A stretch of DNA of 64,000 nt from Oculina patagonica (taxonomy: Eukaryota): positions 7,812,001 to 7,876,000 of the forward strand of contig NC_135768.1 of NCBI RefSeq assembly GCF_052425735.1. The letters are read 5' to 3'. The number at the start of each line of letters is the position of its first letter. Position 1 is the first letter of the stretch. Under the pieces are notes generated by a model. The model searched no databases. It was not told the origin of the DNA and was given only the letters and a program-made list of their open reading frames with translations. Both the position numbers and the translations under genes were made by a program. Positions 1 to 64,000 of the stretch are shown one piece after another.

Positions 1-681
1 ATCGATTCCCGTTTTTGGACAACGCTTCTACGCAATTAAAATAAAGAGTAAATATTTATGAACTACAATATGCTGTACAAGGTGTTTATTATTATTTTTT
101 TTGAGAAGGAAAAATTTTTGGATATAACTTATATGTGCTAATGATAATTACATCCGACTTTTAAAGAAGCTATTGTCACGATATTTTAAGTGTTTTTGAT
201 TGTAAACAAAATTGTTTTCGAATTGAAGGAAAACTCAAAAATAGTTGTTTAAAAGTTAAAAATATGTACCGAAGCAGTTATAATAAATCGAAAATAAATA
301 AGGATGGTTATGACCGGAGAAAGACTTAAACAGATTATGAACAAAAATAAAAATAAAAAATCGGCCGCCAATTTTTCCCAAGATCGTCCGTCGCGATGTA
401 GGATGGCTCTTATATAACTAGACAGGTCTCCTTGTGAAATATTTATTTATGATGTTCTTACTGAATCATCGTTTACTTTTTGATATCAATTTATGAAAAC
501 TAGCAGGTTTTCGTGAAAAGATTTTGGGGTAAACAAACTTAGAAATCGAGTTTTGTATTTATTTCCTTATGTAGCTTTCTTTAAAGTACCAGAATGTTGA
601 AGACTTTTTTTTAATTTACATATTTCATAACCACACTTTCGAGAAATTTTCCGTTTATTTGTTTTAAGGTTTTCTTAAAAC

Positions 682-1037
682 TTATTCGTGTCTTCGAAAA
701 AATTTACGAGTTTTTTTTTTAAATCGCAGTCAATTTTTTTAAAGCGTTTGAGTTTAAAAGCGAACGCGCACGATGGCGAACTGAGAAATATTACAAAAAA
801 TTATTCTTCGTTAAAGTCAACTGTTAAACATGCAGACCGTTTGTTTGTACAAAAAAAAATTATTCGTGTCTTCGAGAAAAAAAAAAACATTCACGTAGTT
901 TATTTAAATCGCGCTGAATTTTTTTTAAAGCGTTTTAGTTAAAAAGCGAACGCGTACCATGTCGTACTGAGAGATGTTACGAAAGATTATTCTTCGTTAA
1001 AGTCAACTGTTAAACATCCACACCGTCTGTTTTTACA
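682..1037. repeat. Diverged tandem duplication, 2 x about 175 bp, upstream of gene A
   Basis: The units at about 682-850 and 860-1037 share TTATTCGTGTCTTCGA, AAAAGCGAACGCG and TTATTCTTCGTTAAAGTCAACTGTTAAACAT. Confidence 0.85.
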
Positions 1038-1373
1038 TGACTTACAAGGCCGATACCGCCGATTTGTTTCGCACGCAATTCGTATAGCATCCTTGACTAC
1101 GGTTTATTCAAATTTGCAACAAACCCGTCGACGTTTTATTTGCTGTTTGATTTCAGAGTGGTGTGATTGGCCAGCGTAAATGACATCTCGCCGGGAAGTG
1201 GTCAATTATTCATGCGAACGCAATTTACATTTTCGCAGAATTTCCTCGACTCGAGAGCGAAAAATACAAACCAGCGTTGTAATCGAATGGAATCTTTTAT
1301 ACTTTGTATTCTTCGATAAGAGCTGTGGTACATAGATTCCTCGTTTTGAAGACGTTATTTGCAAGGATCTATC

Positions 1374-1593
1374 ATGCAGTGCGAAAAGCCCGCTGGAGGA
1401 TTCCTAAAAATCATTTTGGTAAGTTTGCAGGTTTCAAGCGTTTTACTTCAAACACCATAACACAAGTTAACGAATCACCGCTGCCAAACCAACCGGCTAA
1501 CTTAACTATTCTGTGATCTTTTACAGCTATTAAAACTATTGTTGGCGATTTCGCTATGGACAGAAGCGGCCCGATACATACAGACTGCAAGAG
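1374..1593 (+). CDS. Gene A exons 1-2 (1374-1418, 1527-1593): signal peptide
   Basis: ATG...TTG|GTAAGT, 108-nt intron, TTACAG|CTATTA...AGAG|GTAATG. The joined product has a hydrophobic core (FLKIILLLKLLLAISLW), and its phase-1 end matches the CUB exon. Confidence 0.75.
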
Positions 1594-4500
1594 GTAATGT
1601 TACTATATCAGTACTGTTGAGTGCTTCAGTTTGTTATTTTGCGGGAACGAAGTGAAGGGCCCCTGGAACACTTTTATTATAATTTGCCAGTATTCTTATC
1701 GCGGGGATTGTTTTGAAGTTCGCTATGTCATAACTCCTTGCAATACACTGCGTATTTTTTAGCTTTTTATTTTTTTAGAAAAAAATACTGTGGCCTTTGT
1801 TCAGCGTTTTAAAAGTTAGCGAGGTTTACCGCTACAAACGAAATTCGCGCGAGATACATCTCGGCGAAAAAACAATCATCGACTTGCATAATCGAATGAA
1901 ATTGTTTGCAGTATGAATAATAGCAACGAGTCTCGAAAAGCTTTCTTTATACACCATCGTTAGGTTCTTTTTGAAGAAATTAAAGAAGTAAAATTATTAA
2001 GAAGGGATGGAGTATATTATTTAATGTTTTTCAATTAAAAGTGGAGTGAAATACAATCATTTTCGCTGTTAAGTCGCCCGTACTTATCACACGGGGTATA
2101 ATAGATAACTGACTGATGTGGTCGCTTATCTCCTTGCGAACACGGTAAAATAGATGTATATTTTCTTCTTGAATGTGAAAATATGTGTCCAAATTAACTG
2201 ATCGTCCGTGTGTTTTTAAAACATTTCTTTGCAACATTCAATATTAATTTAACCTTACAGCGCGAAAGACGAAACTCTCCTTATTTTGTATGTCTTTAGG
2301 TCCGTAAAAGACCTATTCTGGGTAAAATTGGGTTTCTATTTTAAAGATGGAATATTGTATCGAAGTTTAAACAGAGCGGGCGAAGAAAATGAGAGTAAGG
2401 AAATATCGAGAAACAAAAACATTTGCGACATAGGTAAATTATTTTCTCTTCTTGTTCACAACAACCCATTGAAAAGTCCGTTATGAATGACATTTCGTTT
2501 GTCTCTGCGGTTTCGCCATTGGTGGAATAGACAGCGCAGGTGAAAGAACACAATAAAATGCTCGAAGTTCGCTTTCAACTGACGTAGGTGAAATTTGGTT
2601 AAACTTTTTTCCTTTCACTCCATTTGAAAAAAAAAGTTGCTTTTTGACTTGTATTGCACGACAAACTTGAAAGTGTGGTTAAATTCTTTTGATATTTAAT
2701 GCTGAATTTCCGAAGTAATCACGATTTTTCATGGAGAAAGTTAATCATTTTGAGACAACTCTATTCTTTTTACTATGCAAAATTTTGGCGTTCTTGAAAA
2801 GTATTCGAATAGCGTACTTTAAATAGCGGCTACTTCTGTTGGTACCTACGGCTGTGAATTTCTTGGCATTCAGATCTATGCTCCGGGTACTGATCATAAA
2901 CGAAAAAATTTCGTATTCTATATAACTTTTTGAAATTCGCTGCATACGTGATAAATTGAAGTTTTCATAATCCGTTAGGCTATCTAGACCTTTGTATAAA
3001 TGTATGGCGATACAGATAACGTTTTACGAAGAAACAAAGATAGGTGTAACCATCAATCAAACCGACATGTATAAATTTTGGGCAACTAACGGAAAGGAAA
3101 TTGTTATATAGTTAATATGTGTTTAGAAAAATCTAGTGATTTCCTGTTATAGCCAATAATTTCGGAGAGTACATTTCGCTCCCTAAAATTTAGTTTGTGC
3201 AGTTTTTAAAAATTTTCCTTCGAGAATACGAAAGCAAGCCGAGTTCTAAAACTTCTTTTTACACTGTTTGACCTGGGTTGTGAATCTCAGCAGCTATTAT
3301 TTTTAAGTTTTCTGGTTACATACTACTCAGTTAAAAAGCGGCCTAAAACGGCTGCAGGTTTTGCTAACTAATAATGAAATAGAAAGCATCTTTAGTGAAA
3401 TTACAATTCTGTAACGGCTTGTTTTTTATCGTTGGCTGTTAAAGTCATTACGCTGATGTAATGGAACGATCAGAAATTTAAAATCCGCCAAATATCTCCT
3501 ACTGCGAACTTAAAAATAGAACTTTTTTCGCGATATCCGACGAAACGTTGCAAGCTGCAACAACATCAAAATTTATAAAAACGTTTCAGTAAAAACATGT
3601 GCTTCTTTGCGTGTAACAAGTAGCGGTATATTTTACTTTATTTACTGGCATTCCTAAAACTTGCAATTTTTATAGTTATTACTGTTTGACGTTTTACGAA
3701 CGCTTTACATAACGGAATTAAATTTAGAGAACTTTCTAGAGTAAGGATATTCGTTTACTTTCAGGTGCCTCGTGTTAGCGGAAGTTTCGGTCGTGTCTTT
3801 GCTGTCGTGGAGATAAAAAAAGGGTCTGTCAAAATTTCAATTATTTGCTGGCTGTCAGTAAAAAAAAATGATATATTTGGCAGTTTCCAGTCAAAAGTTG
3901 TCACCATTCATAATCTGTGACTATTTGTGAATTTAGAAAGGATAACAAAGCTTTCTGTGGTTAAAAAAAATAATATGTTCAAATCCTATTTTATAGCTAG
4001 AGAACGGTTCCTATGTCTTATCCTCGTCAGCTATATTATCAACCCCGCCATTGTCAAATTTGACCGTTAGGGTAATTTGTGAGTTTTATATTTTCGATGG
4101 AGACTACTTGTCTGTCAGGTAAAATATTGGCTGATAGTTAGCTTTTCATGGCCACTGAGACCATCCAAAAGGAAGAAAAACTCGATAAAGTAAAATCATC
4201 CAAGATGATTTGCAGCTTTGTTTAAACTTTTTGGCATTAAAATCCTAAACTTGTGGTAAGCATTTGTTCAAACAGAAATCAACTAAACTCATAGAGAAGA
4301 TTATAATTTTAAACATACCTAAATCGCATTTATTCATGGTTTTAAAACGCATGTGGCATTAAGCAAGTTTAGCACACGACTTTCTTACAAGTGAACAAAA
4401 AATAACGTGTTATCGTCCCAGAGTGTTCACAATTGGGGATTCATGCAGAACCAGGCCCTTTGAAGTACTAAATTTATTCTTTTATCTCTCGTTTTATGAG

Positions 4501-5141
4501 TTGACGTATTTAATCCAATTCTTCAGTTTGATGAATAAGCTACCTGTTAATTTGGCATTATTGTTTCAAGGTTTGAAAACGGACGCGTATTTCAGTCTAA
4601 AAGAGTTTCGCTTATTTTTTCTTGTCCGCCCCGTTCTGTGAAGTAAACATGTAGTCATTAACCATAAATTACTTTCACGAGTGATTCCTTTACTGAATCC
4701 CAATAAGAAAAGGCGATGGTAAATACAATAAAGCCATAATCTAAAACTGGCAAAAAAAAGAAAATCTGCTAGCGTGTCCTTCGTCGAAATCAGCATGCCA
4801 CCGGCTAGAATTTAGAACACCTTGCTATTTTGGGCACCCCATCTCCTTTTTATATCCGAGCCACTTGAATAACAAACGCATTGCAGCATTGAAAATGGCG
4901 GCAAGATGGAGATGTGTTTCAAGGAATTGTAACAATATTGTATCGTGACAAGATCTTTAGCGGCCGTTGTCTCGATCGTCACGCAACGCTTCTTTAAAAA
5001 GGTGCCGGTGTTGTGTGACACTAAAACTGCTTGCTTTACAATAAGAAACTGCTTCCTTTACTTGCTTTCTATTGATTTTTGCTAACTTGCTTCTTGCTTC
5101 TTTCCAACTGTTGTAAAGTGTTGTAAACTGCATTAAAGCGT

Positions 5142-5173
<32 letters not shown>

Positions 5174-5652
5174 TATCAACTTTTGCATCAAACTATTTCT
5201 TCCTCTTAGCCGGTTTGTAGCAAGTAAAAGACGGGTGGCATTGTTCCTCAGATTCAAAACAATTTGATTAATTAGTAAGGCAGAGAAATGTCGACTCGAG
5301 TAACTAATAGACTACAATTTTATCTTGTTTGTTAGAATGCGATATACCGATCGAATTAACTGGTGATAGGGGAAACTTCACAAGTCCAGGTGGATATGAA
5401 GGTTATCCTAACAACACAAACTGCAGGTAACATGAAATAAACGGTGCCATGCGTGGCACGATTTATTGTTGATAAAATTTCATGTTTAAAACGTTCTTGC
5501 ATTATACGAAAGTATCAGCTCCTAAGGTAGGAAATTACCAAGGAGGAATGAAATAAGGAAATTGTTTACTCAAATTCTGTTGCGACAATCGACAAAAATG
5601 AAATGGGCACGGTAACCCAGAGAATTCAGTTAACATTAGTGAGTAGAAATTT

Positions 5653-5687
<35 letters not shown>

Positions 5688-8600
5688 TTTTTTGGAAAAA
5701 TTTTTAAAAAACCATTTTTATGTTGTTAGAAGAACGTTTTAGCCGTTTGACTGACGTCTGTCAGTTTAAACACCATAGTCGTTTGAAAAAAGTCCCTCGT
5801 AATCTCCCCAGCAAGGGTAATTTAGCTCAAATAAATAGACGCGGTTTGGAGAAGTTAGAGCTAGCACTGTTTGGAGAAGTCAAAGAAAATAGGGGGGGAG
5901 AGAGGGTGACAAAATTGGTCCTAGCTATCTTTCAAGCTCGTTCACCTTCCTCGTCTACGCTCCTTTCCAAACCGCTTCTAACTACGCATTATTTTTTTAC
6001 TTTATCTTTCTGTATTTCAGTTGGGTCATCAAAGGAGACTATAACGCCAAAATCAACATCACATTTCACGACTTTGACTTGGAATTGAGCAAGACATGTC
6101 TTCCGTATGATTACGTCAAAGTATCAGACATGTGTAACAAGTCAAAGACTTGGTCAAAGAACCTGGGAACAGGAGACAACGAAGATGGATACTGCGGCAA
6201 TATGACTTCGTTTACTGTCACATCACGCTGCCAGAAAGTTCGAGTGCAGTTTAAATCTGATGACTCCATAACGGGAAGAGGATTCAACGCCACCTTTGAG
6301 ATCATTCCTGTTCCAAGTGAGTCGAAAAATCATTAACATTGGACCAATCGATCTGACTAGCCATCCATCCCCCCTCCTTCTCTCCCTCCTTCCCACCCTC
6401 CCGTCCCCCTCCGTCCGTCCATCCGTCCATCCATCCGTAGATCCAACTACNNNNNNNNNNNNNNNNNNNNNNNNNNNNNNNNNNNNNNNNNNNNNNNNNN
6501 NNNNNNNNNNNNNNNNNNNNNNNNNNNNNNNNNNNNNNNNNNNNNNNNNNNNNNNNNNNNNNNNNNNNNNNNNNNNNNNNNNNNNNNNNNACTTACCTAC
6601 CTACTTTCCTTCCAACCCACCACCNNNNNNNNNNNNNNNNNNNNNNNNNNNNNNNNNNNNNNNNNNNNNNNNNNNNNNNNNNNNNNNNNNNNNNNNNNNN
6701 NNNNNNNNNNNNNNNNNNNNNNNNNNNNNNNNNNNNNNNNNNNNNNNNNNNNNNNNNNNNNNNNNNNNNNNNNNNNNNNNNNNNNNNNNNNNNNNNNNNN
6801 NCCTACCTACTTTCCTTCCAACCCACCACCCACCCACCCACTTACCTCCCTNNNNNNNNNNNNNNNNNNNNNNNNNNNNNNNNNNNNNNNNNNNNNNNNN
6901 NNNNNNNNNNNNNNNNNNNNNNNNNNNNNNNNNNNNNNNNNNNNNNNNNNNNNNNNNNNNNNNNNNNNNNNNNNNNNNNNNNNNNNNNNNNNNNNNNNNN
7001 NNNNNNNNNNNNNNNNNNNNNNNNNNNNNNNNNNNNNNNNNNNNNNNNNNNNNNNNNNNNNNNNNNNNNNNNNNNNNNNNNNNNNNNNNNNNNNNNNNNN
7101 NNNNNNNNNNNNNNNNNNNNNNNNNNNNNNNNNNNNNNNNNNNNNNNNNNNNNNNNNNNNNNNNNNNNNNNNNNNNNNNTTCTCCATACTTCCTTCCCTC
7201 CCTTGCTCCATGCCTCCATCCATCCTTGTCATGTATCGTTTGTTTGTTACAATAATCTGACATCTTTTTCGTGCCACGGTTTATTACAGAGCCACCGGAG
7301 ATACTAACATTCTGCCTCGTTGGTACCAAAAACTGTTCAGAAAGTCTGGTTGTAACGGAAACCTTCGATGAGACGCTGAAGTGCGAGGTATCAGCATCTC
7401 CAGAGGCACTGGTCTATTGGTCTTATCTCGGATCAGATCGCAGGAATGCCAATCAACCACTCGACACCCGTGAAAGGCGCATGATCGACAATCACGATGG
7501 AAGTCTACGGATAAGGGGCCTTAGGAGAAATGACACTGGGTATTACAGGTGTTATGCGAATAACTCCGAAGGAGACGACGAACTTGTGATGCATTTGCGC
7601 GTGAAAGGTAAACTGGGGATTGTCATCTTCCAAATTCTCTTCACAAGTCCCTATATACTTCTTATGGCAACAGTGGGGAGAATTCGATGTTTAATATCAG
7701 TGCTTTTAGTAATATTGTTTGTATACTGGATTTTAATTGACTTTTTTTATTTATTTAAATCCACCTTGAAGCTGAAAAGTAGAGAATAAACTCCATGGTA
7801 ATTTAAAGGGCTGTAAAGTAACCAGTTTGTCAAGGTTTCCTCGGTAATTTGCTGGTACCAGTTGGGTTCGGTAGCAGCTCTAGCAAGTCTCACATGAATG
7901 GCTCGCTATCCTTCGAGAGAACAATAAAACGATAGCAGGAACAATGCCTCTAGCCCTAGAAATCAATAACAACTGCTACGCTAGGGGACTAATAGAATCA
8001 CAAGTTTACGAGAGCTGTTACACTACTGCACCAATTTATACCCTTGGGTAGAAAGAGGTGCTGTAAGAAAATGGTGCTGTGTTCAAAAGCAAACAAGGGC
8101 CTTAACTGCAATTACAGACAAAAATCCAACACCCTAACCATAAGACCATTAAGTGCCTCACTCAATGATTAAAGGATGTACATTTAACGGACCTAAGTCA
8201 GCCTCCGCTATTTCCGATACCATCAATATTATGATAACTGTATGGTAAAGCGAAATCTTATTGCATTGCTGTAAGTTGTATTACTTGAACTCTGGTTAAT
8301 TACCTTTAGCAGTTTCACAGAGATATTTTTCGTTTAGACACACGTAAATATAATATAAAATATTAATATAAGAAATATAAATATAATACCAAAACTCTCG
8401 TATGTAATAAACAAAAACAAAGACGCGGCTGACTAGGGTCCTTTAAGGAAATACTGTCATCCTTTTCTCCAATCTTTTTTTTTCTTTGGTTTTCAGAGAA
8501 GTGCAAATGCCCCAAGGTTATCAAGGCTAACTGGTACGACATTCCACCATACATTCGCGACGAAGGATCCGACCGGGAACCCTCTGGCTTATTCCCGATG

Positions 8601-10647
8601 CTTCTCCAAACAATCATTCCACTGTGTTGTGGAAACTGCTCGGAGGGCGACGGTCCGTCATCGATCTCCTACATCGACCAAAAAGAAAACCTGGTAGCCA
8701 TCAAAAATATCCGCAACTTTGAAACTGATGACACGATAACGTTTCCGATCAGTGGCAAGAAGGAGGATCGTTTTTATCAGAATGACTTCAAGTTTATGCC
8801 CCTGGTAGGCTCGCCTGGCGTTGCTTTTATTGTTGTTGACGAGCCACCTGGTACTTCAGCCAACGCCGTGTTCCAATCTGTCCTGTCTGGTTGGCCTGTG
8901 CTTCTTCTCACGCTCATGATGGCCTTACTGTCCGGGATAATTATGTGGGGACTGGTAAGTACGATTCAATCTTGAACACACTCCCCCCTTCCCCGGTCTT
9001 AACTTTTGCTAGGATATCCCCGGCTTACGTGACTGATGAATAAATGACCTAGCTCCCATAAGTTTCTTAAAGCTCAGAGGTCGAACGGCCGACCGTTGTG
9101 CAAAAGGCTATAGATTATATTCTTCTTGGAGTGAAATCTATAACCTGGACTATTTGTCCTTACTAAGTTATGGATATCTCTTTCTCAGTTTATTTATTGC
9201 TTGTGTCTGCGGCGACCACTGTAGTTCTGTCATCTTGAACATCCTCTTCCCCTGTCTCTTGTAGCATCCAGTCTCCCACGACCGAGATCACCCTCACTGA
9301 GATTATCTTGAAGACCCACAATCACTGAGTAAGGAGATTGCATGTTGATATTGATGGAATTTTTTTACCATGATTTTGTTTTAAAGGACACGTGGTATAA
9401 CCCGGACGAGTTTCCGAGGTCGTTTATCAAAGGCAGCGGAGAAGGTTTCTGGTGGGCTTTTGTTACTATGACAACCGTAGGGTGAGTGCTATCTTAAAAT
9501 ATATTTGCAGAGAAAAGTTTTCTCAGCTTACTTCGTATTCTTCTTTTCAAAGAAGACCTGGTTAAAAGAAGAAAGCAACTCTCCAATAAGTAGTTAGTGT
9601 TGTACATTTTTTTTTTTTTGCTACATATTTTTTGGTCAGTTGAATAACAATTCTCTGCTACCTCGTTTTGTTACAGTTATGGCGATCGATCTCCTCGTGG
9701 ATTTGTGGCTCGTATTTTTGCGATAGTCTGGGTTCTCGTTGGCCTCGTTATCACGTCCATTTTCACTGGTGTTGTGACTACTTCCTTGACAGCCATAACA
9801 CTGAGTACTGACGTCAAACTGTATGGTACTAAGGTGGGTTCCAGCCGTGCCCTTAAATTTAGCTGTTATGCATAGAAACTATGAAACCATTTAACAAAAA
9901 GATGATTATACACTTTCCTGGTACTGTTTATAATACCTGTGCAGCTGAGTTAACAGACGAAATCTTAGCCTGTGACCATTTACACGAAAGCTATAAAGCA
10001 GTACTTTCATAGAAAATACAGCCAATCAGAATACAGGAAAGCCGTTGTATATTCGACGGTATTCAACCCAACCTTCCCATCGTGCGCTGCGATTGTATTT
10101 TCGACGAAATTTAGTAAGCGTATTTTCTATGGCATGGTATAAAATAGTTACACAACACTTTCTCGTTGTATACTATGGAATATCCCACGAGTCACTTGTA
10201 TTTTCTTGGTATACACACGAGCCTTTAGGCGAGTTTGTGACTCGTGGGATATTCCATAGTATACCACTCGAAAGCGTTGCATAACTAGTATATACAAGGT
10301 GCTTCTAACTTTTAAGTCAGTGTATGAATTCCTTGTGTGCGGCCATTCCGAACAACGTTAGATTGGCACTGGTTAAAATGCCGCAATAGGTGGATTTAAC
10401 TTTTTTTTTTAATTTGCGTCTGTGGATAAAAACATCAAGCGTGAAGAATAGCCGTTATTGATTTCATTATTTTGAGTAACACTTTTGACATCAAAGGCAG
10501 TTTGTTGGATAACTCGCAGTAGATGTTATTTTATCCTTGCGTTATGGGTGATCATGTTTTAGTAATAGTTCGACTTAATCGCCGACCGGTTAGCTCAGTT
10601 GGTAGAGCGCCGGACTACCGTGCGAGAGGTCTCGGGTTCGAGTCCCA

Positions 10648-10688
<41 letters not shown>

Positions 10689-13600
10689 TATGCTGCCTTT
10701 GCAATGACATCTGCAAATGGTTTGATATTCTAGTCTTCTCGGATAAGGACGATAAACCGTAGGCCCCGTCTCCTGCATCTTCAGTGTCACGGTCAGCAGG
10801 GGACGTAAAAGAACCCACACACTTATCGTTAAGAGAAGGGCATGATGACTTAAGTTAAAGTTACAACTTTTTTGTTACAGATTGCAGCAGTGGCTAACTC
10901 TACCGAGTACCGGCTAGGACTGAATAAAAATGCGAACATGACAGGTTCGTGTTCACTAAGTTTCTTTGGGTTCACGTGTCTATTTTAACTCCAAAAATGA
11001 CTTTGATGTATCAAAAAAAATTAGGGAACAATGCCTATACGTAAGTAATAAGAGATAAAAAGCAATTTCAAGTCAGATTTCGGAGGTGGAAACGTTTAAT
11101 ATATAAGCAGTGATATCTAACACTTAATGACTGGTCTTGAGGGAAACAGTTAATTTTGTTTGCCGAGATTCTAGGGAAACAGAATCAACTAGTTTCCCGA
11201 GGTACCAGTCATTAAATTATTTGTTATGTGTTAAATATATGAAGACCTGTTAACCTTTAGTCACAGAGTTTAACCTTCCGTAAACGAAACCGTCGTTGTG
11301 TGCGACTATTCAATGTTAAGCTTTTGAGCAGTTCTTTCAAATAGTGCTATTTGTCTCTTGAGAACGAAATTTGGATTTTTTTCTCTTTCTCATTTGGACA
11401 TCTTGAGGATTAAAGGTTAGTTATACTTGCATTTAGCCCTATTCTGCGCAGCATGTTGGGCGAGTCACAACATGATGCGTAGAATAGGGCTAAATGGAAA
11501 GAAATAGTTGTTGCCTCATGTCTCACAAGGGATGAAGAGTATTAAGTAAGTAACGAAGTCTACATGCACTGACATGTGTTTTTACTATGTGATTCTAATC
11601 TCACAGCATATCACGACTTACAAGCGATTGTGGAACCTCTGAAGAATCGCGAAAATGGCTTGAAGGGAGTGTTAGTCGACACTTACGTCGCTGGCGAAAT
11701 GTCAGATTTTTCCAGCGAGGAGCTACGTGTCAATAAGATCATTGATCACAACTCGTACTACGGTATTGTATTTGGAGGAGGGAAGCTGGAAGGAAGAGAA
11801 TTTCAAACCTGCTTCGAGGATTATGTCCTGTCGAATCAAGCTGACATCTTTGAGACTGTGAAGCAGAACACTCAACCCATGAGTGTAAGCTTTTTATATA
11901 CATTCATTATATAAACTGCAGTGGTGTGGCGAGTGATAGCAAATCGAGAAAAATGGTATCACACATGTGTGGATAAAAATGATATCCATACATGTGTGTT
12001 ATCATTTTTGACCAATCAGCTCGCAGAATTTGCCATGTTTCAATGTGAAACATCCTCATGTTTCAAGTCGAAACATCTTCGGATCTTCCTCGGCAATCTT
12101 CGGAAAACTTCGGAATCACTCGTACAACCTTACGACAACATTCTAAAAATTTTCGGAAATCTTCTGAAAATGGTCGGGAATCTTCGGAAAATCGTCAAAA
12201 ACATCGTAATTAGTAGGTTTATCCTCTATTACTCATTGCGTTTAGGGTTATGATTGCTTGGAACGACGATGGTCCAAAATGTCGCTCAACGCCATTCTTT
12301 GATAAAATAATATGCCCTAAGTCCTCTATTTTTATCGTTGAGAAAAGCTGAGAGGGGAGAAATTGGACTAAAGTAGCTTTCATTGTGTTCTTGTTTCGTG
12401 ATTGTGAATACGTTCAAATCTAGATATGTTCGGACCATTACATATCTCGGACATCCCAACAGATTCGTTCTGTTCAAAGTTTGAATTCAATTTTTTTCGT
12501 AATTATGAATGGCTGAGCTACTGAGCGAGTGCGACCCCTAACTCCCTTTACCGGAGAAGAGAATAAGGAGTTGGTAGTGACTTTTTTTCCAGGGAGTACT
12601 GTAGCGTAACTGTCCATTCAGTAAAAAAGGCGTGTAAGCGTCTTACGCGTCCATCTGTCTATTTCTACAGGAACCGTCCGAGAGCGCAGCAGTAGAACGT
12701 TCATCCGGGTTATTTGACGCGACCTCTCCCTTGTTCCAAAACGCCATCTACACGTGCCTCGGCCTGCTGCTGTTTTTTACGGCTTGTGGCATTATCTGGG
12801 ATTACGGCTATATGAGGCATTGGAAGAAAAAAGCAGAAATGGGTAAGACCAACGGGATTTTTAAGAGGATCATAAATTTCTCCCCGCAGTTTTTGTGGCT
12901 TTTTCGGCTAGTGTACGTTACAGGAAATAGCTATTGATACATAACGAGCTCTGTTTGGCTACCACTGACATTCATCTTTGGGAATAACATATTATTAGCC
13001 ATTTTTACTCCTGGGTGGAGAATAGTATTATAGTGAGAGTATTGTGTCTTGCCCAAAAACACAACATAAGGCCAGTGGCCATTACCCAAACCCGGACATT
13101 TGCATTTACAATCCAACACGATCTCCACGTACAGTCAACTCCTACTATTACTGACACCTTCGGGACCACGATTTGGTGTCCGCAATAGAGAAAATACGTA
13201 GTGGCGGGAGGTATTTTCAGTAATTCTTATTCGCCGGGATTAAACTCTTTTCCCTAGTAAGGCGGTGTCCGTAAAAGCGAGGTGTCTGCAAGGCGGGAGT
13301 TGACTTTATTCTTTTAAAGGCACACAAAACCATGTGTGTATGAAGCTAAGTGATAAACTACATTTACTTTACTTTGCATATCATGTGGAAATGGCTGTTT
13401 CACAGTTTTGCAACAAATATATCACGATAAACTTCGAATTCTTCATTTCTAGCCATGGAAATTTTGCCGTATCTTGCATTTCCAAAATGACTGACAAGCT
13501 GTCTCGCGTTGCATTGCAGATGAGCTTGAACTGCTCGGTGGACCTGGGTACGAAATGGCCAAGAGGAACCTGGACATGATGGATGCCTTGATGCAGGAGG

Positions 13601-13695
13601 TTCAGGAGTTTTACGAGAACTGGACAAAGAGACTCGACGATATCACGAATAAACACGAAGAAGAACAAAGGATACAAGCCAAGCAGAAAAAGTAG
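1374..13695 (+). CDS. Gene A: CUB-Ig-fused, iGluR-topology channel with K+ selectivity filter (GluR0/AvGluR1-like), 738 aa, 12 exons
   Basis: Manual model join(1374-1418,1527-1593,5336-5426,6021-6316,7290-7607,8497-8954,9387-9481,9677-9833,10881-10944,11607-11884,12671-12842,13520-13695). All introns are GT-AG, phases are compatible, and the total is 2217 nt, open to TAG. Signal peptide MQCEKPAGGFLKIILLLKLLLAISLWTEA, then CUB, Ig, S1, M1, WWAFVTMTTVGYGD, M3, S2, M4 and a coiled coil. Confidence 0.88.
5142..5173. repeat. (ATC)n microsatellite
   Basis: About 10 perfect ATC units. Confidence 0.95.
5336..6316 (+). CDS. Gene A exons 3-4 (5336-5426, 6021-6316): CUB domain
   Basis: C...LTGDRGNFTSPG..GYPNNTNCSWVI...INITFHDFDLE...C.YDYVKV.D...YCG...VRVQFKSDDSITGRGFNATF is the classic CUB consensus, including the Tyr/Glu/Asp/Asp Ca2+-site signature. 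Confidence 0.93.
6361..7222. repeat. Pyrimidine-rich (CCAT/CCTA/CCCA) microsatellite region with three N runs (6451-6590, 6625-6801, 6852-7179)
   Basis: The flanks and islands between the Ns are simple repeats. It lies in gene A intron 4. Confidence 0.85.
7290..7607 (+). CDS. Gene A exon 5: immunoglobulin (I-set-like) domain
   Basis: LKCEVSASPEALVYW...DGSLRIRGLRRNDTGYYRCYANNSEG shows the B-strand Cys, C-strand Trp and D-x-G-x-Y-x-C motif. Phase 1-1 exon. Confidence 0.93.
8497..9833 (+). CDS. Gene A exons 6-8 (8497-8954, 9387-9481, 9677-9833): S1 lobe, M1, pore helix and TTVGYGD filter, M3
   Basis: WYDIPPY...GLFPMLL...CCGNC...GVAFIV; M1 WPVLLLTLMMALLSGIIMWGL; EGFWWAFVTMTTVG|YGDRSPRGFVARIFAIVWVLVGLVITSIFTGVVTTSLT. 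Confidence 0.92.
10143..10289. repeat. Palindromic interspersed element (non-autonomous)
   Basis: Inverted arms GTATACTATGGAATATCCCACGAGTCAC / GTGACTCGTGGGATATTCCATAGTATAC, with outer AGTTA...TAACT. Confidence 0.7.
10581..10843 (+). mobile_element. tRNA-derived SINE with V-domain-like body
   Basis: A box TAGCTCAGTTGGTAGAGC and B box GGTTCGAGTCCC, followed by TCGGATAAGGACGATAAACCGTAGGCCCCGTCTC...GGACGTAAAAGAACCCACACACTTATCGTTAAGAG, which resembles the V-SINE core. Confidence 0.75.
10881..13695 (+). CDS. Gene A exons 9-12: S2 lobe, M4 helix, cytoplasmic coiled coil
   Basis: IAAVANSTEYRLG...GVLVDTY...YYGIVF...QTCF (S2); AIYTCLGLLLFFTACGIIWDYGY followed by the basic stop-transfer RHWKKK (M4); LMQEVQEFYENWTKRLDDITNKHEEEQ, then TAG at 13693-13695. 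Confidence 0.88.
13132..13307. mobile_element. Tc1/mariner-type MITE
   Basis: TA-CAGTCAACTCC...GGGAGTTGACTT-TA terminal inverted repeats. Confidence 0.6.
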
Positions 13696-15944
13696 AAAAA
13701 GCATTCACCGTAGTTTAGAAATATGTTCGCTCTATGAGTTGCATAAAACCACTTGCACAATTTCATTCATGATCACAACTCGACGATAATTTGGTCCGCT
13801 AATTTAAATATTGAATAGTCGAAAATAAGTCGATGACAGGTCGTTGACAATCGGCGAGTATTAGGCGACAGATAGTCGAGCAAAGCCCTTCACTAAGTGT
13901 TCACCACAGGGGCCATGATTTGAGAACAGCTTCAGGTACTGTCGGAAAGGAGTCGGTAGCCGGTCGGTGAACAGTCGATGGCATTCGGTGAGTGTCGTAA
14001 GATGATCCAGCGACTTTCTCGTCATTGTCTTTTTTACTTTTATAGAAAATACGTAATGAAACATAAAAATGCACCAAATGATTTTAGTGATTTTTTTCAA
14101 CCAAATATAATCTGATTCGGTATGGGAGGTAAAATGTAGAAACGAATCTGGAACTTTTAGTGTTTGAAGACGAAATTATTTTGCACATGTAAAACCAAAG
14201 ATCGAGTTATGATGATCGCAAGCTCTTTTACCTTTATTGTTGTTATTGATAAAGGGTTGAATGAGATTCATAGTAGGTAACGGAAATGAGGCTTGGTGAA
14301 GTCGAAAAGTGTTTCCACTCTAAAAGTCAATTTGTGTTGAACGTCAAATTTGCCTCCATGGGTTTTAAAGAAAGCAAAAATTTAAAATCACAAATATATA
14401 GCTTTGTATTAACGTTTGAGATAGTCTCCAAAGGGGTTTTACACTTACCCTGTTATAACAGAAATTAGAATTTCATTTCTCCTTAGGAGAACACTATAAA
14501 ATCAACAAGTTGATTATGGGAATGTAGAAGCTGGCCACCAAGAGAAAATTGTTTTGATATATAAATAAATTCTCCCAACTTAATTATAATGTAAGAAATG
14601 TACGGCGTACAGTAAGGGGAGAATACGTGTTGTTCAGTCAGCGAGTCATTAGGAGGTGGCCATTTTTATGAAGGCTTTGTTGTGATGTATTTGCGTTGTT
14701 TGCTGTTAAAAAGAAGCACATTTTAAGGATCCGAGTTCTTGCTGAAGGAATAGTTGAATGAAACAGATAGAGAATAACTGAATAGGATTAATGTAACAAA
14801 GAGATTTTCTTATTCATGTTTTGAAGTTTTGAAGTTTAAGGGTGCTGAGTACTTCATATAAATTATTCAAATTTTAAGGGTGCAACTCTGTCCAAAACGT
14901 TGACATTTCAAGGAAATATCACTTTAAGTTAACATTAATTCGCTTTTTTTCTGTATTTCTTCAGTACGTACACGGGTGTTGTTGCATTACATGCTATACC
15001 GTTGCCACTCAATTATGTTCTAGATTATTTCTTGACACCTTGACGTTCTGTTAAAGGGCAGTCAAAACCAATGTTGATCTAAGAGGTGTAGATAACTAGC
15101 ATGAAATATCGAAGGACTTTTGTCGCATGTTCGAAACCGTTTACATTCTGAGACAAAACGTCTGAAATTCGAGCAGACAAATTTCACGTTGATAAGGCTG
15201 TTCTGGAAATGCGTCAGGTTAGTCAAGTTGAATAACTTGATAAAAACGAAAGACACAATGCCAAAATGTCAAAAATTAATGAAAAGTAGAATAATGAGTC
15301 GCAACTGTACAATCCATTTTTCCATTTTTCTGATTTTATTCTTGCGTCTCCAAGACCATTTATTAGTTAACCCAACCAGTTGTAAATAATGTTTTAAACC
15401 ATCATTTCTCTTTATAGATTTGCAAGATAGAATATCTAAGGCAATGACAGCTTCAGAAAATGTTTTGCAATCCTTTTTTGCTGTAAAAATTCCTACATGC
15501 TCCTTCACTTTGATTTAATGTAGCATTTTTATCTATACATAAAGGCCCAACCTTTTTTCACTGCCAGTGAGAAGTGCGACGTCGTTGCTCCTAGTGAGAA
15601 GATTTAGGCAAAAATAAAGCAAACTCAAAATTCCCTTGGACTTTTCAGAGAAAATCATTCACACACGTTAAGAGAATTGTCAAGTAAGGAGCACCAGGGC
15701 TGTAAGGTTAATAATAACATTACTTGGGTTTGGTTCGGTTTTAAGTTGACTGTGCTCTGTAAATGTTTAAAAATATTATTTACTATGATCTTGCCACTCC
15801 TTACAATTTTTTAATCCATCACTAGCAAAATCAAAACCAATCCTGACTGTTACTGTGATCGTTTTCTCGCATCTGATACCAGTTACATTGTTTTTACTTC
15901 TTCTTTTTACTTTTTACTTCTTTAGTATTGCTTTCATAGACTAA

Positions 15945-16688
15945 AGCTGTGTTCACATTAGGCCGAAACATGATTAGTCACATCACGAATGAAACATGTT
16001 TCGTTGTGAAAAGTGTTCACATCAGGCATTGCGTTGCGCGAATCATGATTGAAACATGATTAATCTGATCATGATTGAAACTACCTCGTGAGGTAGTTTC
16101 AATCATGATCAGACTAAACAAGTTAAAAATGGCGGACATGCGGTGAGGAGGCGAGTGCCCAAAAGCTTCAAATTTGGGCTTTCTATGTGACCAAATGTTT
16201 ATTTAAAACATGGGCTAATCAAGCGATATAATATGAATTATCGGTGATGGATAGAAAGCAAAATATTTAGCAGAATATCGCCACGAAAGTTTACGACGGC
16301 GGCTATATAAGCGCGCAGCATTGCAGCATTGCAATGCAAAAACAAAATAAAAATCTTCTGTTACCGACTGATAGCGCAAATTCTGACAATACTGTCTGCT
16401 TGCTAAACACTTGAAAGCCCTGCTCCACCAATGGGCTTGAAAATAGACAGAAAGACAAAGATTTAATGGAAACTTTTTTTGTAATTTCCAGCTATATTTT
16501 TACAGTTAAATAAAGTGTAAAGATTTATGCAAGAACCGTGAAACCGCATAAATTTCACACCAGGCATGAAACGTGTTTGAAACTGACACCTAATGTGAAC
16601 AATGCAATAACAAGCATGTTTAGGTGAAACCTGTTTCGTTGAAACATGTTTATTCTAAACATGTTTCGGGTTAAATGTGAACGCAGCT
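15945..16688. mobile_element. PIF/Harbinger-type non-autonomous DNA transposon (744 bp)
   Basis: TIRs AGCTGTGTTCACATT...CCGAAACATG / CATGTTTCGG...AATGTGAACGCAGCT, TAA TSD on both sides (15942-15944, 16689-16691), and many subterminal AAACATG repeats. Confidence 0.85.
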
Positions 16689-17271
16689 TAATGTAATTAT
16701 TTTGGATTTGGTTTCGCCACCGTCATCAGAAAACCACAATATTATTGAATGGGTATTCCTTCAAGCTAGCTGAAAAGTCTAGTTTACAGCTATTCATTTC
16801 TTAGAGTAGATCTCTAAGGAGCAAACTTCAGTCGGGGATAATAAGTTGTTTTTGGCGGACATTGATCGATTGAGCCCACGGTTTGAGCCAGGATATGCTA
16901 AGCAATATGATGTGTCGTCATAACTACACGCTGCCGTGTGATTGGACAAAAACGATAGGAAATGTTCCTGGTCTGTGCACGAAAATTTGCTTAAAACGAC
17001 GCTTGTTTCCCCCGACTGGACTAATGCTATACTTGAACGTAATATTTGTACGCCTTCTTTTGTCGAGGGCTTTTGATCTTTATATCATTATTTATTCGTT
17101 TGTTTAAAAGGCGTTGAACGTCAGTAATTTGTATCACCTTGTTTAAAATCATCAACACACGCTTTGTAAATAAAGAAACATGTTCACTTCTAGTACTCGA
17201 GATATTTTTTTTTAACTTTGTTTTTCGATTTTCGTTAAGTGATGGGATGTAAAGGTAGAGTTTACATCAAA

Positions 17272-17731
17272 TATAGTGGCCCATACAGGCCAGAGCTTAT
17301 CCCGGTTTCAGTAGCATGAAGCGACAAGGAGTATTTCTACTCCCTCTGGATGGAATGCTAGTCCATCGCAGGGTTACTCCCCAGCATTAGTTCGCTTGTA
17401 CCGATTTATACACCTGGGTGCAGAGGGGCACTATGAGTGTAAAATGTCTTGCCCAAGAACACAACACAATACCCCGGCCGGGCTCGAACCCAGAGTCCAG
17501 GGCCCGGTTGCATAAAAATACTTAAGATTATGGGGGATTTTCTACAACAGCTCTCTGCGTTCCGGTGAATGTTTTCAAAGCGTTTTGTTTTTTCCAGTAC
17601 TCTTTAGTAAAGTTTCTCCTTATTTATCCTGATAAGCACGGGAGAAAACCCCTCAGAGCACAGGGAATAGCTGCAGAAAATCCCACGTAATCAACCGGGC
17701 CCACCGCACTAACCATCAGGCCACCACGCCT
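17272..17731 (-). mobile_element. tRNA-derived CORE-like SINE interrupted by a 203-bp MITE (17500-17702)
   Basis: The minus strand has a tRNA head (GGCGTGGTGGCCTGATGGTTAGTGCG...GGGTTCGAGCCC) and GTGTTCTTGGGCAAGACA...CACCCAGGTGTATAAAT core. The insert is bounded by GGGCCCGGTTG / CAACCGGGCCC. Confidence 0.8.
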
Positions 17732-20144
17732 AAGCGATGGTATCTACATGGTGATCACTGATGGTACATCGATGGTGATATTAGACGATAAGGATTTATT
17801 GGGTATAAAAAAAGTGCTGTTGCTCCTAAACGGGCATGGGCACCCCTCCGTTCTTATTTCAAAATTTAAGTTCCTATAACATAAACAATCAATAGGCATA
17901 GTTTAACAAACTTCTCAGTGCAGATTCTATTTCAGTGGAATGACCTTAGAAAAACGGCACGCGGTCATTTCTCGGCAGTTAAAATTTGACCAATTCTAAG
18001 CTAAACCCCATCCAGTTCCCCACCAGTTAAAAAATGGCTTTTTGCTCCACCAAAATCGGGACATGCGTTGTCTTTTGAATTGGTGGCTTAGCCCCTCGAG
18101 AGATTAACCAATACGATAATGACAGTTTGCAATCCTGTTTTTTTTTTTTATTATAGCGTTTTATTGAATAATTATCTGTTACAGTTTACGGTATTGTACA
18201 TATTATTATTTTTTGTTTGTTTGCAAATTAAACAAAACTGTTCAGTTTTTAATTTTCATTGTTTCAGTTCACGGTAATAAATAGGGAATAAGGGAACTGA
18301 TAAAGAGCTAACAGGTTTTGAAAAATTAAAACCAGAAAGAGTTTAAAGTAATTCCCAACATAAAAAATTCATTTCAAGCAATTTCTGACCAGCAGTTATT
18401 CCAGTTATTTATATATGTTACAACATATAATTTGAGATTTCACGTATTTGCAAAATAGATTTCTATATACAGCATTTCATAAATTTAAAATTATAGCATT
18501 AAATCATTTAGCTGTTACATTTGTTACCCATCACCACACATAACTAAAACATTTAGACATGTAAAGGGATATTTATATACTACCTGTCATATATTTTACA
18601 CATCACTTCAAGCCTTACATAAAAGTAGCACTGCTGTTGACTTTAAGCTATTTTTTACAACTGTAAAAAATAAGTTTAGAAAAGCAATAAGTTTTAATGA
18701 ACAAGATATCTGACAGAGTTTCATACTTTAAAATGTTACTTTCATGTTTCATATTTCTGGTCTACGATGTAAACCATTTGCATCCTCGCCAGTATCCATC
18801 CTAGCCTATTTATGGACTGATTTAAAATTTTTTAAACTTTTCTTCTCGTAATCTTGCTCAAAGTCGACAGTGCTTCTAAAGTATAAACTAAATCTGCTTG
18901 AAGCATTTTCTAAAGGGTCCTATGCCTATTACTTCAAGGAAGTCCTATTCGTCATTTGAACACAAATGAATTCTTTGATATTTACTGTGTTTTTTTTAAC
19001 ACCCGTTCCTTATGGATGTCCTTTCATCTTTGCTACTTTGGGAATTTGTGGATAAGACGCTTTAAGGATTGGGCTTCGAATATAACATGCGGGGAGCGTA
19101 AATAATGATAAAGCTTATTCTTAACACAAGATGTTAATATTATACGATAATACTTGTTGTGTAACATTTTGTAATGGTTAATTTCATAACAATCGCAGCC
19201 CTAACACTGACCAAAATCTAATTTCACCTTAACGTCAATATACAAAGCGAAGCATACAGATTTTGAAAAAACAGCAACCGATCACTTAGGGAGTGTTTTC
19301 GGAATATCGAGTTTAAATTTGCTATTAAGTTATTCTAAACATAACTACAAGAAATGAATGGATATTTGGAAGTAGAATTTATGTACGTTTGCATCATGGC
19401 TTACAGGGTTAAAATCTGACAAATTTAAAAACAGCATGGTTACTGACACTATAACACAACAAGAGATGATGAAGTGGGACACAATCAATTTCATTGGCCA
19501 CCATTTTAAACAATCAGAACTTATGTAAAAATGACGTCACAAGCACTGTATGTAATAAGTTTAATCGAAATTGGTAGTATCTAAGAATTGAAGTTCGACT
19601 GAGTTTCTGAAAAAAAGGAAGTTCTTATGCCACTCAATCGATCACTTGAAAGTACTGTTAGTATATTATGGAGAAGACTATGACAAAGTAAACTTATTCA
19701 CAGTGCTCGGGGGTCATTAATGCCACGAACTGTGGTTCGTTGCTACCTGGCTACCAACCCTCCCTCTAAAACAGAACAATGTACATCCTATTTTCAATAA
19801 TTTTGCTCCATTATCTCGACATTTAATAGATTGAACCTTTACTCAACCTTTACTAAAGGCCTGGCCATGCATGCTAAATACAGCTTCCTTGCGTACCCTC
19901 TTGACGTCATGGCTCGACTAGCCCCTGGTCCTCACATTGTTTGGTCTTTTATCCACCCGTGAGTGAAATTTTTAAACTGCTTAAACTCGGTAAGGAAAAT
20001 ACAATTTCCCGTCACGAAGCACCGTTGCTATGGTAACATTCGAAATCTAACTCCCAGGAGACAAAAACACATCGCAGCAACGTACAACGGATATAACAGC
20101 TGTAGTAATTGGCATATTTCATTGCGACACATTGTCACTTGTTG

Positions 20145-23100
20145 TTATGGGACTACCCCGTTAACATATCTCACAATGCTTCCTCTAATAGGGAACCCGA
20201 ACACATTCTTTTGAACGTTTCCATTCGTAGCTTCAACATCTCCTTTTTCAGCCTGTTCTTGTTTCAGACGCGCCAATAGTCGTAATTCTCGTCGATGTTT
20301 CGCTTTGAGATTTTCCAGCCTCAAGCGACAGTTTTTGTGGAAGTCTGTTAGTATCTTTCTCATCGTTTCTTTACTGTTATTGTATTCGTAGAAAGGGTCT
20401 TCCTTTCTGCCAGATTCCAAGTAGTCACTGTATTCTAGAAGTTAAGGTACAGAAAGGAAATATTTTAATTATAAATTGCCAGTTTTTTAAGAATATACAT
20501 TGGTTACACATATCTTTGCGTGACCATGCCCCTTGGTTTTTGCTAGTAATTTTACTTACAATGTGTTTGGTTTGGAAAGCTGGTATTTTAAGCTGTCATT
20601 CATTCTCCCTACGGACATAAGCTGTGCAATTTTCGTAGGAATTTGTCCAGAGAGACGTGACATTTCGGCAGTGGTGACCTGTTTTCCGTTTCTTTCTATT
20701 TATATCAGCCTCGTCCCAAGGGCGCTCTTCTCTTCAAATTTGGAAGACCTTGGAAGGGCCACTTTGAAGGGAAAAGCGCCCTAGAGATATAAGAGCCTCC
20801 TGTGGATAAACTACCATGATTCGTTAGCGTAGTTGCACTTTCCATTTATGTGGAGAAACCGGTGAGAATATTCCGAAGATGGACAATTTTTAAAGGGACA
20901 GTACAATTTTTCAACCAACACAATGGCATGGGGCAACTTCTTACCATTTGAAAACTTTTCAGTAGAAAGAACTGTTCTATTTCATTTCCTACCATAACAT
21001 CTTTCATCGGGAAGCATGGTATTAGTGCGAAAAAGCAAAATGGTACAGTTGTATTCTGAACATTCCAGAAAAAAAAGGGAAAAAAAGGAATTCCTCTGAA
21101 GGTATTCTATTTTTCCGAACAGTGGAAGGAACCGTTCCATTTGATTTTTTTACCGAAAAAAAAACAGGTTTCTTCGCACAAATGGAAAGCGCTACAGCAA
21201 TATGATATGCCGAGAGGGCCGGTATGGGCTGTATGATAAAAACAAGTATCTTACCATATCTTCTTGGATTTGGGTTGCGTTTCTTTCGGGTAAGTATCTC
21301 ATACACCAGGAAAATAACTGTTAATACAGCTAAAGAGCCTCCGCACCACGTGATAGTCTGAATGTAGACAGGAGACTCCGCGTCAAACAACCCTTCTGTA
21401 ATGTCAGCGGCTTTGTCTTTCTGTAATCCCTGCAATAGTCCAAACAGATAATTAAATCAATTCTCCGTGAGTGCATGCATGTGTACTTTTGTTACTCTTA
21501 CTCAAGTCTGGTGTAGTATTAAATACAATGCCTAGGTTCGAGGCTGCGCTCATTTAACCACAATTTATTCTCGTTCGTAAGAGACTTAAAGGGCGTGCGG
21601 CAACCAAAGAATAAAAACACCACGATCGCTACCATCACCCACAGCAACAAATCAACAACAGTAGATGTATAGTAAATGGTTTGAACCCAGGAGTATCAGT
21701 AGGTCGTATAGTGTGATCGTCCGGGTGAAAGTAGTTCTGAGAAGAGCTGTTGTCGGTGACTGACGTTTCGACAACCTGAGCAGAAGTCATCTTCAGAGTC
21801 AAGTGAAAAGTTGTTGTCAGTCGATGATGTTATAAGTCTGGTCCGTTGAAGTTGATTAGTCAGTTTAGCCGTGATGTTATTGGCTGTAAGACTGGTGTAA
21901 AGTTTGTCATCAGTAATTGGTCAGTTTCGATCCGTCTATTGTTAGTCTACTTAAGTCGTTTTGTTAAGTCTACTAACAATAGACGGATCGAAACTGACCA
22001 ACAGTTGATGTCATAGTTTTATCCAGAACTTAACGCTCGTATTACTGCGGCGACTATTTTCACTGTATCACGTGTTCACATGTTCAGCCAGTTTAGAAAG
22101 GTAATCTTTAAAAACTATGTCCTTACGTATGTACTTGTGACTTTCAGTACATTGTTTCGACGTAGGTGATATAATCGTGATAAAATAGTCGATCAAAGAA
22201 GGAAATGAAGTTAATACCATAGCTTTTAATTTTCAATTACATTAACATACTGAAAATGTTCTTTTTTTTTGGCGCTATGTTGCTAGATAAAATACCGACG
22301 TTTCGGCATTATCGCTCTGTCTCTCCGGAGTTCAAAACAAAAAGCTAAGAGCCAGTTGCTTGAACCTAAAGAAGTCAGTTGTGCCGAAACGACAATATAT
22401 CGCTGAAAACAAAAAAAAAAACAATTAATCTTTATTTTTCTAGTTCAACACGCTAAGTAGTTAACATCGTTATTAATTTCTATTACCGTAACTCCCTGGA
22501 CATTGTTAGTGATGATTTCAAACGTAGACGCTCTCTCCTCTTTGAGAAAATCTCGGAAGCACTTTTGCAGCTTTCTAGCATGCCCGGCCATGACGACCCC
22601 GTATGCCGAGGGGTAATTGATCATTTTGGTCATACGAAGACCTCGACCCCTAAATAATTCCATGCGACTTCCTACAGTGTAAGAATCTATGAGAGCCCCG
22701 TCCACGTGTCGGTCCGTAAGAGATTTGGCCAAGTCCTCAAGTGTCGTATACCGTCGCTCTGAAATGAAATAAAAGAAATATTTAATAACTCGACTACTAA
22801 TTTAAAGATAGAGACTGTACAGACAGTTCTTCGAGTTTCACACACAAGGCGATCGTCAGACTGTGCATTAAGTGCAGTCTAAAGAAATTTTAAACTCATG
22901 GAGGACTGTTAGTCAGAGAGATCCTTCTTCTGATTGGCTGTTTAAAATTTAGTTTCGTGCCTTCATTTGGTGATCAATTTAGATCTCTTTTTAAGCAAAG
23001 TAGATCTGTCAGCAGATAGAATATACAGCTTCTCCGTCATACATAAGAGTCTTCCTAGAGTGCATGATAATCTCAATGTCTTCATTAGAAACGGTGGTAA

Positions 23101-23859
23101 ATTGCCTCGCGTAGTCTAGGGCTTCAGAAATGGACGGGTAGAAATCAACTATATCAAAAATCAGGAAGGTGTGCTGGCTCTTGTCTTCTATACTTGAGAA
23201 CCAATTGACAACAGAGCGTGTGTTCCTCCATTGGAACTCGACTACGCATTTTTCACAGTGTACGTTCGAGCAATGAAGGTTCAAGTGGAATCGGAAGCCA
23301 CGGGCGACTTGTTTTACTCCAAACAACTGGGCATTTAAAGGCGTCATTTCTATTGTCTATAAGAGTGTATACTATAAAAGAATGTCGTCGATTTGTTTTT
23401 TACAATAATAATAAAACTTTATCAGCGAGAATTTTCAGAAACGTTTAAAATCAGCCAATTTACTTTCATAACCTTTCGGTTTTCGTTTATTGGGAAAGGC
23501 CGCCAGTTCTCAAGTTTTAATTGAGTTGCATTATGGTTCTCATCAGCGATAGCTCTCGACCTATGAGGACGCGAGAATTTTGCCAGTTACTGTAAAAAAT
23601 TTAAGTATTATTGCCATGAAGTCATGTCAAATTTTACTCTGCAATTTATTTTCGTGAAGGCTTTCGAAACGTCTTTTTTTAGAACTCTGAAGTGTTGTGT
23701 TGTTTATAAAACTTTTCACTTGACTTCTTCTAACAAGACCAGATACGAGTAAAACATACTTTGTCAGAAGGGAACACGATTATAATACTTACCTCGATCC
23801 ATTTGGGCATTTAGTCGAATTCCAAGACGAAATTCCGCTGAATCATCAATGGCAGAAAC
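20145..23859 (-). CDS. Gene B exons 17-20: S2 lobe, M4 helix, cytoplasmic coiled coil and tail
   Basis: VSAIDDSAEFRLG...DGALIDSY...AYGVVM...QKCF (S2); TITWCGGSLAVLTVIFLVYEIL then TRKKR (M4); MRKILTDFHKNCRLRLENLKAKHRRELRLL, then TAA. Confidence 0.88.
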
Positions 23860-26800
23860 CTTCGAAGTGCAGGCAAGAAATAAATAGATTAAAAAAAATT
23901 AAATTAAATAAAACGTATAAACTTTCACCAAAGGGCACCATAGCCACACAACAAATGGCTGACATTTATTTTACCATCTTCCAATGATTTCAATCAATAT
24001 GATAGTATGTGCCACAATTTTGTTCTGTATTTACTGCTATGACGGCTTTCGAATCCAAATAGAAAGAGTGAAAACTTTTCGTTTTATGAAACGCGAAAAT
24101 TTTCCATTTTCTTTAAATAAGCTTTAAAGAAGATCAGCGAAATGTACCAATAAGAAGATAAAAACGTACGGTGTTGAACCATTATGTTTACAATGGAAAC
24201 CCGTCTTACCGTCTTACTATTGAACGGGAACTCCTTTTAATAATAAGAAGAGAAATAGATTATGCAGCTTGCTTATGTCAACTTACTTTCGAGCCATACA
24301 CGGCGATGTCTGATTTGATGATGTCCATAGTCAATGACGTAGTTATGAATGACATCACAAGCGCAATGATAACTAAGCCACACGTGATCCACACGATGCC
24401 AAACAACTTGGAGTGTATGCCGCGGGGAACACGGTCTCCATATCTTCAAAATATCACCAACACTATTGTTACAAACGAAAGTCCTCTTTGCAGAAGAGAA
24501 CAAGCTTAAAACATTGCATCAAACAGCTGCGACATTGCACACAGCACTGTCTGCATCATTTTCACTCGTTTTTGCTAAACTCTACAACATTTTGCGCAAA
24601 ATTGCTGACGCGGCAAGCAAGTTCTGTCCCCAGTTGCACAAAAGTTGGATAGTGATTTATCCGTTGCTTAGCGTTATCCATCCTTTTGTCAATCAAGGAT
24701 AGATTTTTACAACTGATAAAACCCAAATTGGCTACGGTAGAGACAGACAAGCAGCTTCCTCTTGGTACTTTTGCCTGAAGGTGGAGGAGAAAGTTCTAAA
24801 AAAGAAACATTAACGTCTTTGGGTTAGGGTCTTGACAGCTAGAAGTCAGGTAATGGCCGATAGTTGTGCCTCGCCAATTGACGGCAGCAACACAATATTG
24901 CAGATTTTGGACACACGTTGGTGAGCGGTTGCAGTTTTACAAAATAAATGTTTCACTGTGTGTCCGCGCGTTGTGGCTTTATCAGGTTTACCCTCTTTTT
25001 AAGCTTATTGATTGACGTTAGTCACTCACCCTACGGTTGTCATGGTTACAAATGCCCACCACATTCCTTCAATTGGTCCCCGCATGGGAGAGGATGGGAA
25101 CTCGTTGCTATTGAAAAAGAAGTCCTGTTGAAATGACAGAAATATGGTTTTGTTAGACTCAACTGATTTTAAATGTACTTCTGAAGTAGCTATTTTCACA
25201 TTCGTCGTCACAGGCTTTAAAGCAAAAAAGAGACTGCTCTGTTATAAAAAAAAAAAGAGTGTACCCTACTCCCCCAGCAAAAACACAGCAGCGACAATTA
25301 AACAAACTCACCATAAACCACATAACGATTCCAGCGAAAAACGCAGAAATGAAAACAGTCACGATCAAGGGCCATAAGTCAAACACAGCTTTCACCACCA
25401 TTTTGGCAGCGGCTCCTGGTTCATCTGCAGCCACTATAAACGCTACTCCCGCCGATTGAACCAGAGGCGCGAAACCATACTCGTTAGAATAATCCGTTTG
25501 CTCCATCCGCCCATAAACGGGAAAGCTCAACTCAGTCATATCACCTATTGCCTCTCTGACGTCTTTTTCGGTGTCTTTTATAGCTGACGTGTTTGGTCCC
25601 GATGCGCGATAATCAATATCGGTGTAGCCGTGCTGACGACACTCTCCACAGCAGCTGCGCACGACAAGGTGCAGAATTGGCGGGAAAATTCCCGTGACGT
25701 TATCGTTGCTTCCTTCTGCCATATATGGAGGGTTGAGCCAATAGTTTGTGTATAGTTTTCTGTAGCAATTACAGGTTTCTGTAAATAACAAATAATAAAT
25801 ACTTTGATACAAATGAACTATAGAAACTTCATGGGTTGCGAGAGGTTTGGAACAGAGAAACATACTTTACTTAGTTTATTATGCTAATAAACGCCTTTGT
25901 ATTAGCATAAACAGCACGCACACATTAAAAGTTGACATGAAAGTTTTAATAGCAGTGCATTTCTCTTGTTATATGGTGAAGGAATGCTCAAATCGTTCAA
26001 TGTTCGTATGATGGTAAGTGATGGAAGACATATTTGTTTTTAGAGCAATTTATCACGCCAGAAGCCGTCATTTTCCGTGATGAAATGCATAAACGTCGTT
26101 TGGAATGTTCGTGCCTCGCATTTGATATTTGTTTCTTCAGCGTATTATAAATCTGGCCACTGTTTTCAAAAATGCCTAACTCCATAAGATAAGTTTCTTT
26201 GTCGAAACTCGTTTTACATATATCTTTAATTTAAAAGTTTTGTCAATGTCTTTTGATTTGAACCGGTCGGCCTGAAGCAGGTATAACATGGCCAGCAGAG
26301 TCGGCGAATTTGTATTTAGTACAGTAAGCATGCGTTCGTTAGGCAATAGTAAGCTAACCCGCACGTGCGCCCGTAAATAACTGTTGTCAGTATTTCTTCT
26401 AAGTCAGAGATAAAACCTCTTCGAAGCCATGAAATGTTACGAATAAATAATAAAAGAATTGGGCTCGACTAGTTTTGATTTATTGATTTCCAAATTGTGA
26501 CAAATTTGAAAATACACGCGAAAAATAATCCTAAATTGTTCTAAGACCCGCCTCGTAAACAAAACAGTTGAGGCTGGCTTCATACTTAATTTAGTCAGTC
26601 ATTGCTTTTCAAATGCCATGCTCGGCTCCTCAAGGTTTTTAATTGTTATAGATCAATTCAATGGCTTTAAAAATGGTCGACTCCACAAAATTTGTTTCTA
26701 ACATCGAAAGAAAAAATCATTTCAGTGCATGATAAGATTAAGAAAATAAAATTGAATTATCTTTACCAGCGAAAATGACTGCAGAAGGCGTCCCGTTTCC

Positions 26801-29800
26801 TTTGCTTGTAAAAGCACGGACCTGGATGCTGTAAATTGTAAAAGAAGACAACTGGTGAAGCTCGACGGAAAGAGTGTTAGGCCCAACTGTTACGTTCTTC
26901 TCCTTTTCTTCCAGTTCTTTGTTAGGATTTCTGACCGCTCGGTAAGACACGGTGTAACCCAACAAAATACCGTGCACGTTATAAAGGTCCCGGATTGGTT
27001 GCCATGACACTGGGATCATCGTGGGGGTTGTTTTGTTGGTGGCGATGACGTTTTCTGGAGGTTTTCCTGGAGCTGCGAGAAAATATAATTAAAAGATATG
27101 TTATGTCAAATAAGGCCTGTAACTATCGCTCTATTGCAATTAAGCCGCAGATATCATAAGCATGAAATAAATGAAAGAAGGTAAGGACGAAGTTATCCAA
27201 CTATACAAAGCGTTTTTTTAGTTTTAAATGAACAATATAGCATCAAATTACTTTTAAGGGCCAAGTAACAACATTTAGGCTCAAAAAAGATAATTGGTCG
27301 AAGCATTTAACTTCAAGTTTGTTTTGGGAGAGTAGGGATGGCGCATGCAGTGGTGAGAGCGTTTGGCTCCCACGAATGTGGCCCGGATTCAATTCCTGAA
27401 CCTTGCGTCATATGTAAGTTTAGTTTATTGCTGTTTTTTTTTTTCCTTTACTCCGATGATTTATCTCCGGGTTCGTCGGTTTTCCTACCTCCAGAAAATC
27501 CTACGCTTCCAAATTCCAATTCGATTACATGGTCCACAATTTCTAGCTTTAAATACTACCGTGTCTTAACAACGTTAATATTACCCGTGAACTCAATATC
27601 TAAAATACCAACTAACAAAGGCAACGATAGAACTTTTCAAAACCCCTTCATTTACAAATAATTTTCAAAAATAACGTTGAGAGAATGCATGACGCTTAGC
27701 AAGAAGAATTTAAGATTTCAAGCTTGAAACTATGAAAGTTCTTTTATACTAACCATCCTCATCAGTCTGTGCCACAACTTCAGGGCTAATAGCTCCCCAG
27801 CCCACCCTGGTGAAACCCAGCACTCTAATTCCATATTTGGTGTACTTCCATAACCCAGCCAGTTCCAGGCTGGTGCGGTTAGGTCCAACCTCGCGTTCTC
27901 TGTACATGTCCTCAGACTCATTCATGGCACGGTAAAGGACCACAAACCCGAAGAGCACTCCGTGAACATAGTCTTGGGGAATTGTTTCCCAGTTAACTTT
28001 AATACTTGTGGAACTTGTGTTTAAGACTGTAGTTAATGTTGGCGGCTTGCTTGGCCCTGAGTTTAGAGGAAATCAACAATGAGATTGAGATGGAAAGTTC
28101 TTTACAATGAGGTCTTTGTTGTGGGAAGTGGCTGCTGATAAGTATTGAGGGTAAAAAATCTTGCGCTTTGTTGGATGATTTTCAAAACTTTCAGTTTCAT
28201 TCACTGCACCTTCGAAACCTTGCTTGACGGTTGACGATAAAGCTTCCTATAGTTTGCCGGTGAAATGTTTAACTTAACTTGCCGAACGTTTAAAAAAATT
28301 CCTTGTTTGTAGGTAATTTACGCTTAACTCATTAAAAATGGCATGCATTCAAATAATAATGGTTTATTTAGTTTTTGCAACTGCTAGAGTGATTTCATTC
28401 AACCCGTGAAACAATATCTAACACGGTTAGTACGTAATATAGTCAGTCAAAACTAAACAAAAGAAAACAATGGAATTAGTGCTTAATAGTATCTAAAAGT
28501 GTAATAATTATTTCACGGGTTTAGTAAAATCACTCTAACGCTGGGGTTAGGCTTAAGTAAAAAAATAGTACTTTTGTGCATAGTATGTTTTCTTTTGAAT
28601 TTCTAAAAATGCGAAGGTTAACTGCAACTCAATCCCAAATTAAAATTCGCAGCGTTCCCCAGAGAGTTAACGAAAGACATACATACTGGCGTGAACATGT
28701 GTACTTACGATCCTCTGTGGTTGATACAGTGAAGAATTTCGCTCGAACGCCGTTCCCTTTTGATGTGTAAGCTAAAATAGTAATGTCATATTCTGTGTAC
28801 TTGGTCAGGTTTTTAAGTTCAGTCGTGGTTGATTGAGCTGATATGTTCTTAAACTTTAGCTCGTCCAAGCCCCTGGATTTTTTGTACAATATTCGATAGC
28901 CTAGGATGATGCCATTTTGATGGTTCGCGGGGACTGGGCGCCAGTGGATGAACAGGCTTGTTGATGTGGAGTTGTCTTTGGCGACAGTGACATTCTGAGG
29001 AGGTTGAGAGGGGACTGTTGAAAGAGGCGAAAACTTATTAAGTTATCAAAAAGCAAAAACCTGAGTCCTATTTGGTATTCAAACGATACTACATGGGTAT
29101 GCCACATGGGTATGCCACATGTTTTATGCATTATGGTATGCCACATGTTTTATGCATTATGAGCATATAAGGCAAAAATTTATCAGAAGGTTGTTTGTAA
29201 TTTATCTCATTCTCCTCTCTCTTGCTTATCATGTCTTTTTTTACTTAATTATCACCTGGTTGGTATATTTTCTACATTGGCAAACTATTTTTTTTTTAAG
29301 TTTTCTTTGTTTTGAAGGTTATTTTACAACGCAAAAATGTTGTATTCTGATGGTCACCTGACACCTTTAAGTCAAATCAAACAACATGTAAATCTTAAAT
29401 TACAAGGCAAAGCTGGAAACATGAATTATTTCCTGTTGTACCCCGTATTAAGTTACACATTAGTAAACCATTAAAATTGTTTTTTGTAGCTTTTTCCCCA
29501 CATGCAGGAGTGTGTGCCTTTAAAAAGTACGGGACGTCGAAACTTGTCTTATAGGGTAGCCGTCTCGACTAGCTCTTAAGACTAAATGTGGCTTAGCTTG
29601 TATATTAAAACTGATATTATATTGAAATATATATGTGTATTAAAGTTTCCAAATTCTCAATAAAAACATCACGACAGTGACACTAGGAGGAGTTAACAAT
29701 TCAAAAATCGGAATAGAAAAAGTAAAAATGCCATGTCGTTCTAAAAAACAATAAAATCAACACCAACACAAATATCAGTGACAATGGCAATAACAAAAAG

Positions 29801-32800
29801 GCAATAGTTTAGCCACGTACCATCTTCATCCGTCCTGATCATGTAAGCCTTGCTCAAGGTTCCTCTCCCTTTTCTTGTAAATCCTCCTACTTGGAAAGCA
29901 TACGCACCATACTTTTTAAGGTCAGTTATGGTGGCATCATGATCGTTGGCGCCAACTGTGATTGTTTTCCAAGTGTTAAGATAGCCTGCTTCCACCCGAC
30001 GGTATTCTACTTGGTATCCTAGCAACCGGCCGTGAACGTACCGCTGAGGGATTGCTTCCCAGTGCACTCGAATGGCAGTGGAACTGGTATAATATATCTG
30101 TGAGATGTTTGGAGCTCGACTGGGAACTGTGAAATTTGTAATTCAGTATATGGGTTAAAATGTTAGTCGTACTTAGGGCCAAAGTGACCCGCAACCCAGA
30201 GCTATCTCACTGGTGGGAAACAGAACTTATTCGACATCGGATTCTCATACAAACAATGTATTAAGCGCTATGTGTACAACTCGTTCGCGAACTGGTCAAG
30301 CTCTCTAACTCTGGATGGGCTCCTTTAGGCTCCTTTGTTTGAGATCTTTTGCCAACTTTTGCTGCAAGTTGTGGAAATGTTATCCTTCCCTTTGAAGTTA
30401 ATTGCTTAAGGGTTCAAATATACACTAGTCTAAAAAGAGGTATTTCATGACAAATACTACTTAACAAGATAAGCATTAACAATTAAGAGAAAAAACTACT
30501 TGCCATCCTCCTCAGTCCATACTGTGACGTCATCGCTTGAGACACCCACTCCCACGTCATTGACAGCCGCCAAGCTAATGACGTAACGAGTGTACCTCTC
30601 CAGTCCAGTCACGTGATGGTTTGTCACATTGGGTGGAATATGTATAACCTTTGTAAAATTTGCCTTATCCTTTGTAAAATTCATCTGATAGCTGAGTAGA
30701 ACACCATGGATGTAATTTGTTGGCAATGGGTCCCATTCCACAAGGAGCTCTGTAGAACTCAGGTTTCGCGCAGTTACGTTTGGAGGCGCACCATCTGGAA
30801 CTGAAAACATTCTTTTGTAACTTCCGGTTAAGAAAAGCGTTCAATTTAAACAGAATATCCACATTTCAAGTAAAAATTAACCATTCAGACTCTTGTCTAC
30901 CAAGAAAAGTTACATTTAAACAGGTTAAACCTAGGAGCTTTTGACCAGGCTCCGGTTGTTCAAAGGGTGGATAACACTATCAACCGAATAAATCGCTATC
31001 CAGTGGATAAGTGTTGACAAAACATACTACGCTATCGACCGGATACTGATTAAACCAGTGGATAGCATTATCCACCTTTCAAACAACTGGGCCAGGACAA
31101 TCAATGTGGATGTATCTACAAGATCGATATATATTCTGTGGTATCCAACGCACTGCACACTGAAATAACGGTTCACACTTTAGGGGCGGATGAGTGATAG
31201 CTAATGATGCTTTCAGTTTTCTCGCCATCTTGCTGTACCCGAAAATTTAAAATTCAGTTTAAACACTGCTCGGAATTTCTCGAGTTTTCGGGACTTACCA
31301 TCTTTGTCCGTGTAGGTACATACAGGGAATGAAGCTTTTCCGTCTCCTCGTCTGTTGTACCCCATAAGTCGCACGCAGTACAAGGTGTAAATCTGCAGAT
31401 GTTTTAATTCTACGTGCGTGTTATTCTCCCCTTCTACCAATAGATTCCACGATGCACCTTCCTCGTCAGTGTACACGAGGCGATAACCAAGGATGCCACC
31501 ACCCCACAGACTGTGAGGCCGGATTCTGCTCCATGAGACACTGATACTTCGAGAACTTGTGTTGTGAGCTGTGACTTGCTCAGGTGCGTAACTGGGAACT
31601 TAGAATGATAATTAATTTATTTATTACATTCAATAAACACGAGGCTTGATCTTTACATTAAAATAAACCTGAAGCATGACATTAGAGATGGCCTCTTATA
31701 TTGAACTGCCTCGAGAAAGGTTGTTGTAAAAAGCACAAAAGCCTAAGCGACAATATCGGAAAGTGTTACCGTTGATGAAAATTCTCTGTTCTTTTGTTAA
31801 AGCTCATAGTACGTTCTTCAGCGCGATAGCAAGAAAACAATGAATTCTGAGGAATAGTGTTTTAAAGGAACGGTGAACTACACTACCCATGATACGATTC
31901 ATCTTAACAGATATCGCGTACGCTTTTATCCTTCTGTACTAATTAAGGATCATATTTGCAGATAACAAGCGCACTCTATTCTCGAGGTTCCTAGATGTAC
32001 TATCTATAAGTATCCCGTACGCGGATACTTATTTATCAACATTGTGTCGTGGAACTAAGTAATTCAGATCTCTAGCTGTTCTGACGTATCCCAAATGTTA
32101 AATTGCTAAAAAAAAAGGTTAAAAATTAACTTGGTGCCTACCGTCTGTACTGCTGATGTAATGAGTTTTGACCGCCATCGAATATAGCATATTCTTCATC
32201 GTCAGAGCGTCTTGTAGGGCGATTACTCCAGAATAACGATCCGCCCTGAAACCGAACTGTAGTACACATTGTACACCGGGGCCTCTGCTATAAACAGAAA
32301 ACAAAGAGCATGTCTCAGTTTCCTTGTGTGAAAATAAATCAGGGTGTTATGCTATGCTAAGTACATTGAGTACAAGACGTTATTTACTACCCAAATTTGG
32401 AATTAGCCAACTAGAAGCTTTTTGCCGCCTTGATTCCCTGCGATATGAAGTCTGCTGACCCGATATCACCGAGTTTTGACCGAATTTTAGCACGTGTCGC
32501 TGAAGTCGAACCAAACTCACTTTATATGCAGCCGAAGAGTACTAGAAAAGGTACAATTAGAGTCTAATACGAAACAACCATACTTATAACTGTACATTTT
32601 AATTGACATTAACAATATTTTTATAAGGTAACTCCCTACCCATCAGTAGTTCCACACCATTTGACGTCAATCGAGTCCAGAGCGGAATTTTCGTCATAAA
32701 TTTTATGGACCTGCAACGTAAATGGGTGGGCAATTATTCCGGCAATGGGGTAGCAATGATAAGATCCTCGTCGTGTTCCCACCCATTTATGCAATTGGGG

Positions 32801-35800
32801 AAAGAAGCCTGAACAAATCCAGGGATTCGACTGCTTTTCAGATTCAAACCAAAAACTAACAGACTGTCACACTTTTCTTTGAATGTTACTGGAAATGTGG
32901 TGCAAGAATAACCGTTTGCATCTGACGTATATCAAACTCGTAAACCCAGAATGGGGAGTGGGGGTAGGGGGGAGGAGGGTGGTGTAACACCGCAACTTCG
33001 GTTTTCTTTGTGAGATTTTTGGCTATGACAGATATAGCGTCCCAGAGAGGAGTCACTCTTCAAATTCTGATAAACAAACGTGTGGAGACAATGGGAACCG
33101 GGAGAGGGGATAAGAGATCTTTCACATTGTACGTCCAAAGCCATTATTTCTCTTGCCGAAGCTTAAACTTTAAACGAATTTCTTAGTTGACCATTTTTTC
33201 CATTCTAATCAGCTGACTTCCAGACTAGCATGAATATTTTAAGGGGAAATTAAATAAATCTTAGGCCTCGTTTACATTGTATTTAATCTTGTCCGCCAGC
33301 TGTTTGAACGTGTTAGTTTCCATGTTGAGAATGTCGGTGTTAAACTTCTCCTTTGTGAACGTAACGGCTGTAATAAAACTGATACCTGAGAAAAAAAAAA
33401 CAGAATTAAATGATTAAGGTATCATTGGAATCTAGCTAATTAGACTGATGTAAAGTAGAACGATTTCTTCGTAGGTCACACACTACCTCCCGGAAAGAGA
33501 AATGTCATTGTTTCTTAAAATATAACTAACAGGTCACAAAAATGCCCCAGCCATAGAAAACAATAGAGGTAGTGTTAAACGGTAAAGCGGGAGAATAAAA
33601 AATTATAGGTTCCAGACAGGTAGTGGCTTACTGCCTTAGTGAGACGGTAGTTACGGATCCATTGAGGAACTTAATCTATTTTCTTTATAAAATGTTGAAC
33701 ACGTGATGTAAGCCACGTACTGGACAAGTAGGTCGCCTGCTACCAATCGTAGAGCATGCAATTCCTTGAACATTTTTTCAAACACTTTCAAGTTCAGACA
33801 GCCCTTTGAACAAGAATGTGTAAGAAACATAAAAACAACTCACCAGGACACTCCTCTGTGTTGCAAACCCGACCTTCACGGGGCGGTCCTAACCGCAAGC
33901 AATCTCTTCCACCATGCCTTGGAGCTGGACTATCGCACTTTCTTGACCTTACGCTCTCGCCACCGCCGCAAGTCCGAGAACATGCTGAGAACTTAGACCA
34001 CTGTCTATAATCGCCATCAATCGGGCATGGCTGTATGTTACAGTAAGCTGTCTCCTTAGGAGGACCAAGACGAGTACAATCTTGACCTCCGGCCTCCGGG
34101 GTAGGATTTGTACAGTTACGTGTCCTAAAATGAGTTCCACCCGCACAGGATTTTGTGCACGGCCCAAATTCAGACCATGGAGTGTATCCCCCGCTGACTG
34201 GACAAGGCTGAGTGTTGCAAGACCAATTCTCAATCGCTGGTCCTAAACGAGAACAATTTCTTCCGTCTCCCACTGGGACAGGATTGTCGCATTCTCTAGT
34301 TCTGGTTTTGAGCCCTACACCGCAACTTTTAGTGCAAGGACTAAATGCGCTCCAGTTGCTATAGTTACCATCAATTGGGCACACCTTAATAAAGCATGAG
34401 CGGGACTCTATGGCAGGTCCATACCTGGAGCACTCCTTACCACCATGCTCCGGTTTTGGTCGATTGCACATTCTTGTCCGAGTTTCAGTTCCGCTGTTGC
34501 AACTCACGGAGCATGCACTAAAATCCGTCCATTCGCTGTAACCTCCATCAATTGGACACGGATTTGTATTACAGTCCACTTCCTCTCGTTCCGAGCCCAG
34601 CCCCGAACAATTAAGGCCGCCGTATTGGGGACTAGGACGAGTACAAGTTCTAGTTCGATACTGTTTACCTCCTCCGCAAGTTAACGTACAACGGCTAAAC
34701 ATCGACCATTCGGAATAGTTGCCGTGTACAGGGCAATGTCTTAGGAAGCATATTTCCGTACTGTTGGGATAGCCCTGACAGTCATCGCCTCCGTGTTGTG
34801 GTCGAGGATTAGAACAAGACCTGGTCCTTGTCCTCGTGCCCGGGCCACATGAGACAGTACATGGACTGAAGTCAGACCAGCTGGTGTAGTTTCCATCCAC
34901 TGGAAAAGTGAGCATTTAATAATTTAAGAAATACTTGGAATCGCTGGAAGCAGTTAACTTAAATTTGACTAATCGGTCAAAAAAATCAATCAACCAACAA
35001 ACCAATCTACCGGTCTACCGGTGGTTCGGTCGCTCACTTGGTCTGTCTGTCTGTCTGTCTGTCTATCTGTCTGTCTGTCTGTCTGTCTGTCTGACTGTCT
35101 GTCTGTTTCTGTCTTTTGGTTGGTTGGTCGGACTGTCGGTTTGTCTGTAGGTTTTTCAGACTATCCATTTCAATCAGTCAACCAGTTATTCATTTAATCA
35201 ATCAATCAATCAATCAATCGATTAATCAATCAAACAGTCAGTTAGTCAAGCAACTGAATGTTTTATATGCGAGGCCATCATGGATTTCATTTCGTGGGAG
35301 GGTTACTTATCTTAGAAAGGCAAACATCTTTTTGTCTACAAATTACCTCAATTCTAAGCTTAAACGCAATATAACTTTCGGGTGAAAAAATAACTATTGA
35401 TTTGATGCAATCCTGATGTTATATCACCATTGCGTTTCTTTAACTTAGGCAAAGAAAAATAATTAAAAAAAAGCTTCAATGAGCATCTTTAAGAGCAAAC
35501 TGCTGCATTTTACCTGCCTTAGACTTCATAATATAACAAATATCCTCTTTTGACAAGAGACCATTCCAGACCGCAAGCTCATCAATGGTCATCTTAATAC
35601 TTCTCAACCGAGCATTGTTCGCTCCCATCATAAGCGTGTGATACGGTGGAACAGGTGCAAGGCGAAAACTGTATTCAACAGTATCCTTCTCGTATGGCAC
35701 AGAACTGCAGTTTAATAACACATCGACCTTGCTTTCCGTTTTATTCCAAGTTAAAGCCACAAAATTCCATGTCGAATAAGTCCACTTAACTTCAACATGT

Positions 35801-38693
35801 CGTTGTACTGCAGGGCTATTTACGTACACACCGAAAATGTCATTGTCTATTTCCACTGTTGTTCCAACAGCTAGTCTATCAGAAGCAATTTGCATGACAT
35901 ATCGCTTGTCTTGACGGTCGTCGACTTTCAGCCAGAAAGTCACTGTAAAGCCTGTCTCACAGGCATCCGGGTCACTGATGCAGTGGTATGAAAAATCTCC
36001 TAAGTCGGCCCAGCTTCCTAACAAACCGTCCAATTGAAGTCCGTTTTTGCTATTGGCCTCGACACTAGTGGCACCTCTTTGGTCTACAATTCCAGGGTCC
36101 GTTAAGGTGTTGAATGACCAATAATAGCTCGCCTTTTTATACCATGGGTCATCCCCTGTAAAAATTAACCAGCACAATCGTAGGTTCAGATTGGGAATTT
36201 TTTAAAAAGAATTTACCAAAAATTAAACTGCCTGGTCACTTTTTGATTAAAAATAATGTATTTTAATGTTTCGTTCCATTTGGAGAGTCTTTTAATTTAC
36301 ACTTTTTCCAAACCAGTTTCGTGGACCAGTTTTATCGTAATGACATTCAAAAGGTTATTTGCAGTTTACTTGTTACACACTATTATAGTTACCAGTTGAA
36401 AGTAATTCGCGTTGGCTTTAGCTTTGCATTACAACGCTTAGTGAAAGGTTATAACATCTCGCGCCACTTTCGCAACAAATCAGAAGTTAAAGCAAAACCA
36501 ATCGTGACTCGCTCGCATACACTTTTTCGCGCTGCGTGTCGGCTACATGTATTTGCTTCGAGTTTTGTTTGGTTCACTGGATTGTCTGTATTCTATGTCG
36601 TTGGCCAGAGTGATTACTCTGATTTTGGTTTTGCGACACTCAATCGAAAATAGTTCTATAATATAAAAAGAGCTGTTCATTATAAGCTAGTTTATCGCAG
36701 AGTTAGCCCCCAGCATAAGTTCGCCGGTACCCATTAATAAACCTAGGTGGAGAGAGGCACTAGGAGAGTTTTTCACTTAAAAGTGTCCTGGCAAGAACAC
36801 AAAACAATGACCCCGGCTAAGGCTCGAACCCGGACCGCTCGATCGGGAGTCCAGCGCGCCAAACATTAAGCCACCGCGTCTCCCATAAATCCTATTTTCT
36901 TGTTACGCAATTTTAAATAGAATGTTTCGCTTTTAGTTTTAGTTATTGACCAAGTTGTGCGTTGTAGTTCATCGGCACGGATGCATTGCAGGCCTATGTT
37001 TACATTTTAAATTATGCATCGATACATGTGTCGACAAGTGCTCCCACGCAAACAGTACAATCACCTAAACACGACCACTTCAAATACTTAAAAAACCGCT
37101 GAAGCGTTCGAAAAGTTTGTTTACAACTACTAGCTTTTGTTCTTAACTAAAAACAAGATTAAGAGAAATTCAATAGGGATTTATTCGTTTCTGTTTTGAT
37201 TTCGTGTAAATCTCTTATTAGAGTCAGCGTTTCAAACATATCATTTGGCCCAACACCAGGAATCTAAAGATAGCGTTAATTAACATTGTAGTCTTTAATT
37301 CTGTGCCAACAATTGCCAAAAAAGTCGTATTTTGGAGAAATTACAGTAACAGGAACGGCCTCAAAACATAAAAATAGTATTCAAAGACAAAGCGAAACAG
37401 TCAGAGGCGGTAGGCTATGCCGGATTAACGGTACGCGGTGTTTCACAACAAACTGGTAACTACACGACTTGACAATTCACTTGCGAAAAATGTTTGTTAA
37501 AAGCCCCTGACCACTGTTCTTAATTCAAGTTTGTAACAACAAGGATTTCTTACAAAATTGGATTTTTTTCTTAGCAATCAAAATTTGGAATACACTTTTG
37601 ATTCCAAGAAGATTTATACGTTGTGAAGCTTGACCGTTTTTGGCATTATTTATTTTCTGGCGGTTTTCCAAAACGACAGGTTGAACGCAGGTCTCTACCT
37701 AGGACGAGAGAGTGGTTAGAAGGGGTAAAAGAGCGAAGTTACGTAAGAAACGCATTAGAATGAAAACAAAAAATAATCGTTGTATTTTTACCTTGCATAT
37801 GAAGAGCTTAAAATAATACGATGACTAATTTTAGAAACAAGTTTGAAAATCCCTGACTGAGAAGTTTTGTTAGCTTTTATCTGTCGCCTGTGGCGAACTT
37901 TGCATCGAAACAGATCGATTGATTATTGAGACACGAATACAAGAGTATGCTTGTTATATGTAAAGAATTCACGGCAAAGTGTCCTCTGTGAAATAAGATA
38001 AATAATCTCCCTGTATTTTTAAAATTGTGTGCTATCTTTATCACAAAGACAGTCTGACATGAAAATTAACAAATGTCTTTGCGTGTGATATGTAGTCAAG
38101 AAGTGATAGTTTTAATTTAAAATGTAAATATCTCAGCTCAACCTTTATATTTGTGTCGGAGATGGTAACATAATTTACAGATTCATCGACAAAACATTGA
38201 AACTTAGGTCAGTGGAATTTTACGTAACTGCGCATATTAAAAAAAAATGCGTTGCACGGTACTTGAATAGAGTTTTCTATCAACGAAATTTAAGAATTGT
38301 TCATAAATGTAGCAGATCCTACTAAAACTGAATTTTTACCTCGTACATTTTGTTTCTAAACACAATTTTAAATAGTCATCCTCGACTGTCTCGGTGCACT
38401 AAGCAAAACGATATCCATGCGTATTTTAAGTAAAAATTGGAAAGACAATGTTAATTGCATTACATCGACAGCTAAACACATATTTAGCAAGCAAAGTCTT
38501 ACCGGTAACTGTAAGTCCGTTTGCAACACGTGCACGAAAGCACTGAAATAAAAACAAACCGAAAATAAATGTTGAGAATCACACAAGAAGACGCACATAG
38601 TTGGCAATTACACTTATACAGCCGCTTTTTACATCTACGTACCAGTTGCACCACAAGTAGAAATGCGAGGCTATGAACCTTTCCAAAAACCAT
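20145..38693 (-). CDS. Gene B: LamG/pentraxin-6xTSP1-SEA-6xFN3-fused, iGluR-topology channel with K+ selectivity filter, about 1817 aa, 20 exons
   Basis: Manual model complement(join(38693-38643,38542-38503,36155-35514,34899-33844,33385-33276,32710-32640,32284-32142,31598-31299,30800-30504,30126-29821,29014-28709,28056-27754,27072-26767,25778-25312,25124-25030,24443-24287,23859-23793,22758-22487,21429-21255,20434-20145)). Total 5454 nt, all phases compatible, 18 GT-AG introns and one GC-AG intron. Confidence 0.85.
20842..21194. mobile_element. MITE in gene B intron 19
   Basis: Inverted termini GCACTTTCCATTT / AAATGGAAAGCGC with internal AAACCGGT/AACAGGTTT and GGAA-rich subrepeats. Confidence 0.55.
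21673..22001 (-). mobile_element. Penelope-like element terminal fragment (pLTR) with hammerhead ribozyme and inverted end
   Basis: Contains the minimal type-I hammerhead (21757-21801) and a perfect 30-bp inverted repeat (21917-21946 / 21972-22001). Degenerate direct repeats AACAGTAGATGTATAGT / AACAGTTGATGTCATAGT flank it. Confidence 0.75.
21757..21801 (-). ncRNA. Minimal type-I hammerhead ribozyme motif (Penelope-associated)
   Basis: The minus strand reads UGACU-CUGAAGA-U-GAC-uucugcucagguu-GUC-GAAA-C-GUC^-AGUCA. Stem I is UGACU/AGUCA, stem II is GAC/GUC, and a palindromic ACGU replaces stem III. Confidence 0.75.
22813..23236 (-). mobile_element. Penelope-like element remnant: reverse-transcriptase fragment plus degenerate hammerhead
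   Basis: QWRNTRSVVNWFSSIEDK...FLIFDIVDFYPSIS...IEIIMHSRKTLMY (RT motif around FDI.DFYPSI). At 22823-22864 the minus strand reads ACAGU-CUGACGA-UCGC...GUGAAACUC...ACUGU. Confidence 0.75.
24287..25778 (-). CDS. Gene B exons 14-16: S1 lobe, M1, pore helix and TTVGYGD filter, M3
   Basis: YWLNPPY...GIFPPIL...CCGEC...GVAFIV; M1 WPLIVTVFISAFFAGIVMWFM; EGMWWAFVTMTTVG|YGDRVPRGIHSKLFGIVWITCGLVIIALVMSFITTSLT. Confidence 0.92.
26767..31598 (-). CDS. Gene B exons 8-13: six fibronectin type-III domains, one per exon
   Basis: Each 297-306-nt phase 1-1 exon reads P..PP.NV...N.SSTSI.V.W......HG.LLGY...Y.....L..L..YT.Y...V...T..G.G..S.....T.ED, an RPTP/Sidekick-type FN3. Confidence 0.95.
27326..27530 (+). 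mobile_element. tRNA-derived SINE (Meta-domain-like), diverged
   Basis: GGGATGGCGCA..GTGGTGAGAGC A box, GGATTCAATTCC B box, then TCTCCGGGTTCGTCGGTTTTCCT core. Confidence 0.7.
29090..29161. repeat. Short tandem repeat (GGTATGCCACATG / TTTTATGCATTAT units)
   Basis: Directly visible direct repeats. Confidence 0.8.
30945..31096. mobile_element. Palindromic MITE (about 150 bp)
   Basis: CCAGGCTCCGGTTGTTCAAAGGGTGGATAA...TTATCCACCTTTCAAACAACTGGGCCAGG, with internal GGATA/TATCC repeats. Confidence 0.8.
32142..33385 (-). CDS. Gene B exons 5-7: SEA-like domain
   Basis: GISFITAVTFTKEKFNTDILNMETNTFKQLADKIKYNVHKIY...IDVKW...GPGVQCVLQFGF follows the SEA pattern (F...F..DL.N..S..F..LA..I). The three exons bridge TSP1 and FN3 in frame. 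Confidence 0.65.
33844..34899 (-). CDS. Gene B exon 4: six thrombospondin type-1 repeats
   Basis: Six tandem units of xDGxYxxWxxFxxCxxSCGxGxxxRxRxCxxPxPxxGGxxC...CxxxxCP in a single 1056-nt phase 1-1 exon. Confidence 0.95.
35041..35232. repeat. (TCTG)n and (TCAA)n microsatellites
   Basis: TCTG run at 35041-35105 and TCAA run at 35197-35232. Confidence 0.92.
35514..36155 (-). CDS. Gene B exon 3: LamG-like/pentraxin (ConA-like jelly-roll) domain
   Basis: YWSFN...GLQLDG...DLG...CISDPDACETGFTVTFWLK...WNFVALTWN...IDELAVWNGLLS matches the Laminin_G_3 pattern and resembles the N-terminal domain of ADGRD1/GPR133-type receptors. Confidence 0.85.
36375..36658. repeat. Interspersed repeat (MITE-like) with further copies at about 44727-44962, 42478-42540 and 15810-15900
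   Basis: The AAACCAATCGTGACTCGCTCGC...TTTTCGCGCTGCGTGTCGGCTACATGTATTTGCTTCGAGTTTT motif recurs in both orientations within the window. Confidence 0.75.
36696..36885 (-). mobile_element. tRNA-derived CORE-like SINE (same family as 17272-17731)
   Basis: Shares CCCCAGCAT..GTTCGCCGGTACCCATT..ACCT.GGTGGAGAGAGGCACT...CAAGAACACAA...GGCTCGAACCCGGACCGCTCGATC. Degenerate copies lie at about 8030-8160 and 13000-13110. Confidence 0.8.
38503..38693 (-). CDS. Gene B exons 1-2 (38693-38643, 38542-38503): signal peptide
   Basis: MVFGKVHSLAFLLVVQL|CFRARVANG-LTVTG. Donor CTG|GTACGT, 100-nt intron with a long pyrimidine tract and TTTCAG acceptor, donor CCG|GTAAGA in phase 1. Confidence 0.7.
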
Positions 38694-41464
38694 CTCCTCC
38701 GTTTAGCTGCAGACGCAAAAATGACTTCACTTTTGATTAGCCATTAGCTGCACACCATCTCATAGTGGTACCGCTATTGATAGCTTTTTGTAGATTCTCG
38801 CAGGCAACTAGGCAAAATATTCCACCATGCCAAGGTCGAAGCTGCATTCGGTAATATTCGCATGGTTTCTCGAAGCCTGTATTCAAAGTAAAAAGAAAAA
38901 CCTCTTGTTAATAATTGATCATTGGTGAATAATTATTGTGCAGAACGGTAATGCTATAAGCCATACTTTTGAAAATTATGTGCTAAGAGGGATTTGGTTG
39001 ATTAGCTCGCAACTCCGTTGTTACATTAGTCAAAATGTGAAAAACAGAATTTTAATAGCAATATCAGAGCGGTAATATGGTTGCAGTCACGCAATTAAAT
39101 TACAAGAATTCCCCCCTGAGAAACTAGCTTGTGTGGTTTGAATGGCCCAGTGAGAAACAAGATATAGTTGATGTAACCGCAAGTTTCCCGCAACATACAT
39201 CTCTAACTTCACCAGCATTACATTATCACAGTGGGTAGGAAAGCAAAACCTTTCATCATTTAGCATATATAAATCGCAGTGATTATAGAGATCAATGTAA
39301 AAGAAACTGAAGAAATAAAATGAAACACTAAAAGACCCCGACAATATTCAGCAATGTAGCTAGGTCTTTCGTTTAATTAAGAAAGAACGGAAGAATTAAT
39401 TGACAAATTGTTTTAATTTCTCAACAAGCTCTCGAAATAAGTGGCTAATATTATGAAAAGAAACGATAGTCTTAACTTTTTTGCCTAAAACAAAAAACTA
39501 CGGTTTTCATTGAATATTCAAATCAATTTTTCCTTAGCAAAAACTTCCTAAAGATTGTTTGAAGCCATTTTTTGTGCCCTTCATACATTTGAAACATCGA
39601 GACATTAGAAATAACTTTGAAATAAATGACGCACTTCTTTAAAGATAATTTCTTTTTGTCGCGGTTTCCCTTTCTTTTTGCCGCGGCTTCCTTTCTTCCT
39701 ACGAGAAATGGCGGGAAACGGCTGTGCTTAATTTAACGGAAGCCTTCATACTTTGCAGCCTTTCATAAGCGCTATAACACTAATAAAAGACTGCACCGTC
39801 TCTATGCTTAAACGAAGGTGACCAATTCATCTCATGCCGGTTTGACAAAAAGACACTTTTTCCAGTCAAGGTTTTCTCTGATTTTGATATGATTTTGATT
39901 TTTGATTTGATTTTAATACGTAAGTCGGGATTCGCTTGTTTTCGCAGACAACAATCTCTGTATCACTTAGATATGAGTTAGTGTTAATAGATTATCTTTC
40001 TGCGTTATCAGTTCTTCCCATGTAATAAACTAATCGTGCATTGTTTACAGCCCCTTTTCAATTTTACCTTTCGATTATCATGACAATATTTGCATTTGGA
40101 TTAAATATTCACGACAAGTAAAGTTTAATTAGTCTTAATTCTTTCCTCTCTTTCGATCTTAGTAAACTTTCCACCACTTTTAAAAGTGTATTGGCAAGCG
40201 AAGTAAATGTAGCCATCAGACTTGCTTCCGACAGAGAATGTAATGTGGTGATCAATTCTACCCAATTAATTTGTTGAGTCATCTAGTTCATTAAACAACA
40301 GACTTATGGCGCCTGTCGGCTTGAAAATAAGTTGTAAAATGCCCATCAAAACATCATAAAAACAATGGAATTTTTATTTATTTTTAAATAAACGTAAACG
40401 TACACGCACCATGACGCTATGTACTTAAACTTTTTAAGTTTAAACCCTGCAAAAATTAGCCTCCTCACTTTGCACTGACACTGTATTTATTTTAATCTGA
40501 ATATCTAGTCGTATCAAAGCAATGCTCTTAATTATAGATACTCTAGCGAACAACCGATTCGTTTTTGTATGATCGTATTAGAACTTTAGTTGTGTGTTGC
40601 ATAAGAGAGTATCCAATAAAAGTAAAAGAATCTAATAAAAGTATCTAATCAAAGATTATCTCATTTTTCCATTTATTAGGCACAACTGTGCAATTATGTT
40701 AATCTGCTGAATAACTTTCAACTTTTATCCTTTTCAACTAGAGTGGTTGGGGTTTTCTGTTGTAGACTAAAAAAAATAAAAACATGCAAACATTTTCTCC
40801 GGATATTCCTAATCCTTTACCGATTATATGGGATTAGGTAGGAACGACGCCCATTAAAATTAATTTACATTCTTGGAAAAAAAAAAAAACAGAAAAAAAA
40901 AACAAAAGCGCGCCATTGCGTTTTATGTTCACCAAAAATTACAGAACCTGGTCATTTCACGTTGTCGCTGCTTTGCAGATGTATCAATCAGCCGTTTTCT
41001 TATTCAAGAACTCTGTTAATATGGCCACCCGTTAAGGGCTCCAGGGTACTTATTTCACGTTGTCGCTGCTTTGCAGATGTATCCAAGACGGTTAAACACA
41101 CGTACCGTAGCTACTAAAACGTACCTCTTATTACATATTTTGTTTTCCAACGGCGTCGCCTTCGAAGGATGTTTAATCTTTCAGAACTACTGAAGCCAAA
41201 CACAATGGCGAGACAAATAATGACTTAATCGTTCTTTATTTCAGGGAGAATTTGAAGCAAAAGCAAAAACTCGTTTGTGTTTTGCTTGTGTTTTAATATT
41301 CCATAGGGAAGACATCTCTTTTCAAGCAATGTTTCTGTTATTTAAATTTCTAAACCGTTAAGCAAAATTACCGAATTTGTTGCAACAGCCAATCGTTGGC
41401 ATATAAATTACAAAAGGTGACAGCGCTGTTTTCCAGAACATCGTTTAACAATACATTTAAAAAC

Positions 41465-41870
41465 AAGCTGTTCAATAGCTTTTACTTTAATGATCGCACA
41501 TCATAATTTTAATCCACAAAATCGAAAGTTCAAAACACCTTGTACAGCATCATCACATGAAAGTACTGCTCAATAGCTTTCATTTGAATGGTCACACTAG
41601 GGTTTCTTCTACAGAGTTAAAAGTTAGAACCACCTTATAAAGAATAATAAACAGTACCACAAGAAAGTTCTGCTCAATAGCTTAAATTTGAATGGTCACA
41701 CACTAGGGTTTCGTCCACAGACGTTAAAGTTAGAATCATCTTGTACTTAGATTTGATTGATAACAGGTTTTTACCACAATCGAATTCTGCAACCACCCTG
41801 TAGTGTAGCATAATAAGCATTATAGCATGATGAAAATATGGTGCAGTAGCTTTCTTGGGCTAAATGGCAT
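41465..41870. repeat. Diverged tandem repeat, about 100-105-bp units
   Basis: Recurring AAAGTACTGCTCAATAGCTTTCATTTGAATGGTCACACTAGGGTTTC..CACAGA.GTTAAAGTTAGAA. Reverse-orientation relatives occur near 9970-10010, 10295-10350 and 11290-11345. Confidence 0.8.
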
Positions 41871-44800
41871 ATACTAGCATTTCCGCTGTTACACTAATAG
41901 CAACATTAATGGACTTGTTTGAGTTTGGGATAAGATAATTAAACTTATAATTCTTATTCTTATTCTTCTAAAATAGCGTGAAACGCAACTGTTTCTACAT
42001 GTGGCAAAACGTCTGTCTTCTGTTGCCTAATTGAAACAGCGGCTAACGAACTAAAAAAATATCACCCAAATAACACTGGAACACGACCGCGGAAAAAAGT
42101 TCAATCAGCCTATTTCTTATTGAAGAACTCCGTTAATCTGGCCACCCGTTAATACGATTGGGTGGGCGGATAAATGGGGTTCCACGGTACTTATCCGAAA
42201 ATGCAAAAGCAACGTCTCTGCATTGTCGAACTATATGTCCAATAAGCTAGTAAGATGACGCTGTGTATTTCGAGAATTATTCATAATCTCTAAATACACT
42301 TTTATCTATTCAAATTCACTGCAGCGATTTTTTTTTGGTGGAGAAAGTATCGAAGTTCCAATCTTTTGGTACAACAATTCATTTTCTGACAAGGAAGGTT
42401 AACTTATGGAAGAATTTTCATTTGGAAAACTTCGGTTAAGAGAATTTTGAACATAAAAAATAAACCTATCACATTCAGAACCAAAAGCAATCGTGACTCA
42501 CTTTCTTGCGTTTTCCCGCGTTTCGTGCCGGCTACACGTAGTCTTAGAAATTCAAAACCTATTTCAAAGGGCACCAGAAAATTGTTGTTGCTAAAAATAT
42601 CTTAATTAGGAAATGTTTCGTGTACAGTTTTTTCCCACAATGATTAGAGTTTGGAGGCAAATGCTACCCTGTAGATCTAGTTTCGCCTACAAAAAATATT
42701 CAAGACCTAGTGATGTTTTTCCTCTCGCTCGTGCACAAGTTTTCGTGCACCCTGGGTTTGAACCAAACTTATAAGCTTGATAAGCTTTATTTTAAGCATC
42801 TTATGCTAATTTGGTGTTAGACCATTAGACGCTTCTTTGCAATTGAAAATCATTAACATGAGCTGCAATATGAAACGCAATGTTTTTAGGATGTCTGCAG
42901 TATCTTTTTTCAGTTTTAATATAAACTGTCATTGAACACGATTTTAAACAAAAGTAAAGGATTGGAAAAATAAACCATATACCCGGGTAGAGCAAATAAT
43001 GTTATAGTGGTTAAATATCTGGATCAGAAAAGTATCTTGATAGGCTTTTAAAAGCGTAAAACAAAAACATAAGGTTTTACAACTTACTTCATTATAATCA
43101 TTAATTAGGGAAAATATTTATGTTTTGATCAGCAGAGCTATTTTAAAACAGAAGAAATCCGTAATGAAAACATGTGTGTGTCGTAGAAAAATTCTCACCA
43201 ATTATAACTTTCTTAACAATTACAATTTTGGACACTCTTCTTAATTGTGGTTGTTGTGACAGTTTTTCGAAGAACGCTAACATTTTTATAGCCCTTCATG
43301 TTATGTTTGTTATGTCTTCAGGATTTTGATATTTTTAGGCAAATGTTTCAGAAAAATTGCGACTTTGTTTGTATTTTCCTCGTTTTCGGTTTATTTCCAG
43401 TAGTAAATATTGTTTCATTAATTATGGTTTAAGAAAATCTGTATTTCGTGACCAATACATCCAAACTAAAAACCGACGTTAGTAAATAAGTTTTACCGAA
43501 TATGAAACGGAACAATATTCTTAGGTAACAGGTGATTTTCAAAACTCTCAGCGTGCTTAAACTCCTTTGTCACGACGAAATATAAACATATAAATAGATT
43601 GGCCTTAGTTTACGAAAAACAAAGTCTTTAGAAAGCCTCCTTTTATAACGTTGCACATAAAAAACCCAAACAACTTTTCTACCTTTGTTTTTGAAGGTAA
43701 TTATCGCTTTTTGTTTCTCCTGTGAACAACGCCATAGAAAGATCGAAATTTTGGTACATCGTGCTTTTGTGGCCAAAGAAATTGGCTTATTGGCATTAAA
43801 TTTGCTCTTAGTACTTGTTGATTTAAAGAGTGTATCTATGTTACTACGGCATTTTTTACTTAACTTTGAAGATGATTTTAGTTGTGCTTAGCAGAAGTCC
43901 AAGTTGCAATTTTAGAAAAAGCAGCAGGGCATCTCCCTTCCTAGCTCGTTTTATCTTTGAGCTGCATCGAAAAACTGTCATTATCTACATTTTCACATTA
44001 CATTAGTAGTCACGAACCAGCAAAGAATACAATACTGAAGGAAAGCACTAAAAGTCGACTCCCTTTAATAAATATTTGAGTCACTCACCTTTCTTATACG
44101 CAAAATCACAAGAAGCTCTGCTTGAAACATCAATAAAAGGATCTTATGTACTGCAACAGCAGACATATATGCTAGACAATTGACGGGTCTGCACTTAAAA
44201 TGTCTGTAAAAATCACTTCGGGCAAAAATGTCGGCCTACCTTCAAATTCAAATTCAAAGAACTTGAAAGATTTGAGAAAATTGCCTTGTTTATCCTTGAT
44301 AGGCGAGGTTCATTACAATTATTTGAAAAACACGACTTATGCACGGCGGAAGACAACAGCCGATCTGTTTTAAAACTGTATTTTCCCATAGCAACCCAAT
44401 TGATGTCACAATGAACTAAAATGTAAATGTTTTCGAACTATTTGAAATCAATTATTTTCAATAATTTTCTTATCCCAGGAAGTTACTGATAATTGTTCTA
44501 AGTTTAGAAATGTCTTGGCTTTATATCGGAATATTTGATTATTTTAAACTTGCCGACTATGTCGTGAATAATATTAATTATGGTATTTTATACTAAGTGT
44601 AACGGAAGCATAAACCACAACATTGTTTCATGCTGATATCTTTCAGCATGCAATTTGACATATTTTTGTTGTGTACATATGTCTTGTACTACTATTTGTT
44701 ATTTTGAGTACAACTCTTTTAAAAACAGAGCAATTTTCGATTAAGTGTCGTAAAACCAAAGCCAAAGCAACCGGACAATTAAAACTCGAAGCAAATGTAT

Positions 44801-46502
44801 GTAGCCGGCACAAAACGCGGGAAAACGCAAGTAAGCGAGTCACGATTGGTTTTGGTTTTACCTCTGATAGGTTAAGAAAGTGGCGCGAGTTTTTTTTAAG
44901 TATAGCAATGCAAGACCAAATCAAATTTGAACTACCTTCGGACACTCAGGTGAAAATCTCTATATCACGTTCATTCAAATAAAGCCTATCTTTTTTCTAA
45001 ACCAGCACTTCTGATAAAAACGTTTCAATTCATCAAGACCATTAAACTAATGGACGCCTTAATACGTTGCGAAGTTCCGCATATAAAACATATGTCTTGT
45101 TAATTTCAAGAATTGCTAGTTTCCTTGATATGTTCTGAAGGAAAATTTTTATTCAGTTACACGAAAGTAATTCTGTTTTATCTTATCAAATGAAGTAATC
45201 ATGTTAGGTAGCAATATAAATTGAGAAATTGAGGAAATATTTTATTATCTTGCACTTGAGTTGCTGTATTCCAGATGTTTTTTCCCATATTTAAATCTGG
45301 GCAGACAGTAGTCTCGCAGTCTGAGGAAATTCATACATTTCCCTTTCTAGTGCACAAATAAATTATCGAAACATCACGAATATCTAGATAAAACAAAACA
45401 CAGTTTCCATGTCATCTTTTTTCTCCAAGGAATTTCTTCGACAGTGTTTCACCAAATGATCGGAACCTAATGAAAATAAACGTATGCAATGCCGTGTAAC
45501 GAAAAGCAGTTCGAGCTAAGAACTAGAGCGTTGAACGAAAATGAATAATTAAATTTCTACTTCATTGTATTTATAGGAATGGTGAGATCTGAGTTTTAAT
45601 CTTCCTGCATTTGCATTTATTTAATAAAAACTTATTTTACTGTTTATTAGGCTAAATGTATTGTTATGTTTCCGTTCGACGCTAAAACCTTGTGTTTGTT
45701 AGATCTGAGTTCCGGAAAATGTTTTCTAAGAACAATCTCAATTAAGGGCTTTAAATTGCCAAAAACTATATATGTTTTTACGACTGAATTTATTCAGGAG
45801 TATTGTGGGTAGTCATGGTTGGTCGGTTTTCGGTTGGTCCATTATCTGTAAACTTCTCATTGCAACTCCGCTGACCAGCAGATATACTTGTAGAAATAGT
45901 GTAGCAAGGCGGCCGTATAAAGGCGGCCGTATAAAAGCGGCCGTATAAAGGCGGTCTTTTAAATTTAAAGGGGTTTACAAGAAAAACCAGAAGCAAAGAA
46001 ACAAAATATGGCTGACAATTACGTGAAGAATTAAGTAATCGACCGCCAAAAAAGTGAACATTGAGAGCCAGTAATCTGCATTAATCGATCGATGACTTTC
46101 GTGTCTATCTTTCGAGCTAGCGTAGTACATGTATCGAAGGTAAGAGCATTCGAAAACTAAATCGGGTTTCACATAAGCTTCATAAGCGATGGATCTATCT
46201 AGAAACCAGAGCGTTGGCTAAAATCGAGTGCGTGGCTGCTTGTTCCCAAGAAAAGGAAAAGCTTTTCAGATGAAACAGCACAATATTACATTTGTACCTG
46301 AATCAGTCTATTATATTTTTTTTACAGCGTTATTACTTAACAGCCTACATGTAAATTATTCTGCAATGCATACCTACGGAGCGATATAATAAACAAACCA
46401 TTTTAGTGCTATGGGTTAAAAAAAGAAAAAAAAAAAGGAAAAAAGAAAAAAACTCTCTCCTCTGGGATTCGAACTCGCGACCTCTCGATCCGCAGTCAGA
46501 TG

Positions 46503-49500
46503 CTGCCTCGTCCCCAGGCGCCGATTGGCCGGACGTTGAGGCGGTAAGGCGGGAAAACAGGGAGCGCGGGGATTGATGGTTAGGGAGCGAGCCGCGGAGC
46601 GCCTGGCAGATCTCGCATTCAATATGGCGGACCAAAATGTCATCAACCCTGAAATGTGTATTAAAAACAGCAAAAGAGCCGTCTATTTAGCATTTTTACA
46701 GCACAGAGCGCCTTGGACACATCTTTTATGAAAAATATTCTTATTAAGACGACGGACTTCACCACCATTTTCGCACGCTTCATGTCCCAGCTCAGCTTGA
46801 GAAGAGCCAGGAGGAGCATACGAGGCACTCTGTGAAGTTAAAAAAGCTTTAAATCCTTTACGGCAAAGAGACGTTGAAATGTCTAATGACATTTTCCGAA
46901 CTCCAAGAGAGACAGGTACTCATTTCCGTTTATCGAAGTTGTCTTGTAAATCCGAGTGTAAATGACAAGAAAATTAGTTATCCTTTCCATTATTGTTTTG
47001 TGTAGAATTTTTTTCGTAGAGCCCGAGAGTTAGTTGCCTTTTAGTTATTCCATGGACGCTCATTTAAGCCAGACGCGACAAAGATAATGCAACAACAGTA
47101 TGAATCCATCGATACAAATAACAATTCATCTGTCTTTGGGATGTCATTTCTACTATCTCTGGTTTACTTCAATAAAATGTTAATTATCTGCTTATCAGTA
47201 ATCAAGCACAACCTTTGATAGTTGTTTTATTAATTGAAAATAAAAATTACATTAAAAATGTTTGATATGATAACTGTAATTTTTTTCAATGCAATTTTTT
47301 TTATTGATTGCCAGTAGGTGACTTTTTTCCCATTAAACCACAATTTATTAAGGATAAATACACATTTTTTTTGTTAAGCATTGTGGCAGTGAGTCTGCCA
47401 TTTATGCTGTGAATGCAACTGAGGCAACTAAATTGTTTGGAATGTACCCTATGCCATGCCATGCAGGCTTTTAATTTGGGGGCAGGTGCAGAGAGCATTT
47501 CTGATGAATGTGACACTGTTTTCATGAAGTTTTTAGAATGGTTCATGTGCGGTATATGATTTAAGATCATCTTGAAATCTTGCTTTGTAAAAATGGAAAG
47601 ATAATTTTTCTCATAAATATTTATGTATTAATATGCAAGGCTAGCATCTTTGGACATCCAAGGCCCACCATCATTCTATTCTAAATAACTCTAGTAACAA
47701 ACCCCTCTTAAATTTTTATCACTCTCCTGTAATTCTTTACAAATTTAAAATAGTACATGTATTTGTAAAATTCTTTACTTTTTTAGCCACTGAAAAGAAA
47801 TGTTTACTTTGTGCTTGCAAATTTGGTGTCTTAAGGCCTTTCTTATGCTCCCACTGACTTGATATTAACTAATTACAAAAGGAGCTGGGGTGAACTGTAC
47901 ATGGAGGGTTGAAGAGGGTAGTAAATCACTTTAGAAAATCAATCAAGTTAATTTTCAGGAGAAGGCTAACTATTATGTCTAGATCATAATCAGATGAAGG
48001 GCACCACCAAGGAAATTGTCGTACAAACAGTAATCCTCAGATTATCTCATGCACAACTTATTTAAATTCACAGTAGGTTAAGGCCATGCAGGTAAAACCC
48101 TCCTGGCTAGATAACTTTTGCAAATTGAAGGGAAATGTCTGAATGGTTTTGCAAAATTACTACTAAAAATATTTTTAAAAATGTAAAGGGTATCTTTTTC
48201 TCTTACAACAGCTGTTGTCATGGGTATAAAGCAGCAGGGTAGGCAAAGCATACATTCAACATTTAAAGTGTTTTAATTGTTTTCCAAGACTGCTAGAGGC
48301 AGTGGGCTATTAGCAGACTGGGGAAAAAGTGGCAACTCCAGGTTTGCCGGTTTATTTATTTTAATCAAATTGAATATGGTTAGCCAGGAGTTGCCATGTT
48401 CACATGAAATGCATTTAAGAGTCAGTAACAAACCCTTTGATGTAAAATTGCCTGGCATCTCAATTTATTTTCCTACACTATCTCAGCCATAAACTCTTGG
48501 GCCGGCAAAAATGATTTAAGTTTTGCTGTCTGTCATAGTCCAGTGTTTTGTTACCCTTAGGAATAAAGTTTTGCCACACATTCTCTAAAACACCTACTAA
48601 AAAACACTCCCTGTGACACTACAACTAGAAAAAACTATATTTTTTTGTTACAAGTTTGTCAAAGTCTTATCCTGCTTAAATCCTCCAAAAGAGTGACCAA
48701 AACCTTATTTCTCCTTACAGTATCAATGCATTATCAAGCAGTACAGTGACGAGAAACACACAAATTAATCAGCGGAGAGTAATTTCGATATTAACACTTG
48801 AATCAGTAAAAAGAAATTTTGAGTAGGATCTGCCTCCTCTGGTCACTAACACATTAAGTGCTGAAATAAACAGAACTACGCAAAGTTGAAATTTCAATAA
48901 TTGTACTTTCTGTCAAGAAAGGTAAATTATGAGGTTAACCTAGCTAGAATAAAATATCAGCACACATTATAATTGTTTATGTGTCATGTTCTCATAAGAT
49001 CTCCTACATTGGACAACATTAATTTGATAAAACACTTGTTAGCACTTGAACGGCTCTCTCTGGAGCGCTGCTTATAGACTTTATAGCTGAAGTTTAACGG
49101 CCAAGAGGTACAAATAAAAGTATACCGAAATGTAAGGAAGCTAAGCACTGCTCAGAAACGAAACAAACCAGCTCTGGCATCGATTGAAGCGAAACTTACC
49201 CTCAGTTCGAAGCTTATAAAGAAATTTAATTTTCTAACGACGGCAGAGATTCTTTACCCTCCGCCATTGACGATCTTCTCGCAATCAAAGTGGGATTTTC
49301 TCTGTTCAATCTTCTGCTCAGATTTCATACCATTTCTCCGGATAAATCGCTGATTTTGAGCTAGATTTCCCGCCAACATTAGATTAAAGCAAGGGGACCC
49401 CCGCTTTGCTGAAACCAGCCTCAGTGAACGCTGAAAAGAATCGGCTCGATAGAGCAACGAAAACGATCCGAAAGGCCGTCAAAATCCCCATGTTGACAGT

Positions 49501-49737
49501 ACTAACTTCCACGTAGCTCCCAGTGTTGATTTCTTGACCGTTAAACTTGTTAAAAGCGCTAAAACGCCTTTTGACGAGAAACCGAACATTTTTGCCAAGA
49601 AACTGAACAGGATCTGCCAGGCGTCCGCTTCCCCGTCCGCATCAGGCCCAGAACGCCAAGCGAACCGTGCACGTCAGTCCCACAACACCAAGCGAACCGT
49701 GCACGACCAAGGACGAGGACGCCTGGGGACGAGGCAG
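46503..49737. mobile_element. 3235-bp DNA transposon with 18-bp perfect TIRs and 10-bp TSD (superfamily unresolved; AcademH- or Mutator-like TSD length)
   Basis: CTGCCTCGTCCCCAGGCG (46503-46520) / CGCCTGGGGACGAGGCAG (49720-49737). TSD CAGTCAGATG at 46493-46502 and 49738-49747. Confidence 0.88.
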
Positions 49738-49814
49738 CAGTCAGATGCCTACCCGACTGCGCTACTTATGCGCACTTAGTCACGTGAGACGAAAATATCT
49801 TATATCAATGTAAT

Positions 49815-52416
49815 AGACCTTTTCAGCTTGATACGTCATACATTGATCACGTGGTCTGAAATGGGTAAACAAACACGGGTTTCCTCGAAGTGAAGTATTG
49901 TGAGTGGATTTCGATACGGAGTATTTATACTCCCGTGTGTATAACTGCTTTACTATCTCTACTAACGAAGAGATATCTTTCCCTAGTTTTCCCAGCGATA
50001 AAAAACTCGTCAAGGTAAGAGAAATTTAATCGCTAAAATGCGATCCCAACTACGCTTTGCCTACAATTTACGGCAACATTATTGATGAACTTGAAACATT
50101 CATTTACTCAAGCTTGTTACATTGTCGCTTTAATGTATGGATTTCAAGAATAAGAAGAGATCCTAAGAACGATTTCAAGGTATTAGCTTATACCAAAGTT
50201 TGTTTGGAGCATTTCCAACAAGAGAATTTTGTGTGCTTTGACACAAGTTCAAGAGGACTGAAACCACTTCGCTTGCCCATCAGTTTGCAGCTGGACGAAA
50301 ATAGCTCCTGAGCGGTCGCTTCCAGAGAAGAAAAAACAGATAGAAGAGCTAAATACTGTCCTTGACGTAAAGCTAACTGAAACGGCTTCAGAGGGTGAAG
50401 GCTAATTCGATCTAACTGCTTTTCGAGAGCTATTCAAGAAAATCTGCGAGCACAGATTTTCTAAAAGTGTTTTCTTTGTACCGGTATTATAATATTATAA
50501 TCATAGATTGCACTAAAATAAAAATCCAGTGCCCATTTCACTTGTATACTTTAATCAAATTAGAAATCCATCACTGAATACTTTGAAATCTCTTGTGGGA
50601 GTTGATTTAAAGGGAGGTATTATGTTTGTTTACAGCTGAACACAGATTCACAGGGTTCATAACCTTTTTCACAAACAATTTTCTAGGACTTTTCCAGGAC
50701 TCAGATTGATCTGTCCAGGACTCTAAAATTCACATTAACCCTTTCACTCCCAAGATCTCAATATTATTTCTCCTTACTGTCTTCCATACATTTCTTATGA
50801 TCAAGTTCTAAGAATTCAGTTGTTACTTGAGTTTAACAGATTTTCAAAACATTCCAGGACCAGTTGTCTTCCAGGTCCTGTACAAACCCTGATAAATCTG
50901 ATAAACACATTCTCACAAGGAGTGGATTTCTTGAGGTACTTTCAGGAGATAAAGAAGTATCCAAGCTTAATGCTGGTGACAGTATCGTGGCAGATTAAGG
51001 CTTTGATATTGAAGAGGAGTAAAGAAAGTTGAAATTCAACTGAACGTCCCTCCCTTCCTGAAAAAAACCCCCTAGTTTAATGCAAAGGAGGTCATAAGAA
51101 AGTGAGACATTTCTTTATTTTTAATACCCGACTAGTACTACCAATAAGTTCATTGGGTACCATCAATCAAGTCTGGACAGTTTGATGCTTACTTTCAAAC
51201 CTCATGAATCCCATTTTAACTGATGAGTGTTACAGCTGTTCAGGAACCATCTGTGTGTAACATTTCCACTTTGAGAATATTTTTCCAAGTAAAAATTTGC
51301 TTCATTGTTCCGTCTTTTGAGGAACAAAACTATTGTTGTTGTTTGTGTATTTCTATTCTGGGTAGTTTTTTTGCCTATTTTAGTTAATTTATTTTATGCT
51401 ATAATTATTTCTGTTTATTTTGGCAAAATAAAATGGTTGTTATTGTTGTTGTCAACCATGTCAAATGAAGCTTTTCTTAATACAGATTTCATGGCTGGCT
51501 CTGGGTTAATGCTATCCCCTCTTCGTTTATGCCATTCGTGAGGAACACTAGTGCAGGTTTTATTTACTGGAATGTACTTGATCCTTAAAAAAACACCAGT
51601 GGTTCAGCAAATACAAAAGGCCCAAAACATGTCTGAAGTGCCCTTCACTCCTACGACAAGAGAGTATACAAATTAAAAAAAATTTCACCACCAAATGATT
51701 GTAAAAGTTAGCATTACAGATGAATAGACCACATAACATAAACAGGTTTTTCTGTAGCCAGTTTATTATTCCAGGCATGAAATACAAGGCAGTTACTAGT
51801 TAGCAAGGTAGATTCAAGCAAGTAACTTAATTTTTGGATAAGATATACAATTGAAAGCACCACTCATAATATCTTCTCCATTAATAGAGTATGGGTGGGC
51901 CCTTTAATAGCTAGGCTAACATAACAAACACTGTAGTAGTAAAAACACATTGCACAACTGAGACAGAGTATCTTGTATCATCGTCTATTCTCTTGTCTAG
52001 CGCGCGTGGTTGTAAGAACTTACTCAGCTTAACAAAATTAAGAACATTTTGCTTCTGTAACAGTTCCTCTTCTCTTGTTCTCTTGTCACTTTTCAATTTA
52101 AAATTTATTGAGAGGGAATCTCGGCTTTTCTTTTGGCTCCGGAAACAGCAGACCTTTACGAAACACGATCCATGATTGTCTTCTTTTACAAAAACATTGT
52201 GTATGTAATTTTCTGTATAGCATTTATATCCCTTTTTTCCGCAGTCTCCTTTTCTCCACAGCCTGTTAGGTTGCTTTGCAATAGTAACTGAAGATACTTT
52301 AGGGACGTTTTTCAATTGTTTTGGCCAGTGCGACTTGAACACAACAAACGAATCCGCCATCTTGAATGTTATGTTTACCCACTTCAAACCACGTGACCAA
52401 CTAGCTGAAAAGGTCT
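49815..52416. mobile_element. Decayed ISL2EU-type (Harbinger-related) DNA transposon with convergent transposase and SWIM/exonuclease-type gene remnants
   Basis: TIRs AGACCTTTTCAGCT / AGCTGAAAAGGTCT with AT on both sides. The + strand has a THAP fragment (WISRIRR...KVCLEHF) and DDE_Tnp_4-like fragments (TLKSLVGVD.KGGIMFV; SDKHILTRSGFL; GDSIVAD*GFDI; LNVPPFL; INQVWTV). The - strand has KGYK..TENYIH..VKVCCFRSQKK, GHFRHVLGLLY and CTSVPHEWHKRRG. Confidence 0.82.
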
Positions 52417-53213
52417 ATTGACATTCCGCCGTTTATCTGTTATCATGTGCATCAAAGGAATGTTTGAATCACCTGCTGCTCATAAATTTTCAAGGAATGA
52501 AAACTAAACTTTTAAACTTGGCAAAAAAATTCAGTCGTGGCTCGAAGAGCTCTTTGATGTAGTTATTTAATTTAATCTGTAAAATTTTCTCGAGAATTGA
52601 TTGTTATCTGTCAACCTTTTTGGTCAGAAGTGACCGATCTCTTTTTTCTTCTCACAACAATACAGAGAATTAAAGATTAGCTGCCGTTAACAAACCATAA
52701 GCTCTCTCAGACTTACTTGATAAAGTCGCTGAAGACACAAAAGCGGCTCGGACCAGACGCATTTTGGACCCGTCCTGTGTTAAATTAGCTAAAACAGCCC
52801 AGCTGGTCTCGAAAGAAACCGGTTTTCGTGTTCAGATCGATGGGGCCAGTCCAGCTTGGGATAGGAATGGTTCCAAAACTGGACCTGTTTTTTGGTATTC
52901 ACAAAGCAGCCTTTACAAGAGCACAAAACAACGACCCTGGTAAGCACTCAGACCTGTACCGTTCCATCGAACTTACCATTAATTTTGGTCCCCGCACCTA
53001 TTTCTCCCTGACTGTAATAGAGAGAAGCATATTTAAGCTTCTCGAAATATTTCGGTCTTCCCTCGGCCTAACAAGTTTCACTGAGGACAACAAAATATCT
53101 TCGCAACTTATCCACTGATGAAAAATACTCTTAACCTCTCATCAATGTATCTTCACTCACTCGACAAGATACCATTATGACAAAACGGTCTAGTAGGAAA
53201 TGTTATAATAAAA

Positions 53214-53300
53214 AATAATAATAAATAAATATTTATATAGCGCCTATCCAGGCCTGTTCTAAGCGCTTTACAATAATGTTTTAAAAAAATTAAGATTACT
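53214..53300 (-). mobile_element. L2-type LINE 3' tail
   Basis: The minus strand reads TTGTAAAGCGCTTAGAACAGGCCTGGATAGGCGCTATATAAATATTTATTTATTATTATT, the L2 3' stem-loop plus microsatellite tail. Confidence 0.6.
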
Positions 53301-54189
53301 AAAATCACAATATAATAAAATCGATACATAAAAATTCGCTAAAATAAACTGTGTGAATCTTAACAATTAAAAATGTGCATTAAAAGTAATAATCAAAGGC
53401 TCTATGAGCAAAGTCGTGAATGTGGTATTTAAAACTGTCAGCCAGAATAAGCCAATATTTTAAATGTTTGCTGAGAAATTACAATTTTTGTAAACGTAAG
53501 TGATAGTTGAAACTTGTTGAAAACACCTTCTGACAGACTAGCCTCATACAGAGTTCAGTGATGTGTTGTATTGCAGGATATTGTTTGGTAAATCTATAAA
53601 TGAATTCAAAATACCATGTGCCTTGTTAAAATAACTTGTAGGACAATGCAAACCATCAAGTGTAAGCAATTTTTTTATTTATCTTTATTATCAATAAAAG
53701 GGGCCAAATTGCAAACGGCTAGCTACAACCCTGGACATGTACAGAAAACTACTTTAAGGTTTTTAGTGGCTATAACATTTTGGGGATTTTAGTGAGTTGG
53801 GCGAAAATCGCTAAATTTAGTATTTGTAAATTTAAAATTTGTCTTGAACAAATTTATCACTCTTGAAAATCAAGTACCTTCTTGGTCCCTCCTTTCCACC
53901 TTGGCCTAAATGAGCACACACTTTAACATAGTCAAGTAGAAAAATTTATTAACAAATGAATACCGGTAACTTTGTTCTTTCAGTTAATACAAATGTTCAT
54001 GTAATATCAGGAAAGTTTCTTCATTTACTGAACATTTATTTCCATCTTAGCTATATGCTCATTAAAAACTGGTTGACACGATATACTGTAACTATTTTTT
54101 AAGTTTTTGGAATATCGCTAAATTAAATAGTCGCTAAATCTTACTCAGAAAAAAATGTTAAAATTAATAGCCACTAACAATAGTAACCT

Positions 54190-55052
54190 TAGAGGAAGTT
54201 CATACAAGGGGACAGGGGAAGAAGATATTGAAACTTGAAACTTTAGCAGCCCCCCTCGCTAGCGGTTCAATTTTTTAGGAGGCCCCCCTTTGGTAGTCGA
54301 AAAAATTTCATAGCCCTCCCCCTCCTCCTTCAATTCCTTTGCTCCCATGATAAAAGATCGCTAGACTGTATCAAGAGCGTTTACCGTCATTGTCTTCAAT
54401 GGTTTATACTATGACAGACTTGAGATCCAGTTGTGATCAGATCCCTGTTGAGTTCTTGAGTCTTTATTGCTTTATTGTCGCAGAGTGCATACCTCTACTC
54501 CGATGCTTCACACATAGTTTTTATGGTAGCGGCTCATCCATGACCCAACTACCAATACTTGATTGATAGATTTATTAAAGCTGCAAAGTAGCAAGTTTGT
54601 ACAATCGATCTGACAACCAGTGTGAAACAAACAGTAAAATTTCTTGTTACAGCGTAGTCGTTTTTATAGTTCCTGTTAGCAGATTTTGAAATCTTGTTGA
54701 AACAATGTGGTTTTATTATAAAAAGGTTGGGCATTTCTAATTTTTGAAATTTTCTAAAGCATTTTTGGGATGAACAAGAGTGTAATAATTACTGAGACTA
54801 CATTTGTTATCTGTAAACCATGTGATATAGCTGAGTTGCACAGGTCATTAAACTGTTAAGTTGGAAACCATCCGATCTGTCTGATGATGTCATGTGTTGG
54901 TTTCGAAGTATACAAATTTTCGGAGCCCCCCCCCCCCCCCCCCCTAGCCCAACAATTTTTTCACAACTCCCCCTTCAGGTGTCTAAAAATTTTAGGAGCC
55001 CCCCTCAATATCTTCATCCCCCCCCTTGTCATATTAAATTAACTTTCCCTTA
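54190..55052. mobile_element. MITE-like element with C-rich subterminal repeats, nested at the end of another TIR element (about 53750-54190)
   Basis: Termini AGAGGAAGTTCAT..ACAAGGGG...GAAGATATTGA / TCAATATCTTC..CCCCTTGTC..TTAACTTTCCCT. The host shows TTAGTGGCTA / TAGCCACTAA inverted ends. Confidence 0.55.
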
Positions 55053-55954
55053 AGGTTTAAAGTACTCTCAACCTTTAAATTATAAAGTTTATCTTCTTTC
55101 TTTGAATGTCTAGATGCCATAGCACTCAGTGGATGCTTACAAAAATAATTCACGAGTGCAATGATACACCAATGGAGAACTACAATTACCACACGTTGAA
55201 CTAATATTTCCCCTTTTATGCAAGACCATGTGTACGAAGAAAAAAATTATTTTAGGGACTGATCTATAATAGTAATACTGTGTCAAGAAACTGTGTTTAC
55301 AAATGTATTCTGCCTAGAAAAGCAAAGCAAATTTATCATTCACATAACTACCTAATAAGCTACGAATGTCAGGGGAAATTGCGAACTTCGTTAACGAAAG
55401 TGAGACAACAAATATAAAATATTACTAGAACAAAACCTTGACGAAAGTGCAAAATGACTAAGCAAGCCAACAACTATATATTGCTTATATCTTTAATTGT
55501 TTCGAAACGCATCTCTTTTATCTTGCTGATTGAGACCAATCTGTAGTGGAAAATACAGCCTAAATTATTACTTACCGACTATATGATCGCATTTCAATGA
55601 AAGATAATTTGATATCCAAGGTCTTTCGAAATAAGCTATTGATCGGCGTGTAAGCTCCTTGCTGCTCCCTCGACCGTCCTTTCCGTTGCGTTGTGTGTAA
55701 GTGTTGATTCGAGCACTGGCCTGGCTAGAAAATTCCTTCCAGAAAAAAATGTTCGTATTCTACTGATGTACATGTATCCAAAAGTTCGCATTACAACTTG
55801 GGAGAGCTCTTTGACCACGTTCATCCGCCATTTTAAACTTTATTGAAACTTTATATAAAATTGCCAGGTTACCAAGGGAGTTTACACAAATTTAATTGAT
55901 TCCTGCCCGCTATAAGTCGTTCATTGCATTCACGACTTAAAAAAGTAAAAATCG

Positions 55955-56755
55955 CTAAGAATAATAAGTTTTTGTAAAAAGATAAGTTTTGAGTTTAGAT
56001 TTAATAGAACTTAAATTGTCACATGAACGGATAAAAAGAGGCAGACTGTTCCAGAGTTCGGGTGCGGAAACAACAAAAGCTCGATAACCATACGACTTTA
56101 GATGGAAATTGGTGAAGTTAAGAAGTAACAAGTGTGTTGATCGGAGGGTTCTAGAAGGTTGGTAGTAAGTTAACAAATCTTAAATGTAGACAGGAGATTG
56201 TTGATGAAGAGCCTTAAAGGTAAGTAACAGAATCTTGAATTTAATGCGTTCTGAAACAGGAAGCCAGTGTAGTTCTTTCAGTATTGGAGTGATGTGGTCG
56301 TACTTTCGGGAACAGGTGATAAGTCGGGCAGCGGCGTTCTGAACAGACTGGAGCTTTTTTAAAGCACTCTTCGGTACATTATACAAAAGAGAGTTACAGT
56401 GGTCGAGTTTGGAAGACACAAAAGCATAGACCAGGATCTCGGTGGTTTTCGTGGATAAGAATTTCCTTATCCGGGAGATGTTGTGCAGATGATGGATAAG
56501 AGGCTGATTTACAAATAGAACTGATATGCGGAAGCATAGCCATGGTACTGTCAAATATGACACCGATGTTTCTCGCAAATTGAGATGGTTGAATTATGTC
56601 TTGGCCAAAACGGATTGGAGGTAGAGACCGCTTCGGGTTGTGTTACGAGTATAGGTAAAGAAGTTCCGTTTTATCCTTATTCAGTTTTAGTTTGTTAAGA
56701 GACATCCACTTCTCAAGATCAGCCAAACATTCCTCAATTTTTCCAACTGTATTGG
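55955..56755 (-). mobile_element. 5'-truncated, degenerate L2/CR1-clade LINE ORF2 C-terminal fragment
   Basis: WMSLNKLKLNKDKTELL...RNIGVIFD...LHNISRIRKFL...AFVSSKLDHCNSLL...LQSVQNAAARLI...HITPILKELHWLPVSERIKFKILLL...RAF..SAPELWNSLP...KSKLKTYLF, with frameshifts and an in-frame stop. Confidence 0.92.
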
Positions 56756-57446
56756 TTAATTCGACGTCGTTGTTTGTTGTTTGTTTGTTATTTTATTAGT
56801 CAATTGTATTATCTTATTTATTTGGTCCTCTTGAGGGGGAACACTGATCACCCTCTGACTGAATTCTATAATCAAACCGTTCACGGCGTGACAGCAACAA
56901 AAACTATTCTGCAAATTAAGAGACTGGTTCATATTTGCAGATTGGAAAACTAAGTAGAAGTGGCATACTATGCAAAAATGTACACTGCACTTCACTTGTT
57001 CCTCAGCATTTTTGTCGCTCTCGAGTTTATTTCACACGTTCCACGACAAAACATTTCCCCTTACCTTACAATCTAAGATTGTGGAAGAGACTATCGATTG
57101 AGAACTATACCAAAACACTGGACATTAAATAGACATTATTAAGTACAACTCTTCTTACTCCGTACTCTATTGCCGGGTTACATTTCATGTTATTAGTAAT
57201 AGAAGCTTACATAGAACTGTTCCTTATAAGCGATGCCTATCTTATCACTAAGTTAAGAACATTGTTACTTATTACGAAAACACTTCAGTTTCATGAAGCC
57301 AAGTCTACGCTTAATGTTTCTTTTCTTTAAACCTGACCAGCAGAAATAAATTTAAAAAAATAAAAATTTCTGAAAGTTAAAAAGGAATGTTTCCGTTCTG
57401 TTAATCTGACAAATGCCGTTCGATCTATCCAGTGACGCTTCAGAGT

Positions 57447-60400
57447 TTACACTTCCGGTGATAGTGAACAAGGTCTTTTAAATTCGTTTCCATATTCGTG
57501 GATCCACTTGTTGGAAACTGAAAAGGAATGGAAACGTAACGGTATCAAGGCTAAAAACATAGGTCTGCAATTCGTGCTTGTGAATAGTGAATAGCGGTTT
57601 TCTTTGCCGTGCATTGTTTTTATTCAATTAATCATGTTCCAACATACTATCAAGATACGACAGTTAAGATTGGTCTAGTATTTCATTTGCTACTTATGGC
57701 TGCTTGACTAGTACCCGCTATTGTCGTTTCGCTGTATTGTTTAACACAGTTTTCTTTAGACCAGCAATAGAACTCCACTCCCCTAGAAGTGACAAAAATG
57801 TTATCTTTAATGACTTAGCTTTCTTCAGTTCATATTTTACATTTTCCCTCATTTCAATTAAAATTTTCCACATTGCATGCAAATAAGCTTCTTTCCTGCC
57901 AATGTACTGAATCATATCTAAACTCAAACAAAAAAATACACTATTTTCTATAAAAAATAATTAATACCCTAAAATGCAAGAAAAGCAAAGCTGAGAATTT
58001 AGATGTTCACCTTGGTCTAATGAGTATAGCACCTTACCCCATTTCCAGCCTTTTAGCACAGGACATCCGGCGTGACGTGTTCTGAAATCACCTTCACCTG
58101 AACGCAGCAGATTGTGCCAGAATACGGCATCACCCTGAAAAAAGGACAATTTTTTAATTTCATTTTTTTACTCACTTCGTACTGAGTACCAACCTGACAT
58201 TTCGCTGCCCCAGTCGGTGATAACTGCGGTACTTGGTTAAGGCTCTTAAGGAGTTTTCGATTCCAATAATAGCGTGACACTCACGAGTGCTCCGAAACCT
58301 GTCACGCAATAAGTACACGTAAAGTTGCTCGCAGACGGGATTTCGACCTCACCTTTTACTCGTTTCGCAGACTGGCATGGTCAAGAAGCGCGAAAACTGG
58401 GGCCGGTATTTGAGCAAATTGGGTGGAGTTTCACGGCTCAAAAATTGAAGGCAAAATGTCCCTATTCACTATAACTCTTTAGGTCTTAACAGTAAACTTG
58501 AACATGTAGGTAGCCTTAAAGGAAAAAGAAAAAATCTCCACTAAGAACCATTAAATTTCAAGCAAGGAAATTGGAAATTTATAATCAAAAGTGTGGAGAA
58601 TCTCCATGCCGATCTTGTTTAGTGTTGCATTATCAACCAGTGGTTCACATTCAGAAATAATCAAAGGTTCCTAGTTAATGAAGATGAATTTTTCAACAAT
58701 GACACGAGCAAGGGACAAAGAAAAATTCTGAGTACCCGACGGGAATCGAACCCATGGCCTCCCAGATACCGGTTGGGCGCTCTAACCAACTGAGCTATGA
58801 GAGACTCGTGGTGAGTTGGGCTATTTACTAGGTTGATATGTGACACGCGTCCTGCATACTGCTAGGATCAGCAATCATCCCTTTTGTCGAAATCGTCAAG
58901 TGTGCAGTAAATAATAAAGATGGTAAATTTTAAGCTCGGTGATAGATAATGAAGATGAATATTTCAACAATGACACGAGCATGGGACAAAGAAAAATTCT
59001 GAGTCCCCGACGGGAATCGAACTCGAAATCATCAAGTGTATAGTAAATATCAAGTGTGTAGTAAATAATAAAGATGGTAAATTCTAAGCTCGGTGATAAA
59101 TAATGAAGATGAATTTTTCAACAATAACACGAGCATGGGACAATGAGTCCCCGACGGGACTATTACCTTTTTAGGCTTCACCCTTGCCCCTACATACGGG
59201 AACACAGTAGCCCCACCGGCCTCTACATCTGTAAACTGTAAAGTAAAAGTGGAATTCGGTAAAGGAAGTTCCAGAGGTAAACCTATTTTAAAAAATTGTT
59301 AAACCAGTCAAAATATCGAAGAAGTTGCTTAGTCACGTTAACGACGAGAGATCCAATTACATTCACGGATTTACAATAGTCCACAATAGGTGTCTGCTAA
59401 AAACTGATTACAATTTTGCCTACGTGACCTACACTGCGTTGCTAATTAACAATTGGTCGGTAGGCTCGAGGTTTATATTGGCTGATAGTTGGCGAGAAGC
59501 CCCAAGGCAACTATCAAAGTTGAAAAGAACCGAGAGCGAGCCGTCTAATTGTTTTAGCACAACCCCTGATCGATCACTGACCGAGAGGCGTCTATCGATC
59601 AAAATACGGCACCTGTGTTACTGTAGCAAATCAGATTGCGCAATTACCTAATAGACGGTCAGTGGGTTATGCTAATGAGAAATAAATTTCATATGCCGCG
59701 AGATAGACGCAAACAAAATCGGGTTCTCTGGCTTTACATGAAAATGCTGCTTTTGTGGTCTTAAATGAATTTCAAAAGCTAAAATTGTAAACGTGAGACA
59801 CAAAGCCAGGTAAGTCACATACGTAGAGAAGAACTGTTGCTATCCTGTTTCCAGTTCCAAGTTGACCGAGTGTCGAATTCTGAAGATCCTGGAGGGTAAA
59901 CATAGTAAGATTGGTTTAAGGAGAAGAAAAATGACAAAAACAACAACAACTAGAACAGTAGCAGAAACAGCAGCATTAACAACAGCCTCAGCAAAAACAA
60001 AGCTATCAACCAGATTTCAAAGAAACATTTTCTTACCCTTGAAAAGTCAAAGTGGGGATCGTAGTGCCCTGCCAATCCATAATTTTGAACCTGACAAAAA
60101 ATGTTAAAAAAAGACTTAGAAAACGAGGCCTCAGAAACATTTACAAACACTATGGAAAACCGAGAAGAAGAAGAAGAAGATAAGCTTTTTAGACAATCAA
60201 ATCATCTGCCAGATAATTATAAGTATATTTTACAGTTTACTGCAATTGGAGGTACAGATCCAACGAAAAATAAATATCAGTCAACACTTCGTACAAATCC
60301 AAAAAACTGCTTTCCTAGATTGTCAACTGAAGAGTTAAGTTCTTAGGGTAACATCCTATATAGATCAGTTTGCACTATCAAAGGCGGTTTTTTAAACGAT

Positions 60401-60590
60401 AAGACAAAACAAAAAATGGAACACTTATACAGTAATTAAACAAGGGAAGGAAGACATCTAAAGACCTGGAAATCCTCGGCCGTTTGTAAATTTAGTCCCG
60501 TCAACGCTGACATTCTTGCATTAACGCGATCGATGAGCTCATCGTGGCCACGGTTTAACCAGCAACTTTGAAAATAAATAAATAAATAAT

Positions 60591-60623
<33 letters not shown>

Positions 60624-63600
60624 CGTCAATCACGATACATTATATTTTCTCGAAGTAACCTAATGTATAGCTGCATGCGTGTTTTTTTCTTCAAATTCCA
60701 AGCAATCTTTCTTTTTACTGTTTTTATGATACAGAAAGTAGCTTTTTATAAAAAGGACATGCAACCATAGGTTAACTAAGTTAACAAAAGGGGTTTAGCA
60801 AACGACTGAGGCGAGGGTAACTGAACAAAACATAAACGCCTTAGAACAGATTTAATAAGCAGTACTGTAGCTCTGCACGCGCGGTATATGCATTTTCAAT
60901 GGGTACATTTCGCAGTCATGCATCCCAACACAACGTGAAATGACTGGCCGATAGCTTTATTCTGAATCGCGAGGTAAATTCAATTTACAGAAAGGGAGGC
61001 GTTCCCGGCATGTCGGCTTAAGCCACCTACTTGTTAAAAGTGTTCACAAAATGTGTATGTTATACAATTACTTGTACTTACGTACTTTTTGCTTATTCTG
61101 TATTGTGCATATTCCAACTTTCCTGTAATTGGGTTGTGAACAGTTGCTCTGTTAAGCTGAGAATAAAATTGAAGCATGAGTATTAAAAGTTGGTTCTCAT
61201 ATAATCGTCCCGATGGTTTCTATCGCCTCTGTCACTTCAAAAACTTTTCTTGCGATCGGGGCGAGTATATGAGAACATTACACAGACGATTACCCACGTC
61301 TGCGGCGATTGGGGCAGATCACGATCGCTCGGATCGCCCGTGTTCTATCTTTCTAGCTTCTCTTTCCCTTCTTCGCCGTAAAACTGCAATAACCGAGAAG
61401 ATAGGAGGCCACGAGTTTTGCTCTTTTATTAAAGGCCCCATTGTGTTGGATCTAGGACTAAAATGATTGTTTTTTAGTAGGTCTTCGCTCATACCAGGCG
61501 ATCGGGACAATCATATGAAAACCAACGATCGCTTCTAATCGCTTCGATCGCCTACGACGATCGTCTCAGTATTTGCATGCGATAGAAACGATCGGGGCGA
61601 TTATATGAGAACTAACCGTAAGGAGACATTGATTTTACCAGTTATATTTTACAGTATATAGTAGGAAAGCGAACTGAGGAGAAGACGAAGGACAGTAGTT
61701 ATATAAAGTAGAGGAGTGCCCTTACCAAAGGTTTTGATATTTTAATAATTTTATCGATTTCAGCATCGCTCATTATATTGTGCAGTATCATGATGTCTGG
61801 GTTTGTGAAGACCACCTCAATAGGACACCGTTTAATGGTACACAGGGGATGGTCGGTCTTGTAGTAGCATCTGAGTCTCTCGGGGCTTTGAGGCGCCTGA
61901 TGTAAAGAAGACATAAAACGTAAGTCTTTACGTTTTAACGCAAGTGTATAGTAAACAGTCGAACCCCCCTTATACGCGACCACCTAAAATGCCAGGTCTC
62001 TCTGCATGGTCGCTTGCGGAGATAGTCTATTACAATAAAAACAATAAAAAACGTTCACTGGCTAAAAATATTAAAAATAATGAGCTTTCGGCTGTCGCTC
62101 TACAGCCTTCGACGGATAAAAAATTGAATACGAATAGGTATTCAATTTTTTATCCGTCGAAGGCTGTAGAGCGACAGCCGAAAGCTCATTATTTTTAATA
62201 TTTTAAGCCAGCTAACATTTTTTATTGTTTTTATTATGTCTCATCCTGGCTGCGCTTCAATCTTTAACATACAGTTTTTTCGAGAAAATTTGTCGGTAAA
62301 ATGCACGAAAGTGCACGCGACAAGACCGGAAGGTTGTATGGGTAGAAGTAGAAAGCTACTGCACGTGCTGAATACTAATAAAATGGCAACATGAAAAACG
62401 CGAATTTGCACGTTTTTCTATCTCATCAGACATGTGGAAAGCTTTATTTTTGTCAATGTATTTAGCTATGTTAGCTTACTGGGGACACTTATCTACTCCA
62501 CAATTAATCTAACATACTGAAACTCTTTATAATGTGTACAAATATGCAACATTCAAAAGTTTCAAAGTTTGAGGCAACTACTGTTGTTGTCAATGTGAAA
62601 CTTTTGTTGTTCAGTTGTCAATGGAAAGAATGAGCTAATATAGGGGGATGAGTGGGAGAGCTAGATTGCTAAACTAGCTAAGCCATCAATAATTTTCCTG
62701 GGAGAGATAAACACAGTCATACTATAGAAATAAAAGCAATATAAATATAGCTAAGGAAAAACCGAAATAGTATAATTTTCCTCAATTTGCCGTTTAAAGT
62801 TTCGCCACACTTTCAGATCAGAGTTTTTTTTCTAATATCAGTCAAGACAGTGACACTAACTTTAAAAGTCATAGCCCTTTCACAAAGTAGTGGTCCATCC
62901 CCCTCCCTCCATTATTGACTTACATGTGGCATCGGATCTCCTCGACATAGTTTCTTAAAAATACGTCTCTCCTCGAACCAGTCAAAATTCTTCAGCATCG
63001 ATTGAGGAAGTTTTCTCGCCAGATAAGTGAATCTTCGCTCCTTGTTTTCTGGTTCTTTTGATTTCTCTTCTTCAGTCACCTTTTGTAATTCCCTAAAGTT
63101 GCCAAGATTCACCATGGATCGTTCATGATTTGGCACTGAAATATAAAATGTAACAAAGAGTCAACAAAAAGCTTAAATTTAAGGCAACAGTAGTACGCTT
63201 CAGTTAAAAGTGTTGTCTGCAATTGGTTGGATTACTGCGTGTAATGCGGTTGGAATTCCTATTTTTTGTCTAGGTGGTTCAATGCCCGTGTTCAAAATAT
63301 CCAGCTTGATTTGGAGGGATCCTTTCATTACACCTTAATTACTACTTATTACTACTTAAAGCAATTTTGGTAAGGCAATGGTGAATCGAGCGGCGTAAAA
63401 CAAGGTTAGCTCTGATTTAACTGTTCTCGAGTAAAATGTGGACTACGTTAAGAGAAAAGGTAAAGTAAGGTAAGGTTATCTTTATTTCCACACGGCTTAA
63501 ACATCAGATTTTTAAAACACTACATACAATCATACATAAATAATAAAATACATAAAAATCTCGTTTTAAATGGAAAGGAAGCCTAGAAAAGCTCCAGGAC

Positions 63601-63993
63601 TTAAGCACGAATGTCATGGAATTGGATGTATCGCCAACGAAGTGCATAACAGACAGGTCTAGCTCCTTGAAGTTAAAGCTCGTTACATTGGTTTTTTACA
63701 ACAACACCGGAACCCTTCAAGTCCAACTCAGCAAGGCAAGGAAAACTCAGCGAGGCAAGGAAAAGAAAACAGCCTATCGCGACAACGGCTTCTCAGTGGT
63801 CGACAGTGAGAGGGGTATATGCAATGGAAGATCACCGCATCACTTTATTTGCCCTTTGTTATAATTTTTTGAAACACTATGGTTTTAAGCTCGAAGCAAA
63901 CACAGTCATACACAAGAAAAAACACATCCTAATACGCTTACCTACTTTAAGGGCTTCAATAGTGTAATTAATTGCACTTCCTACATCGCCAAG
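57447..63993 (-). CDS. P4HA: Prolyl 4-hydroxylase alpha subunit (collagen P4HA-type), 3' portion; the 5' end lies beyond the window
   Basis: complement(join(63993-63942,63135-62924,61896-61726,61156-61086,60565-60466,60090-60037,59888-59823,59235-59167,58134-58038,57517-57447)). Motifs LCRG, LNRATVHNPITGKLEYAQYRISK, QVQNYGLAGHYDPHFDF, GNRIATVLLY, DVEAGGATVF, GDAVFWHNL, RHAGCPVL, SNKWIHE. The Fe-binding HxD...H residues and the 2-oxoglutarate Lys are intact. Confidence 0.95.
58676..59159 (-). repeat. Tandem array of a tRNA-derived repeat (one near-full and two deleted units)
   Basis: Units start at 58676, 58947 and 59101 with TAATGAAGATGAATTTTTCAACAATGACACGAGCA. The minus strand of unit 1 has A box TAGCTCAGTTGGTTAGAGC and B box GGTTCGATTCCC. 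Confidence 0.85.
60592..60622. repeat. (TAA)n microsatellite
   Basis: About 10 perfect TAA units in a P4HA intron. Confidence 0.95.
61187..61618. mobile_element. PIF/Harbinger-type MITE in P4HA intron
   Basis: TIRs GTTGGTTCTCATATAATCGTCCCGAT / ATCGGGGCGATTATATGAGAACTAAC flanked by TAA, with CGATCG-rich internal repeats. Confidence 0.7.
62034..62237. repeat. Long inverted repeat: 67-bp perfect arms with a 6-nt loop, extending imperfectly to about 100 bp
   Basis: 62065-62131 is the exact reverse complement of 62138-62204. The loop is GAATAG. Confidence 0.93.
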
Positions 63994-64000
63994 CTGTGTG

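Follow-up and report, generated by a model that had tools for sequence, protein, structure and literature searches.

The bacterial channel GluR0 (Synechocystis Slr1257) and bacterial GluR0-like proteins pair a TxVGYGD filter with a K+-channel-like pore helix, and in GluR0 the pore splits a clamshell domain. AvGluR1, described in 2011, is a eukaryotic subunit that possesses M4 and keeps the TXVGYG signature; the account attributes to it a standard eukaryotic iGluR architecture and activation by polar amino acids (PMC12332018). Animal iGluRs (AMPA, kainate, NMDA, delta, epsilon and lambda) bear a LIVBP-like N-terminal domain, the gate motif SYTANLAAF and a Q/R/N-site pore. Adhesion-type modules accompany a signalling membrane core in the iGluR CUB auxiliaries Neto1/2, SOL-1 and LEV-10, in adhesion GPCRs and in polycystin-1.

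Within the window, the whole 64,000-nucleotide stretch of stony coral DNA analyzed here, two genes lie tail to tail. Gene A matches P0173 (Oculina patagonica ACROYT_G035167) at 100% identity and encodes a signal peptide, a CUB domain (residues 45–160 of full-length P0173, 6e-19), an Ig domain and a 466-residue module of order S1–M1–P–M3–S2–M4–long helix. Gene B encodes a signal peptide, LamG, six TSP1 repeats, a SEA-like region and six FN3 domains ahead of the same channel module, and is 72.6% identical to its Stylophora orthologue over the full length. In both proteins, an adhesion-type ectodomain occupies the position of the iGluR amino-terminal domain. Taken as a whole, we read genes A and B, with a probability of roughly 0.6, as subunits of a K+-selective, clamshell-gated metazoan branch of the GluR0/iGluR superfamily, possibly a class of inhibitory receptor channel that has so far escaped notice. 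A previous sequence-only reading had proposed two spliced genes with a common module and distinct adhesion ectodomains in place of a LIVBP-like domain; gene models and Pfam bear this out, and the starts (1374 and 38693) and ectodomain-to-S1 junctions (7607/8497 and 26767/25778) are identical to those it gave. It knew of no characterised family with such an architecture, and our literature search likewise found no description of a GluR-like family with a K+ filter and adhesion ectodomains.

Table 1. Gene models in the window and the content of their exons.
Feature	Position	Strand	Content and support
Gene A	1374-13695	+	12 exons, 738 aa, intact
A exon 1	1374..1418	+	start codon, first half of signal peptide; model 100% identical to P0173
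A exon 2	1527..1593	+	rest of signal peptide; AF2-predicted helix, residues 8-26
A exon 3	5336..5426	+	N-terminal part of CUB; tblastn match to P0010 residues 36-65
A exon 4	6021..6316	+	rest of CUB (Pfam CUB 1e-12); phase 1 donor directly before assembly gap
A exon 5	7290..7607	+	Ig (Pfam I-set 1e-10), phase 1-1; zero RNA-like depth
A exon 6	8497..8954	+	cysteine-rich S1 lobe, M1; RNA-like contig coverage, family profile
A exon 7	9387..9481	+	turret, pore helix, first half of filter (...TMTTVG end); Ion_trans/Ion_trans_2
A exon 8	9677..9833	+	filter YGD, M3 helix, S2 start; Ion_trans_2 and Lig_chan matches
A exon 9	10881..10944	+	small S2 exon with conserved NS.EYRLG motif; splices on both sides
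A exon 10	11607..11884	+	main S2 lobe; invariant Asp of L.D.Y, YG motif
A exon 11	12671..12842	+	S2 end, M4; AF2-predicted helix 643-685
A exon 12	13520..13695	+	long cytoplasmic helix (putative coiled coil), stop codon; AF2-predicted helix 691-737
Gene B	38693-20145	-	19 exons, 1815 aa, intact, stop-free
B exon 1	38612..38693	-	start codon, signal peptide; donor position is the least certain junction
B exon 2	35514..36155	-	LamG/concanavalin-like, phase 1-1; Pfam Laminin_G_3 3e-11
B exon 3	33844..34899	-	six thrombospondin type-1 repeats in a single exon, phase 1-1; Pfam TSP_1 x6, 2e-53
B exons 4-6	33385-33276, 32710-32640, 32287-32142	-	SEA-like region; colinear with P0285 residues 599-703
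B exons 7-9	31598-31299, 30800-30504, 30126-29821	-	FN3, one per exon, phase 1-1; Pfam fn3 7e-9 to 3e-15 each (exons 7-12)
B exons 10-12	29014-28709, 28056-27754, 27072-26767	-	FN3, one per exon, phase 1-1
B exon 13	25312..25778	-	S1 lobe, M1; 38% identity to gene A exon
B exon 14	25030..25124	-	pore helix, first half of filter
B exon 15	24287..24443	-	YGD, M3, S2 start; Ion_trans_2
B exons 16-19	23859-23793, 22758-22487, 21429-21255, 20434-20145	-	S2, M4, C-terminal helix, stop codon; match A exons 9-12 by length and phase

Splice sites are canonical in both models, with one GC-AG intron in gene B, after 30504. Every junction is in frame and phase-matched, the exon phases of the module are the same in A and B, and each domain boundary is in phase 1. 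An assembly gap (6451–7179) falls inside the CUB-to-Ig intron of gene A (6317–7289); the donor and acceptor flanking it are both in phase 1 and join in frame. Because gene A orthologues, mRNA-like contigs included, pass from CUB to Ig without added residues, an exon within the gap is not expected.

RNA-like contigs from four runs contain the filter splice of gene A (9481>9677, GT..AG), and such contigs contain four more splices of its module (8954>9387, 9833>10881, 10944>11607 and 11884>12671); a loose contig end at 12842 continues into exon 12. The Ig-to-S1 junction (7607/8497), one of the two for which the sequence-only reading had called for transcript support, did not appear in the four RNA-like runs on this window. 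The Ig exon has zero depth in these runs, whereas the channel exons are covered, and contig L006 opens shortly 5′ of S1 with unrelated sequence carrying an in-frame stop. These observations would suit a gene-model artefact: ectodomain and channel exons would be parts of two neighbouring genes, and no fusion protein would be made. We consider this very improbable: related corals yield uninterrupted CUB+Ig+channel open reading frames in mRNA-like contigs of 2.6–4.5 kb from JGI, Logan and ENA, an FN3+channel frame is present in a 5.2-kb contig (P0290), and further fused frames are P0176, which two sources give in contigs of 4.5 and 3.7 kb, and P0020, in a 3.3-kb contig; independent gene models from Nematostella, Hydra, Hydractinia, Stylophora, Montipora, Acropora and octocorals show these architectures too; the junctions are in frame and phase-matched; and the S1 exon, which begins in phase 1, lacks its own start codon. 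In a related transcript contig, S1 is preceded by a different stretch of 30 nt, which, together with the absent Ig depth, suggests that ectodomain-less isoforms may exist.

The family to which the module belongs comprises at least 36 loci in the O. patagonica genome and, in the search across Cnidaria and Metazoa that had been proposed, is Cnidaria-wide, with ectodomain-less members in annelids, the brachiopod Lingula and hemichordates. It is old and apparently unstudied.

The spliced pores of genes A and B are both WWAFVTMTTVGYGD. In each, WWAFVTMTTVG closes one exon (at 9481 on the plus strand and 25030 on the minus strand) and YGD opens the next (at 9677 and 24443). The K+ filter proposed from sequence is canonical and almost invariant: at least 137 of 138 family modules carry G-Y-G-D (by position, G 138, Y 137, G 137 and D 138). 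Ion_trans_2 is found at 48.5 bits (cut-off 22.5), and the family profile matches Kv, KvAP and KcsA at E values of 1e-14 to 1e-9. Pore helix and filter are nearly identical in sequence to those of Kv1/Shaker, Kv4, KvAP and KcsA (E to 5e-14), but the coral proteins lack a voltage sensor, set the pore within a clamshell domain and would have the inverse membrane orientation. The iGluR gate motif SYTANLAAF is missing from the family, which has TTSLT instead. From the pore sequence, we infer a K+-selective, hyperpolarising channel.

A channel with a GYG filter need not be K+-selective, and HCN channels bear GYG with poor selectivity for K+. The proteins could be mainly adhesion or signalling receptors, the pore being non-selective, of very low conductance or retained for assembly only, with no physiologically relevant K+ current; members that databases name contactin-like, sidekick-like, PTPRQ-like or cubilin would fit such a role. 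This seems improbable given that the pore helix and filter, including T-T-V/L-G-Y-G-D, are near-invariant over 138 divergent modules, more constraint than a vestigial pore would show, and match Kv1, Kv4 and KcsA chains at E values to 1e-12 or better.

The predicted structures (AF2; Nematostella module, pLDDT 81.5; gene A at full length, 78.8) support the proposed iGluR topology: an M1–P–M3 pore divides the clamshell, and M4 and a long C-terminal helix come after it. With the predicted model as Foldseek query against the PDB, the best 50 matches were all iGluR LBD+TMD chains (E ~1e-11, 450–490 columns). VIA-align of the predicted model ranked the GluR0 cores highest (2pyy, Z 19.3; 1ii5, Z 19.2; model residues 17–364), with GluA2 LBD+TMD at Z 17.7 and AtGLR3.4 at Z 17.5; full AMPA and NMDA LBD+TMD chains are also matched, the alignment to animal iGluRs extending through M4. 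Of the two domain matches anticipated earlier, Ion_trans_2 was found, and the PBP-type clamshell was recovered by structure and not as a Pfam SBP_bac_3 match.

At the sequence level, an hhalign comparison with a bacterial GluR0-like protein reached 99.6% probability (E 1.5e-24, 171 columns), the motifs FP..G..WWA.VTMTTVGYGD, T(T/S)SLT, vDa..D and YGVV are common to both, and GluR0 is the best sequence match for the family S2 (E 0.003). The S2 profile did not match the PDB structure of the AvGluR1 binding core, animal iGluRs showed no detectable sequence similarity to the family beyond the pore, and Pfam Lig_chan is borderline in gene A (30.2 against a cut-off of 30.8). By these comparisons, the family is nearer to bacterial GluR0 than to animal iGluRs. 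Relative to GluR0, the coral proteins have in addition a signal peptide, large ectodomains, M4 and the C-terminal helix; their S1 is cysteine-rich, with extra conserved cysteines, and has no relative detectable by sequence. In comparison with AvGluR1, the N-terminal domain is swapped for adhesion modules or missing.

The S2 Asp and the S1 Pro are each conserved in 135 of the 138 modules, and the YG motif is also kept, whereas no conserved Arg occurs in the twelve residues following the S1 Pro. With no carboxylate-binding Arg but an invariant amino-binding Asp, the clamshell probably takes a ligand other than a standard α-amino acid; the missing Arg also means that it may have no small ligand. 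It could then be a rigid coupler, the K+ pore being opened when cells or matrix pull on or cluster the ectodomains. Ectodomains of up to ~4100 residues, built from modules typical of adhesion and matrix proteins (FN3, TSP1, LamG, F5/8C, MAM, EGF and SRCR), and five to six conserved S1 cysteines that could lock the lobe are consistent with such contact or force gating, the mechanism put forward in the sequence-only reading, which we nevertheless judge rather unlikely. About 60% of sampled members have a signal peptide and no further ectodomain, yet the clamshell residues are still kept, which suggests that the pocket has a role for which no tether is needed. The SEA domain reported earlier for gene B is marginal, with a Pfam match in the Montipora orthologue (P0285; 26.6 bits, cut-off 26.4) and none on the window pieces of gene B; as read from the gene model, its SEA-like region has no G-S motif for autoproteolysis, and this makes the analogy to adhesion GPCRs and polycystin-1 weaker. 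No GAIN/GPS domain was found in the coral proteins, nor do they have a 7TM or 11TM core.

Under the preferred ligand-gated reading, four subunits would together make a K+-selective pore, with the pore loop entering, as it does in GluR0, from the cytoplasm. A small ligand would close the clamshell, pull the M3 linkers and open the pore, producing a hyperpolarising, inhibitory current; the C-terminal helix would probably aid assembly. The ectodomain would hold the channel to a partner in the matrix or on another cell; it may also modulate gating, a role played by the N-terminal domains of iGluRs and by CUB-type auxiliary proteins, although, in contrast to Neto1/2, SOL-1 and LEV-10, the coral adhesion modules lie within the pore-forming subunit.

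In a FastTree module tree with midpoint root, CUB+Ig members form one clade, FN3-based members its sister, and EGF-based members a separate origin. The term 'interchangeable', used in the earlier reading, overstates the case, as these clades indicate fusions that were few and old, with remodelling within the FN3 clade. Genes A and B fall in sister clades, and their tail-to-tail arrangement is also kept in Nematostella; the pair would have arisen by an old inverted duplication, the ectodomain exons being gained through phase-1 exon shuffling. Database names of some family members follow their ectodomains.

The gene models, built from orthologue guidance and the GT/AG rule, place two complete members of one channel family in the window. 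Gene A (CUB and Ig domains) yields a product matching hypothetical protein ACROYT_G035167 of Oculina patagonica (P0173) at each of its 738 residues (100% identity), which assigns the window to this stony coral or to an almost identical assembly. The protein of gene B (LamG, TSP1, SEA-like and FN3 regions) can be aligned along its whole length with Stylophora LOC111334203 (72.6% identity) and with an equally long Montipora protein (67.5%). In both, a signal peptide and the ectodomain precede a common module of S1, M1, pore, M3, S2, M4 and a long C-terminal helix. The joins that a sequence-only reading had placed between ectodomain and S1 (7607/8497 and 26767/25778) are the ones used by these models. 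For exon 8 of gene B, which encodes FN3 sequence, the best-fitting donor is GC (30502-30504, minus strand), giving a GC-AG intron; the remaining 28 introns of the two genes are all GT-AG.

The GYG filter motif reported from the sequence is real in both genes and interrupted by an intron. WWAFVTMTTVG occurs twice in the window, each copy is directly followed by a GT donor, and the next open piece of each gene begins YGD. Logan contigs from four RNA-like runs, aligned to 7180-13179, contain the GT..AG joints 8954>9387, 9481>9677, 9833>10881, 10944>11607 and 11884>12671 of gene A, and a loose contig end at 12842 continues into its last exon. The exons joined in this way form a single open frame reading ...WWAFVTMTTVGYGDRSPRG... 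The sole assembly gap of the window, in three parts (6451-7179), falls in a gene A intron between the second CUB exon, ending at 6316, and the Ig exon, starting at 7290; both boundaries are in phase 1 and the join is in frame. An exon hidden in this gap appears unlikely, since the orthologues pass from CUB to Ig without added residues, including P0176, a CUB+Ig+channel protein whose 740 codons are read without interruption on mRNA-like contigs of two different origins.

Whether the ectodomain and channel might be separate genes joined by annotation was considered against the transcript-like data. In all four RNA-like runs the Ig exon (7290-7607) has zero depth and the downstream channel exons have coverage; in three runs the S1 contigs break off 11 nt before the S1 exon (8486-8497). 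Over the S1 exon the runs are about 4% divergent, and they may derive from relatives. Given this difference, and with the Ig region evolving faster, the zero depth may simply reflect divergence past the 95% cut-off. For gene B, the RNA-like evidence is limited to words in only one run (share 0.07). A related coral transcript contig, L006, opens with 30 unrelated nucleotides (positions 1-30) with an in-frame stop before S1, and some transcripts may use a different 5' exon or encode an isoform that lacks the ectodomain. Fused ORFs are uninterrupted on short, UTR-bearing contigs for P0176 (81% identical to gene A; JGI 3300008046 and SRR6255887), for P0020, from a marine assembly, and for P0290, which joins an FN3 array to the channel. 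These uninterrupted ORFs and the in-frame phase-1 joins led us to reject an annotation artefact.

Pfam matches identify the adhesion modules of both ectodomains (Table), and single-exon Pfam searches with the S1, S2, M4, coiled-coil, SEA and signal-peptide pieces returned no match. A LIVBP-like amino-terminal domain (ANF_receptor), which animal iGluRs possess, was never found by Pfam in the family; CUB+Ig, LamG/TSP1/SEA/FN3, other adhesion modules or nothing stand in its place. The sequence-only reading had likened these proteins to adhesion GPCRs and polycystin-1, in which an autoproteolytic GAIN/GPS or a cleavable SEA domain lies beside the membrane core. Cleavable SEA domains carry a G-SVVV autoproteolysis site. 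At the corresponding strand of the SEA-like region of gene B, Gly is followed by Val (Ala in Stylophora) and not by Ser, so autoproteolysis would be unlikely. Six FN3 domains lie between this region and the membrane core, and Pfam detected no GPS or GAIN domain. The analogy is weakened because neither a cleavable SEA nor a GAIN domain is present.

AlphaFold2 models were obtained for the module of the Nematostella orthologue (mean pLDDT 81.5, from a 20-sequence alignment) and for the full-length gene A protein (mean pLDDT 78.8). The top 50 Foldseek matches in the PDB are all full-length AMPA, NMDA and kainate receptor chains (E about 1e-11, 450-490 columns). VIA-align ranks GluR0 ligand-binding cores highest (2pyy, Z 19.3; 1ii5, Z 19.2), with rmsd of 2.8-3.0 A over 203-208 of about 220 residues, from model residue ~17 to ~364 across the membrane insert. 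Bacterial amino-acid-binding proteins follow, and the LBD+TMD structures of GluA2 (Z 17.7, 351 residues) and AtGLR3.4 (Z 17.5) align over 340-353 residues, reaching model residue ~420. As the GluR0-core alignments span both S1 and S2, the module is predicted to form the two-segment type-II periplasmic-binding-protein fold flanking the pore, which agrees with the clamshell proposed from the sequence. The proposed iGluR topology is likewise recovered in the model, where M1, a re-entrant pore loop, M3 and, after S2, M4 are all predicted. A complex prediction for a tetramer of the gene A pore segment (398-503) scored 0.15, a value that speaks neither for nor against assembly.

Table. Positions and scores of features of genes A and B and of the shared module. 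Nucleotide positions are those of the window; residue positions are those of the AlphaFold2 (AF2) model of the gene A protein; conservation is counted over 138 non-redundant modules.
Feature	Position	Score, conservation or detail
Gene A (+)	ATG 1374; stop 13693-13695	12 exons, 738 codons
Gene B (-)	ATG 38693; stop 20145-20147	19 exons, 1815 codons
WWAFVTMTTVG, gene A (+)	9450-9482	
WWAFVTMTTVG, gene B (-)	25061-25029	
Gene A CUB		Pfam 1e-12 (exon); 6e-19 (whole protein)
Gene A Ig		Pfam I-set 1e-10
Gene B LamG		Pfam Laminin_G_3 3e-11
Gene B TSP_1		six repeats, single exon, Pfam 2e-53
Gene B fn3		six exons, Pfam 7e-9 to 3e-15 each
Gene B SEA-like region (-)	33385-33276, 32710-32640, 32287-32142	
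SEA, Montipora orthologue only		Pfam 26.6 bits (cut-off 26.4)
Signal helix, AF2	residues 8-26	
Beta-rich CUB + Ig, AF2	residues 43-272	
S1, AF2	residues 280-386	
M1, AF2	residues 405-429	
Pore helix, AF2	residues 438-454	
M3, AF2	residues 466-499	
S2, AF2	residues 509-618	
M4, AF2	residues 643-685	
Terminal helix, AF2		47 residues
Filter T		137/138
Filter V		122/138; L in a further 14
Filter first G		138/138
Filter Y		137/138
Filter second G		137/138
Filter D		138/138
S2 Asp of L.D.Y, gene A residue 555		135/138
S2 Glu of NS.EY		122/138
YG-motif Gly		135/138
S1 Pro of SFP, gene A residue 356		135/138

Structure and sequence comparisons together place both genes within the iGluR/GluR0 superfamily and support the architectural claims made for them. 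The expected Ion_trans_2 match is present in gene A well over the Pfam threshold (48.5 bits against a cut-off of 22.5). Lig_chan (PF00060) is borderline, scoring 30.2 against a cut-off of 30.8 for gene A (P0173), 32-34 for P0020, P0039 and P0061, and 16.3 for the gene B orthologue. Against the PDB, the family profile matched K+ channels only (Lmo2059, KvAP, Kv1.3, Kv4.2, Shaker and KcsA; E 5e-14 to 1e-9), and these matches are confined to M1-P-M3. A profile of S2 by itself recovered an ancestral amino-acid-binding protein (7e-4) and GluR0 (3e-3) and no animal iGluR core, and an S1 profile matched no PDB sequence. After the animal members, the next-best matches are bacterial proteins of 350 aa combining SBP_bac_3, Lig_chan and Ion_trans_2; hhalign aligned the family with a 350-residue bacterial GluR0-like protein at 99.6% probability (E 1.5e-24), and the 171 aligned columns extend from M1 as far as the YGVV motif in S2. 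Because these matches are to K+-channel pores, GluR0 and a bacterial GluR0-like protein, the most fitting description of the family is a metazoan GluR0-like lineage in which M4 was acquired or retained. GluR0-type channels have a TxVGYG filter in a clamshell-flanked pore, as do genes A and B (TTVGYGD). Their architecture is minimal, with two membrane helices and neither an M4 nor additional domains, whereas the coral proteins add M4, the C-terminal helix, a signal peptide and ectodomains. Animal iGluRs differ in carrying SYTANLAAF at the top of M3, a position that reads TTSLT in most of the 138 modules.

The near-invariance of the filter (Table) suggests that the pore is constrained as a functioning K+ filter would be. 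In iGluR ligand binding, an S1 Arg holds the alpha-carboxylate and an acidic S2 residue holds the alpha-amino group. The conserved S2 Asp of the family lines up with the Asp that holds the amino group in amino-acid-binding proteins and in GluR0. No conserved Arg was seen in the twelve residues after the S1 Pro, where the highest column reaches 19/138, with S1 equivalence here defined by motif position and not by residue-level structural alignment. As the pocket retains the Asp half of the amino-acid-binding signature and no conserved Arg, we infer a ligand that may have no alpha-carboxylate, or possibly no small ligand at all. K+ selectivity, a hyperpolarising action and gating by contact or tension are hypotheses.

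Searching 1.8 billion representatives with a profile of the S1-M1 exon yielded 744 proteins (E<=1e-3), ranging from about 450 to 4200 residues. Members bearing names are "uncharacterized" or take their name from the ectodomain or the pore (cubilin, contactin-3-like, sidekick-1, PTPRQ, Kv subfamily F member 1). The CUB+Ig+channel form occurs in sea anemones, stony corals, octocorals, Hydra, Hydractinia and one scyphozoan, and the LamG+TSP1+SEA+FN3+channel form in Nematostella, Stylophora and Montipora; further ectodomains include FN3 arrays and F5/8C, MAM, SRCR, EGF, C1q and C-type lectin domains. Of the sampled members, about 60% possess a signal peptide without an ectodomain, and ectodomain-less members are also found in Owenia, Dimorphilus, Lingula, Saccoglossus, Ptychodera and Glandiceps. 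The 529-Mb Oculina genome has at least 36 S1-exon loci, distributed over several clusters. On contig 11, where the window occupies 7,812,001-7,876,000, two more family loci flank it, at 7800221-7803507 (about 9-12 kb before the window begins) and 7942710-7947160, so at least four family genes cluster here, the A/B pair among them. The upstream locus probably corresponds to ACROYT_G035165 (P0175), a paralogue of the CUB+Ig+channel form that shares 80% identity with gene A.

Genes A and B lie tail to tail with 6.4 kb between their 3' ends. The paralog pair noted from the sequence is real, and its order is kept in Nematostella, where a CUB+Ig gene on the plus strand is followed by a small gene and then by a LamG/TSP1 gene on the opposite strand. 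At this locus (L002; OW051986.1, 2,024,971-2,064,157) the small gene encodes 156 residues without a Pfam match, and no counterpart was seen at 13700-20100 of the window; upstream is a GalNAc-transferase-like gene with a 7TM gene nested inside. In Stylophora, the orthologues of A and B each lie on a 470,170 bp contig. Module exon lengths are 458/95/157/64/278/172/176 in A and 467/95/157/67/272/175/290 in B, with identical phases over the seven exons. The boundaries among signal peptide, ectodomain modules and S1 are all phase 1, which is a signature of exon shuffling. In a FastTree phylogeny of the module, read with a midpoint root only and several long branches, the CUB+Ig members group together in a clade (support 98), every FN3-bearing member falls in a second clade (99), the two are sisters (94), and EGF-bearing members arise separately, among ectodomain-less clades. 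The ectodomains had been called interchangeable. Because the CUB+Ig, FN3 and EGF forms separate in this tree, ectodomain type tracks channel phylogeny, and the fusions are therefore few and ancient and not freely interchangeable.

The sequence-only reading had recognized no characterised family of this architecture, and openly accessible literature, queried by family terms, GluR0/AvGluR1 and locus names, gave no description of one. In reviews and phylogenies dated up to 2026, GluR0 and AvGluR1 are the only iGluRs credited with a K+ signature.

Joining these observations, the family may be an unrecognised, pre-bilaterian branch of glutamate receptors: GluR0-like K+ channels with an M4, surviving in cnidarians, annelids, brachiopods and hemichordates. 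Its cnidarian members would have been repeatedly fused to adhesion ectodomains, yielding inhibitory receptor channels opened by a non-amino-acid ligand, by cell or matrix contact, or by both. The CUB+Ig and LamG/TSP1/FN3 genes would have stood tail to tail since the coral-anemone ancestor, maybe as co-regulated partners of one heteromeric channel. We give this whole reading, taken jointly, roughly one chance in four. Textbook accounts pass from bacterial GluR0 to animal iGluRs by way of just one rotifer protein. A large and conserved family in animals, combining a pore and S2 like those of GluR0 with an M4 and modular ectodomains, would close this gap; it would demonstrate that K+-selective and presumably inhibitory channels of the iGluR type had survived in animals. 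Adhesion domains (CUB, Ig, LamG, TSP1 and FN3) built into the pore subunit itself would be a first among ligand-gated-type channels, making a coupling of cell contact to membrane potential directly testable. The number of loci in the Oculina genome makes a role in cnidarian neural or epithelial physiology likely, and the Nematostella and Hydra orthologues offer experimentally tractable animals.

The window has a G+C content of 38%, and its larger open frames outside the two genes gave no Pfam match. Within gene A, stretches of the intronic interval 9980-10980 reach word depths of 10^3-10^4 in all four runs, and the interval contains a 59-nt inverted repeat (10137-10195 / 10237-10295, 86% complementary); this looks like a high-copy, MITE-like repeat lying in the intron. 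The LamG-TSP1 intron of gene B carries, at 34993-35160 on the minus strand and outside the gene model, an open frame of a short tandem repeat, ...DRQTDRQTDRQT...

Follow-up and report, generated by a model that had tools for sequence, protein, structure and literature searches.

The window, by which we mean the whole stretch of 64,000 nucleotides of Oculina patagonica DNA, contains two paralogous genes, gene A on the plus strand and gene B on the minus strand. Five exons of gene A lie within 8497-11884 and encode, in this order, S1 with M1, the pore, M3, S2a and S2b; position 8497 is the base directly 3' of the acceptor of the S1 exon, and 11884 is the final base of the S2b exon before its donor. 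We spliced exons 8499-8954, 9387-9481, 9677-9833, 10881-10944, 11607-11884, 12671-12842 and 13520-13692 of gene A, and the product of 465 amino acids is 100% identical to residues 274-738 of P0157 (ACROYT_G035167, Oculina patagonica). The first of these exons (8497-8954, phase-1 acceptor and phase-0 donor), delimited by the splice sites, the identity of the spliced product with P0157 and the AlphaFold secondary structure, carries the S1 half, the pre-M1 segment and M1. Within it we find CKC (8502-8510), assigned from the codons and from the co-occurrence of C7 and C50, with the two N-terminal cysteines C5 and C7 of the model, four residues past the join to the Ig exon; CCGNC (8625-8639) with C46, C47 and C50; and the segment FPISGKKEDR (8742-8771). 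The pore-helix exon (9387-9481), which matches K-channel structures in the PDB, ends in TMTTVG, and the next exon (9677-9833), with weak Pfam matches to Lig_chan and Ion_trans_2, supplies the rest of the GYGD filter, followed by M3 and the first part of the M3-S2 linker. The S2a exon (10881-10944; IAAVANSTEYRLG), aligned to the GluR0 ligand-binding core, contains Ser246 (10899-10901) and Glu248 (10905-10907). In the S2b exon (11607-11884), HMMER and hhalign alignments and cysteine co-occurrence identify GVLVD with Asp285 (11678-11680), YG (11759-11764) and QTCF with Cys329 (11810-11812). The module is completed by an M4 exon (12671-12842; helix 373-416 of the model), which lies outside the stretch singled out by the preliminary description. 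All these features are on the plus strand.

The corresponding exons of gene B, all on the minus strand, are the S1 and M1 exon (25312-25778), which is 80% identical to the Stylophora protein P0258 and contains CNC (25773-25765), CCGEC (25653-25639) and FPVYGRMEQT (25524-25495); the S2a exon (23793-23859; VSAIDDSAEFRLG); the S2b exon (22487-22758) with the Asp of ALID (22687-22685) and the Cys of QKCF (22561-22559); and the M4 exon (21429-21255). In both genes the TMTTVGYGD filter spans exon junctions (9481/9677 in A, 25030/24443 in B), and a T[VLI]GYGD filter is found in all full-length relatives. The ectodomains are made of adhesion modules, CUB-Ig in A and LamG-TSP1-FN3 in B: Pfam finds I-set/Ig in an upstream exon of gene A and LamG in an upstream exon of gene B, and the precomputed domains of P0157 are CUB and Ig. 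In gene A the CxC motif follows the last Ig strand at a distance of only about four residues.

The preliminary description had proposed a divergent clamshell with iGluR-like features from a set of short landmarks (PPY, G(L/I)FP..L, P.V.S.GVAFIV, A...S(T/A)E, G.L.D.Y and YG.V). All of them are common to A and B and are kept from Nematostella to stony corals, and an S1 profile matches 764 cluster representatives at E<=1e-3, far above chance. Simple searches for the fold found little. With phmmer, the single exons A S1 and A S2b gave chance matches only among PDB sequences; the S1 profile alone matched nothing in the PDB at E<=10, and with the whole-module profile the K-channel pores swamped the result. 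The Pfam families Lig_chan-Glu_bd (PF10613) and SBP_bac_3 (PF00497) had no match in the exons of A or B; across 107 family members, SBP_bac_3 matched 4 of the 107 S1 segments weakly (best E 0.005), and the 107 S2 segments gave none. Language-model features place the S1 exon of gene B among PF10613/PF00497 clusters (score 0.93), which we regard as a lead only.

After the S1 profile, single-exon and Pfam searches had given no clamshell match, bacterial GluR0-type loci were fetched and compared using hhalign. The family profile and the profile of 68 bacterial GluR0-type ORFs are homologous end to end (Prob 100, E 8e-46, 337 columns covering S1, pore and S2), and S1 alone aligns to the bacterial set with Prob 81 and E 1.2e-5. 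The S2 profile matches the GluR0 structures 2pyy and 1ii5 at E ~1e-6. The AlphaFold model of A has a pLDDT of 87 and a pTM of 0.75; gene B was modelled via its Stylophora orthologue (80% identical, pLDDT 90), the Oculina B protein being absent from the protein collection. Foldseek aligned about 460 columns of the A model with the ligand-binding and transmembrane domains of GluA2, GluN and GluD2 (E ~1e-12). In VIA-align, the best structural matches, at Z 19-21, were the GluR0 ligand-binding cores 2pyy/1ii5 (19.5/18.9 for A, 20.6/20.6 for B; rmsd 2.6-2.9 A over 202-210 of about 220 residues). The clamshell, of the iGluR or solute-binding protein (SBP) type, is thus genuine, and a glutamate-receptor-like sensor domain is present in both K-pore channels.

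Prokaryotic GluR0 (Synechocystis Slr1257 and Nostoc punctiforme; 1ii5, 2pyy) and the 68 bacterial channels likewise have a compact clamshell, some 220 residues long, into which a T[VL]GYGD pore is inserted, and they share with the family of A and B PP(Y/F), an S/T-capped helix F, the amine-binding Asp and the Y(G/A) hinge. The animal family differs from them in its M4 helix, cytoplasmic tail, three predicted disulfides, CCGxC insert and often large ectodomains. For example, the bacterial ORFs stop directly after S2, whereas A and B continue into M4; the bacterial proteins have 0-2 Cys in total, and CCGNC, where helix A of lobe 1 ends, is an insert of five residues that faces a five-residue gap on the bacterial side of the hhalign alignment. 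Eukaryotic iGluRs (AMPA/kainate/delta/phi, NMDA, epsilon, lambda) have the same S1-M1-P-M3-S2-M4 topology, so that Foldseek aligns the whole ligand-binding and transmembrane domains, and their acidic 705 position and helix-F Ser are also found in the family of A and B. On the other hand, this family has a K-channel filter where eukaryotic iGluRs have the Q/R/N site, Pfam finds no ANF_receptor-type amino-terminal domain in the upstream exons of A and B or in P0157, and M3, which reads ...VITSIFTGVVTTSLTA..., lacks the SYTANLAAF gate motif. The same two-lobe fold (Z 17.5-20) is seen in class-II (family 3) periplasmic amino-acid-binding proteins (GlnBP 1wdn, LAO-BP 1lst, ArgBP, DalS), which the S2 profile also reaches by sequence; these proteins are soluble, have no pore insertion and hold the ligand carboxylate by a conserved Arg.

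In GluA2, Arg485 together with the acidic residue at 705 fixes the amino-acid backbone (PMC6307864), and the equivalent R506 is called "absolutely conserved" among the tested Glu-, Gly-, GABA-, Asp- and D-Ser-gated iGluRs (PMC13648236); unlike those receptors, the family of A and B has no equivalent of Arg485. For this site the preliminary description had given FPISGKKEDR in A and FPVYGRMEQT in B, with no Arg conserved between them. Both segments are present as read, and neither at the alpha-carboxylate site nor close to it is an Arg conserved across the 107 members; however, in the profile-profile alignment the canonical Arg column falls on the penultimate position of the segment. In the hhalign register, A has Asp93 (8766-8768) in this column and B has a Gln. 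Arg occupies it in 60 of the 68 bacterial GluR0-type channels vs 2 of the 107 animal proteins, which have Asp or Glu in 62 cases and Gln or Asn in 19 (together 81/107, or 76% acidic or amide). Pro86 of A corresponds to GluA2 P478 and Ser88 to T480, a position taken by a bulky Tyr in half of the family. As the S1 register comes from hhalign (Prob 81 for S1 alone), it could be off by one; yet columns 90-96 each have Arg in at most 10 of the 107 proteins.

The Arg-bearing helix is modelled as a loop: in both models the FPxxG strand leads to the next strand with no helix in between (residues 90-99 in A; pLDDT >90), with the caveat that AlphaFold may simply fail on a short helix. At least one Lys or Arg is found in columns 90-95 of this loop in 88 of the 107 proteins (82% vs about 50% expected), at shifting positions, and the net charge of the loop is zero or negative in 84. 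Column 90 is Arg in 4/4 B orthologues, from Nematostella to corals, and usually Lys in the A clade. Arg94 of A (8769-8771) lies one residue past the Arg column and occurs in 8 of the 14 sequences of the A clade. We rejected the idea that it is a functional Arg in a shifted position, because it is missing in Stylophora-type, sea-anemone and octocoral A orthologues. The sensor lacks the Arg by which such domains hold an amino acid, and for this reason glutamate is probably not what triggers it in nature; the earlier suggestion of a non-glutamate ligand is plausible.

Other parts of the pocket are retained. Asp285 of A, which HMMER and hhalign align to the amine-binding Asp of GluR0 and to GluA2 E705, is kept in 106 of the 107 proteins, as are Pro86 and Ser/Thr246 (Ser246 of A is GluA2 S654), and Tyr312 is kept in 101; these four belong to the few near-invariant columns of the ligand-binding domain. 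On helix F, Arg250 is found in 83/107. The near-invariant Glu248 (98/107) might have been read as a further altered charge in the pocket, a reading that we dropped because the orientation of its side chain could not be seen; GluN2 subunits likewise have a Glu after the helix-F Ser-Thr. As a separate observation, 7 of about 240 positions of the domain are clade-specific and conserved within clades, and three of them (88, 286 and 310) are at or adjoin canonical contacts; with four clades and a rough p of ~0.04, this enrichment is suggestive only.

A and B each have exactly six extracellular cysteines, those noticed earlier (CKC/CNC, CCGNC/CCGEC and QTCF/QKCF). They are not peculiar to the pair: this is the commonest pattern of the family, and the six cysteines are ancestral to it. 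C7 and C50 co-occur (75 proteins with both, 19 with neither, p=7e-11), as do C46 and C329 (93 both, 13 neither, p=8e-16), so that gain or loss of the S2 Cys goes along with that of the first Cys of CC; C47 is present in 106/107. Cys329 lies within the returning lobe-1 helix J. Deriving the pairs from covariation alone and their lobe placement from topology, we infer three disulfides, all in the upper lobe (lobe 1) and none across the cleft. Two would pin the N-terminal linker to the insert after helix A and one would link that insert to the returning S2 helix. With the disulfides placed in this way the clamshell would not be locked, and its cleft would stay able to open and close. The cysteine positions differ from those of the GluA2 disulfide.

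The largest clade of the family consists of proteins of about 500 amino acids (in Hydra, Hydractinia, Rhopilema and corals) made of a signal peptide, the clamshell and the pore, with no ectodomain. They keep the two N-terminal Cys, CC..C, the S2 Cys and the pocket invariants, which points to a sensor that may be autonomous of the ectodomain. Literature searches found no description of this channel family.

We propose, with a probability of about 0.5, that A and B are GluR0-type subunits whose clamshell closes on a small soluble ligand that is not an alpha-amino acid in the canonical pose, and so opens a K+ pore. Each subunit is a two-lobe solute-binding clamshell (S1 and S2), compact and resembling bacterial GluR0 and glutamine-binding protein, split by an M1-pore-M3 K-channel core and followed by M4. 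Pro86, Ser/Thr246, Asp285 and Tyr312 are retained and would hold the ligand amine and cap the lower-lobe helix, and the Arg with which essentially all amino-acid-binding relatives clamp the alpha-carboxylate has given way to Asp in A and to Gln in B. Closure of the domain would pull on the M3 linkers, and the ligand would more probably have no alpha-carboxylate or be positively charged.

Three other readings have to be weighed against this proposal. The clamshell may still bind an alpha-amino acid, possibly glutamate or glycine, with the carboxylate held by another basic residue, which could be Lys90, Lys91 or Arg94 in A, Arg90 in B, or Arg250 on the lower-lobe helix F. We consider this the less likely case. 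In its favour, basic residues are in excess in the replaced loop, column 90 is basic in the B orthologues and usually in the A clade, Arg250 is frequent, the amine-binding Asp285 and the helix-F Ser/Thr are kept, and the closest folds are all amino-acid binders. Set against this are a basic residue with no fixed column in a loop of mostly zero or negative charge, the acidic or amide character of the Arg column, the bulky Tyr at the T480 position and the presence of the canonical Arg in every characterised amino-acid-gated iGluR (PMC13648236).

That the clamshell has no free ligand and acts as a rigid or bistable coupler, through which binding or pulling at the ectodomain reaches the M3 gate, seems to us more doubtful still. 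Its appeal lies in the missing Arg, the adhesion modules and the short connection from the last Ig strand to a CxC motif that would be disulfide-pinned to lobe 1. Force transmission through a disulfide-braced domain, as the preliminary description had envisaged, is nevertheless weakened, since the same cysteines and pocket invariants are found in the clade that is largest and most widespread and has no ectodomain, and the predicted disulfides stay within lobe 1. Moreover, P86, S/T246, D285 and Y312 are among the most conserved positions of the domain, and a pure strut would not need canonical pocket positions. A decaying, non-functional remnant or a gene-model artefact is very improbable. Pfam recognises the ligand-binding domain in no single member, as such a reading would have it, but the data already contradict it: the gene A splice is identical to the annotated protein, the models are of high confidence, the sequence is kept from Nematostella to corals, and orthologues 75-88% identical run uninterrupted on contigs of 2.5-4.5 kb, which must be transcripts because the intron-bearing gene spans more than 8 kb. 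Taken as a whole, the earlier interpretation is partly supported.

Two animal receptor groups invite comparison. AvGluR1 of Adineta vaga is, in the account that PMC12226733 gives (citing Janovjak 2011 and Lomash 2013), likened to bacterial iGluRs phylogenetically and structurally, has a K+ selectivity signature and responds to glutamate as well as to many other amino acids; going by that description, its amino-acid site works. The arthropod and protostome IRs offer a functional precedent for what the loss of the Arg may mean. Their origin lies in AKDF-type cation channels, they represent a separate and later radiation, and a K+ filter is missing from their pore; given the K+ filter and GluR0-like core of the family of A and B, the resemblance is one of functional analogy only.

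Across iGluRs, the binding-site Arg is taken as a mark of amino-acid recognition (PMC6307864, PMC13648236). A family that replaces it and conserves other parts of the pocket is a natural experiment on a change of ligand class in this fold, of a kind seen until now mainly in arthropod IRs. Our analysis defines where S1S2 begins and ends, predicts a map of the disulfides and names a single column for mutagenesis (Asp93 in A, Gln in B). With a GluR0 core plus M4, the family links the architectures of bacterial GluR0 and animal iGluRs. More tentatively, and with less confidence than the proposal above, these channels may represent an ancient, previously undescribed animal family of GluR0-type K+ channels, present in cnidarians, hemichordates and annelids, in which the Arg was swapped for an acidic or amide residue and the amine-binding Asp was kept. 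They might then act as inhibitory K+ receptors gated by a messenger that is cationic or has no carboxylate (for instance an amine, a polyamine, a quaternary ammonium compound or a metal ion), with A and B fused to adhesion-type ectodomains. Fast chemical inhibition in animals is known mainly via chloride channels, and widespread clamshell-gated K+ channels would be a different route.

The limits of the stretch 8497-11884 coincide exactly with exon boundaries of the plus-strand channel gene A, with a CAG acceptor (phase 1) before 8497 and a GTAAGC donor after 11884. The sequence of the window is eukaryotic and rich in introns. Reading the splice sites on the plus strand gave five exons, which encode S1 with the pre-M1 segment and M1 (8497-8954), the pore helix ending in TMTTVG (9387-9481), YGD and M3 (9677-9833), S2a (10881-10944) and S2b (11607-11884); the M4 exon (12671-12842, +) lies 3' of them and is followed by the C-terminal exon (13520-13692, +). 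The spliced exons yield a 465-aa product, which matches P0157 ("hypothetical protein ACROYT_G035167 [Oculina patagonica]") over residues 274-738 with 100% identity, so that the DNA is that of a stony coral and the gene model has independent support. Residues 38-274 of P0157 correspond to three upstream plus-strand exons (5335-5424, 6019-6315 and 7283-7612). The last of these contains an I-set Ig domain according to Pfam, and the precomputed Pfam annotation lists CUB and Ig for the whole protein. Orthologues of gene A with 75-88% identity are found as unbroken ORFs of 726-752 aa on contigs of 2.5-4.5 kb, which must be transcripts, because gene A covers more than 8 kb here.

The introns of gene A contain several further elements. 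Between the M3 and S2a exons, ARAGORN reports a tRNA-like sequence at 10584-10656 (+), anticodon undetermined, which is probably a tRNA-derived SINE. Two inverted repeats that are able to form hairpins, at 10137-10295 (59-nt arms, 86% complementary) and at 11427-11499 (32-nt arms, 91% complementary), resemble miniature transposon remnants. The intron between the CUB exon 6019-6315 and the Ig exon 7283-7612 holds three runs of N (140, 177 and 328 bases) within 6451-7179.

The paralogue, gene B, has the same exon plan on the minus strand, its channel exons being 25778-25312, 25124-25030, 24443-24287, 23859-23793, 22758-22487, 21429-21255 and 20434-20148. From 36168 to 20148 (-) it is colinear with the 1820-aa Stylophora protein P0258, and its channel module shares 80% identity with P0258, 76% with Montipora P0257 and 50% with Nematostella P0011. 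The two genes are convergent in the window (5335-13692 on the plus and 36168-20148 on the minus strand). Their orthologues share a contig in Nematostella (LOC5501882 for A and LOC5501884 for B, 22,031,953 bp) and in Stylophora (LOC111334188 for A and LOC111334203 for B, 470,170 bp); judged from these shared contigs, the pair looks ancient, with putative adjacency. A second A-type gene of Oculina, P0158 (ACROYT_G035165), has a channel module that is 87% identical and lies on the same 24-Mb contig, two gene numbers from ACROYT_G035167; a tblastn search did not find it encoded in the 64-kb window.

Next, we asked what kind of domain S1 and S2 form. Their exons in A and B have no Pfam match, and the S1/S2 segments of the 107 members of the family alignment, scanned singly, gave none except for four weak SBP_bac_3 matches; for the channel part, the precomputed Pfam annotation lists Lig_chan and Ion_trans only. 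AlphaFold2 models were built on the 107-row alignment, for residues 271-698 of gene A (pLDDT 87, pTM 0.75) and for the Stylophora B orthologue (pLDDT 90, pTM 0.79). Foldseek aligned about 460 columns with the ligand-binding and transmembrane domains of GluA2, GluN1/2, GluD2 and GluK2 (E 1e-13 to 1e-11). The top ranks in VIA-align were taken by isolated bacterial GluR0 ligand-binding cores (2pyy, Z 19.5/20.6 for the models of A and of the B orthologue; 1ii5, Z 18.9/20.6), with an rmsd of 2.6-2.9 A over 202-210 of about 220 residues, followed by glutamine-, arginine- and lysine-binding proteins. By sequence, the S2 profile alone retrieved 2pyy, 1ii5 and related binding proteins (E 1e-6 to 3e-6).

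For the bacterial comparison we used 80 loci with the same filter, 68 of which encode GluR0-type proteins of 330-420 aa. A profile-profile alignment (hhalign) between these and the family extends over 337 columns through S1, M1, pore, M3 and S2 (Prob 100, E 8.3e-46), and S1 alone still reaches Prob 81 (E 1.2e-5). Models and profiles thus bear out the clamshell proposed in the preliminary description and show that the domain is a compact clamshell of GluR0 type. The animal family has an M4 helix, whereas the bacterial proteins are without one. GluR0-type channels with the exact filter [TS]MTT[VL]GYGD occur commonly among bacteria from the sea and from sediments (Bacteroidota, Verrucomicrobiota, Pseudomonadota, Desulfobacterales and others), with more than 600 bacterial stretches among the matches listed; one of the 80 loci comes from Poritiphilus flavus.

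In iGluRs, the amino-acid backbone is held by Arg485 together with an acidic residue at 705 (PMC6307864), and its equivalent, R506, is "absolutely conserved" among the receptors tested that are gated by Glu, Gly, GABA, Asp or D-Ser (PMC13648236). The bacterial GluR0-type proteins carry the motif xLT(I/M)TxxRE...DF, with the Arg in 60/68 and the amine-binding Asp in 62/68. Both hhalign runs align this Arg with column 93 of the family, which is Asp93 in A (8766-8768) and Gln in B; across the family it is Asp in 47, Gln in 16, Glu in 15 and Arg in only 2 of the 107 members. Columns 90-96 have at most 10 Arg each, and any Arg at all is present in 29/107 sequences. The segments FPISGKKEDR (8742-8771) and FPVYGRMEQT (25524-25495) read exactly as first described, and the claim that no Arg is conserved between them holds. 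The final Arg of the former segment (Arg94) lies one residue past the canonical column, which corrects the register by one position. It is limited to 8 of 14 A-clade sequences; in its place the sea anemones have N or T, the two octocorals D or E, and the two Stylophora-type sequences (P0162, P0161) P/D. The stretch after the FPxxG strand is helix D in iGluRs and binding proteins; here, the 10 residues up to the following strand are non-helical in both AlphaFold2 models (pLDDT >90).

Other parts of the pocket are retained: Pro86 (P478 in GluA2), Ser/Thr246 (S654) and Asp285 (the GluR0 Asp, E705 in GluA2) are each found in 106/107 members, and the hinge residues Tyr312 and Gly313 in 101/107 and 105/107. 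The T480-equivalent position is Tyr in 52/107, including B, and Ser in A. It is unlikely that the ligand is an alpha-amino acid in the canonical pose. An amino acid could instead be bound through a displaced Lys/Arg: the remodelled loop has at least one Lys/Arg, at varying positions, in 88/107 members as against about 50% expected, and Arg250 of helix F is present in 83/107, so that there may be a carboxylate contact of a non-canonical kind. We regard this as a tentative alternative.

Outside the membrane, A and B have six cysteines each and no more, all in the motifs first described, CKC/CNC, CCGNC/CCGEC and QTCF/QKCF (A/B). All six are found in 30/107 sequences; 31 have one aligned N-terminal Cys and the other four, with a second N-terminal Cys 6-12 residues upstream in the members sampled, 17 have Cys5, CC and Cys329, and 13 have CxC, Cys47 and Cys50 without Cys46 and Cys329. 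Cys46 and Cys329 are both present in 93 and both absent in 13 of the 107 members (p=8e-16), Cys7 and Cys50 co-occur (p=7e-11), and Cys47 is almost invariant. From this covariation we infer that there are three disulfides, namely Cys46-Cys329, Cys7-Cys50 and one between Cys47 and the remaining N-terminal Cys. In the hhalign register, CCGxC is an insert of five residues where helix A ends, and Cys329 belongs to the S2 helix returning to the upper lobe; all three bonds would therefore be in lobe 1, where they would hold the N-terminal linker in place and tie S1 to S2 without crossing the cleft. In the bacterial relatives the total number of Cys is 0-2; the set is thus an animal addition.

The landmarks first noticed in the clamshell are all common to A and B, and they are not a chance pattern, because a two-sequence S1 profile matches 764 cluster representatives at E<=1e-3 (325 at E<=1e-10); that the clamshell is a remnant or an artefact seems highly improbable. 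Named members come from anthozoans, hydrozoans, scyphozoans, hemichordates and annelids, with annotations limited to "uncharacterized", "potassium channel domain-containing", "Cubilin" and "sidekick", and T[VLI]GYGD occurs in every full-length relative examined that retains the filter. Full-text literature searches gave no description of a GluR0-type family in animals, or of these genes. Among published animal cases, AvGluR1 of Adineta vaga comes closest; it is described as similar to bacterial iGluRs and as activated by many amino acids (PMC12226733). What is new here is that the loss of the Arg is quantified with bacterial proteins as the control, that the register is corrected and that the inferred disulfides are mapped.

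We prefer, with a probability of about 0.5, the reading that the small, ligand-free cleft would close on a small ligand, that closure would strain the M3 linkers, and that the strained linkers would open the K+ pore. That the clamshell is instead a ligand-free coupler for the ectodomain, akin to the force transmission suggested earlier, appears doubtful to us. The largest clade of the family (about 480-560 aa; for example P0172, P0176, P0177, P0180, P0196 and P0193), found in Hydra, Hydractinia, Rhopilema, octocorals and stony corals, consists of signal peptide, clamshell, K+ pore and M4, without an ectodomain. It has a pocket motif of its own, YGDMKD...NTEEQR(L/Y)G, kept from Hydra to corals. 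Its members retain the cysteines and the pocket invariants of the family, which argues for the clamshell itself as the sensor and for a later gain of the ectodomains in A and B.

Follow-up and report, generated by a model that had tools for sequence, protein, structure and literature searches.

Neighbouring genes of Oculina patagonica join the same glutamate-receptor-like, potassium-filter channel cassette to unrelated extracellular domains

Introduction

The bacterial channel GluR0 is not known to have a last membrane helix or an ectodomain, and the rotifer channel AvGluR1 carries a normal amino-terminal domain. Neto1/2 and SOL-1 are CUB-domain auxiliary subunits of glutamate receptors, that is, separate proteins acting in trans. 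Adhesion GPCRs and receptor-type tyrosine phosphatases join a conserved signalling core to long N-terminal module arrays that vary among paralogues, and FN3, Ig, LamG, TSP1, CUB, pentraxin and SEA-like modules occur in these arrays. GluR0 and AvGluR1 are reported to combine a binding-protein clamshell with a pore that has a K+ filter signature (Chen 1999, Janovjak 2011). The signature of exon shuffling consists of class 1-1 modules together with phase-1 introns at signal-peptide cleavage sites (PMC8001218).

Here we describe a window of 64,000 nt from Oculina patagonica (GCF_052425735.1 NC_135768.1:7812001-7876000), the whole stretch of DNA that was analysed, in which two adjacent genes, A and B, encode the same six-exon glutamate-receptor-like potassium-filter channel cassette with unrelated extracellular domains. 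The channel family to which they belong is large and much older than a single local duplication. The case is probably one of textbook class 1-1 (phase-1) exon shuffling; the recipient channel family appears to be new to the literature, as far as this could be searched.

Results

Exon maps of the two genes

Channel exons were located by scanning for open exons flanked by AG and GT that had the lengths and phases noted in a first-pass annotation, and the resulting map is given in Table 1. All twelve channel exons were found at the claimed lengths with AG/GT borders, and the claimed phases 1,0,2,0,1,0,1 are true of both genes. The two-exon signal peptide was also as annotated in A and B, with an intron of 108 nt (phase 0) in A and of 100 nt in B. 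When A and B are aligned globally (36.8% identity), four of the first five shared introns lie in the same columns and the fifth within two columns.

Table 1. Positions in the window of the exons and exon groups of genes A and B.
Feature	Position	Strand	Length (nt)	Phase	Basis
A exon 1, ATG and first part of signal peptide	1374..1418	+	45	0 out	ATG...GT, AG-ended intron
A exon 2, remaining signal peptide	1527..1593	+	67	1 at end	Nematostella orthologue also 67 nt
A CUB exon a	5336..5426	+	91	1 to 2	tblastn against P0005 CUB; AG/GT borders
A CUB exon b	6021..6316	+	296	2 to 1	Pfam CUB E = 1e-12; borders
A Ig exon	7290..7607	+	318	1 to 1	Pfam I-set/Ig_3 E = 1e-10; borders
A channel exon 1, S1 lobe and M1	8497..8954	+	458	1 to 0	scan; RNA joint 8954/9387
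A channel exon 2, pore helix to T-T-V-G(2 nt)	9387..9481	+	95	0 to 2	scan; RNA
A channel exon 3, (G)YGD and inner helix	9677..9833	+	157	2 to 0	scan; RNA; Pfam Ion_trans_2/Lig_chan
A channel exon 4	10881..10944	+	64	0 to 1	scan; RNA
A channel exon 5, S2 lobe	11607..11884	+	278	1 to 0	scan; RNA
A channel exon 6, S2 end and last membrane helix	12671..12842	+	172	0 to 1	scan; RNA
A last coding exon, helical tail (cytoplasmic) with stop codon	13520..13695	+			RNA joint 12842/13520; translation
B exon 1, ATG and signal peptide	38643..38693	-	51		
B exon 2	38503..38542	-	40	1 at end	
B LamG-type exon	35514..36155	-	642	1 to 1	Pfam Laminin_G_3 E = 3e-11; borders
B exon with six TSP1 repeats	33844..34899	-	1056	1 to 1	Pfam TSP_1, six stretches, E = 2e-53; borders
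B three-exon unit, TSP1 to FN3	32142..33385 (33385-33276; 32710-32640 or -32658; 32284 or 32287-32142)	-		1-0-2-1	
B six FN3 exons	26767..31598	-		each 1 to 1	Pfam fn3 E = 7e-9 to 3e-15; borders
B FN3 exons 1-3	31598-31299, 30800-30504, 30126-29821	-			
B FN3 exons 4-6	29014-28709, 28056-27754, 27072-26767	-			
B channel cassette, six exons	21255..25778	-			AG/GT scan; Nematostella orthologue exon lengths
B channel exons 1-3	25778-25312, 25124-25030, 24443-24287	-	467, 95, 157		
B channel exons 4-6	23859-23793, 22758-22487, 21429-21255	-	67, 272, 175		
B last coding exon, cytoplasmic tail	20145..20434	-			phase-1 acceptor at 20434, open frame to stop

The six junctions mapped for A (8954/9387, 9481/9677, 9833/10881, 10944/11607, 11884/12671 and 12842/13520) were all present, with GT..AG borders, in spliced contigs from four runs of four studies, which we presume to be RNA runs. 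The contigs share about 96% identity with A, compared with 83% between A and its local paralogue, and are therefore A-type transcripts, either from close relatives or from alleles. A single spliced contig of 2253 nt spans exons 1 to 6 of the A channel, with a further 946 nt on the 5' side. The splice sites of B as mapped are predicted from sequence and orthology. Two further observations concern the map itself: an N-masked run (6451-7179) lies within the A intron that precedes the Ig exon, and a GC donor is present at the second FN3 exon of B.

Phase 1 was found at 13 of 13 unit borders of A and B, compared with 4 of 17 other introns (Fisher p = 2e-5), and the unit borders of the Nematostella and Hydra genes are likewise in phase 1. 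The claim that every ectodomain unit is bounded by phase-1 introns holds with one refinement, namely that CUB and the unit labelled SEA are split by internal introns; otherwise Pfam domains fit inside exon units. The CUB domain of A is interrupted by a phase-2 intron, and internal introns of some units are in phases other than 1, at positions that vary between species. The SEA label of the three-exon unit of B agrees with its position and with its three-exon layout, which parallels that of the SEA unit recognised by Pfam in Nematostella P0023 (three exons, 110/59/143 nt), but Pfam gave no match on these exons or on the orthologue's segment, and BLASTP detected no similarity to the SEA of P0023. 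A single-sequence model of the unit had a pLDDT of 38, too low for use.

A glutamate-receptor-type core with a potassium-channel filter

The core is an iGluR-type ligand-binding and membrane module, in the order S1-M1-pore-inner helix-S2-last helix, with the K+-channel filter TT(V/L)GYGD. Structural modelling supports an S1/S2 clamshell into which M1, pore and inner helix are inserted and which is followed by the last helix. The modelled member P0042, a bare protein (pLDDT 80.4), aligned with AMPA and NMDA receptors in their ligand-binding and membrane portions (about 430-450 columns, E ~1e-13), and a fold search with this model gave probability 1.0 for GluA1-4 and GluN chains, at 11-16% identity to the solved receptors.

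Among the 24 listed matches of at least 400 aa, 21 contain TT(V/L)GYGD; the other three are one bacterial false match and two proteins in which the pore was undetected, one of which (P0029) ends right after S1. Against a cut-off of 22.5 bits, Ion_trans_2 reached 38-57 bits in full-length relatives, 27 bits in the isolated pore exon of A and 22.7 bits in that of B. Lig_chan scores ranged from 22 to 36 bits across members against a gathering score of 30.8, which some members exceeded (P0043 36.2, P0023 34.3, P0045 33.1) and others did not; the pore exon of A alone scored 25. On the S1 and S2 exons Pfam gave no match even at E = 1, leaving the ligand-binding lobes (Lig_chan-Glu_bd / SBP_bac_3) unrecognised. 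No member had an ANF_receptor-type match indicating an LIVBP-like amino-terminal domain, and CUB/Ig, FN3 arrays or nothing were found instead. By filter motif and Pfam score, the pore is predicted to be of the potassium-channel type (Ion_trans_2), with K+-selective conduction being putative.

Conservation in Nematostella and Hydra

Annotated RefSeq proteins placed exactly on genomic DNA served as orthologues. The A-type gene of Nematostella has exons of 39/67/191/175/273/464/95/157/64/290/172/173 nt in the same phases as A, and its last exon has the same coding length as that of A (173 nt without the stop); the A-type exons of Hydra are 54/34/.../95/157/64/266/178 nt. The two-exon signal-peptide layout of A is thereby found in both species, as 39/67 in Nematostella and 54/34 in Hydra. 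A Nematostella cassette of the TSP1-SEA-FN3 type measures 476/95/163/61/269/166 nt.

For gene B, the last four channel exons equal those of the Nematostella orthologue exactly (157/67/272/175 nt, in the same places). The LamG-TSP1x6-FN3x6 array is collinear with that of the orthologue, P0089, over its entire length, each FN3 of B having its best match in its counterpart there, and the last exon of B is homologous to the P0089 C-terminus. P0089 is 96-100% identical to a convergent gene located 6 kb past the Nematostella A orthologue. The tail-to-tail arrangement of A and B is an old one, shared with Nematostella.

Paralogues and their ectodomains

At least 69 matches to channel exon 1 were present in the O. 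patagonica genome, of which 27 paralogues were examined for introns; local arrays of family genes are found on C10, C11, C13 and C14. A phase-1 acceptor lies directly before the x-C-x-C start of S1 in 27 of 27 paralogues. Where the respective exon was found, exon 2 measures 95 nt in 21 of 25 paralogues and exon 3 measures 157 nt in 11 of 16.

The annotation had predicted paralogues with other ectodomains, and these exist: the modules of relatives include pentraxin, LamG, F5/8C, MAM, TLDc, fibrinogen-C and SEA with FN3, and bare members have a signal peptide and the channel only. Among the 27 paralogues, about 23-25 have FN3 in the channel-adjacent exon; Ig in this position is confined to A and the neighbouring gene 89% identical to it, and SEA-FN3 recurs across several clades. 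The proposal that different 1-1 modules were accepted into one phase-1 intron is in agreement with the presence of this intron in all paralogues examined and with the existence of bare members. In bare L030, the sole bare gene with a readable start, the docking-position intron is absent and signal peptide and S1 form one exon. In L028, an own-genome relative of the bare clade, a phase-1 acceptor does occur, four residues upstream of the first Cys.

Gene tree and the relationship between A and B

In the channel gene tree, which is unrooted, CUB-Ig proteins, those of Nematostella and Hydra included, form a single clade (96/91), whose sister is the bare clade (97/93). Gene B groups with P0089 (100/98), and the B lineage groups with L006 (96/89). 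The module content of paralogues follows the gene tree, ectodomain labels requiring 5 changes versus a shuffled mean of 12.6. The CUB-Ig-channel architecture probably arose once, prior to the Anthozoa/Hydrozoa split, and both architectures are ancient, so that no recent swap took place here. Being unrooted, the tree does not separate the gain of ectodomains from their loss.

For the channel-proximal FN3 domains, 2 changes were needed versus a shuffled mean of 11.8, and their C-terminal ending is unlike that of inner FN3s, which suggests a single origin of the proximal FN3 on an FN3 tree that is itself largely unresolved. An ancestor with a channel-side FN3 array, perhaps with SEA, from which bare and CUB-Ig members were derived by loss, with CUB-Ig replacing the array once, would fit this clustering, the predominance of FN3 next to the channel, the recurrence of SEA-FN3 and the unrooted tree. 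We nevertheless regard it as rather unlikely: a root between the bare/CUB-Ig and FN3 groups brings no parsimony gain over a bare ancestor, a clade of all bare and CUB-Ig members withstands the AU test (p = 0.11), and no trace of FN3 was apparent in the open-frame listings of A.

The first-pass annotation had taken the matching exon architecture as a sign that A and B are a duplicate pair. This argument falls away, since the cassette and the preceding phase-1 intron are family-wide, being shared by all 27 paralogues, Nematostella and Hydra, and are therefore uninformative on A versus B. A single inverted duplication at this locus could still account for the pair, a signal-peptide-plus-channel gene giving rise to two copies that then took different modules, with A and B as each other's closest lineages. 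The two genes are tail-to-tail neighbours, also adjacent in Nematostella, and the family has clearly expanded by local duplication, as in the arrays described above. However, A and B are not sisters in the best tree, and forcing their lineages together costs 15 lnL units, a constraint that is disfavoured without formal rejection (AU p = 0.07). The two share only about 37% identity. We consider such an origin improbable.

A composite ancestral ectodomain with all module types, from which A and B arose by differential deletion, is very hard to reconcile with the single CUB-Ig clade and with the scan of 23 family proteins, in which CUB/Ig never occurred with FN3, TSP1 or LamG (0 of 21 filter-bearing, full-length or nearly full-length relatives). 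Finally, B was modelled from sequence and orthology, but a mis-joining of ectodomain exons and channel cassette from separate genes is hardly credible, given that the 2253-nt contig runs from upstream sequence through exon 6 in A, that annotated Nematostella and Hydra models unite the same parts with exact genomic mapping, and that the cassette begins in phase 1 and has neither its own start codon nor its own signal peptide.

Discussion

Our results make it likely that A and B separated long ago within a large cnidarian family, which diversified by docking-site exon shuffling and tandem duplication. The six-exon cassette would have remained nearly unchanged since before the Anthozoa/Hydrozoa split. 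The phase-1 intron immediately 5' of the cassette would have served as the docking site, and the two-exon signal peptide likewise ends in phase 1; what lies between these points is composed throughout of class 1-1 units, namely CUB, Ig, LamG, the TSP1 block, the three-exon unit and single-exon FN3. Units of this kind leave the reading frame intact whether they are added, copied or deleted. We infer that ectodomain diversity came from shuffling at this site and from the local tandem copying of entire genes. The CUB-Ig pair would have been installed once, in the lineage sister to the bare signal-peptide-plus-channel genes; most other members carry a channel-side FN3 array with variable modules N-terminal to it.

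This organization has the features of class 1-1 shuffled metazoan proteins (Patthy; PMC8001218): phase-1-flanked units, a signal-peptide exon ending in phase 1, mobile beta-rich modules (FN3, Ig, CUB, TSP1, LamG, SEA, MAM, F5/8C), and one core among paralogues whose modules differ. Here, in contrast, the recipient is an ion-channel core, and the terms 'ion channel' and 'glutamate' are absent from the text of the review (PMC8001218).

With animal iGluRs (AMPA, kainate, NMDA, epsilon), the family shares the bilobed ligand-binding domain, the M1-pore-inner helix insert and the last helix. It differs in having shuffled adhesion-type modules or nothing in place of the LIVBP-type amino-terminal domain, and in a filter of the potassium type, TTVGYGD, instead of a Q/R/N site. 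The cnidarian family was not found in those metazoan iGluR phylogenies that could be checked. GluR0 and AvGluR1 resemble it in joining a clamshell to a pore with a K+ signature, and the present family would be set apart from them by its fourth helix, its coiled C-terminal tail and its variable adhesion modules.

The core of adhesion GPCRs and receptor-type tyrosine phosphatases is unrelated, and their likeness to this family would be only an analogy in how genes and proteins are built. CUB occurs together with a glutamate-receptor-type channel in the Neto1/2 and SOL-1 systems as well as here, where CUB-Ig is joined to the channel in cis.

Gene models and transcript support

The window is intron-rich animal sequence (G000:C11:7812001-7876000, within a 529-Mb assembly), and the nearest protein relatives of its genes are cnidarian. 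Two of these genes, gene A, with CUB and Ig domains before a channel, and gene B, with LamG, TSP1 and FN3 units before a channel, are convergent, with about 6.4 kb separating the gene ends (window 13700-20145). A scan for open exons flanked by AG...GT and having exactly the channel-exon lengths and phases of the first-pass annotation recovered the expected exon in 12 of 12 cases; at the shorter lengths chance candidates were also found, and the choice among them was made by homology and order. The two-exon signal peptides described for both genes were likewise confirmed.

Features of genes A and B in the window
Feature	Position	Strand	Remark
Gene A	1374-13695	+	738 codons from summed exon lengths
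A, signal-peptide exons		+	45 + 67 nt; 108-nt phase-0 intron between
A, CUB, two exons	5336-5426, 6021-6316	+	Pfam CUB; internal intron phase 2
A, Ig exon	7290-7607	+	Pfam Ig
A, channel exons 1-3	8497-8954, 9387-9481, 9677-9833	+	AG...GT open-exon scan
A, channel exons 4-6	10881-10944, 11607-11884, 12671-12842	+	AG...GT open-exon scan
A, last exon	13520-13695	+	
Gene B	38693-20145	-	
B, signal-peptide exons		-	51 + 40 nt; 100-nt intron between
B, LamG	36155-35514	-	Pfam Laminin_G_3
B, six TSP1 repeats, single 1056-nt exon	34899-33844	-	Pfam TSP_1 x6
B, three-exon unit (first annotated as SEA)	33385-32142	-	phases 1-0-2-1
B, six single-exon FN3 repeats	31598 to 26767	-	Pfam fn3 x6
B, channel exons 1-3	25778-25312, 25124-25030, 24443-24287	-	AG...GT open-exon scan
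B, channel exons 4-6	23859-23793, 22758-22487, 21429-21255	-	AG...GT open-exon scan
B, last exon	starts 20434	-	

Transcript support for gene A was sought in public runs containing about one fifth of the words of 8400-13800, one fifth being about the exon share there; the runs were taken as RNA by guess only, and the spliced form of the contigs itself favours RNA. Contigs from four runs of four studies omit exactly the six predicted introns, and their joints (8954/9387, 9481/9677, 9833/10881, 10944/11607, 11884/12671 and 12842/13520, with GT..AG ends after shifts of the cut) match the junctions first proposed for gene A at six of six positions. One contig of 2253 nt begins with 946 nt 5' of channel exon 1 and continues through exon 6. 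Exon 1 of these contigs diverges from that of A by about 4%, compared with 17% between A and a local paralogue, so they represent transcripts of A type from alleles or from close relatives.

Several further features were observed in the window. Parts of gene A introns (9848-10390, 10572-10933, 11839-12381 and 13106-13467) carry very deep, heterogeneous contigs with many loose ends, their summed depth reaching about 80,000, which suggests copies of abundant transcribed repeats. Within window 6272-7304, the intron between CUB and Ig contains N-masked runs at 6451-6590, 6625-6801 and 6852-7179, bordered by a tandem repeat of 12 nt whose three frames all translate as (PTYL)n. The second FN3 of gene B has an apparent GC-AG intron at 30504 (GATG/GCAAGT). 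By eye only, 56183-56642 (-) and 58664-59298, 61702-61983 (-) include open frames resembling the C-terminal portion of a reverse transcriptase from a retrotransposon, as well as exons resembling a prolyl-4-hydroxylase-type 2-oxoglutarate dioxygenase.

The channel core

The pore region of the six-exon channel cassette matches Pfam Ion_trans_2 and scores around the cut-off of Lig_chan, and the two ligand-binding lobes have no Pfam match. An AlphaFold model of a relative lacking an ectodomain, built with a 21-sequence family alignment (mean pLDDT 80), aligns with AMPA and NMDA receptors across their ligand-binding and membrane parts, covering about 430-450 columns; the match has E ~1e-13, probability 1.0 and 11-16% identity. 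Of the 24 listed hits of at least 400 aa, 21 carry the filter TT(V/L)GYGD, in which the intron separating exons 2 and 3 interrupts the codon for the first Gly of GYGD. The three hits lacking the filter are P0029, which stops right after S1, and P0109, both without a detected pore, and P0015, a bacterial cadherin-like false positive that was rejected as a family member.

Phase-1 borders and the origin of the shared exon structure

All 13 unit borders of A and B are in phase 1, versus 4 of 17 other introns (Fisher p = 2e-5). Internal introns turn over, and unit borders remain phase 1. The claim that every ectodomain unit is bounded by phase-1 introns is upheld for the borders, and the label SEA was not confirmed: Pfam found no SEA in the three-exon unit of B or in the corresponding segment of its orthologue, and BLASTP showed no similarity between the unit and the Pfam-positive SEA of a paralogue. 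A single-sequence fold of the unit was too low for use (pLDDT 38), and all that the unit shares with the SEA unit found in a Nematostella paralogue (exons of 110/59/143 nt) is its position and the three-exon 1-0-2-1 layout.

The matching exon architecture of A and B had been read as a sign of a duplication of the two genes followed by an ectodomain swap. Among the five shared introns mapped in a global alignment at 36.8% identity, four do fall in the same columns and the fifth within two. The same structure was found in 27 paralogues of this genome, surveyed over exon 1 plus or minus 1.5 kb: all have a phase-1 acceptor at the same place, directly 5' of the x-C-x-C start of S1, and an exon 1 that ends after the M1 helix in phase 0. 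Exon 2 was found in 25 of them, with a length of 95 nt in 21, and exon 3 in 16, with a length of 157 nt in 11. Annotated proteins of relatives, mapped exactly onto genomic DNA, gave exons of 39, 67, 191, 175, 273, 464, 95, 157, 64, 290, 172 and 173 nt for the Nematostella A-type gene; 54, 34, 242, 148, 191, 124, 158+167+172, 95, 157, 64, 266 and 178 nt for that of Hydra; and channel exons of 476, 95, 163, 61, 269 and 166 nt for a Nematostella TSP1-SEA-FN3 gene. Phases are identical across the Nematostella and Hydra genes mapped. The agreement between A and B therefore reflects the ancestral structure of the family and no specific event between these two genes. With respect to individual introns, the one within CUB is in phase 2 in A (5426/6021) and in phase 0, much further 3', in the Nematostella and Hydra orthologues (exons 3/4), and the Hydra orthologue has its Ig exon in two parts and channel exon 1 in three.

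A tree of 49 sequences (S1 to inner helix, 244 columns, unrooted) places the CUB-Ig genes, namely A, its neighbour L002 and the Nematostella and Hydra genes, in a single clade (support 96/91), whose sister in this unrooted tree is formed by four bare genes consisting of signal peptide and channel (97/93). Gene B groups with its Nematostella orthologue P0089 (100/98) and next with L006, a paralogue on the same contig at a distance of about 105 kb (96/89). A constrained tree with the A and B lineages as sisters was 15.1 lnL units worse (AU p = 0.07), so that on this alignment such a relationship is disfavoured, though short of rejection. A single clade of all bare genes plus CUB-Ig was likewise not rejected (AU p = 0.11). 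Being unrooted, the tree is compatible with either a bare or an FN3-bearing ancestor. Channel-proximal FN3 exons cluster (2 changes versus a shuffled mean of 11.8, on an FN3 tree that is mostly poorly resolved and has the FN3 cuts of Nematostella P0023 on very long branches), and they have a common ending, unlike inner FN3s.

Ectodomain diversity and a conserved gene pair

This genome has at least 69 matches to gene A exon 1, many of them grouped in local arrays on contigs C10, C11, C13 and C14; 22 of the 69 are on C11. Five Nematostella members (P0005, P0023, P0043, P0064 and P0074) are all on one 22.03-Mb chromosome (OW051986.1). NCBI names the family proteins only "uncharacterized protein".

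Paralogues with other ectodomains, as had been predicted, were found among full-length and near-full-length relatives. Besides CUB-Ig-channel genes (Nematostella XP_048580338, Hydra XP_047138624 and others) and the LamG-TSP1x6-FN3x6-channel protein P0089, they include TSP1-SEA-FN3-channel genes, FN3-only arrays, very long forms with pentraxin, LamG, fibrinogen-C, TLDc, F5/8C, MAM and SEA plus 8-12 FN3, and bare forms with a signal peptide alone before S1 (P0042, P0112 and P0120), whose Atlas clusters are mostly cnidarian. Among the 27 paralogues of this genome, the channel-adjacent exon is FN3 in about 23-25 and Ig only in A and L002. The latter (G000:C11:7800227-7800682) is a CUB-Ig-type gene just outside the window, on the strand of A and 20 kb upstream of it; with 83% nucleotide identity in exon 1 and 89% protein identity over exons 1-3, it is a recent tandem copy.

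A bare gene occurs in this genome as well. In L030 (G000:C2:15393469-15396909), signal peptide, Ser/Pro-rich linker and S1-M1 lie within one 651-nt exon, and the downstream 0- and 2-phase introns are retained; several hits resembling it, which have long open frames, form clusters on C2, C6 and C8. L028 (G000:C11:431311-434526, -) is a relative of the bare clade, two of its exons being 57% and 91% identical to P0042. An extra intron divides its S1 exon, which starts from a phase-1 acceptor placed four residues ahead of the first Cys.

The pairing of A and B is also found in Nematostella, where a 1845-residue LamG-TSP1-... gene lies 6 kb downstream of the A orthologue on the opposite strand (OW051986.1, 2.02-2.06 Mb; gap L031:29187-35193, about 6 kb). 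By tblastn this gene is 96-100% identical to P0089; its channel exons of 157/67/272/175 nt are the same as in B, and B and P0089 are collinear from LamG to the C-terminus, every FN3 best matching its positional counterpart. The tail-to-tail arrangement is thus older than the divergence between this lineage and Nematostella. The DNA between A and B is not conserved with that of the Nematostella pair, and a 156-aa "gene" lying there was rejected as a low-complexity repeat with no counterpart in the window.

Discussion

Our results confirm the first observation and support its interpretation in part. They favour shuffling of exons into a conserved docking site, the phase-1 intron directly 5' of the cassette, and they bear out the predicted ectodomain diversity; the matching architecture does not itself indicate a duplication of A and B followed by a swap. 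The phase-1 pattern is what class 1-1 module shuffling is known to leave, and the phase-1 bias at signal-peptide cleavage sites belongs to the same established signature (PMC8001218; PMC1626468).

The family is large: besides the exon-1 matches here, Nematostella has many of its genes and Hydra has a CUB-Ig member. Its proteins combine a gating module of glutamate-receptor type with a perfect potassium filter and with ectodomains of adhesion type. It was not found in the metazoan glutamate-receptor phylogenies checked or by literature search with motifs, domain words and gene identifiers, an absence that suggests, and does not prove, that it is undescribed. The conserved cassette and docking intron provide a simple rule to find and annotate all members, the orthologue pairs (A and B with Nematostella, A with Hydra) are ready targets for expression and electrophysiology, and the family serves as a clean natural experiment for asking how far the extracellular part can be exchanged on a single channel core.

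We consider it a speculative and rather improbable reading that the docking intron made an iGluR-type, potassium-filter core into cnidarian "adhesion channels", with A and B as co-regulated partner subunits of a heteromer. If true, at least 10 kinds of matrix- or cell-recognition modules would be carried on one pore cassette.

The exon-phase pattern is an ordinary, textbook mechanism, and the recipient core is unusual: compared with usual glutamate receptors, it is without the usual amino-terminal domain and has a potassium filter. The proposed adhesion channels would be analogous to adhesion GPCRs.

Follow-up and report, generated by a model that had tools for sequence, protein, structure and literature searches.

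A GluR0-like family of putative clamshell-gated potassium channels in Oculina patagonica and other animals

Two genes, here called A and B, in a 64,000-nucleotide stretch of the Oculina patagonica genome (the window; contig NC_135768.1, positions 7,812,001 to 7,876,000) each likely code for one subunit of a channel of the GluR0 type that ends in the eukaryotic manner and is predicted to be K+-selective, gated by a clamshell and inverted in the membrane. The step from K+ channels to glutamate receptors has so far rested on the bacterial receptor GluR0 and one rotifer receptor. What is new here is a conserved and expressed animal family, distributed over several phyla, whose members have a GluR0 core and an intact K+ filter together with an M4 of the eukaryotic kind. 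GluR0 itself has an inverted topology and transports K+, and its inversion relative to KcsA is experimental (PMC13099474). The K+ signature as such is already known from an animal iGluR, AvGluR1, which has the K+-channel sequence in its pore loop (as described in PMC12332018).

Results

Gene models and the split filter

The filter is interrupted by an intron in both genes. In gene A, on the + strand, the coding sequence passes from GFWWAFVTMTTVG to YGDRSPR across a GT..AG intron at 9482-9676 (donor GTGAGT, acceptor TTACAG); exon 9387-9481 translates as DTWYNPDEFPRSFIKGSGEGFWWAFVTMTTV plus GG, and exon 9677-9833 supplies the T that completes the Gly codon, followed by YGDRSPRGFVARIFAIVWVLVGLVITSIFTGVVTTSLTAITLSTDVKLYGTK. 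In gene B, on the - strand, the break falls between GMWWAFVTMTTVG and YGDRVPR, at an intron running from 25029 to 24444, and exons 25124-25030 and 24443-24287 read GPIEGMWWAFVTMTTVG and YGDRVPRGIHSKLFGIVWITCGLVIIALVMSFITTSLT, respectively. The pore exons of the two genes are equal in size (95 and 157 nt) and in phase.

The 12-exon model of gene A corresponds, residue for residue, to the annotated O. patagonica protein ACROYT_G035167 (738 aa, hereafter P0175), and each of its introns is bounded by GT..AG. The joints 8954/9387, 9481/9677, 9833/10881, 10944/11607 and 12842/13520 were present in spliced contigs of four public runs, and the joint 11884/12671 in those of three of the four. Because the model equals the annotated protein, the introns are of the GT..AG type and the spliced contigs carry the joints, the split filter of gene A is not a product of chance; gene A is expressed and its filter junction is spliced. 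An earlier note on this DNA had proposed the split TTVG/YGD filter in A and B, which these results confirm, and its coordinates, its two M3 strings and the basic stretches that it placed after M4 (RHWKKK in A, RKKR in B) were all exact.

The gene A protein consists, in order, of a signal peptide, CUB and Ig domains, S1, pre-M1, M1, the P-loop, M3, S2, M4 and a coiled coil (Table 1). Conserved Cys residues are found in its S1 exon at positions 275, 277, 317 and 320. The assembled core of gene B (506 aa) is 50% identical over its full length to Nematostella LOC5501884, and the protein-language-model features of its S1 exon match Lig_chan-Glu_bd/SBP_bac_3 clusters.

Table 1. Features of genes A and B in the window (position 1 is the first nucleotide of the window).
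Feature	Position	Strand	Evidence
Gene A coding exon 1: start codon, first part of signal peptide	1374-1418	+	tblastn of P0175; exons joined translate to P0175
Gene A exon 2: hydrophobic core and end of signal peptide	1527-1593	+	hydropathy peak, residues 10-26
Gene A exon 3: CUB domain, N-terminal part	5336-5426	+	tblastn of P0175, gene model
Gene A exon 4: CUB domain	6021-6316	+	Pfam CUB E 1.1e-12; splice sites
Gene A exon 5: immunoglobulin (I-set) domain	7290-7607	+	Pfam I-set E 1.2e-10; gene model
Gene A exon 6: S1 clamshell half, pre-M1 helix, M1	8497-8954	+	alignment with gene B; AlphaFold secondary structure
Gene A exon 7: M1-P loop, pore helix GFWWAFVTM, filter TTVG	9387-9481	+	ends in phase 2 inside Gly codon; joint 9481/9677 in 4 runs
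Gene A exon 8: filter YGD, M3 with FTGVVTTSLT, M3-S2 linker	9677-9833	+	Pfam Ion_trans_2 6.5e-6, Lig_chan 7e-6; spliced contigs
Gene A exon 9: start of S2, conserved N-S-T sequon (residue 515)	10881-10944	+	gene model, spliced contigs
Gene A exon 10: bulk of S2, near-invariant Asp (VLVDTY), YG motif	11607-11884	+	gene model, spliced contigs, family alignment
Gene A exon 11: S2-M4 linker, M4, RHWKKK	12671-12842	+	gene model, hydropathy, spliced contigs
Gene A exon 12: long C-terminal helix (coiled-coil-like), stop codon	13520-13695	+	gene model, spliced contigs; helix 421-468 in predicted model
Gene B exon: S1, pre-M1, M1	25312-25778	-	alignment with gene A
Gene B exon: pore helix, TTVG (95 nt)	25030-25124	-	
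Gene B exon: YGD, M3 (157 nt)	24287-24443	-	
Gene B first S2 exon	23793-23859	-	
Gene B main S2 exon	22487-22758	-	
Gene B exon: M4, RKKR	21255-21429	-	
Gene B C-terminal helical exon, stop codon	20145-20434	-	
Gene B ectodomain exons: LamG-like, six TSP1 repeats, six FN3 repeats	26741-36201 (approximate borders)	-	open frames; tblastn of Nematostella orthologue; Pfam on orthologue

Membrane orientation

Hydropathy analysis of the gene A protein gave four hydrophobic segments, namely, the signal peptide, M1, M3 and M4 (residues 649-666), the last of which is followed by a helical tail. The signal peptide that the earlier note had placed ahead of M1 lies in the exons at 1374-1418 and 1527-1593. 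Since S1 follows the signal peptide and the CUB and Ig domains with no hydrophobic segment in between, M1 is deduced to run from outside to inside, as had been suggested from an iGluR/GluR0-like architecture, and the P-loop therefore enters from the cytosol. Sequons for N-glycosylation are located in the CUB, Ig, S1 and S2 parts, two of them at residues 515 and 528. An extra transmembrane helix before M1 was considered and rejected, as hydropathy gave none in gene A and the 11-residue helix at this place (model residues 123-133) is the pre-M1 helix. Deduced from topology in this way, the TTVGYGD filter of both genes should be turned towards the cytoplasm, an arrangement shared by GluR0 and every iGluR. 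The K+ channel superfamily has its filter on the outer side of the pore, and such a position is opposed here by the signal peptide, the ectodomains and the number of hydrophobic segments. An inverted pore is normal for every iGluR and is, therefore, not what is unusual here. The net charge of the M1-P loop is acidic, a property common to the bacterial GluR0-type proteins, and by the positive-inside rule this speaks weakly against a cytosolic location.

Fold and clamshell

The AlphaFold2 models of the gene A core and of the core of the Nematostella orthologue had pLDDT values of 85.8 and 81.8, respectively. All of the 50 top Foldseek matches to the orthologue model were LBD-TMD chains of GluA, GluN or GluK (E ~1e-10, 440-490 alignment columns). 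The model has the LBD-TMD fold of canonical iGluRs, with pre-M1, M1, a re-entrant loop, M3 and M4, and structure superposition aligned ~350 residues with the iGluR LBD-TMD. M4 was among them, which links the family to the eukaryotic iGluRs. The clamshell is of the class II solute-binding type and is divided into S1 and S2 by the two-helix pore, as in GluR0; its fold is complete and compact, with ~205 of ~220 residues superposing on the GluR0 core. Prediction of a tetramer from four copies of the M1-P-M3 module (P0175:398-505) gave a score of 0.24, the mark being 0.32, and weighs neither for nor against a tetramer.

The clamshell sequence is highly divergent. Pfam searches with the clamshell exons and 21 family cores found neither SBP_bac_3 (PF00497) nor Lig_chan-Glu_bd (PF10613), and in phmmer searches of solved structures neither the S2 exon nor the P0175 segments S1 and S2 had any match; the M3 exon gave weak matches, to K+ channels and GluN1 alone. 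The arginine with which iGluRs bind the ligand carboxylate is not visibly conserved in the family S1 alignment, and thus the domain might not bind any small molecule. The Asp of VLVDTY, at the end of a strand before a helix, and the YG motif are nearly invariant in S2 of the 57 aligned members. We take this Asp to occupy the position of the amine-binding acid of GlnBP and iGluRs.

The pore

Among the same 57 members T-x-GYGD is invariant and the WW of the pore helix nearly so. Genes A and B both read TTVGYGD in the P-loop, that is, the K+ signature T-x-V-G-Y-G found in GluR0-type channels, and the filter signature is present in 138 retrieved proteins. The pore of coral A is 90% identical to that of Nematostella A, and the proteins are 56% identical overall. 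Pfam Ion_trans_2 matched 21 of 21 members (best E 1.5e-15), with 49.5 bits against a cut-off of 22.5 for the Nematostella orthologue P0010, as for members of the K+ channel superfamily. The family profile matched the solved K+ channels LmK, KvAP, Kv1.3, Kv4.2 and Shaker at 1e-11 to 4e-14, and the pore string of gene A shares 15 of 19 residues with Kv1.3. A search with the P0175 pore alone, which was aimed at the nearest class of K+ channel, returned only family members. K+ selectivity of the A and B family is predicted from the conserved filter; a K+ signature by itself is no guarantee of it.

Relationship to GluR0-type proteins and canonical iGluRs

The family HMM scored 105-161 bits on 67 bacterial S1-pore-S2 (GluR0-type) proteins, in part across S1, pore and S2, and 56-74 bits on plain K+ channels; it did not match three canonical iGluRs of the same coral. 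Homology with the bacterial GluR0-type proteins is not limited to the pore. SBP_bac_3 was split around Ion_trans_2/Lig_chan in the four of these 67 proteins that were scanned, and a 102-residue part of gene A that starts at the end of M1, includes M3 and enters S2 has 43% identity to a protein of Alteromonas. Alignment of the family with a canonical iGluR of the coral by hhalign was weak and collinear, from the end of S1 to M3 (probability 21%, E 1e-3).

In place of SYTANLAAF and a non-GYG pore, the family has a GYG filter with SIFTGVVTTSLT at M3 of gene A and SFITTSLT at M3 of gene B; a canonical iGluR of the coral itself carries STYTANLAAFLT. The earlier reading of the M3 strings as stand-ins for SYTANLAAF is borne out, and they match the bacterial GluR0-type motif FTAxxTxxLT. 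Where canonical iGluRs have an ANF-type amino-terminal domain and Lig_chan-Glu_bd, Pfam gives CUB/Ig or FN3/TSP1/LamG; where GluR0-type proteins have two transmembrane helices and end after S2, the family continues into M4 and a helical tail. By sequence, the family is GluR0-like and not canonical-iGluR-like.

Distribution and annotation

The named members come from Cnidaria, hemichordates and annelids only, a patchy spread, and the O. patagonica genome holds ~70 family loci. Of the named members found, about half are minimal, with a length of ~500 aa and no extra ectodomain; many others carry huge adhesion-type ectodomains (FN3, TSP1, LamG, F5/8-C) and reach 4218 aa. Public annotation lists members as uncharacterized, "Cubilin", "PTPRQ" or "voltage-gated K+ channel", and cnidarian ion-channel censuses may, therefore, misfile them. 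Our literature searches did not find a description of an animal GluR0-like family. In the tree, a single branch with 100% support separates the animal sequences from the bacterial ones, the latter a biased sample picked by filter motif. On account of this split, a recent transfer out of any of the sampled bacterial clades was rejected.

Discussion

We infer by analogy with GluR0 and iGluRs that four subunits would form one K+-selective pore. Each would bear an extracellular clamshell of the bacterial type (class II/F), with S1 and S2 separated by M1, the P-loop and M3, and then M4 and a cytosolic helical tail. The TTVGYGD filter would be next to the cytosol, and the M3 bundle crossing would lie on the extracellular side. 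A small extracellular ligand would close the clamshell, the closure would pull on the M3-S2 linkers and open the outer gate, and the resulting K+ efflux would hyperpolarise the membrane. The N-terminal modules vary (A has CUB-Ig, B has LamG-TSP1-FN3); their role is probably to position the channel, or to modulate it, at points of contact on the cell surface or with the matrix. On these analogies, the family probably forms ligand-gated, hyperpolarising K+ channels.

The closest known counterparts are the GluR0 proteins of Synechocystis and Nostoc and the wider bacterial GluR0 type, which have in common with the family the core order S1-M1-P-M2/M3-S2, the K+ signature filter, FT(A/G)xxTTxLT at the end of M3 and, as deduced here, the inverted pore. 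Unlike GluR0, the animal proteins add M4 and the cytosolic tail, have eukaryotic signal peptides and introns, often bear large N-terminal adhesion-type modules, and have a clamshell that has drifted beyond detection by Pfam, with the ligand-binding Arg not evidently kept. Canonical animal iGluRs (AMPA, kainate, NMDA and epsilon, and the coral's own, e.g. L001:1132-3843:-) share with the family the LBD-TMD fold, topology, pre-M1 and M4, but the family lacks their amino-terminal domain and SYTANLAAF, has a GYG filter in place of their Q/R/N-site pore, and scores on Lig_chan only at about the threshold. AvGluR1 is described in PMC12332018 as having the full eukaryotic iGluR architecture and is set apart by this from the family, which is without the ANF-type domain and Lig_chan-Glu_bd. 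Kv/Shaker and prokaryotic K+ channels resemble the family in pore helix, filter and inner helix; however, the family has none of their voltage sensor, T1 or RCK domains and is presumably gated by the extracellular clamshell, and the orientation predicted for its pore is opposite to that of Kv, Kir and K2P channels. The synthetic chimera GluATCV*, a viral K+ channel joined to a glutamate-binding domain, has the same design of a K+ pore inside an iGluR-type clamshell (PMC6385376), but it is man-made, whereas the family is natural, conserved and expanded.

How did animals come by such channels? The earlier note took the genes for an animal lineage that retains the intermediate state between K+ channels and iGluRs. 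Of this, the GluR0-like character stands; the members are, however, spread over Cnidaria, hemichordates and annelids rather than confined to one lineage, and retention as such is matched about equally well by another history. One possibility, which we hold tentatively, is that this is an ancient family of natural ligand-gated K+ channels that has kept, by vertical descent, the GluR0-like ancestor state of all eukaryotic glutamate receptors, and that it now would serve as an inhibitory chemoreceptor or transmitter-receptor repertoire, expanded in cnidarians, in which clamshells and ectodomains have diversified around a nearly frozen pore. The other, to which we also give rather less than even weight, is that a bacterial GluR0 gene entered an early animal in a single ancient transfer and gained introns, signal peptide, M4, tail and ectodomains later. 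In sequence the family resembles bacterial GluR0-type channels much more than it does the canonical iGluRs of the coral, which, together with the patchy spread, is consistent with such a transfer. Against it, M4 superposes on iGluR M4, and no sampled bacterial donor clade is apparent, because animals and bacteria separate on a single fully supported branch, the bacteria having been chosen by filter motif.

The preferred reading of A and B as clamshell-gated K+ channel subunits has functional alternatives. It is unlikely that the clamshell has lost the ability to bind a small ligand and that the proteins, under the control of their large ectodomains, are K+ channels that are constitutive or gated by contact, matrix or force, or act chiefly as adhesion receptors. 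The divergence of the clamshell sequence, the lack of a visible conserved ligand-binding arginine and the huge adhesion-type ectodomains of many members would agree with this, but the clamshell fold is complete and superposes almost entirely on the GluR0 core, its VLVDTY Asp and YG motif hardly vary, and about half of the named members are minimal and have no extra ectodomain.

We judge it quite unlikely that channels of this same architecture are non-selective for cations, and thus excitatory, despite their K+ signature. AvGluR1 is reportedly not strictly K+-selective. The signature alone does not prove selectivity, and the inverted setting and M4 could change the geometry of the filter. The signature also occurs in an animal iGluR, AvGluR1 (PMC12332018). 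However, the family has kept the entire selectivity apparatus beyond GYG, i.e. the pore-helix WW, TTVGYGD and the Asp after it, its pore profile scores as true K+ channels do, and GluR0, with the same inverted pore, transports K+ (PMC13099474).

That the genes derive from a canonical animal iGluR in which exon shuffling later exchanged the pore for one of the Kv/Shaker type is very improbable, and this idea was rejected. The identity of most of the gene A pore string with Kv1.3 would be expected from such a swap, and the synthetic chimera shows that a K+ pore can work in an iGluR clamshell (PMC6385376), but the likeness to bacterial GluR0-type proteins takes in the linkers, S1 and S2 as well as the pore, the clamshell resembles GluR0 and bacterial cores, and the family HMM misses the three canonical coral iGluRs. 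The usual topology of K+ channels, in which the filter would be extracellular and the clamshell cytosolic, is already disfavoured and scarcely credible, since the Kv-like pore sequence and the turret-like acidity of the M1-P loop are opposed by the signal peptide and CUB/Ig (in minimal forms, S1 directly) that precede M1 with no other hydrophobic segment, by the conserved S1 cysteines and the sequons in S1 and S2, and by the basic clusters after M4.

With this family at hand, several questions become testable: whether K+ channels gated by a clamshell can serve animals in fast inhibition or in chemosensation, which ligands the divergent clamshells may bind, and whether iGluRs lost K+ selectivity a single time, from an ancestor such as this.

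Results

The 12-exon model of gene A, in which GT..AG bounds every intron, translates into P0175, an annotated protein of 738 aa ('hypothetical protein ACROYT_G035167 [Oculina patagonica]'), at every residue. This match assigns the window to that scleractinian coral. Exon 7 encodes DTWYNPDEFPRSFIKGSGEGFWWAFVTMTTV and ends in GG before the donor GTGAGT; exon 8 follows the acceptor TTACAG, its first base, T, completes the split Gly codon, and it continues with YGDRSPRGFVARIFAIVWVLVGLVITSIFTGVVTTSLTAITLSTDVKLYGTK. The gene B pore exons read GPIEGMWWAFVTMTTVG and YGDRVPRGIHSKLFGIVWITCGLVIIALVMSFITTSLT, and in both genes the pore exons measure 95 and 157 nt with equal phases. These exons bear out the claim of the earlier note that an intron interrupts the K+ filter in both genes, and the coordinates and sequence strings that it assigned to them agree exactly with ours. 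The joint across the gene A filter intron (9481/9677) is present in contigs of four public runs, as are the GT..AG joints 8954/9387, 9833/10881, 10944/11607 and 12842/13520, and 11884/12671 is found in three of the four. That the runs are RNA is a guess, which the spliced form of the contigs favors. Because the contigs counted contain just the exonic fifth of the stretch, with GT..AG joints, gene A is transcribed and spliced as modeled, the filter intron included.

Features of genes A and B in window coordinates
Feature	Positions	Strand	Remarks
Gene A	1374-13695	+	
Gene A coding exons 1-4	1374-1418, 1527-1593, 5336-5426, 6021-6316	+	GT..AG introns
Gene A coding exons 5-8	7290-7607, 8497-8954, 9387-9481, 9677-9833	+	GT..AG introns
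Gene A coding exons 9-12	10881-10944, 11607-11884, 12671-12842, 13520-13695	+	GT..AG introns
Assembly gaps (n=3)	6451-6590, 6625-6801, 6852-7179		gene A intron between CUB and Ig exons
Gapped region with simple repeat	6361-7257		a repeat rich in Pro/Thr/Ser/His in all three forward frames flanks the gaps
High-depth intron stretches	9993-10346, 10524-10877, 11940-12293, 13179-13355		gene A introns
Gene B	20145-36201	-	
Gene B core	25778 down to 20145	-	seven exons; reading frame open
Gene B pore exons	25124-25030, 24443-24287	-	
Intron open frame	23012-23356	-	gene B intron; holds FLIFDIVDFYPSI
Gene B ectodomain	26741-36201	-	long, upstream of the core; LamG-like exon, six TSP1 repeats in one exon of 373 codons, FN3 exons in a row

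The high-depth stretches occur in very many contigs of all four runs, with ragged joints, loose ends and a summed word depth that ranges from hundreds into the tens of thousands, compared with tens over the exons; they look like interspersed repeats found throughout transcript and genome data. The open frame in the gene B intron may be a retroelement fragment, its FLIFDIVDFYPSI resembling a reverse-transcriptase motif.

The gene B core is 50% identical, over its full length, to that of the Nematostella orthologue LOC5501884, in which Pfam finds Laminin_G_3, six TSP_1 and six fn3 domains, the same set as in the gene B ectodomain. Genes A and B are arranged tail to tail, and about 6.4 kb separates their 3' ends. 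Nematostella vectensis has the same convergent pair, a CUB-Ig gene followed by a LamG/TSP1 gene on the opposite strand, so the linkage is older than the divergence of stony corals from sea anemones.

P0175 contains only four hydrophobic segments: a signal peptide (approximately 10-26), M1 (405-425), M3 (466-495) and M4 (649-666). Pfam places CUB and Ig domains N-terminal to S1, which has four conserved cysteines; N-glycosylation sequons occur in the CUB, Ig, S1 and S2 parts, and basic clusters lie C-terminal to M4. Because S1 directly adjoins the secreted-type domains and forms one domain with S2, M1 would cross the membrane inward and M3 outward, and the P-loop would therefore lie on the cytosolic side. 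The inverted orientation proposed in the earlier note, with the filter at the cytosol, is thus supported: no additional helix precedes M1 among the hydrophobic segments of P0175 or in the gene A core model, and the secreted-type domains run into S1. A short helix ahead of M1 (model residues 123-133), 11 residues long, was rejected as a transmembrane candidate, since its counterpart in iGluRs is the pre-M1 helix. The same orientation is the rule in GluR0 and all iGluRs, and for GluR0 it has been demonstrated experimentally to be opposite to that of KcsA (PMC13099474).

AlphaFold2 with family alignments gave pLDDT 85.8 and pTM 0.68 for the gene A core, and 81.8 and 0.63 for that of the Nematostella orthologue. 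All of the top 50 Foldseek matches to the latter model were AMPA, NMDA or kainate receptor chains spanning LBD and TMD (E about 1e-10, probability 1.0, 440-490 alignment columns), and structural alignment to NMDA receptor chains covered about 350 residues, M4 among them.

Among 21 members scanned, the Pfam model Ion_trans_2 matched the pore in 21, Lig_chan matched 20 (E of 1 or lower) at bit scores only around its threshold, and neither S1 nor S2 had a Pfam match. Against solved structures, the family profile matched LmK, KvAP, Kv1.3, Kv4.2 and Shaker at 4e-14 to 1e-11, and iGluRs were absent from the best 60 matches. Bacterial genomes were scanned by the filter pattern; the 80 most family-like loci were retained, 77 with a usable open frame. 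S1-pore-S2 proteins accounted for 67 of the 77 and scored 105-161 bits with the family HMM, several alignments spanning S1 to S2. The other ten scored 56-96 bits (56-74 for the six clearest plain K+ channels), two K+ channels from protein searches scored 59-66 bits, and three canonical coral iGluRs had no match. In four S1-pore-S2 proteins checked, SBP_bac_3 was split around Ion_trans_2/Lig_chan, so these four are GluR0-type. Over 102 residues that reach from the end of M1 to within S2, gene A shows 43% identity to an Alteromonas protein, whose M3-end motif FT(A/G)xxTTSLT it shares; at this place iGluRs have YTANLAAFLT. The HMM scores, this identity and the motif therefore make the family GluR0-like in sequence as well as in fold. 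That a K+ pore was swapped into a canonical iGluR is unlikely, given this likeness to bacterial proteins and the failure of the three canonical coral iGluRs to match the HMM.

Canonical iGluRs also occur in the coral: one (G000:C4:15052994-15056836) is read in one open frame that spans at least 904 codons, is truncated by the edge of the locus and includes STYTANLAAFLT, and Lig_chan exon matches are densely clustered on contig C9 (15.38-15.94 Mb).

A profile of the S1+M1 exon retrieved 764 representative proteins (E < 1e-3). Named members come from Cnidaria (Anthozoa, both hexacorals and octocorals, Hydrozoa and Scyphozoa), hemichordates (Saccoglossus, Glandiceps, Ptychodera) and annelids (Dimorphilus, Owenia). 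The coral genome has 71 matches to this exon, many clustered on contigs C11, C10, C13, C14, C2 and C8. The match closest to the window, which lies some 20 kb upstream of it (G000:C11:7800227-7800682), is a close gene A paralogue, probably ACROYT_G035165 (82% identical); the matches extend to 68 further places. Four annotated members (P0033, P0176, P0184 and P0243) bear names such as 'phosphatidylinositol phosphatase PTPRQ', 'Cubilin' and 'Potassium voltage-gated channel subfamily F member 1 / A member 10', misleading labels that were taken from their ectodomains or pore.

In a quick maximum-likelihood tree, gene A falls in a pan-cnidarian CUB-Ig clade, the Nematostella gene B orthologue in an FN3-bearing clade, and the bilaterian members in one clade adjoining cnidarian minimal forms. 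A single branch with 100% support parts animal from bacterial sequences, which implies that the family arose once, without a donor clade among those sampled.

Discussion

Full-text literature searches, with subscription journals largely outside their coverage, and the main metazoan iGluR phylogenies yielded no description of this animal family. The known precedents are bacterial GluR0 and rotifer AvGluR1 (PMC12332018). The family has a GluR0-type core, common to it and bacterial GluR0, to which it adds M4, a cytosolic tail and variable ectodomains.

The likeliest reading is that the subunits would assemble into a tetrameric K+-selective channel, that closure of the extracellular clamshell would open it, and that the open channel would hyperpolarize. 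As for the ligand, the near-invariant Asp of VLVDTY ends a strand ahead of a helix, presumably at the position where GlnBP and iGluRs carry the acidic residue for binding the amino group of the ligand, and a YG motif matches the 'YGIA' motif of solute-binding proteins and iGluRs. Together, the Asp and the YG motif suggest a ligand bearing an amine. Since no conserved carboxylate-binding Arg is visible in the family alignments, we do not assume that it is glutamate.

Among 57 aligned members, T-x-GYGD is invariant and the pore-helix WW nearly so; the pattern [TS][MIQ]TT[VLI]G[YF]GD is present in 138 retrieved proteins, and the hemichordate pore string is identical to that of gene A. Coral and Nematostella A proteins are 90% identical in the pore, against 56% overall. 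A pore that stays frozen while the clamshell diversifies is what one would expect of a receptor repertoire.
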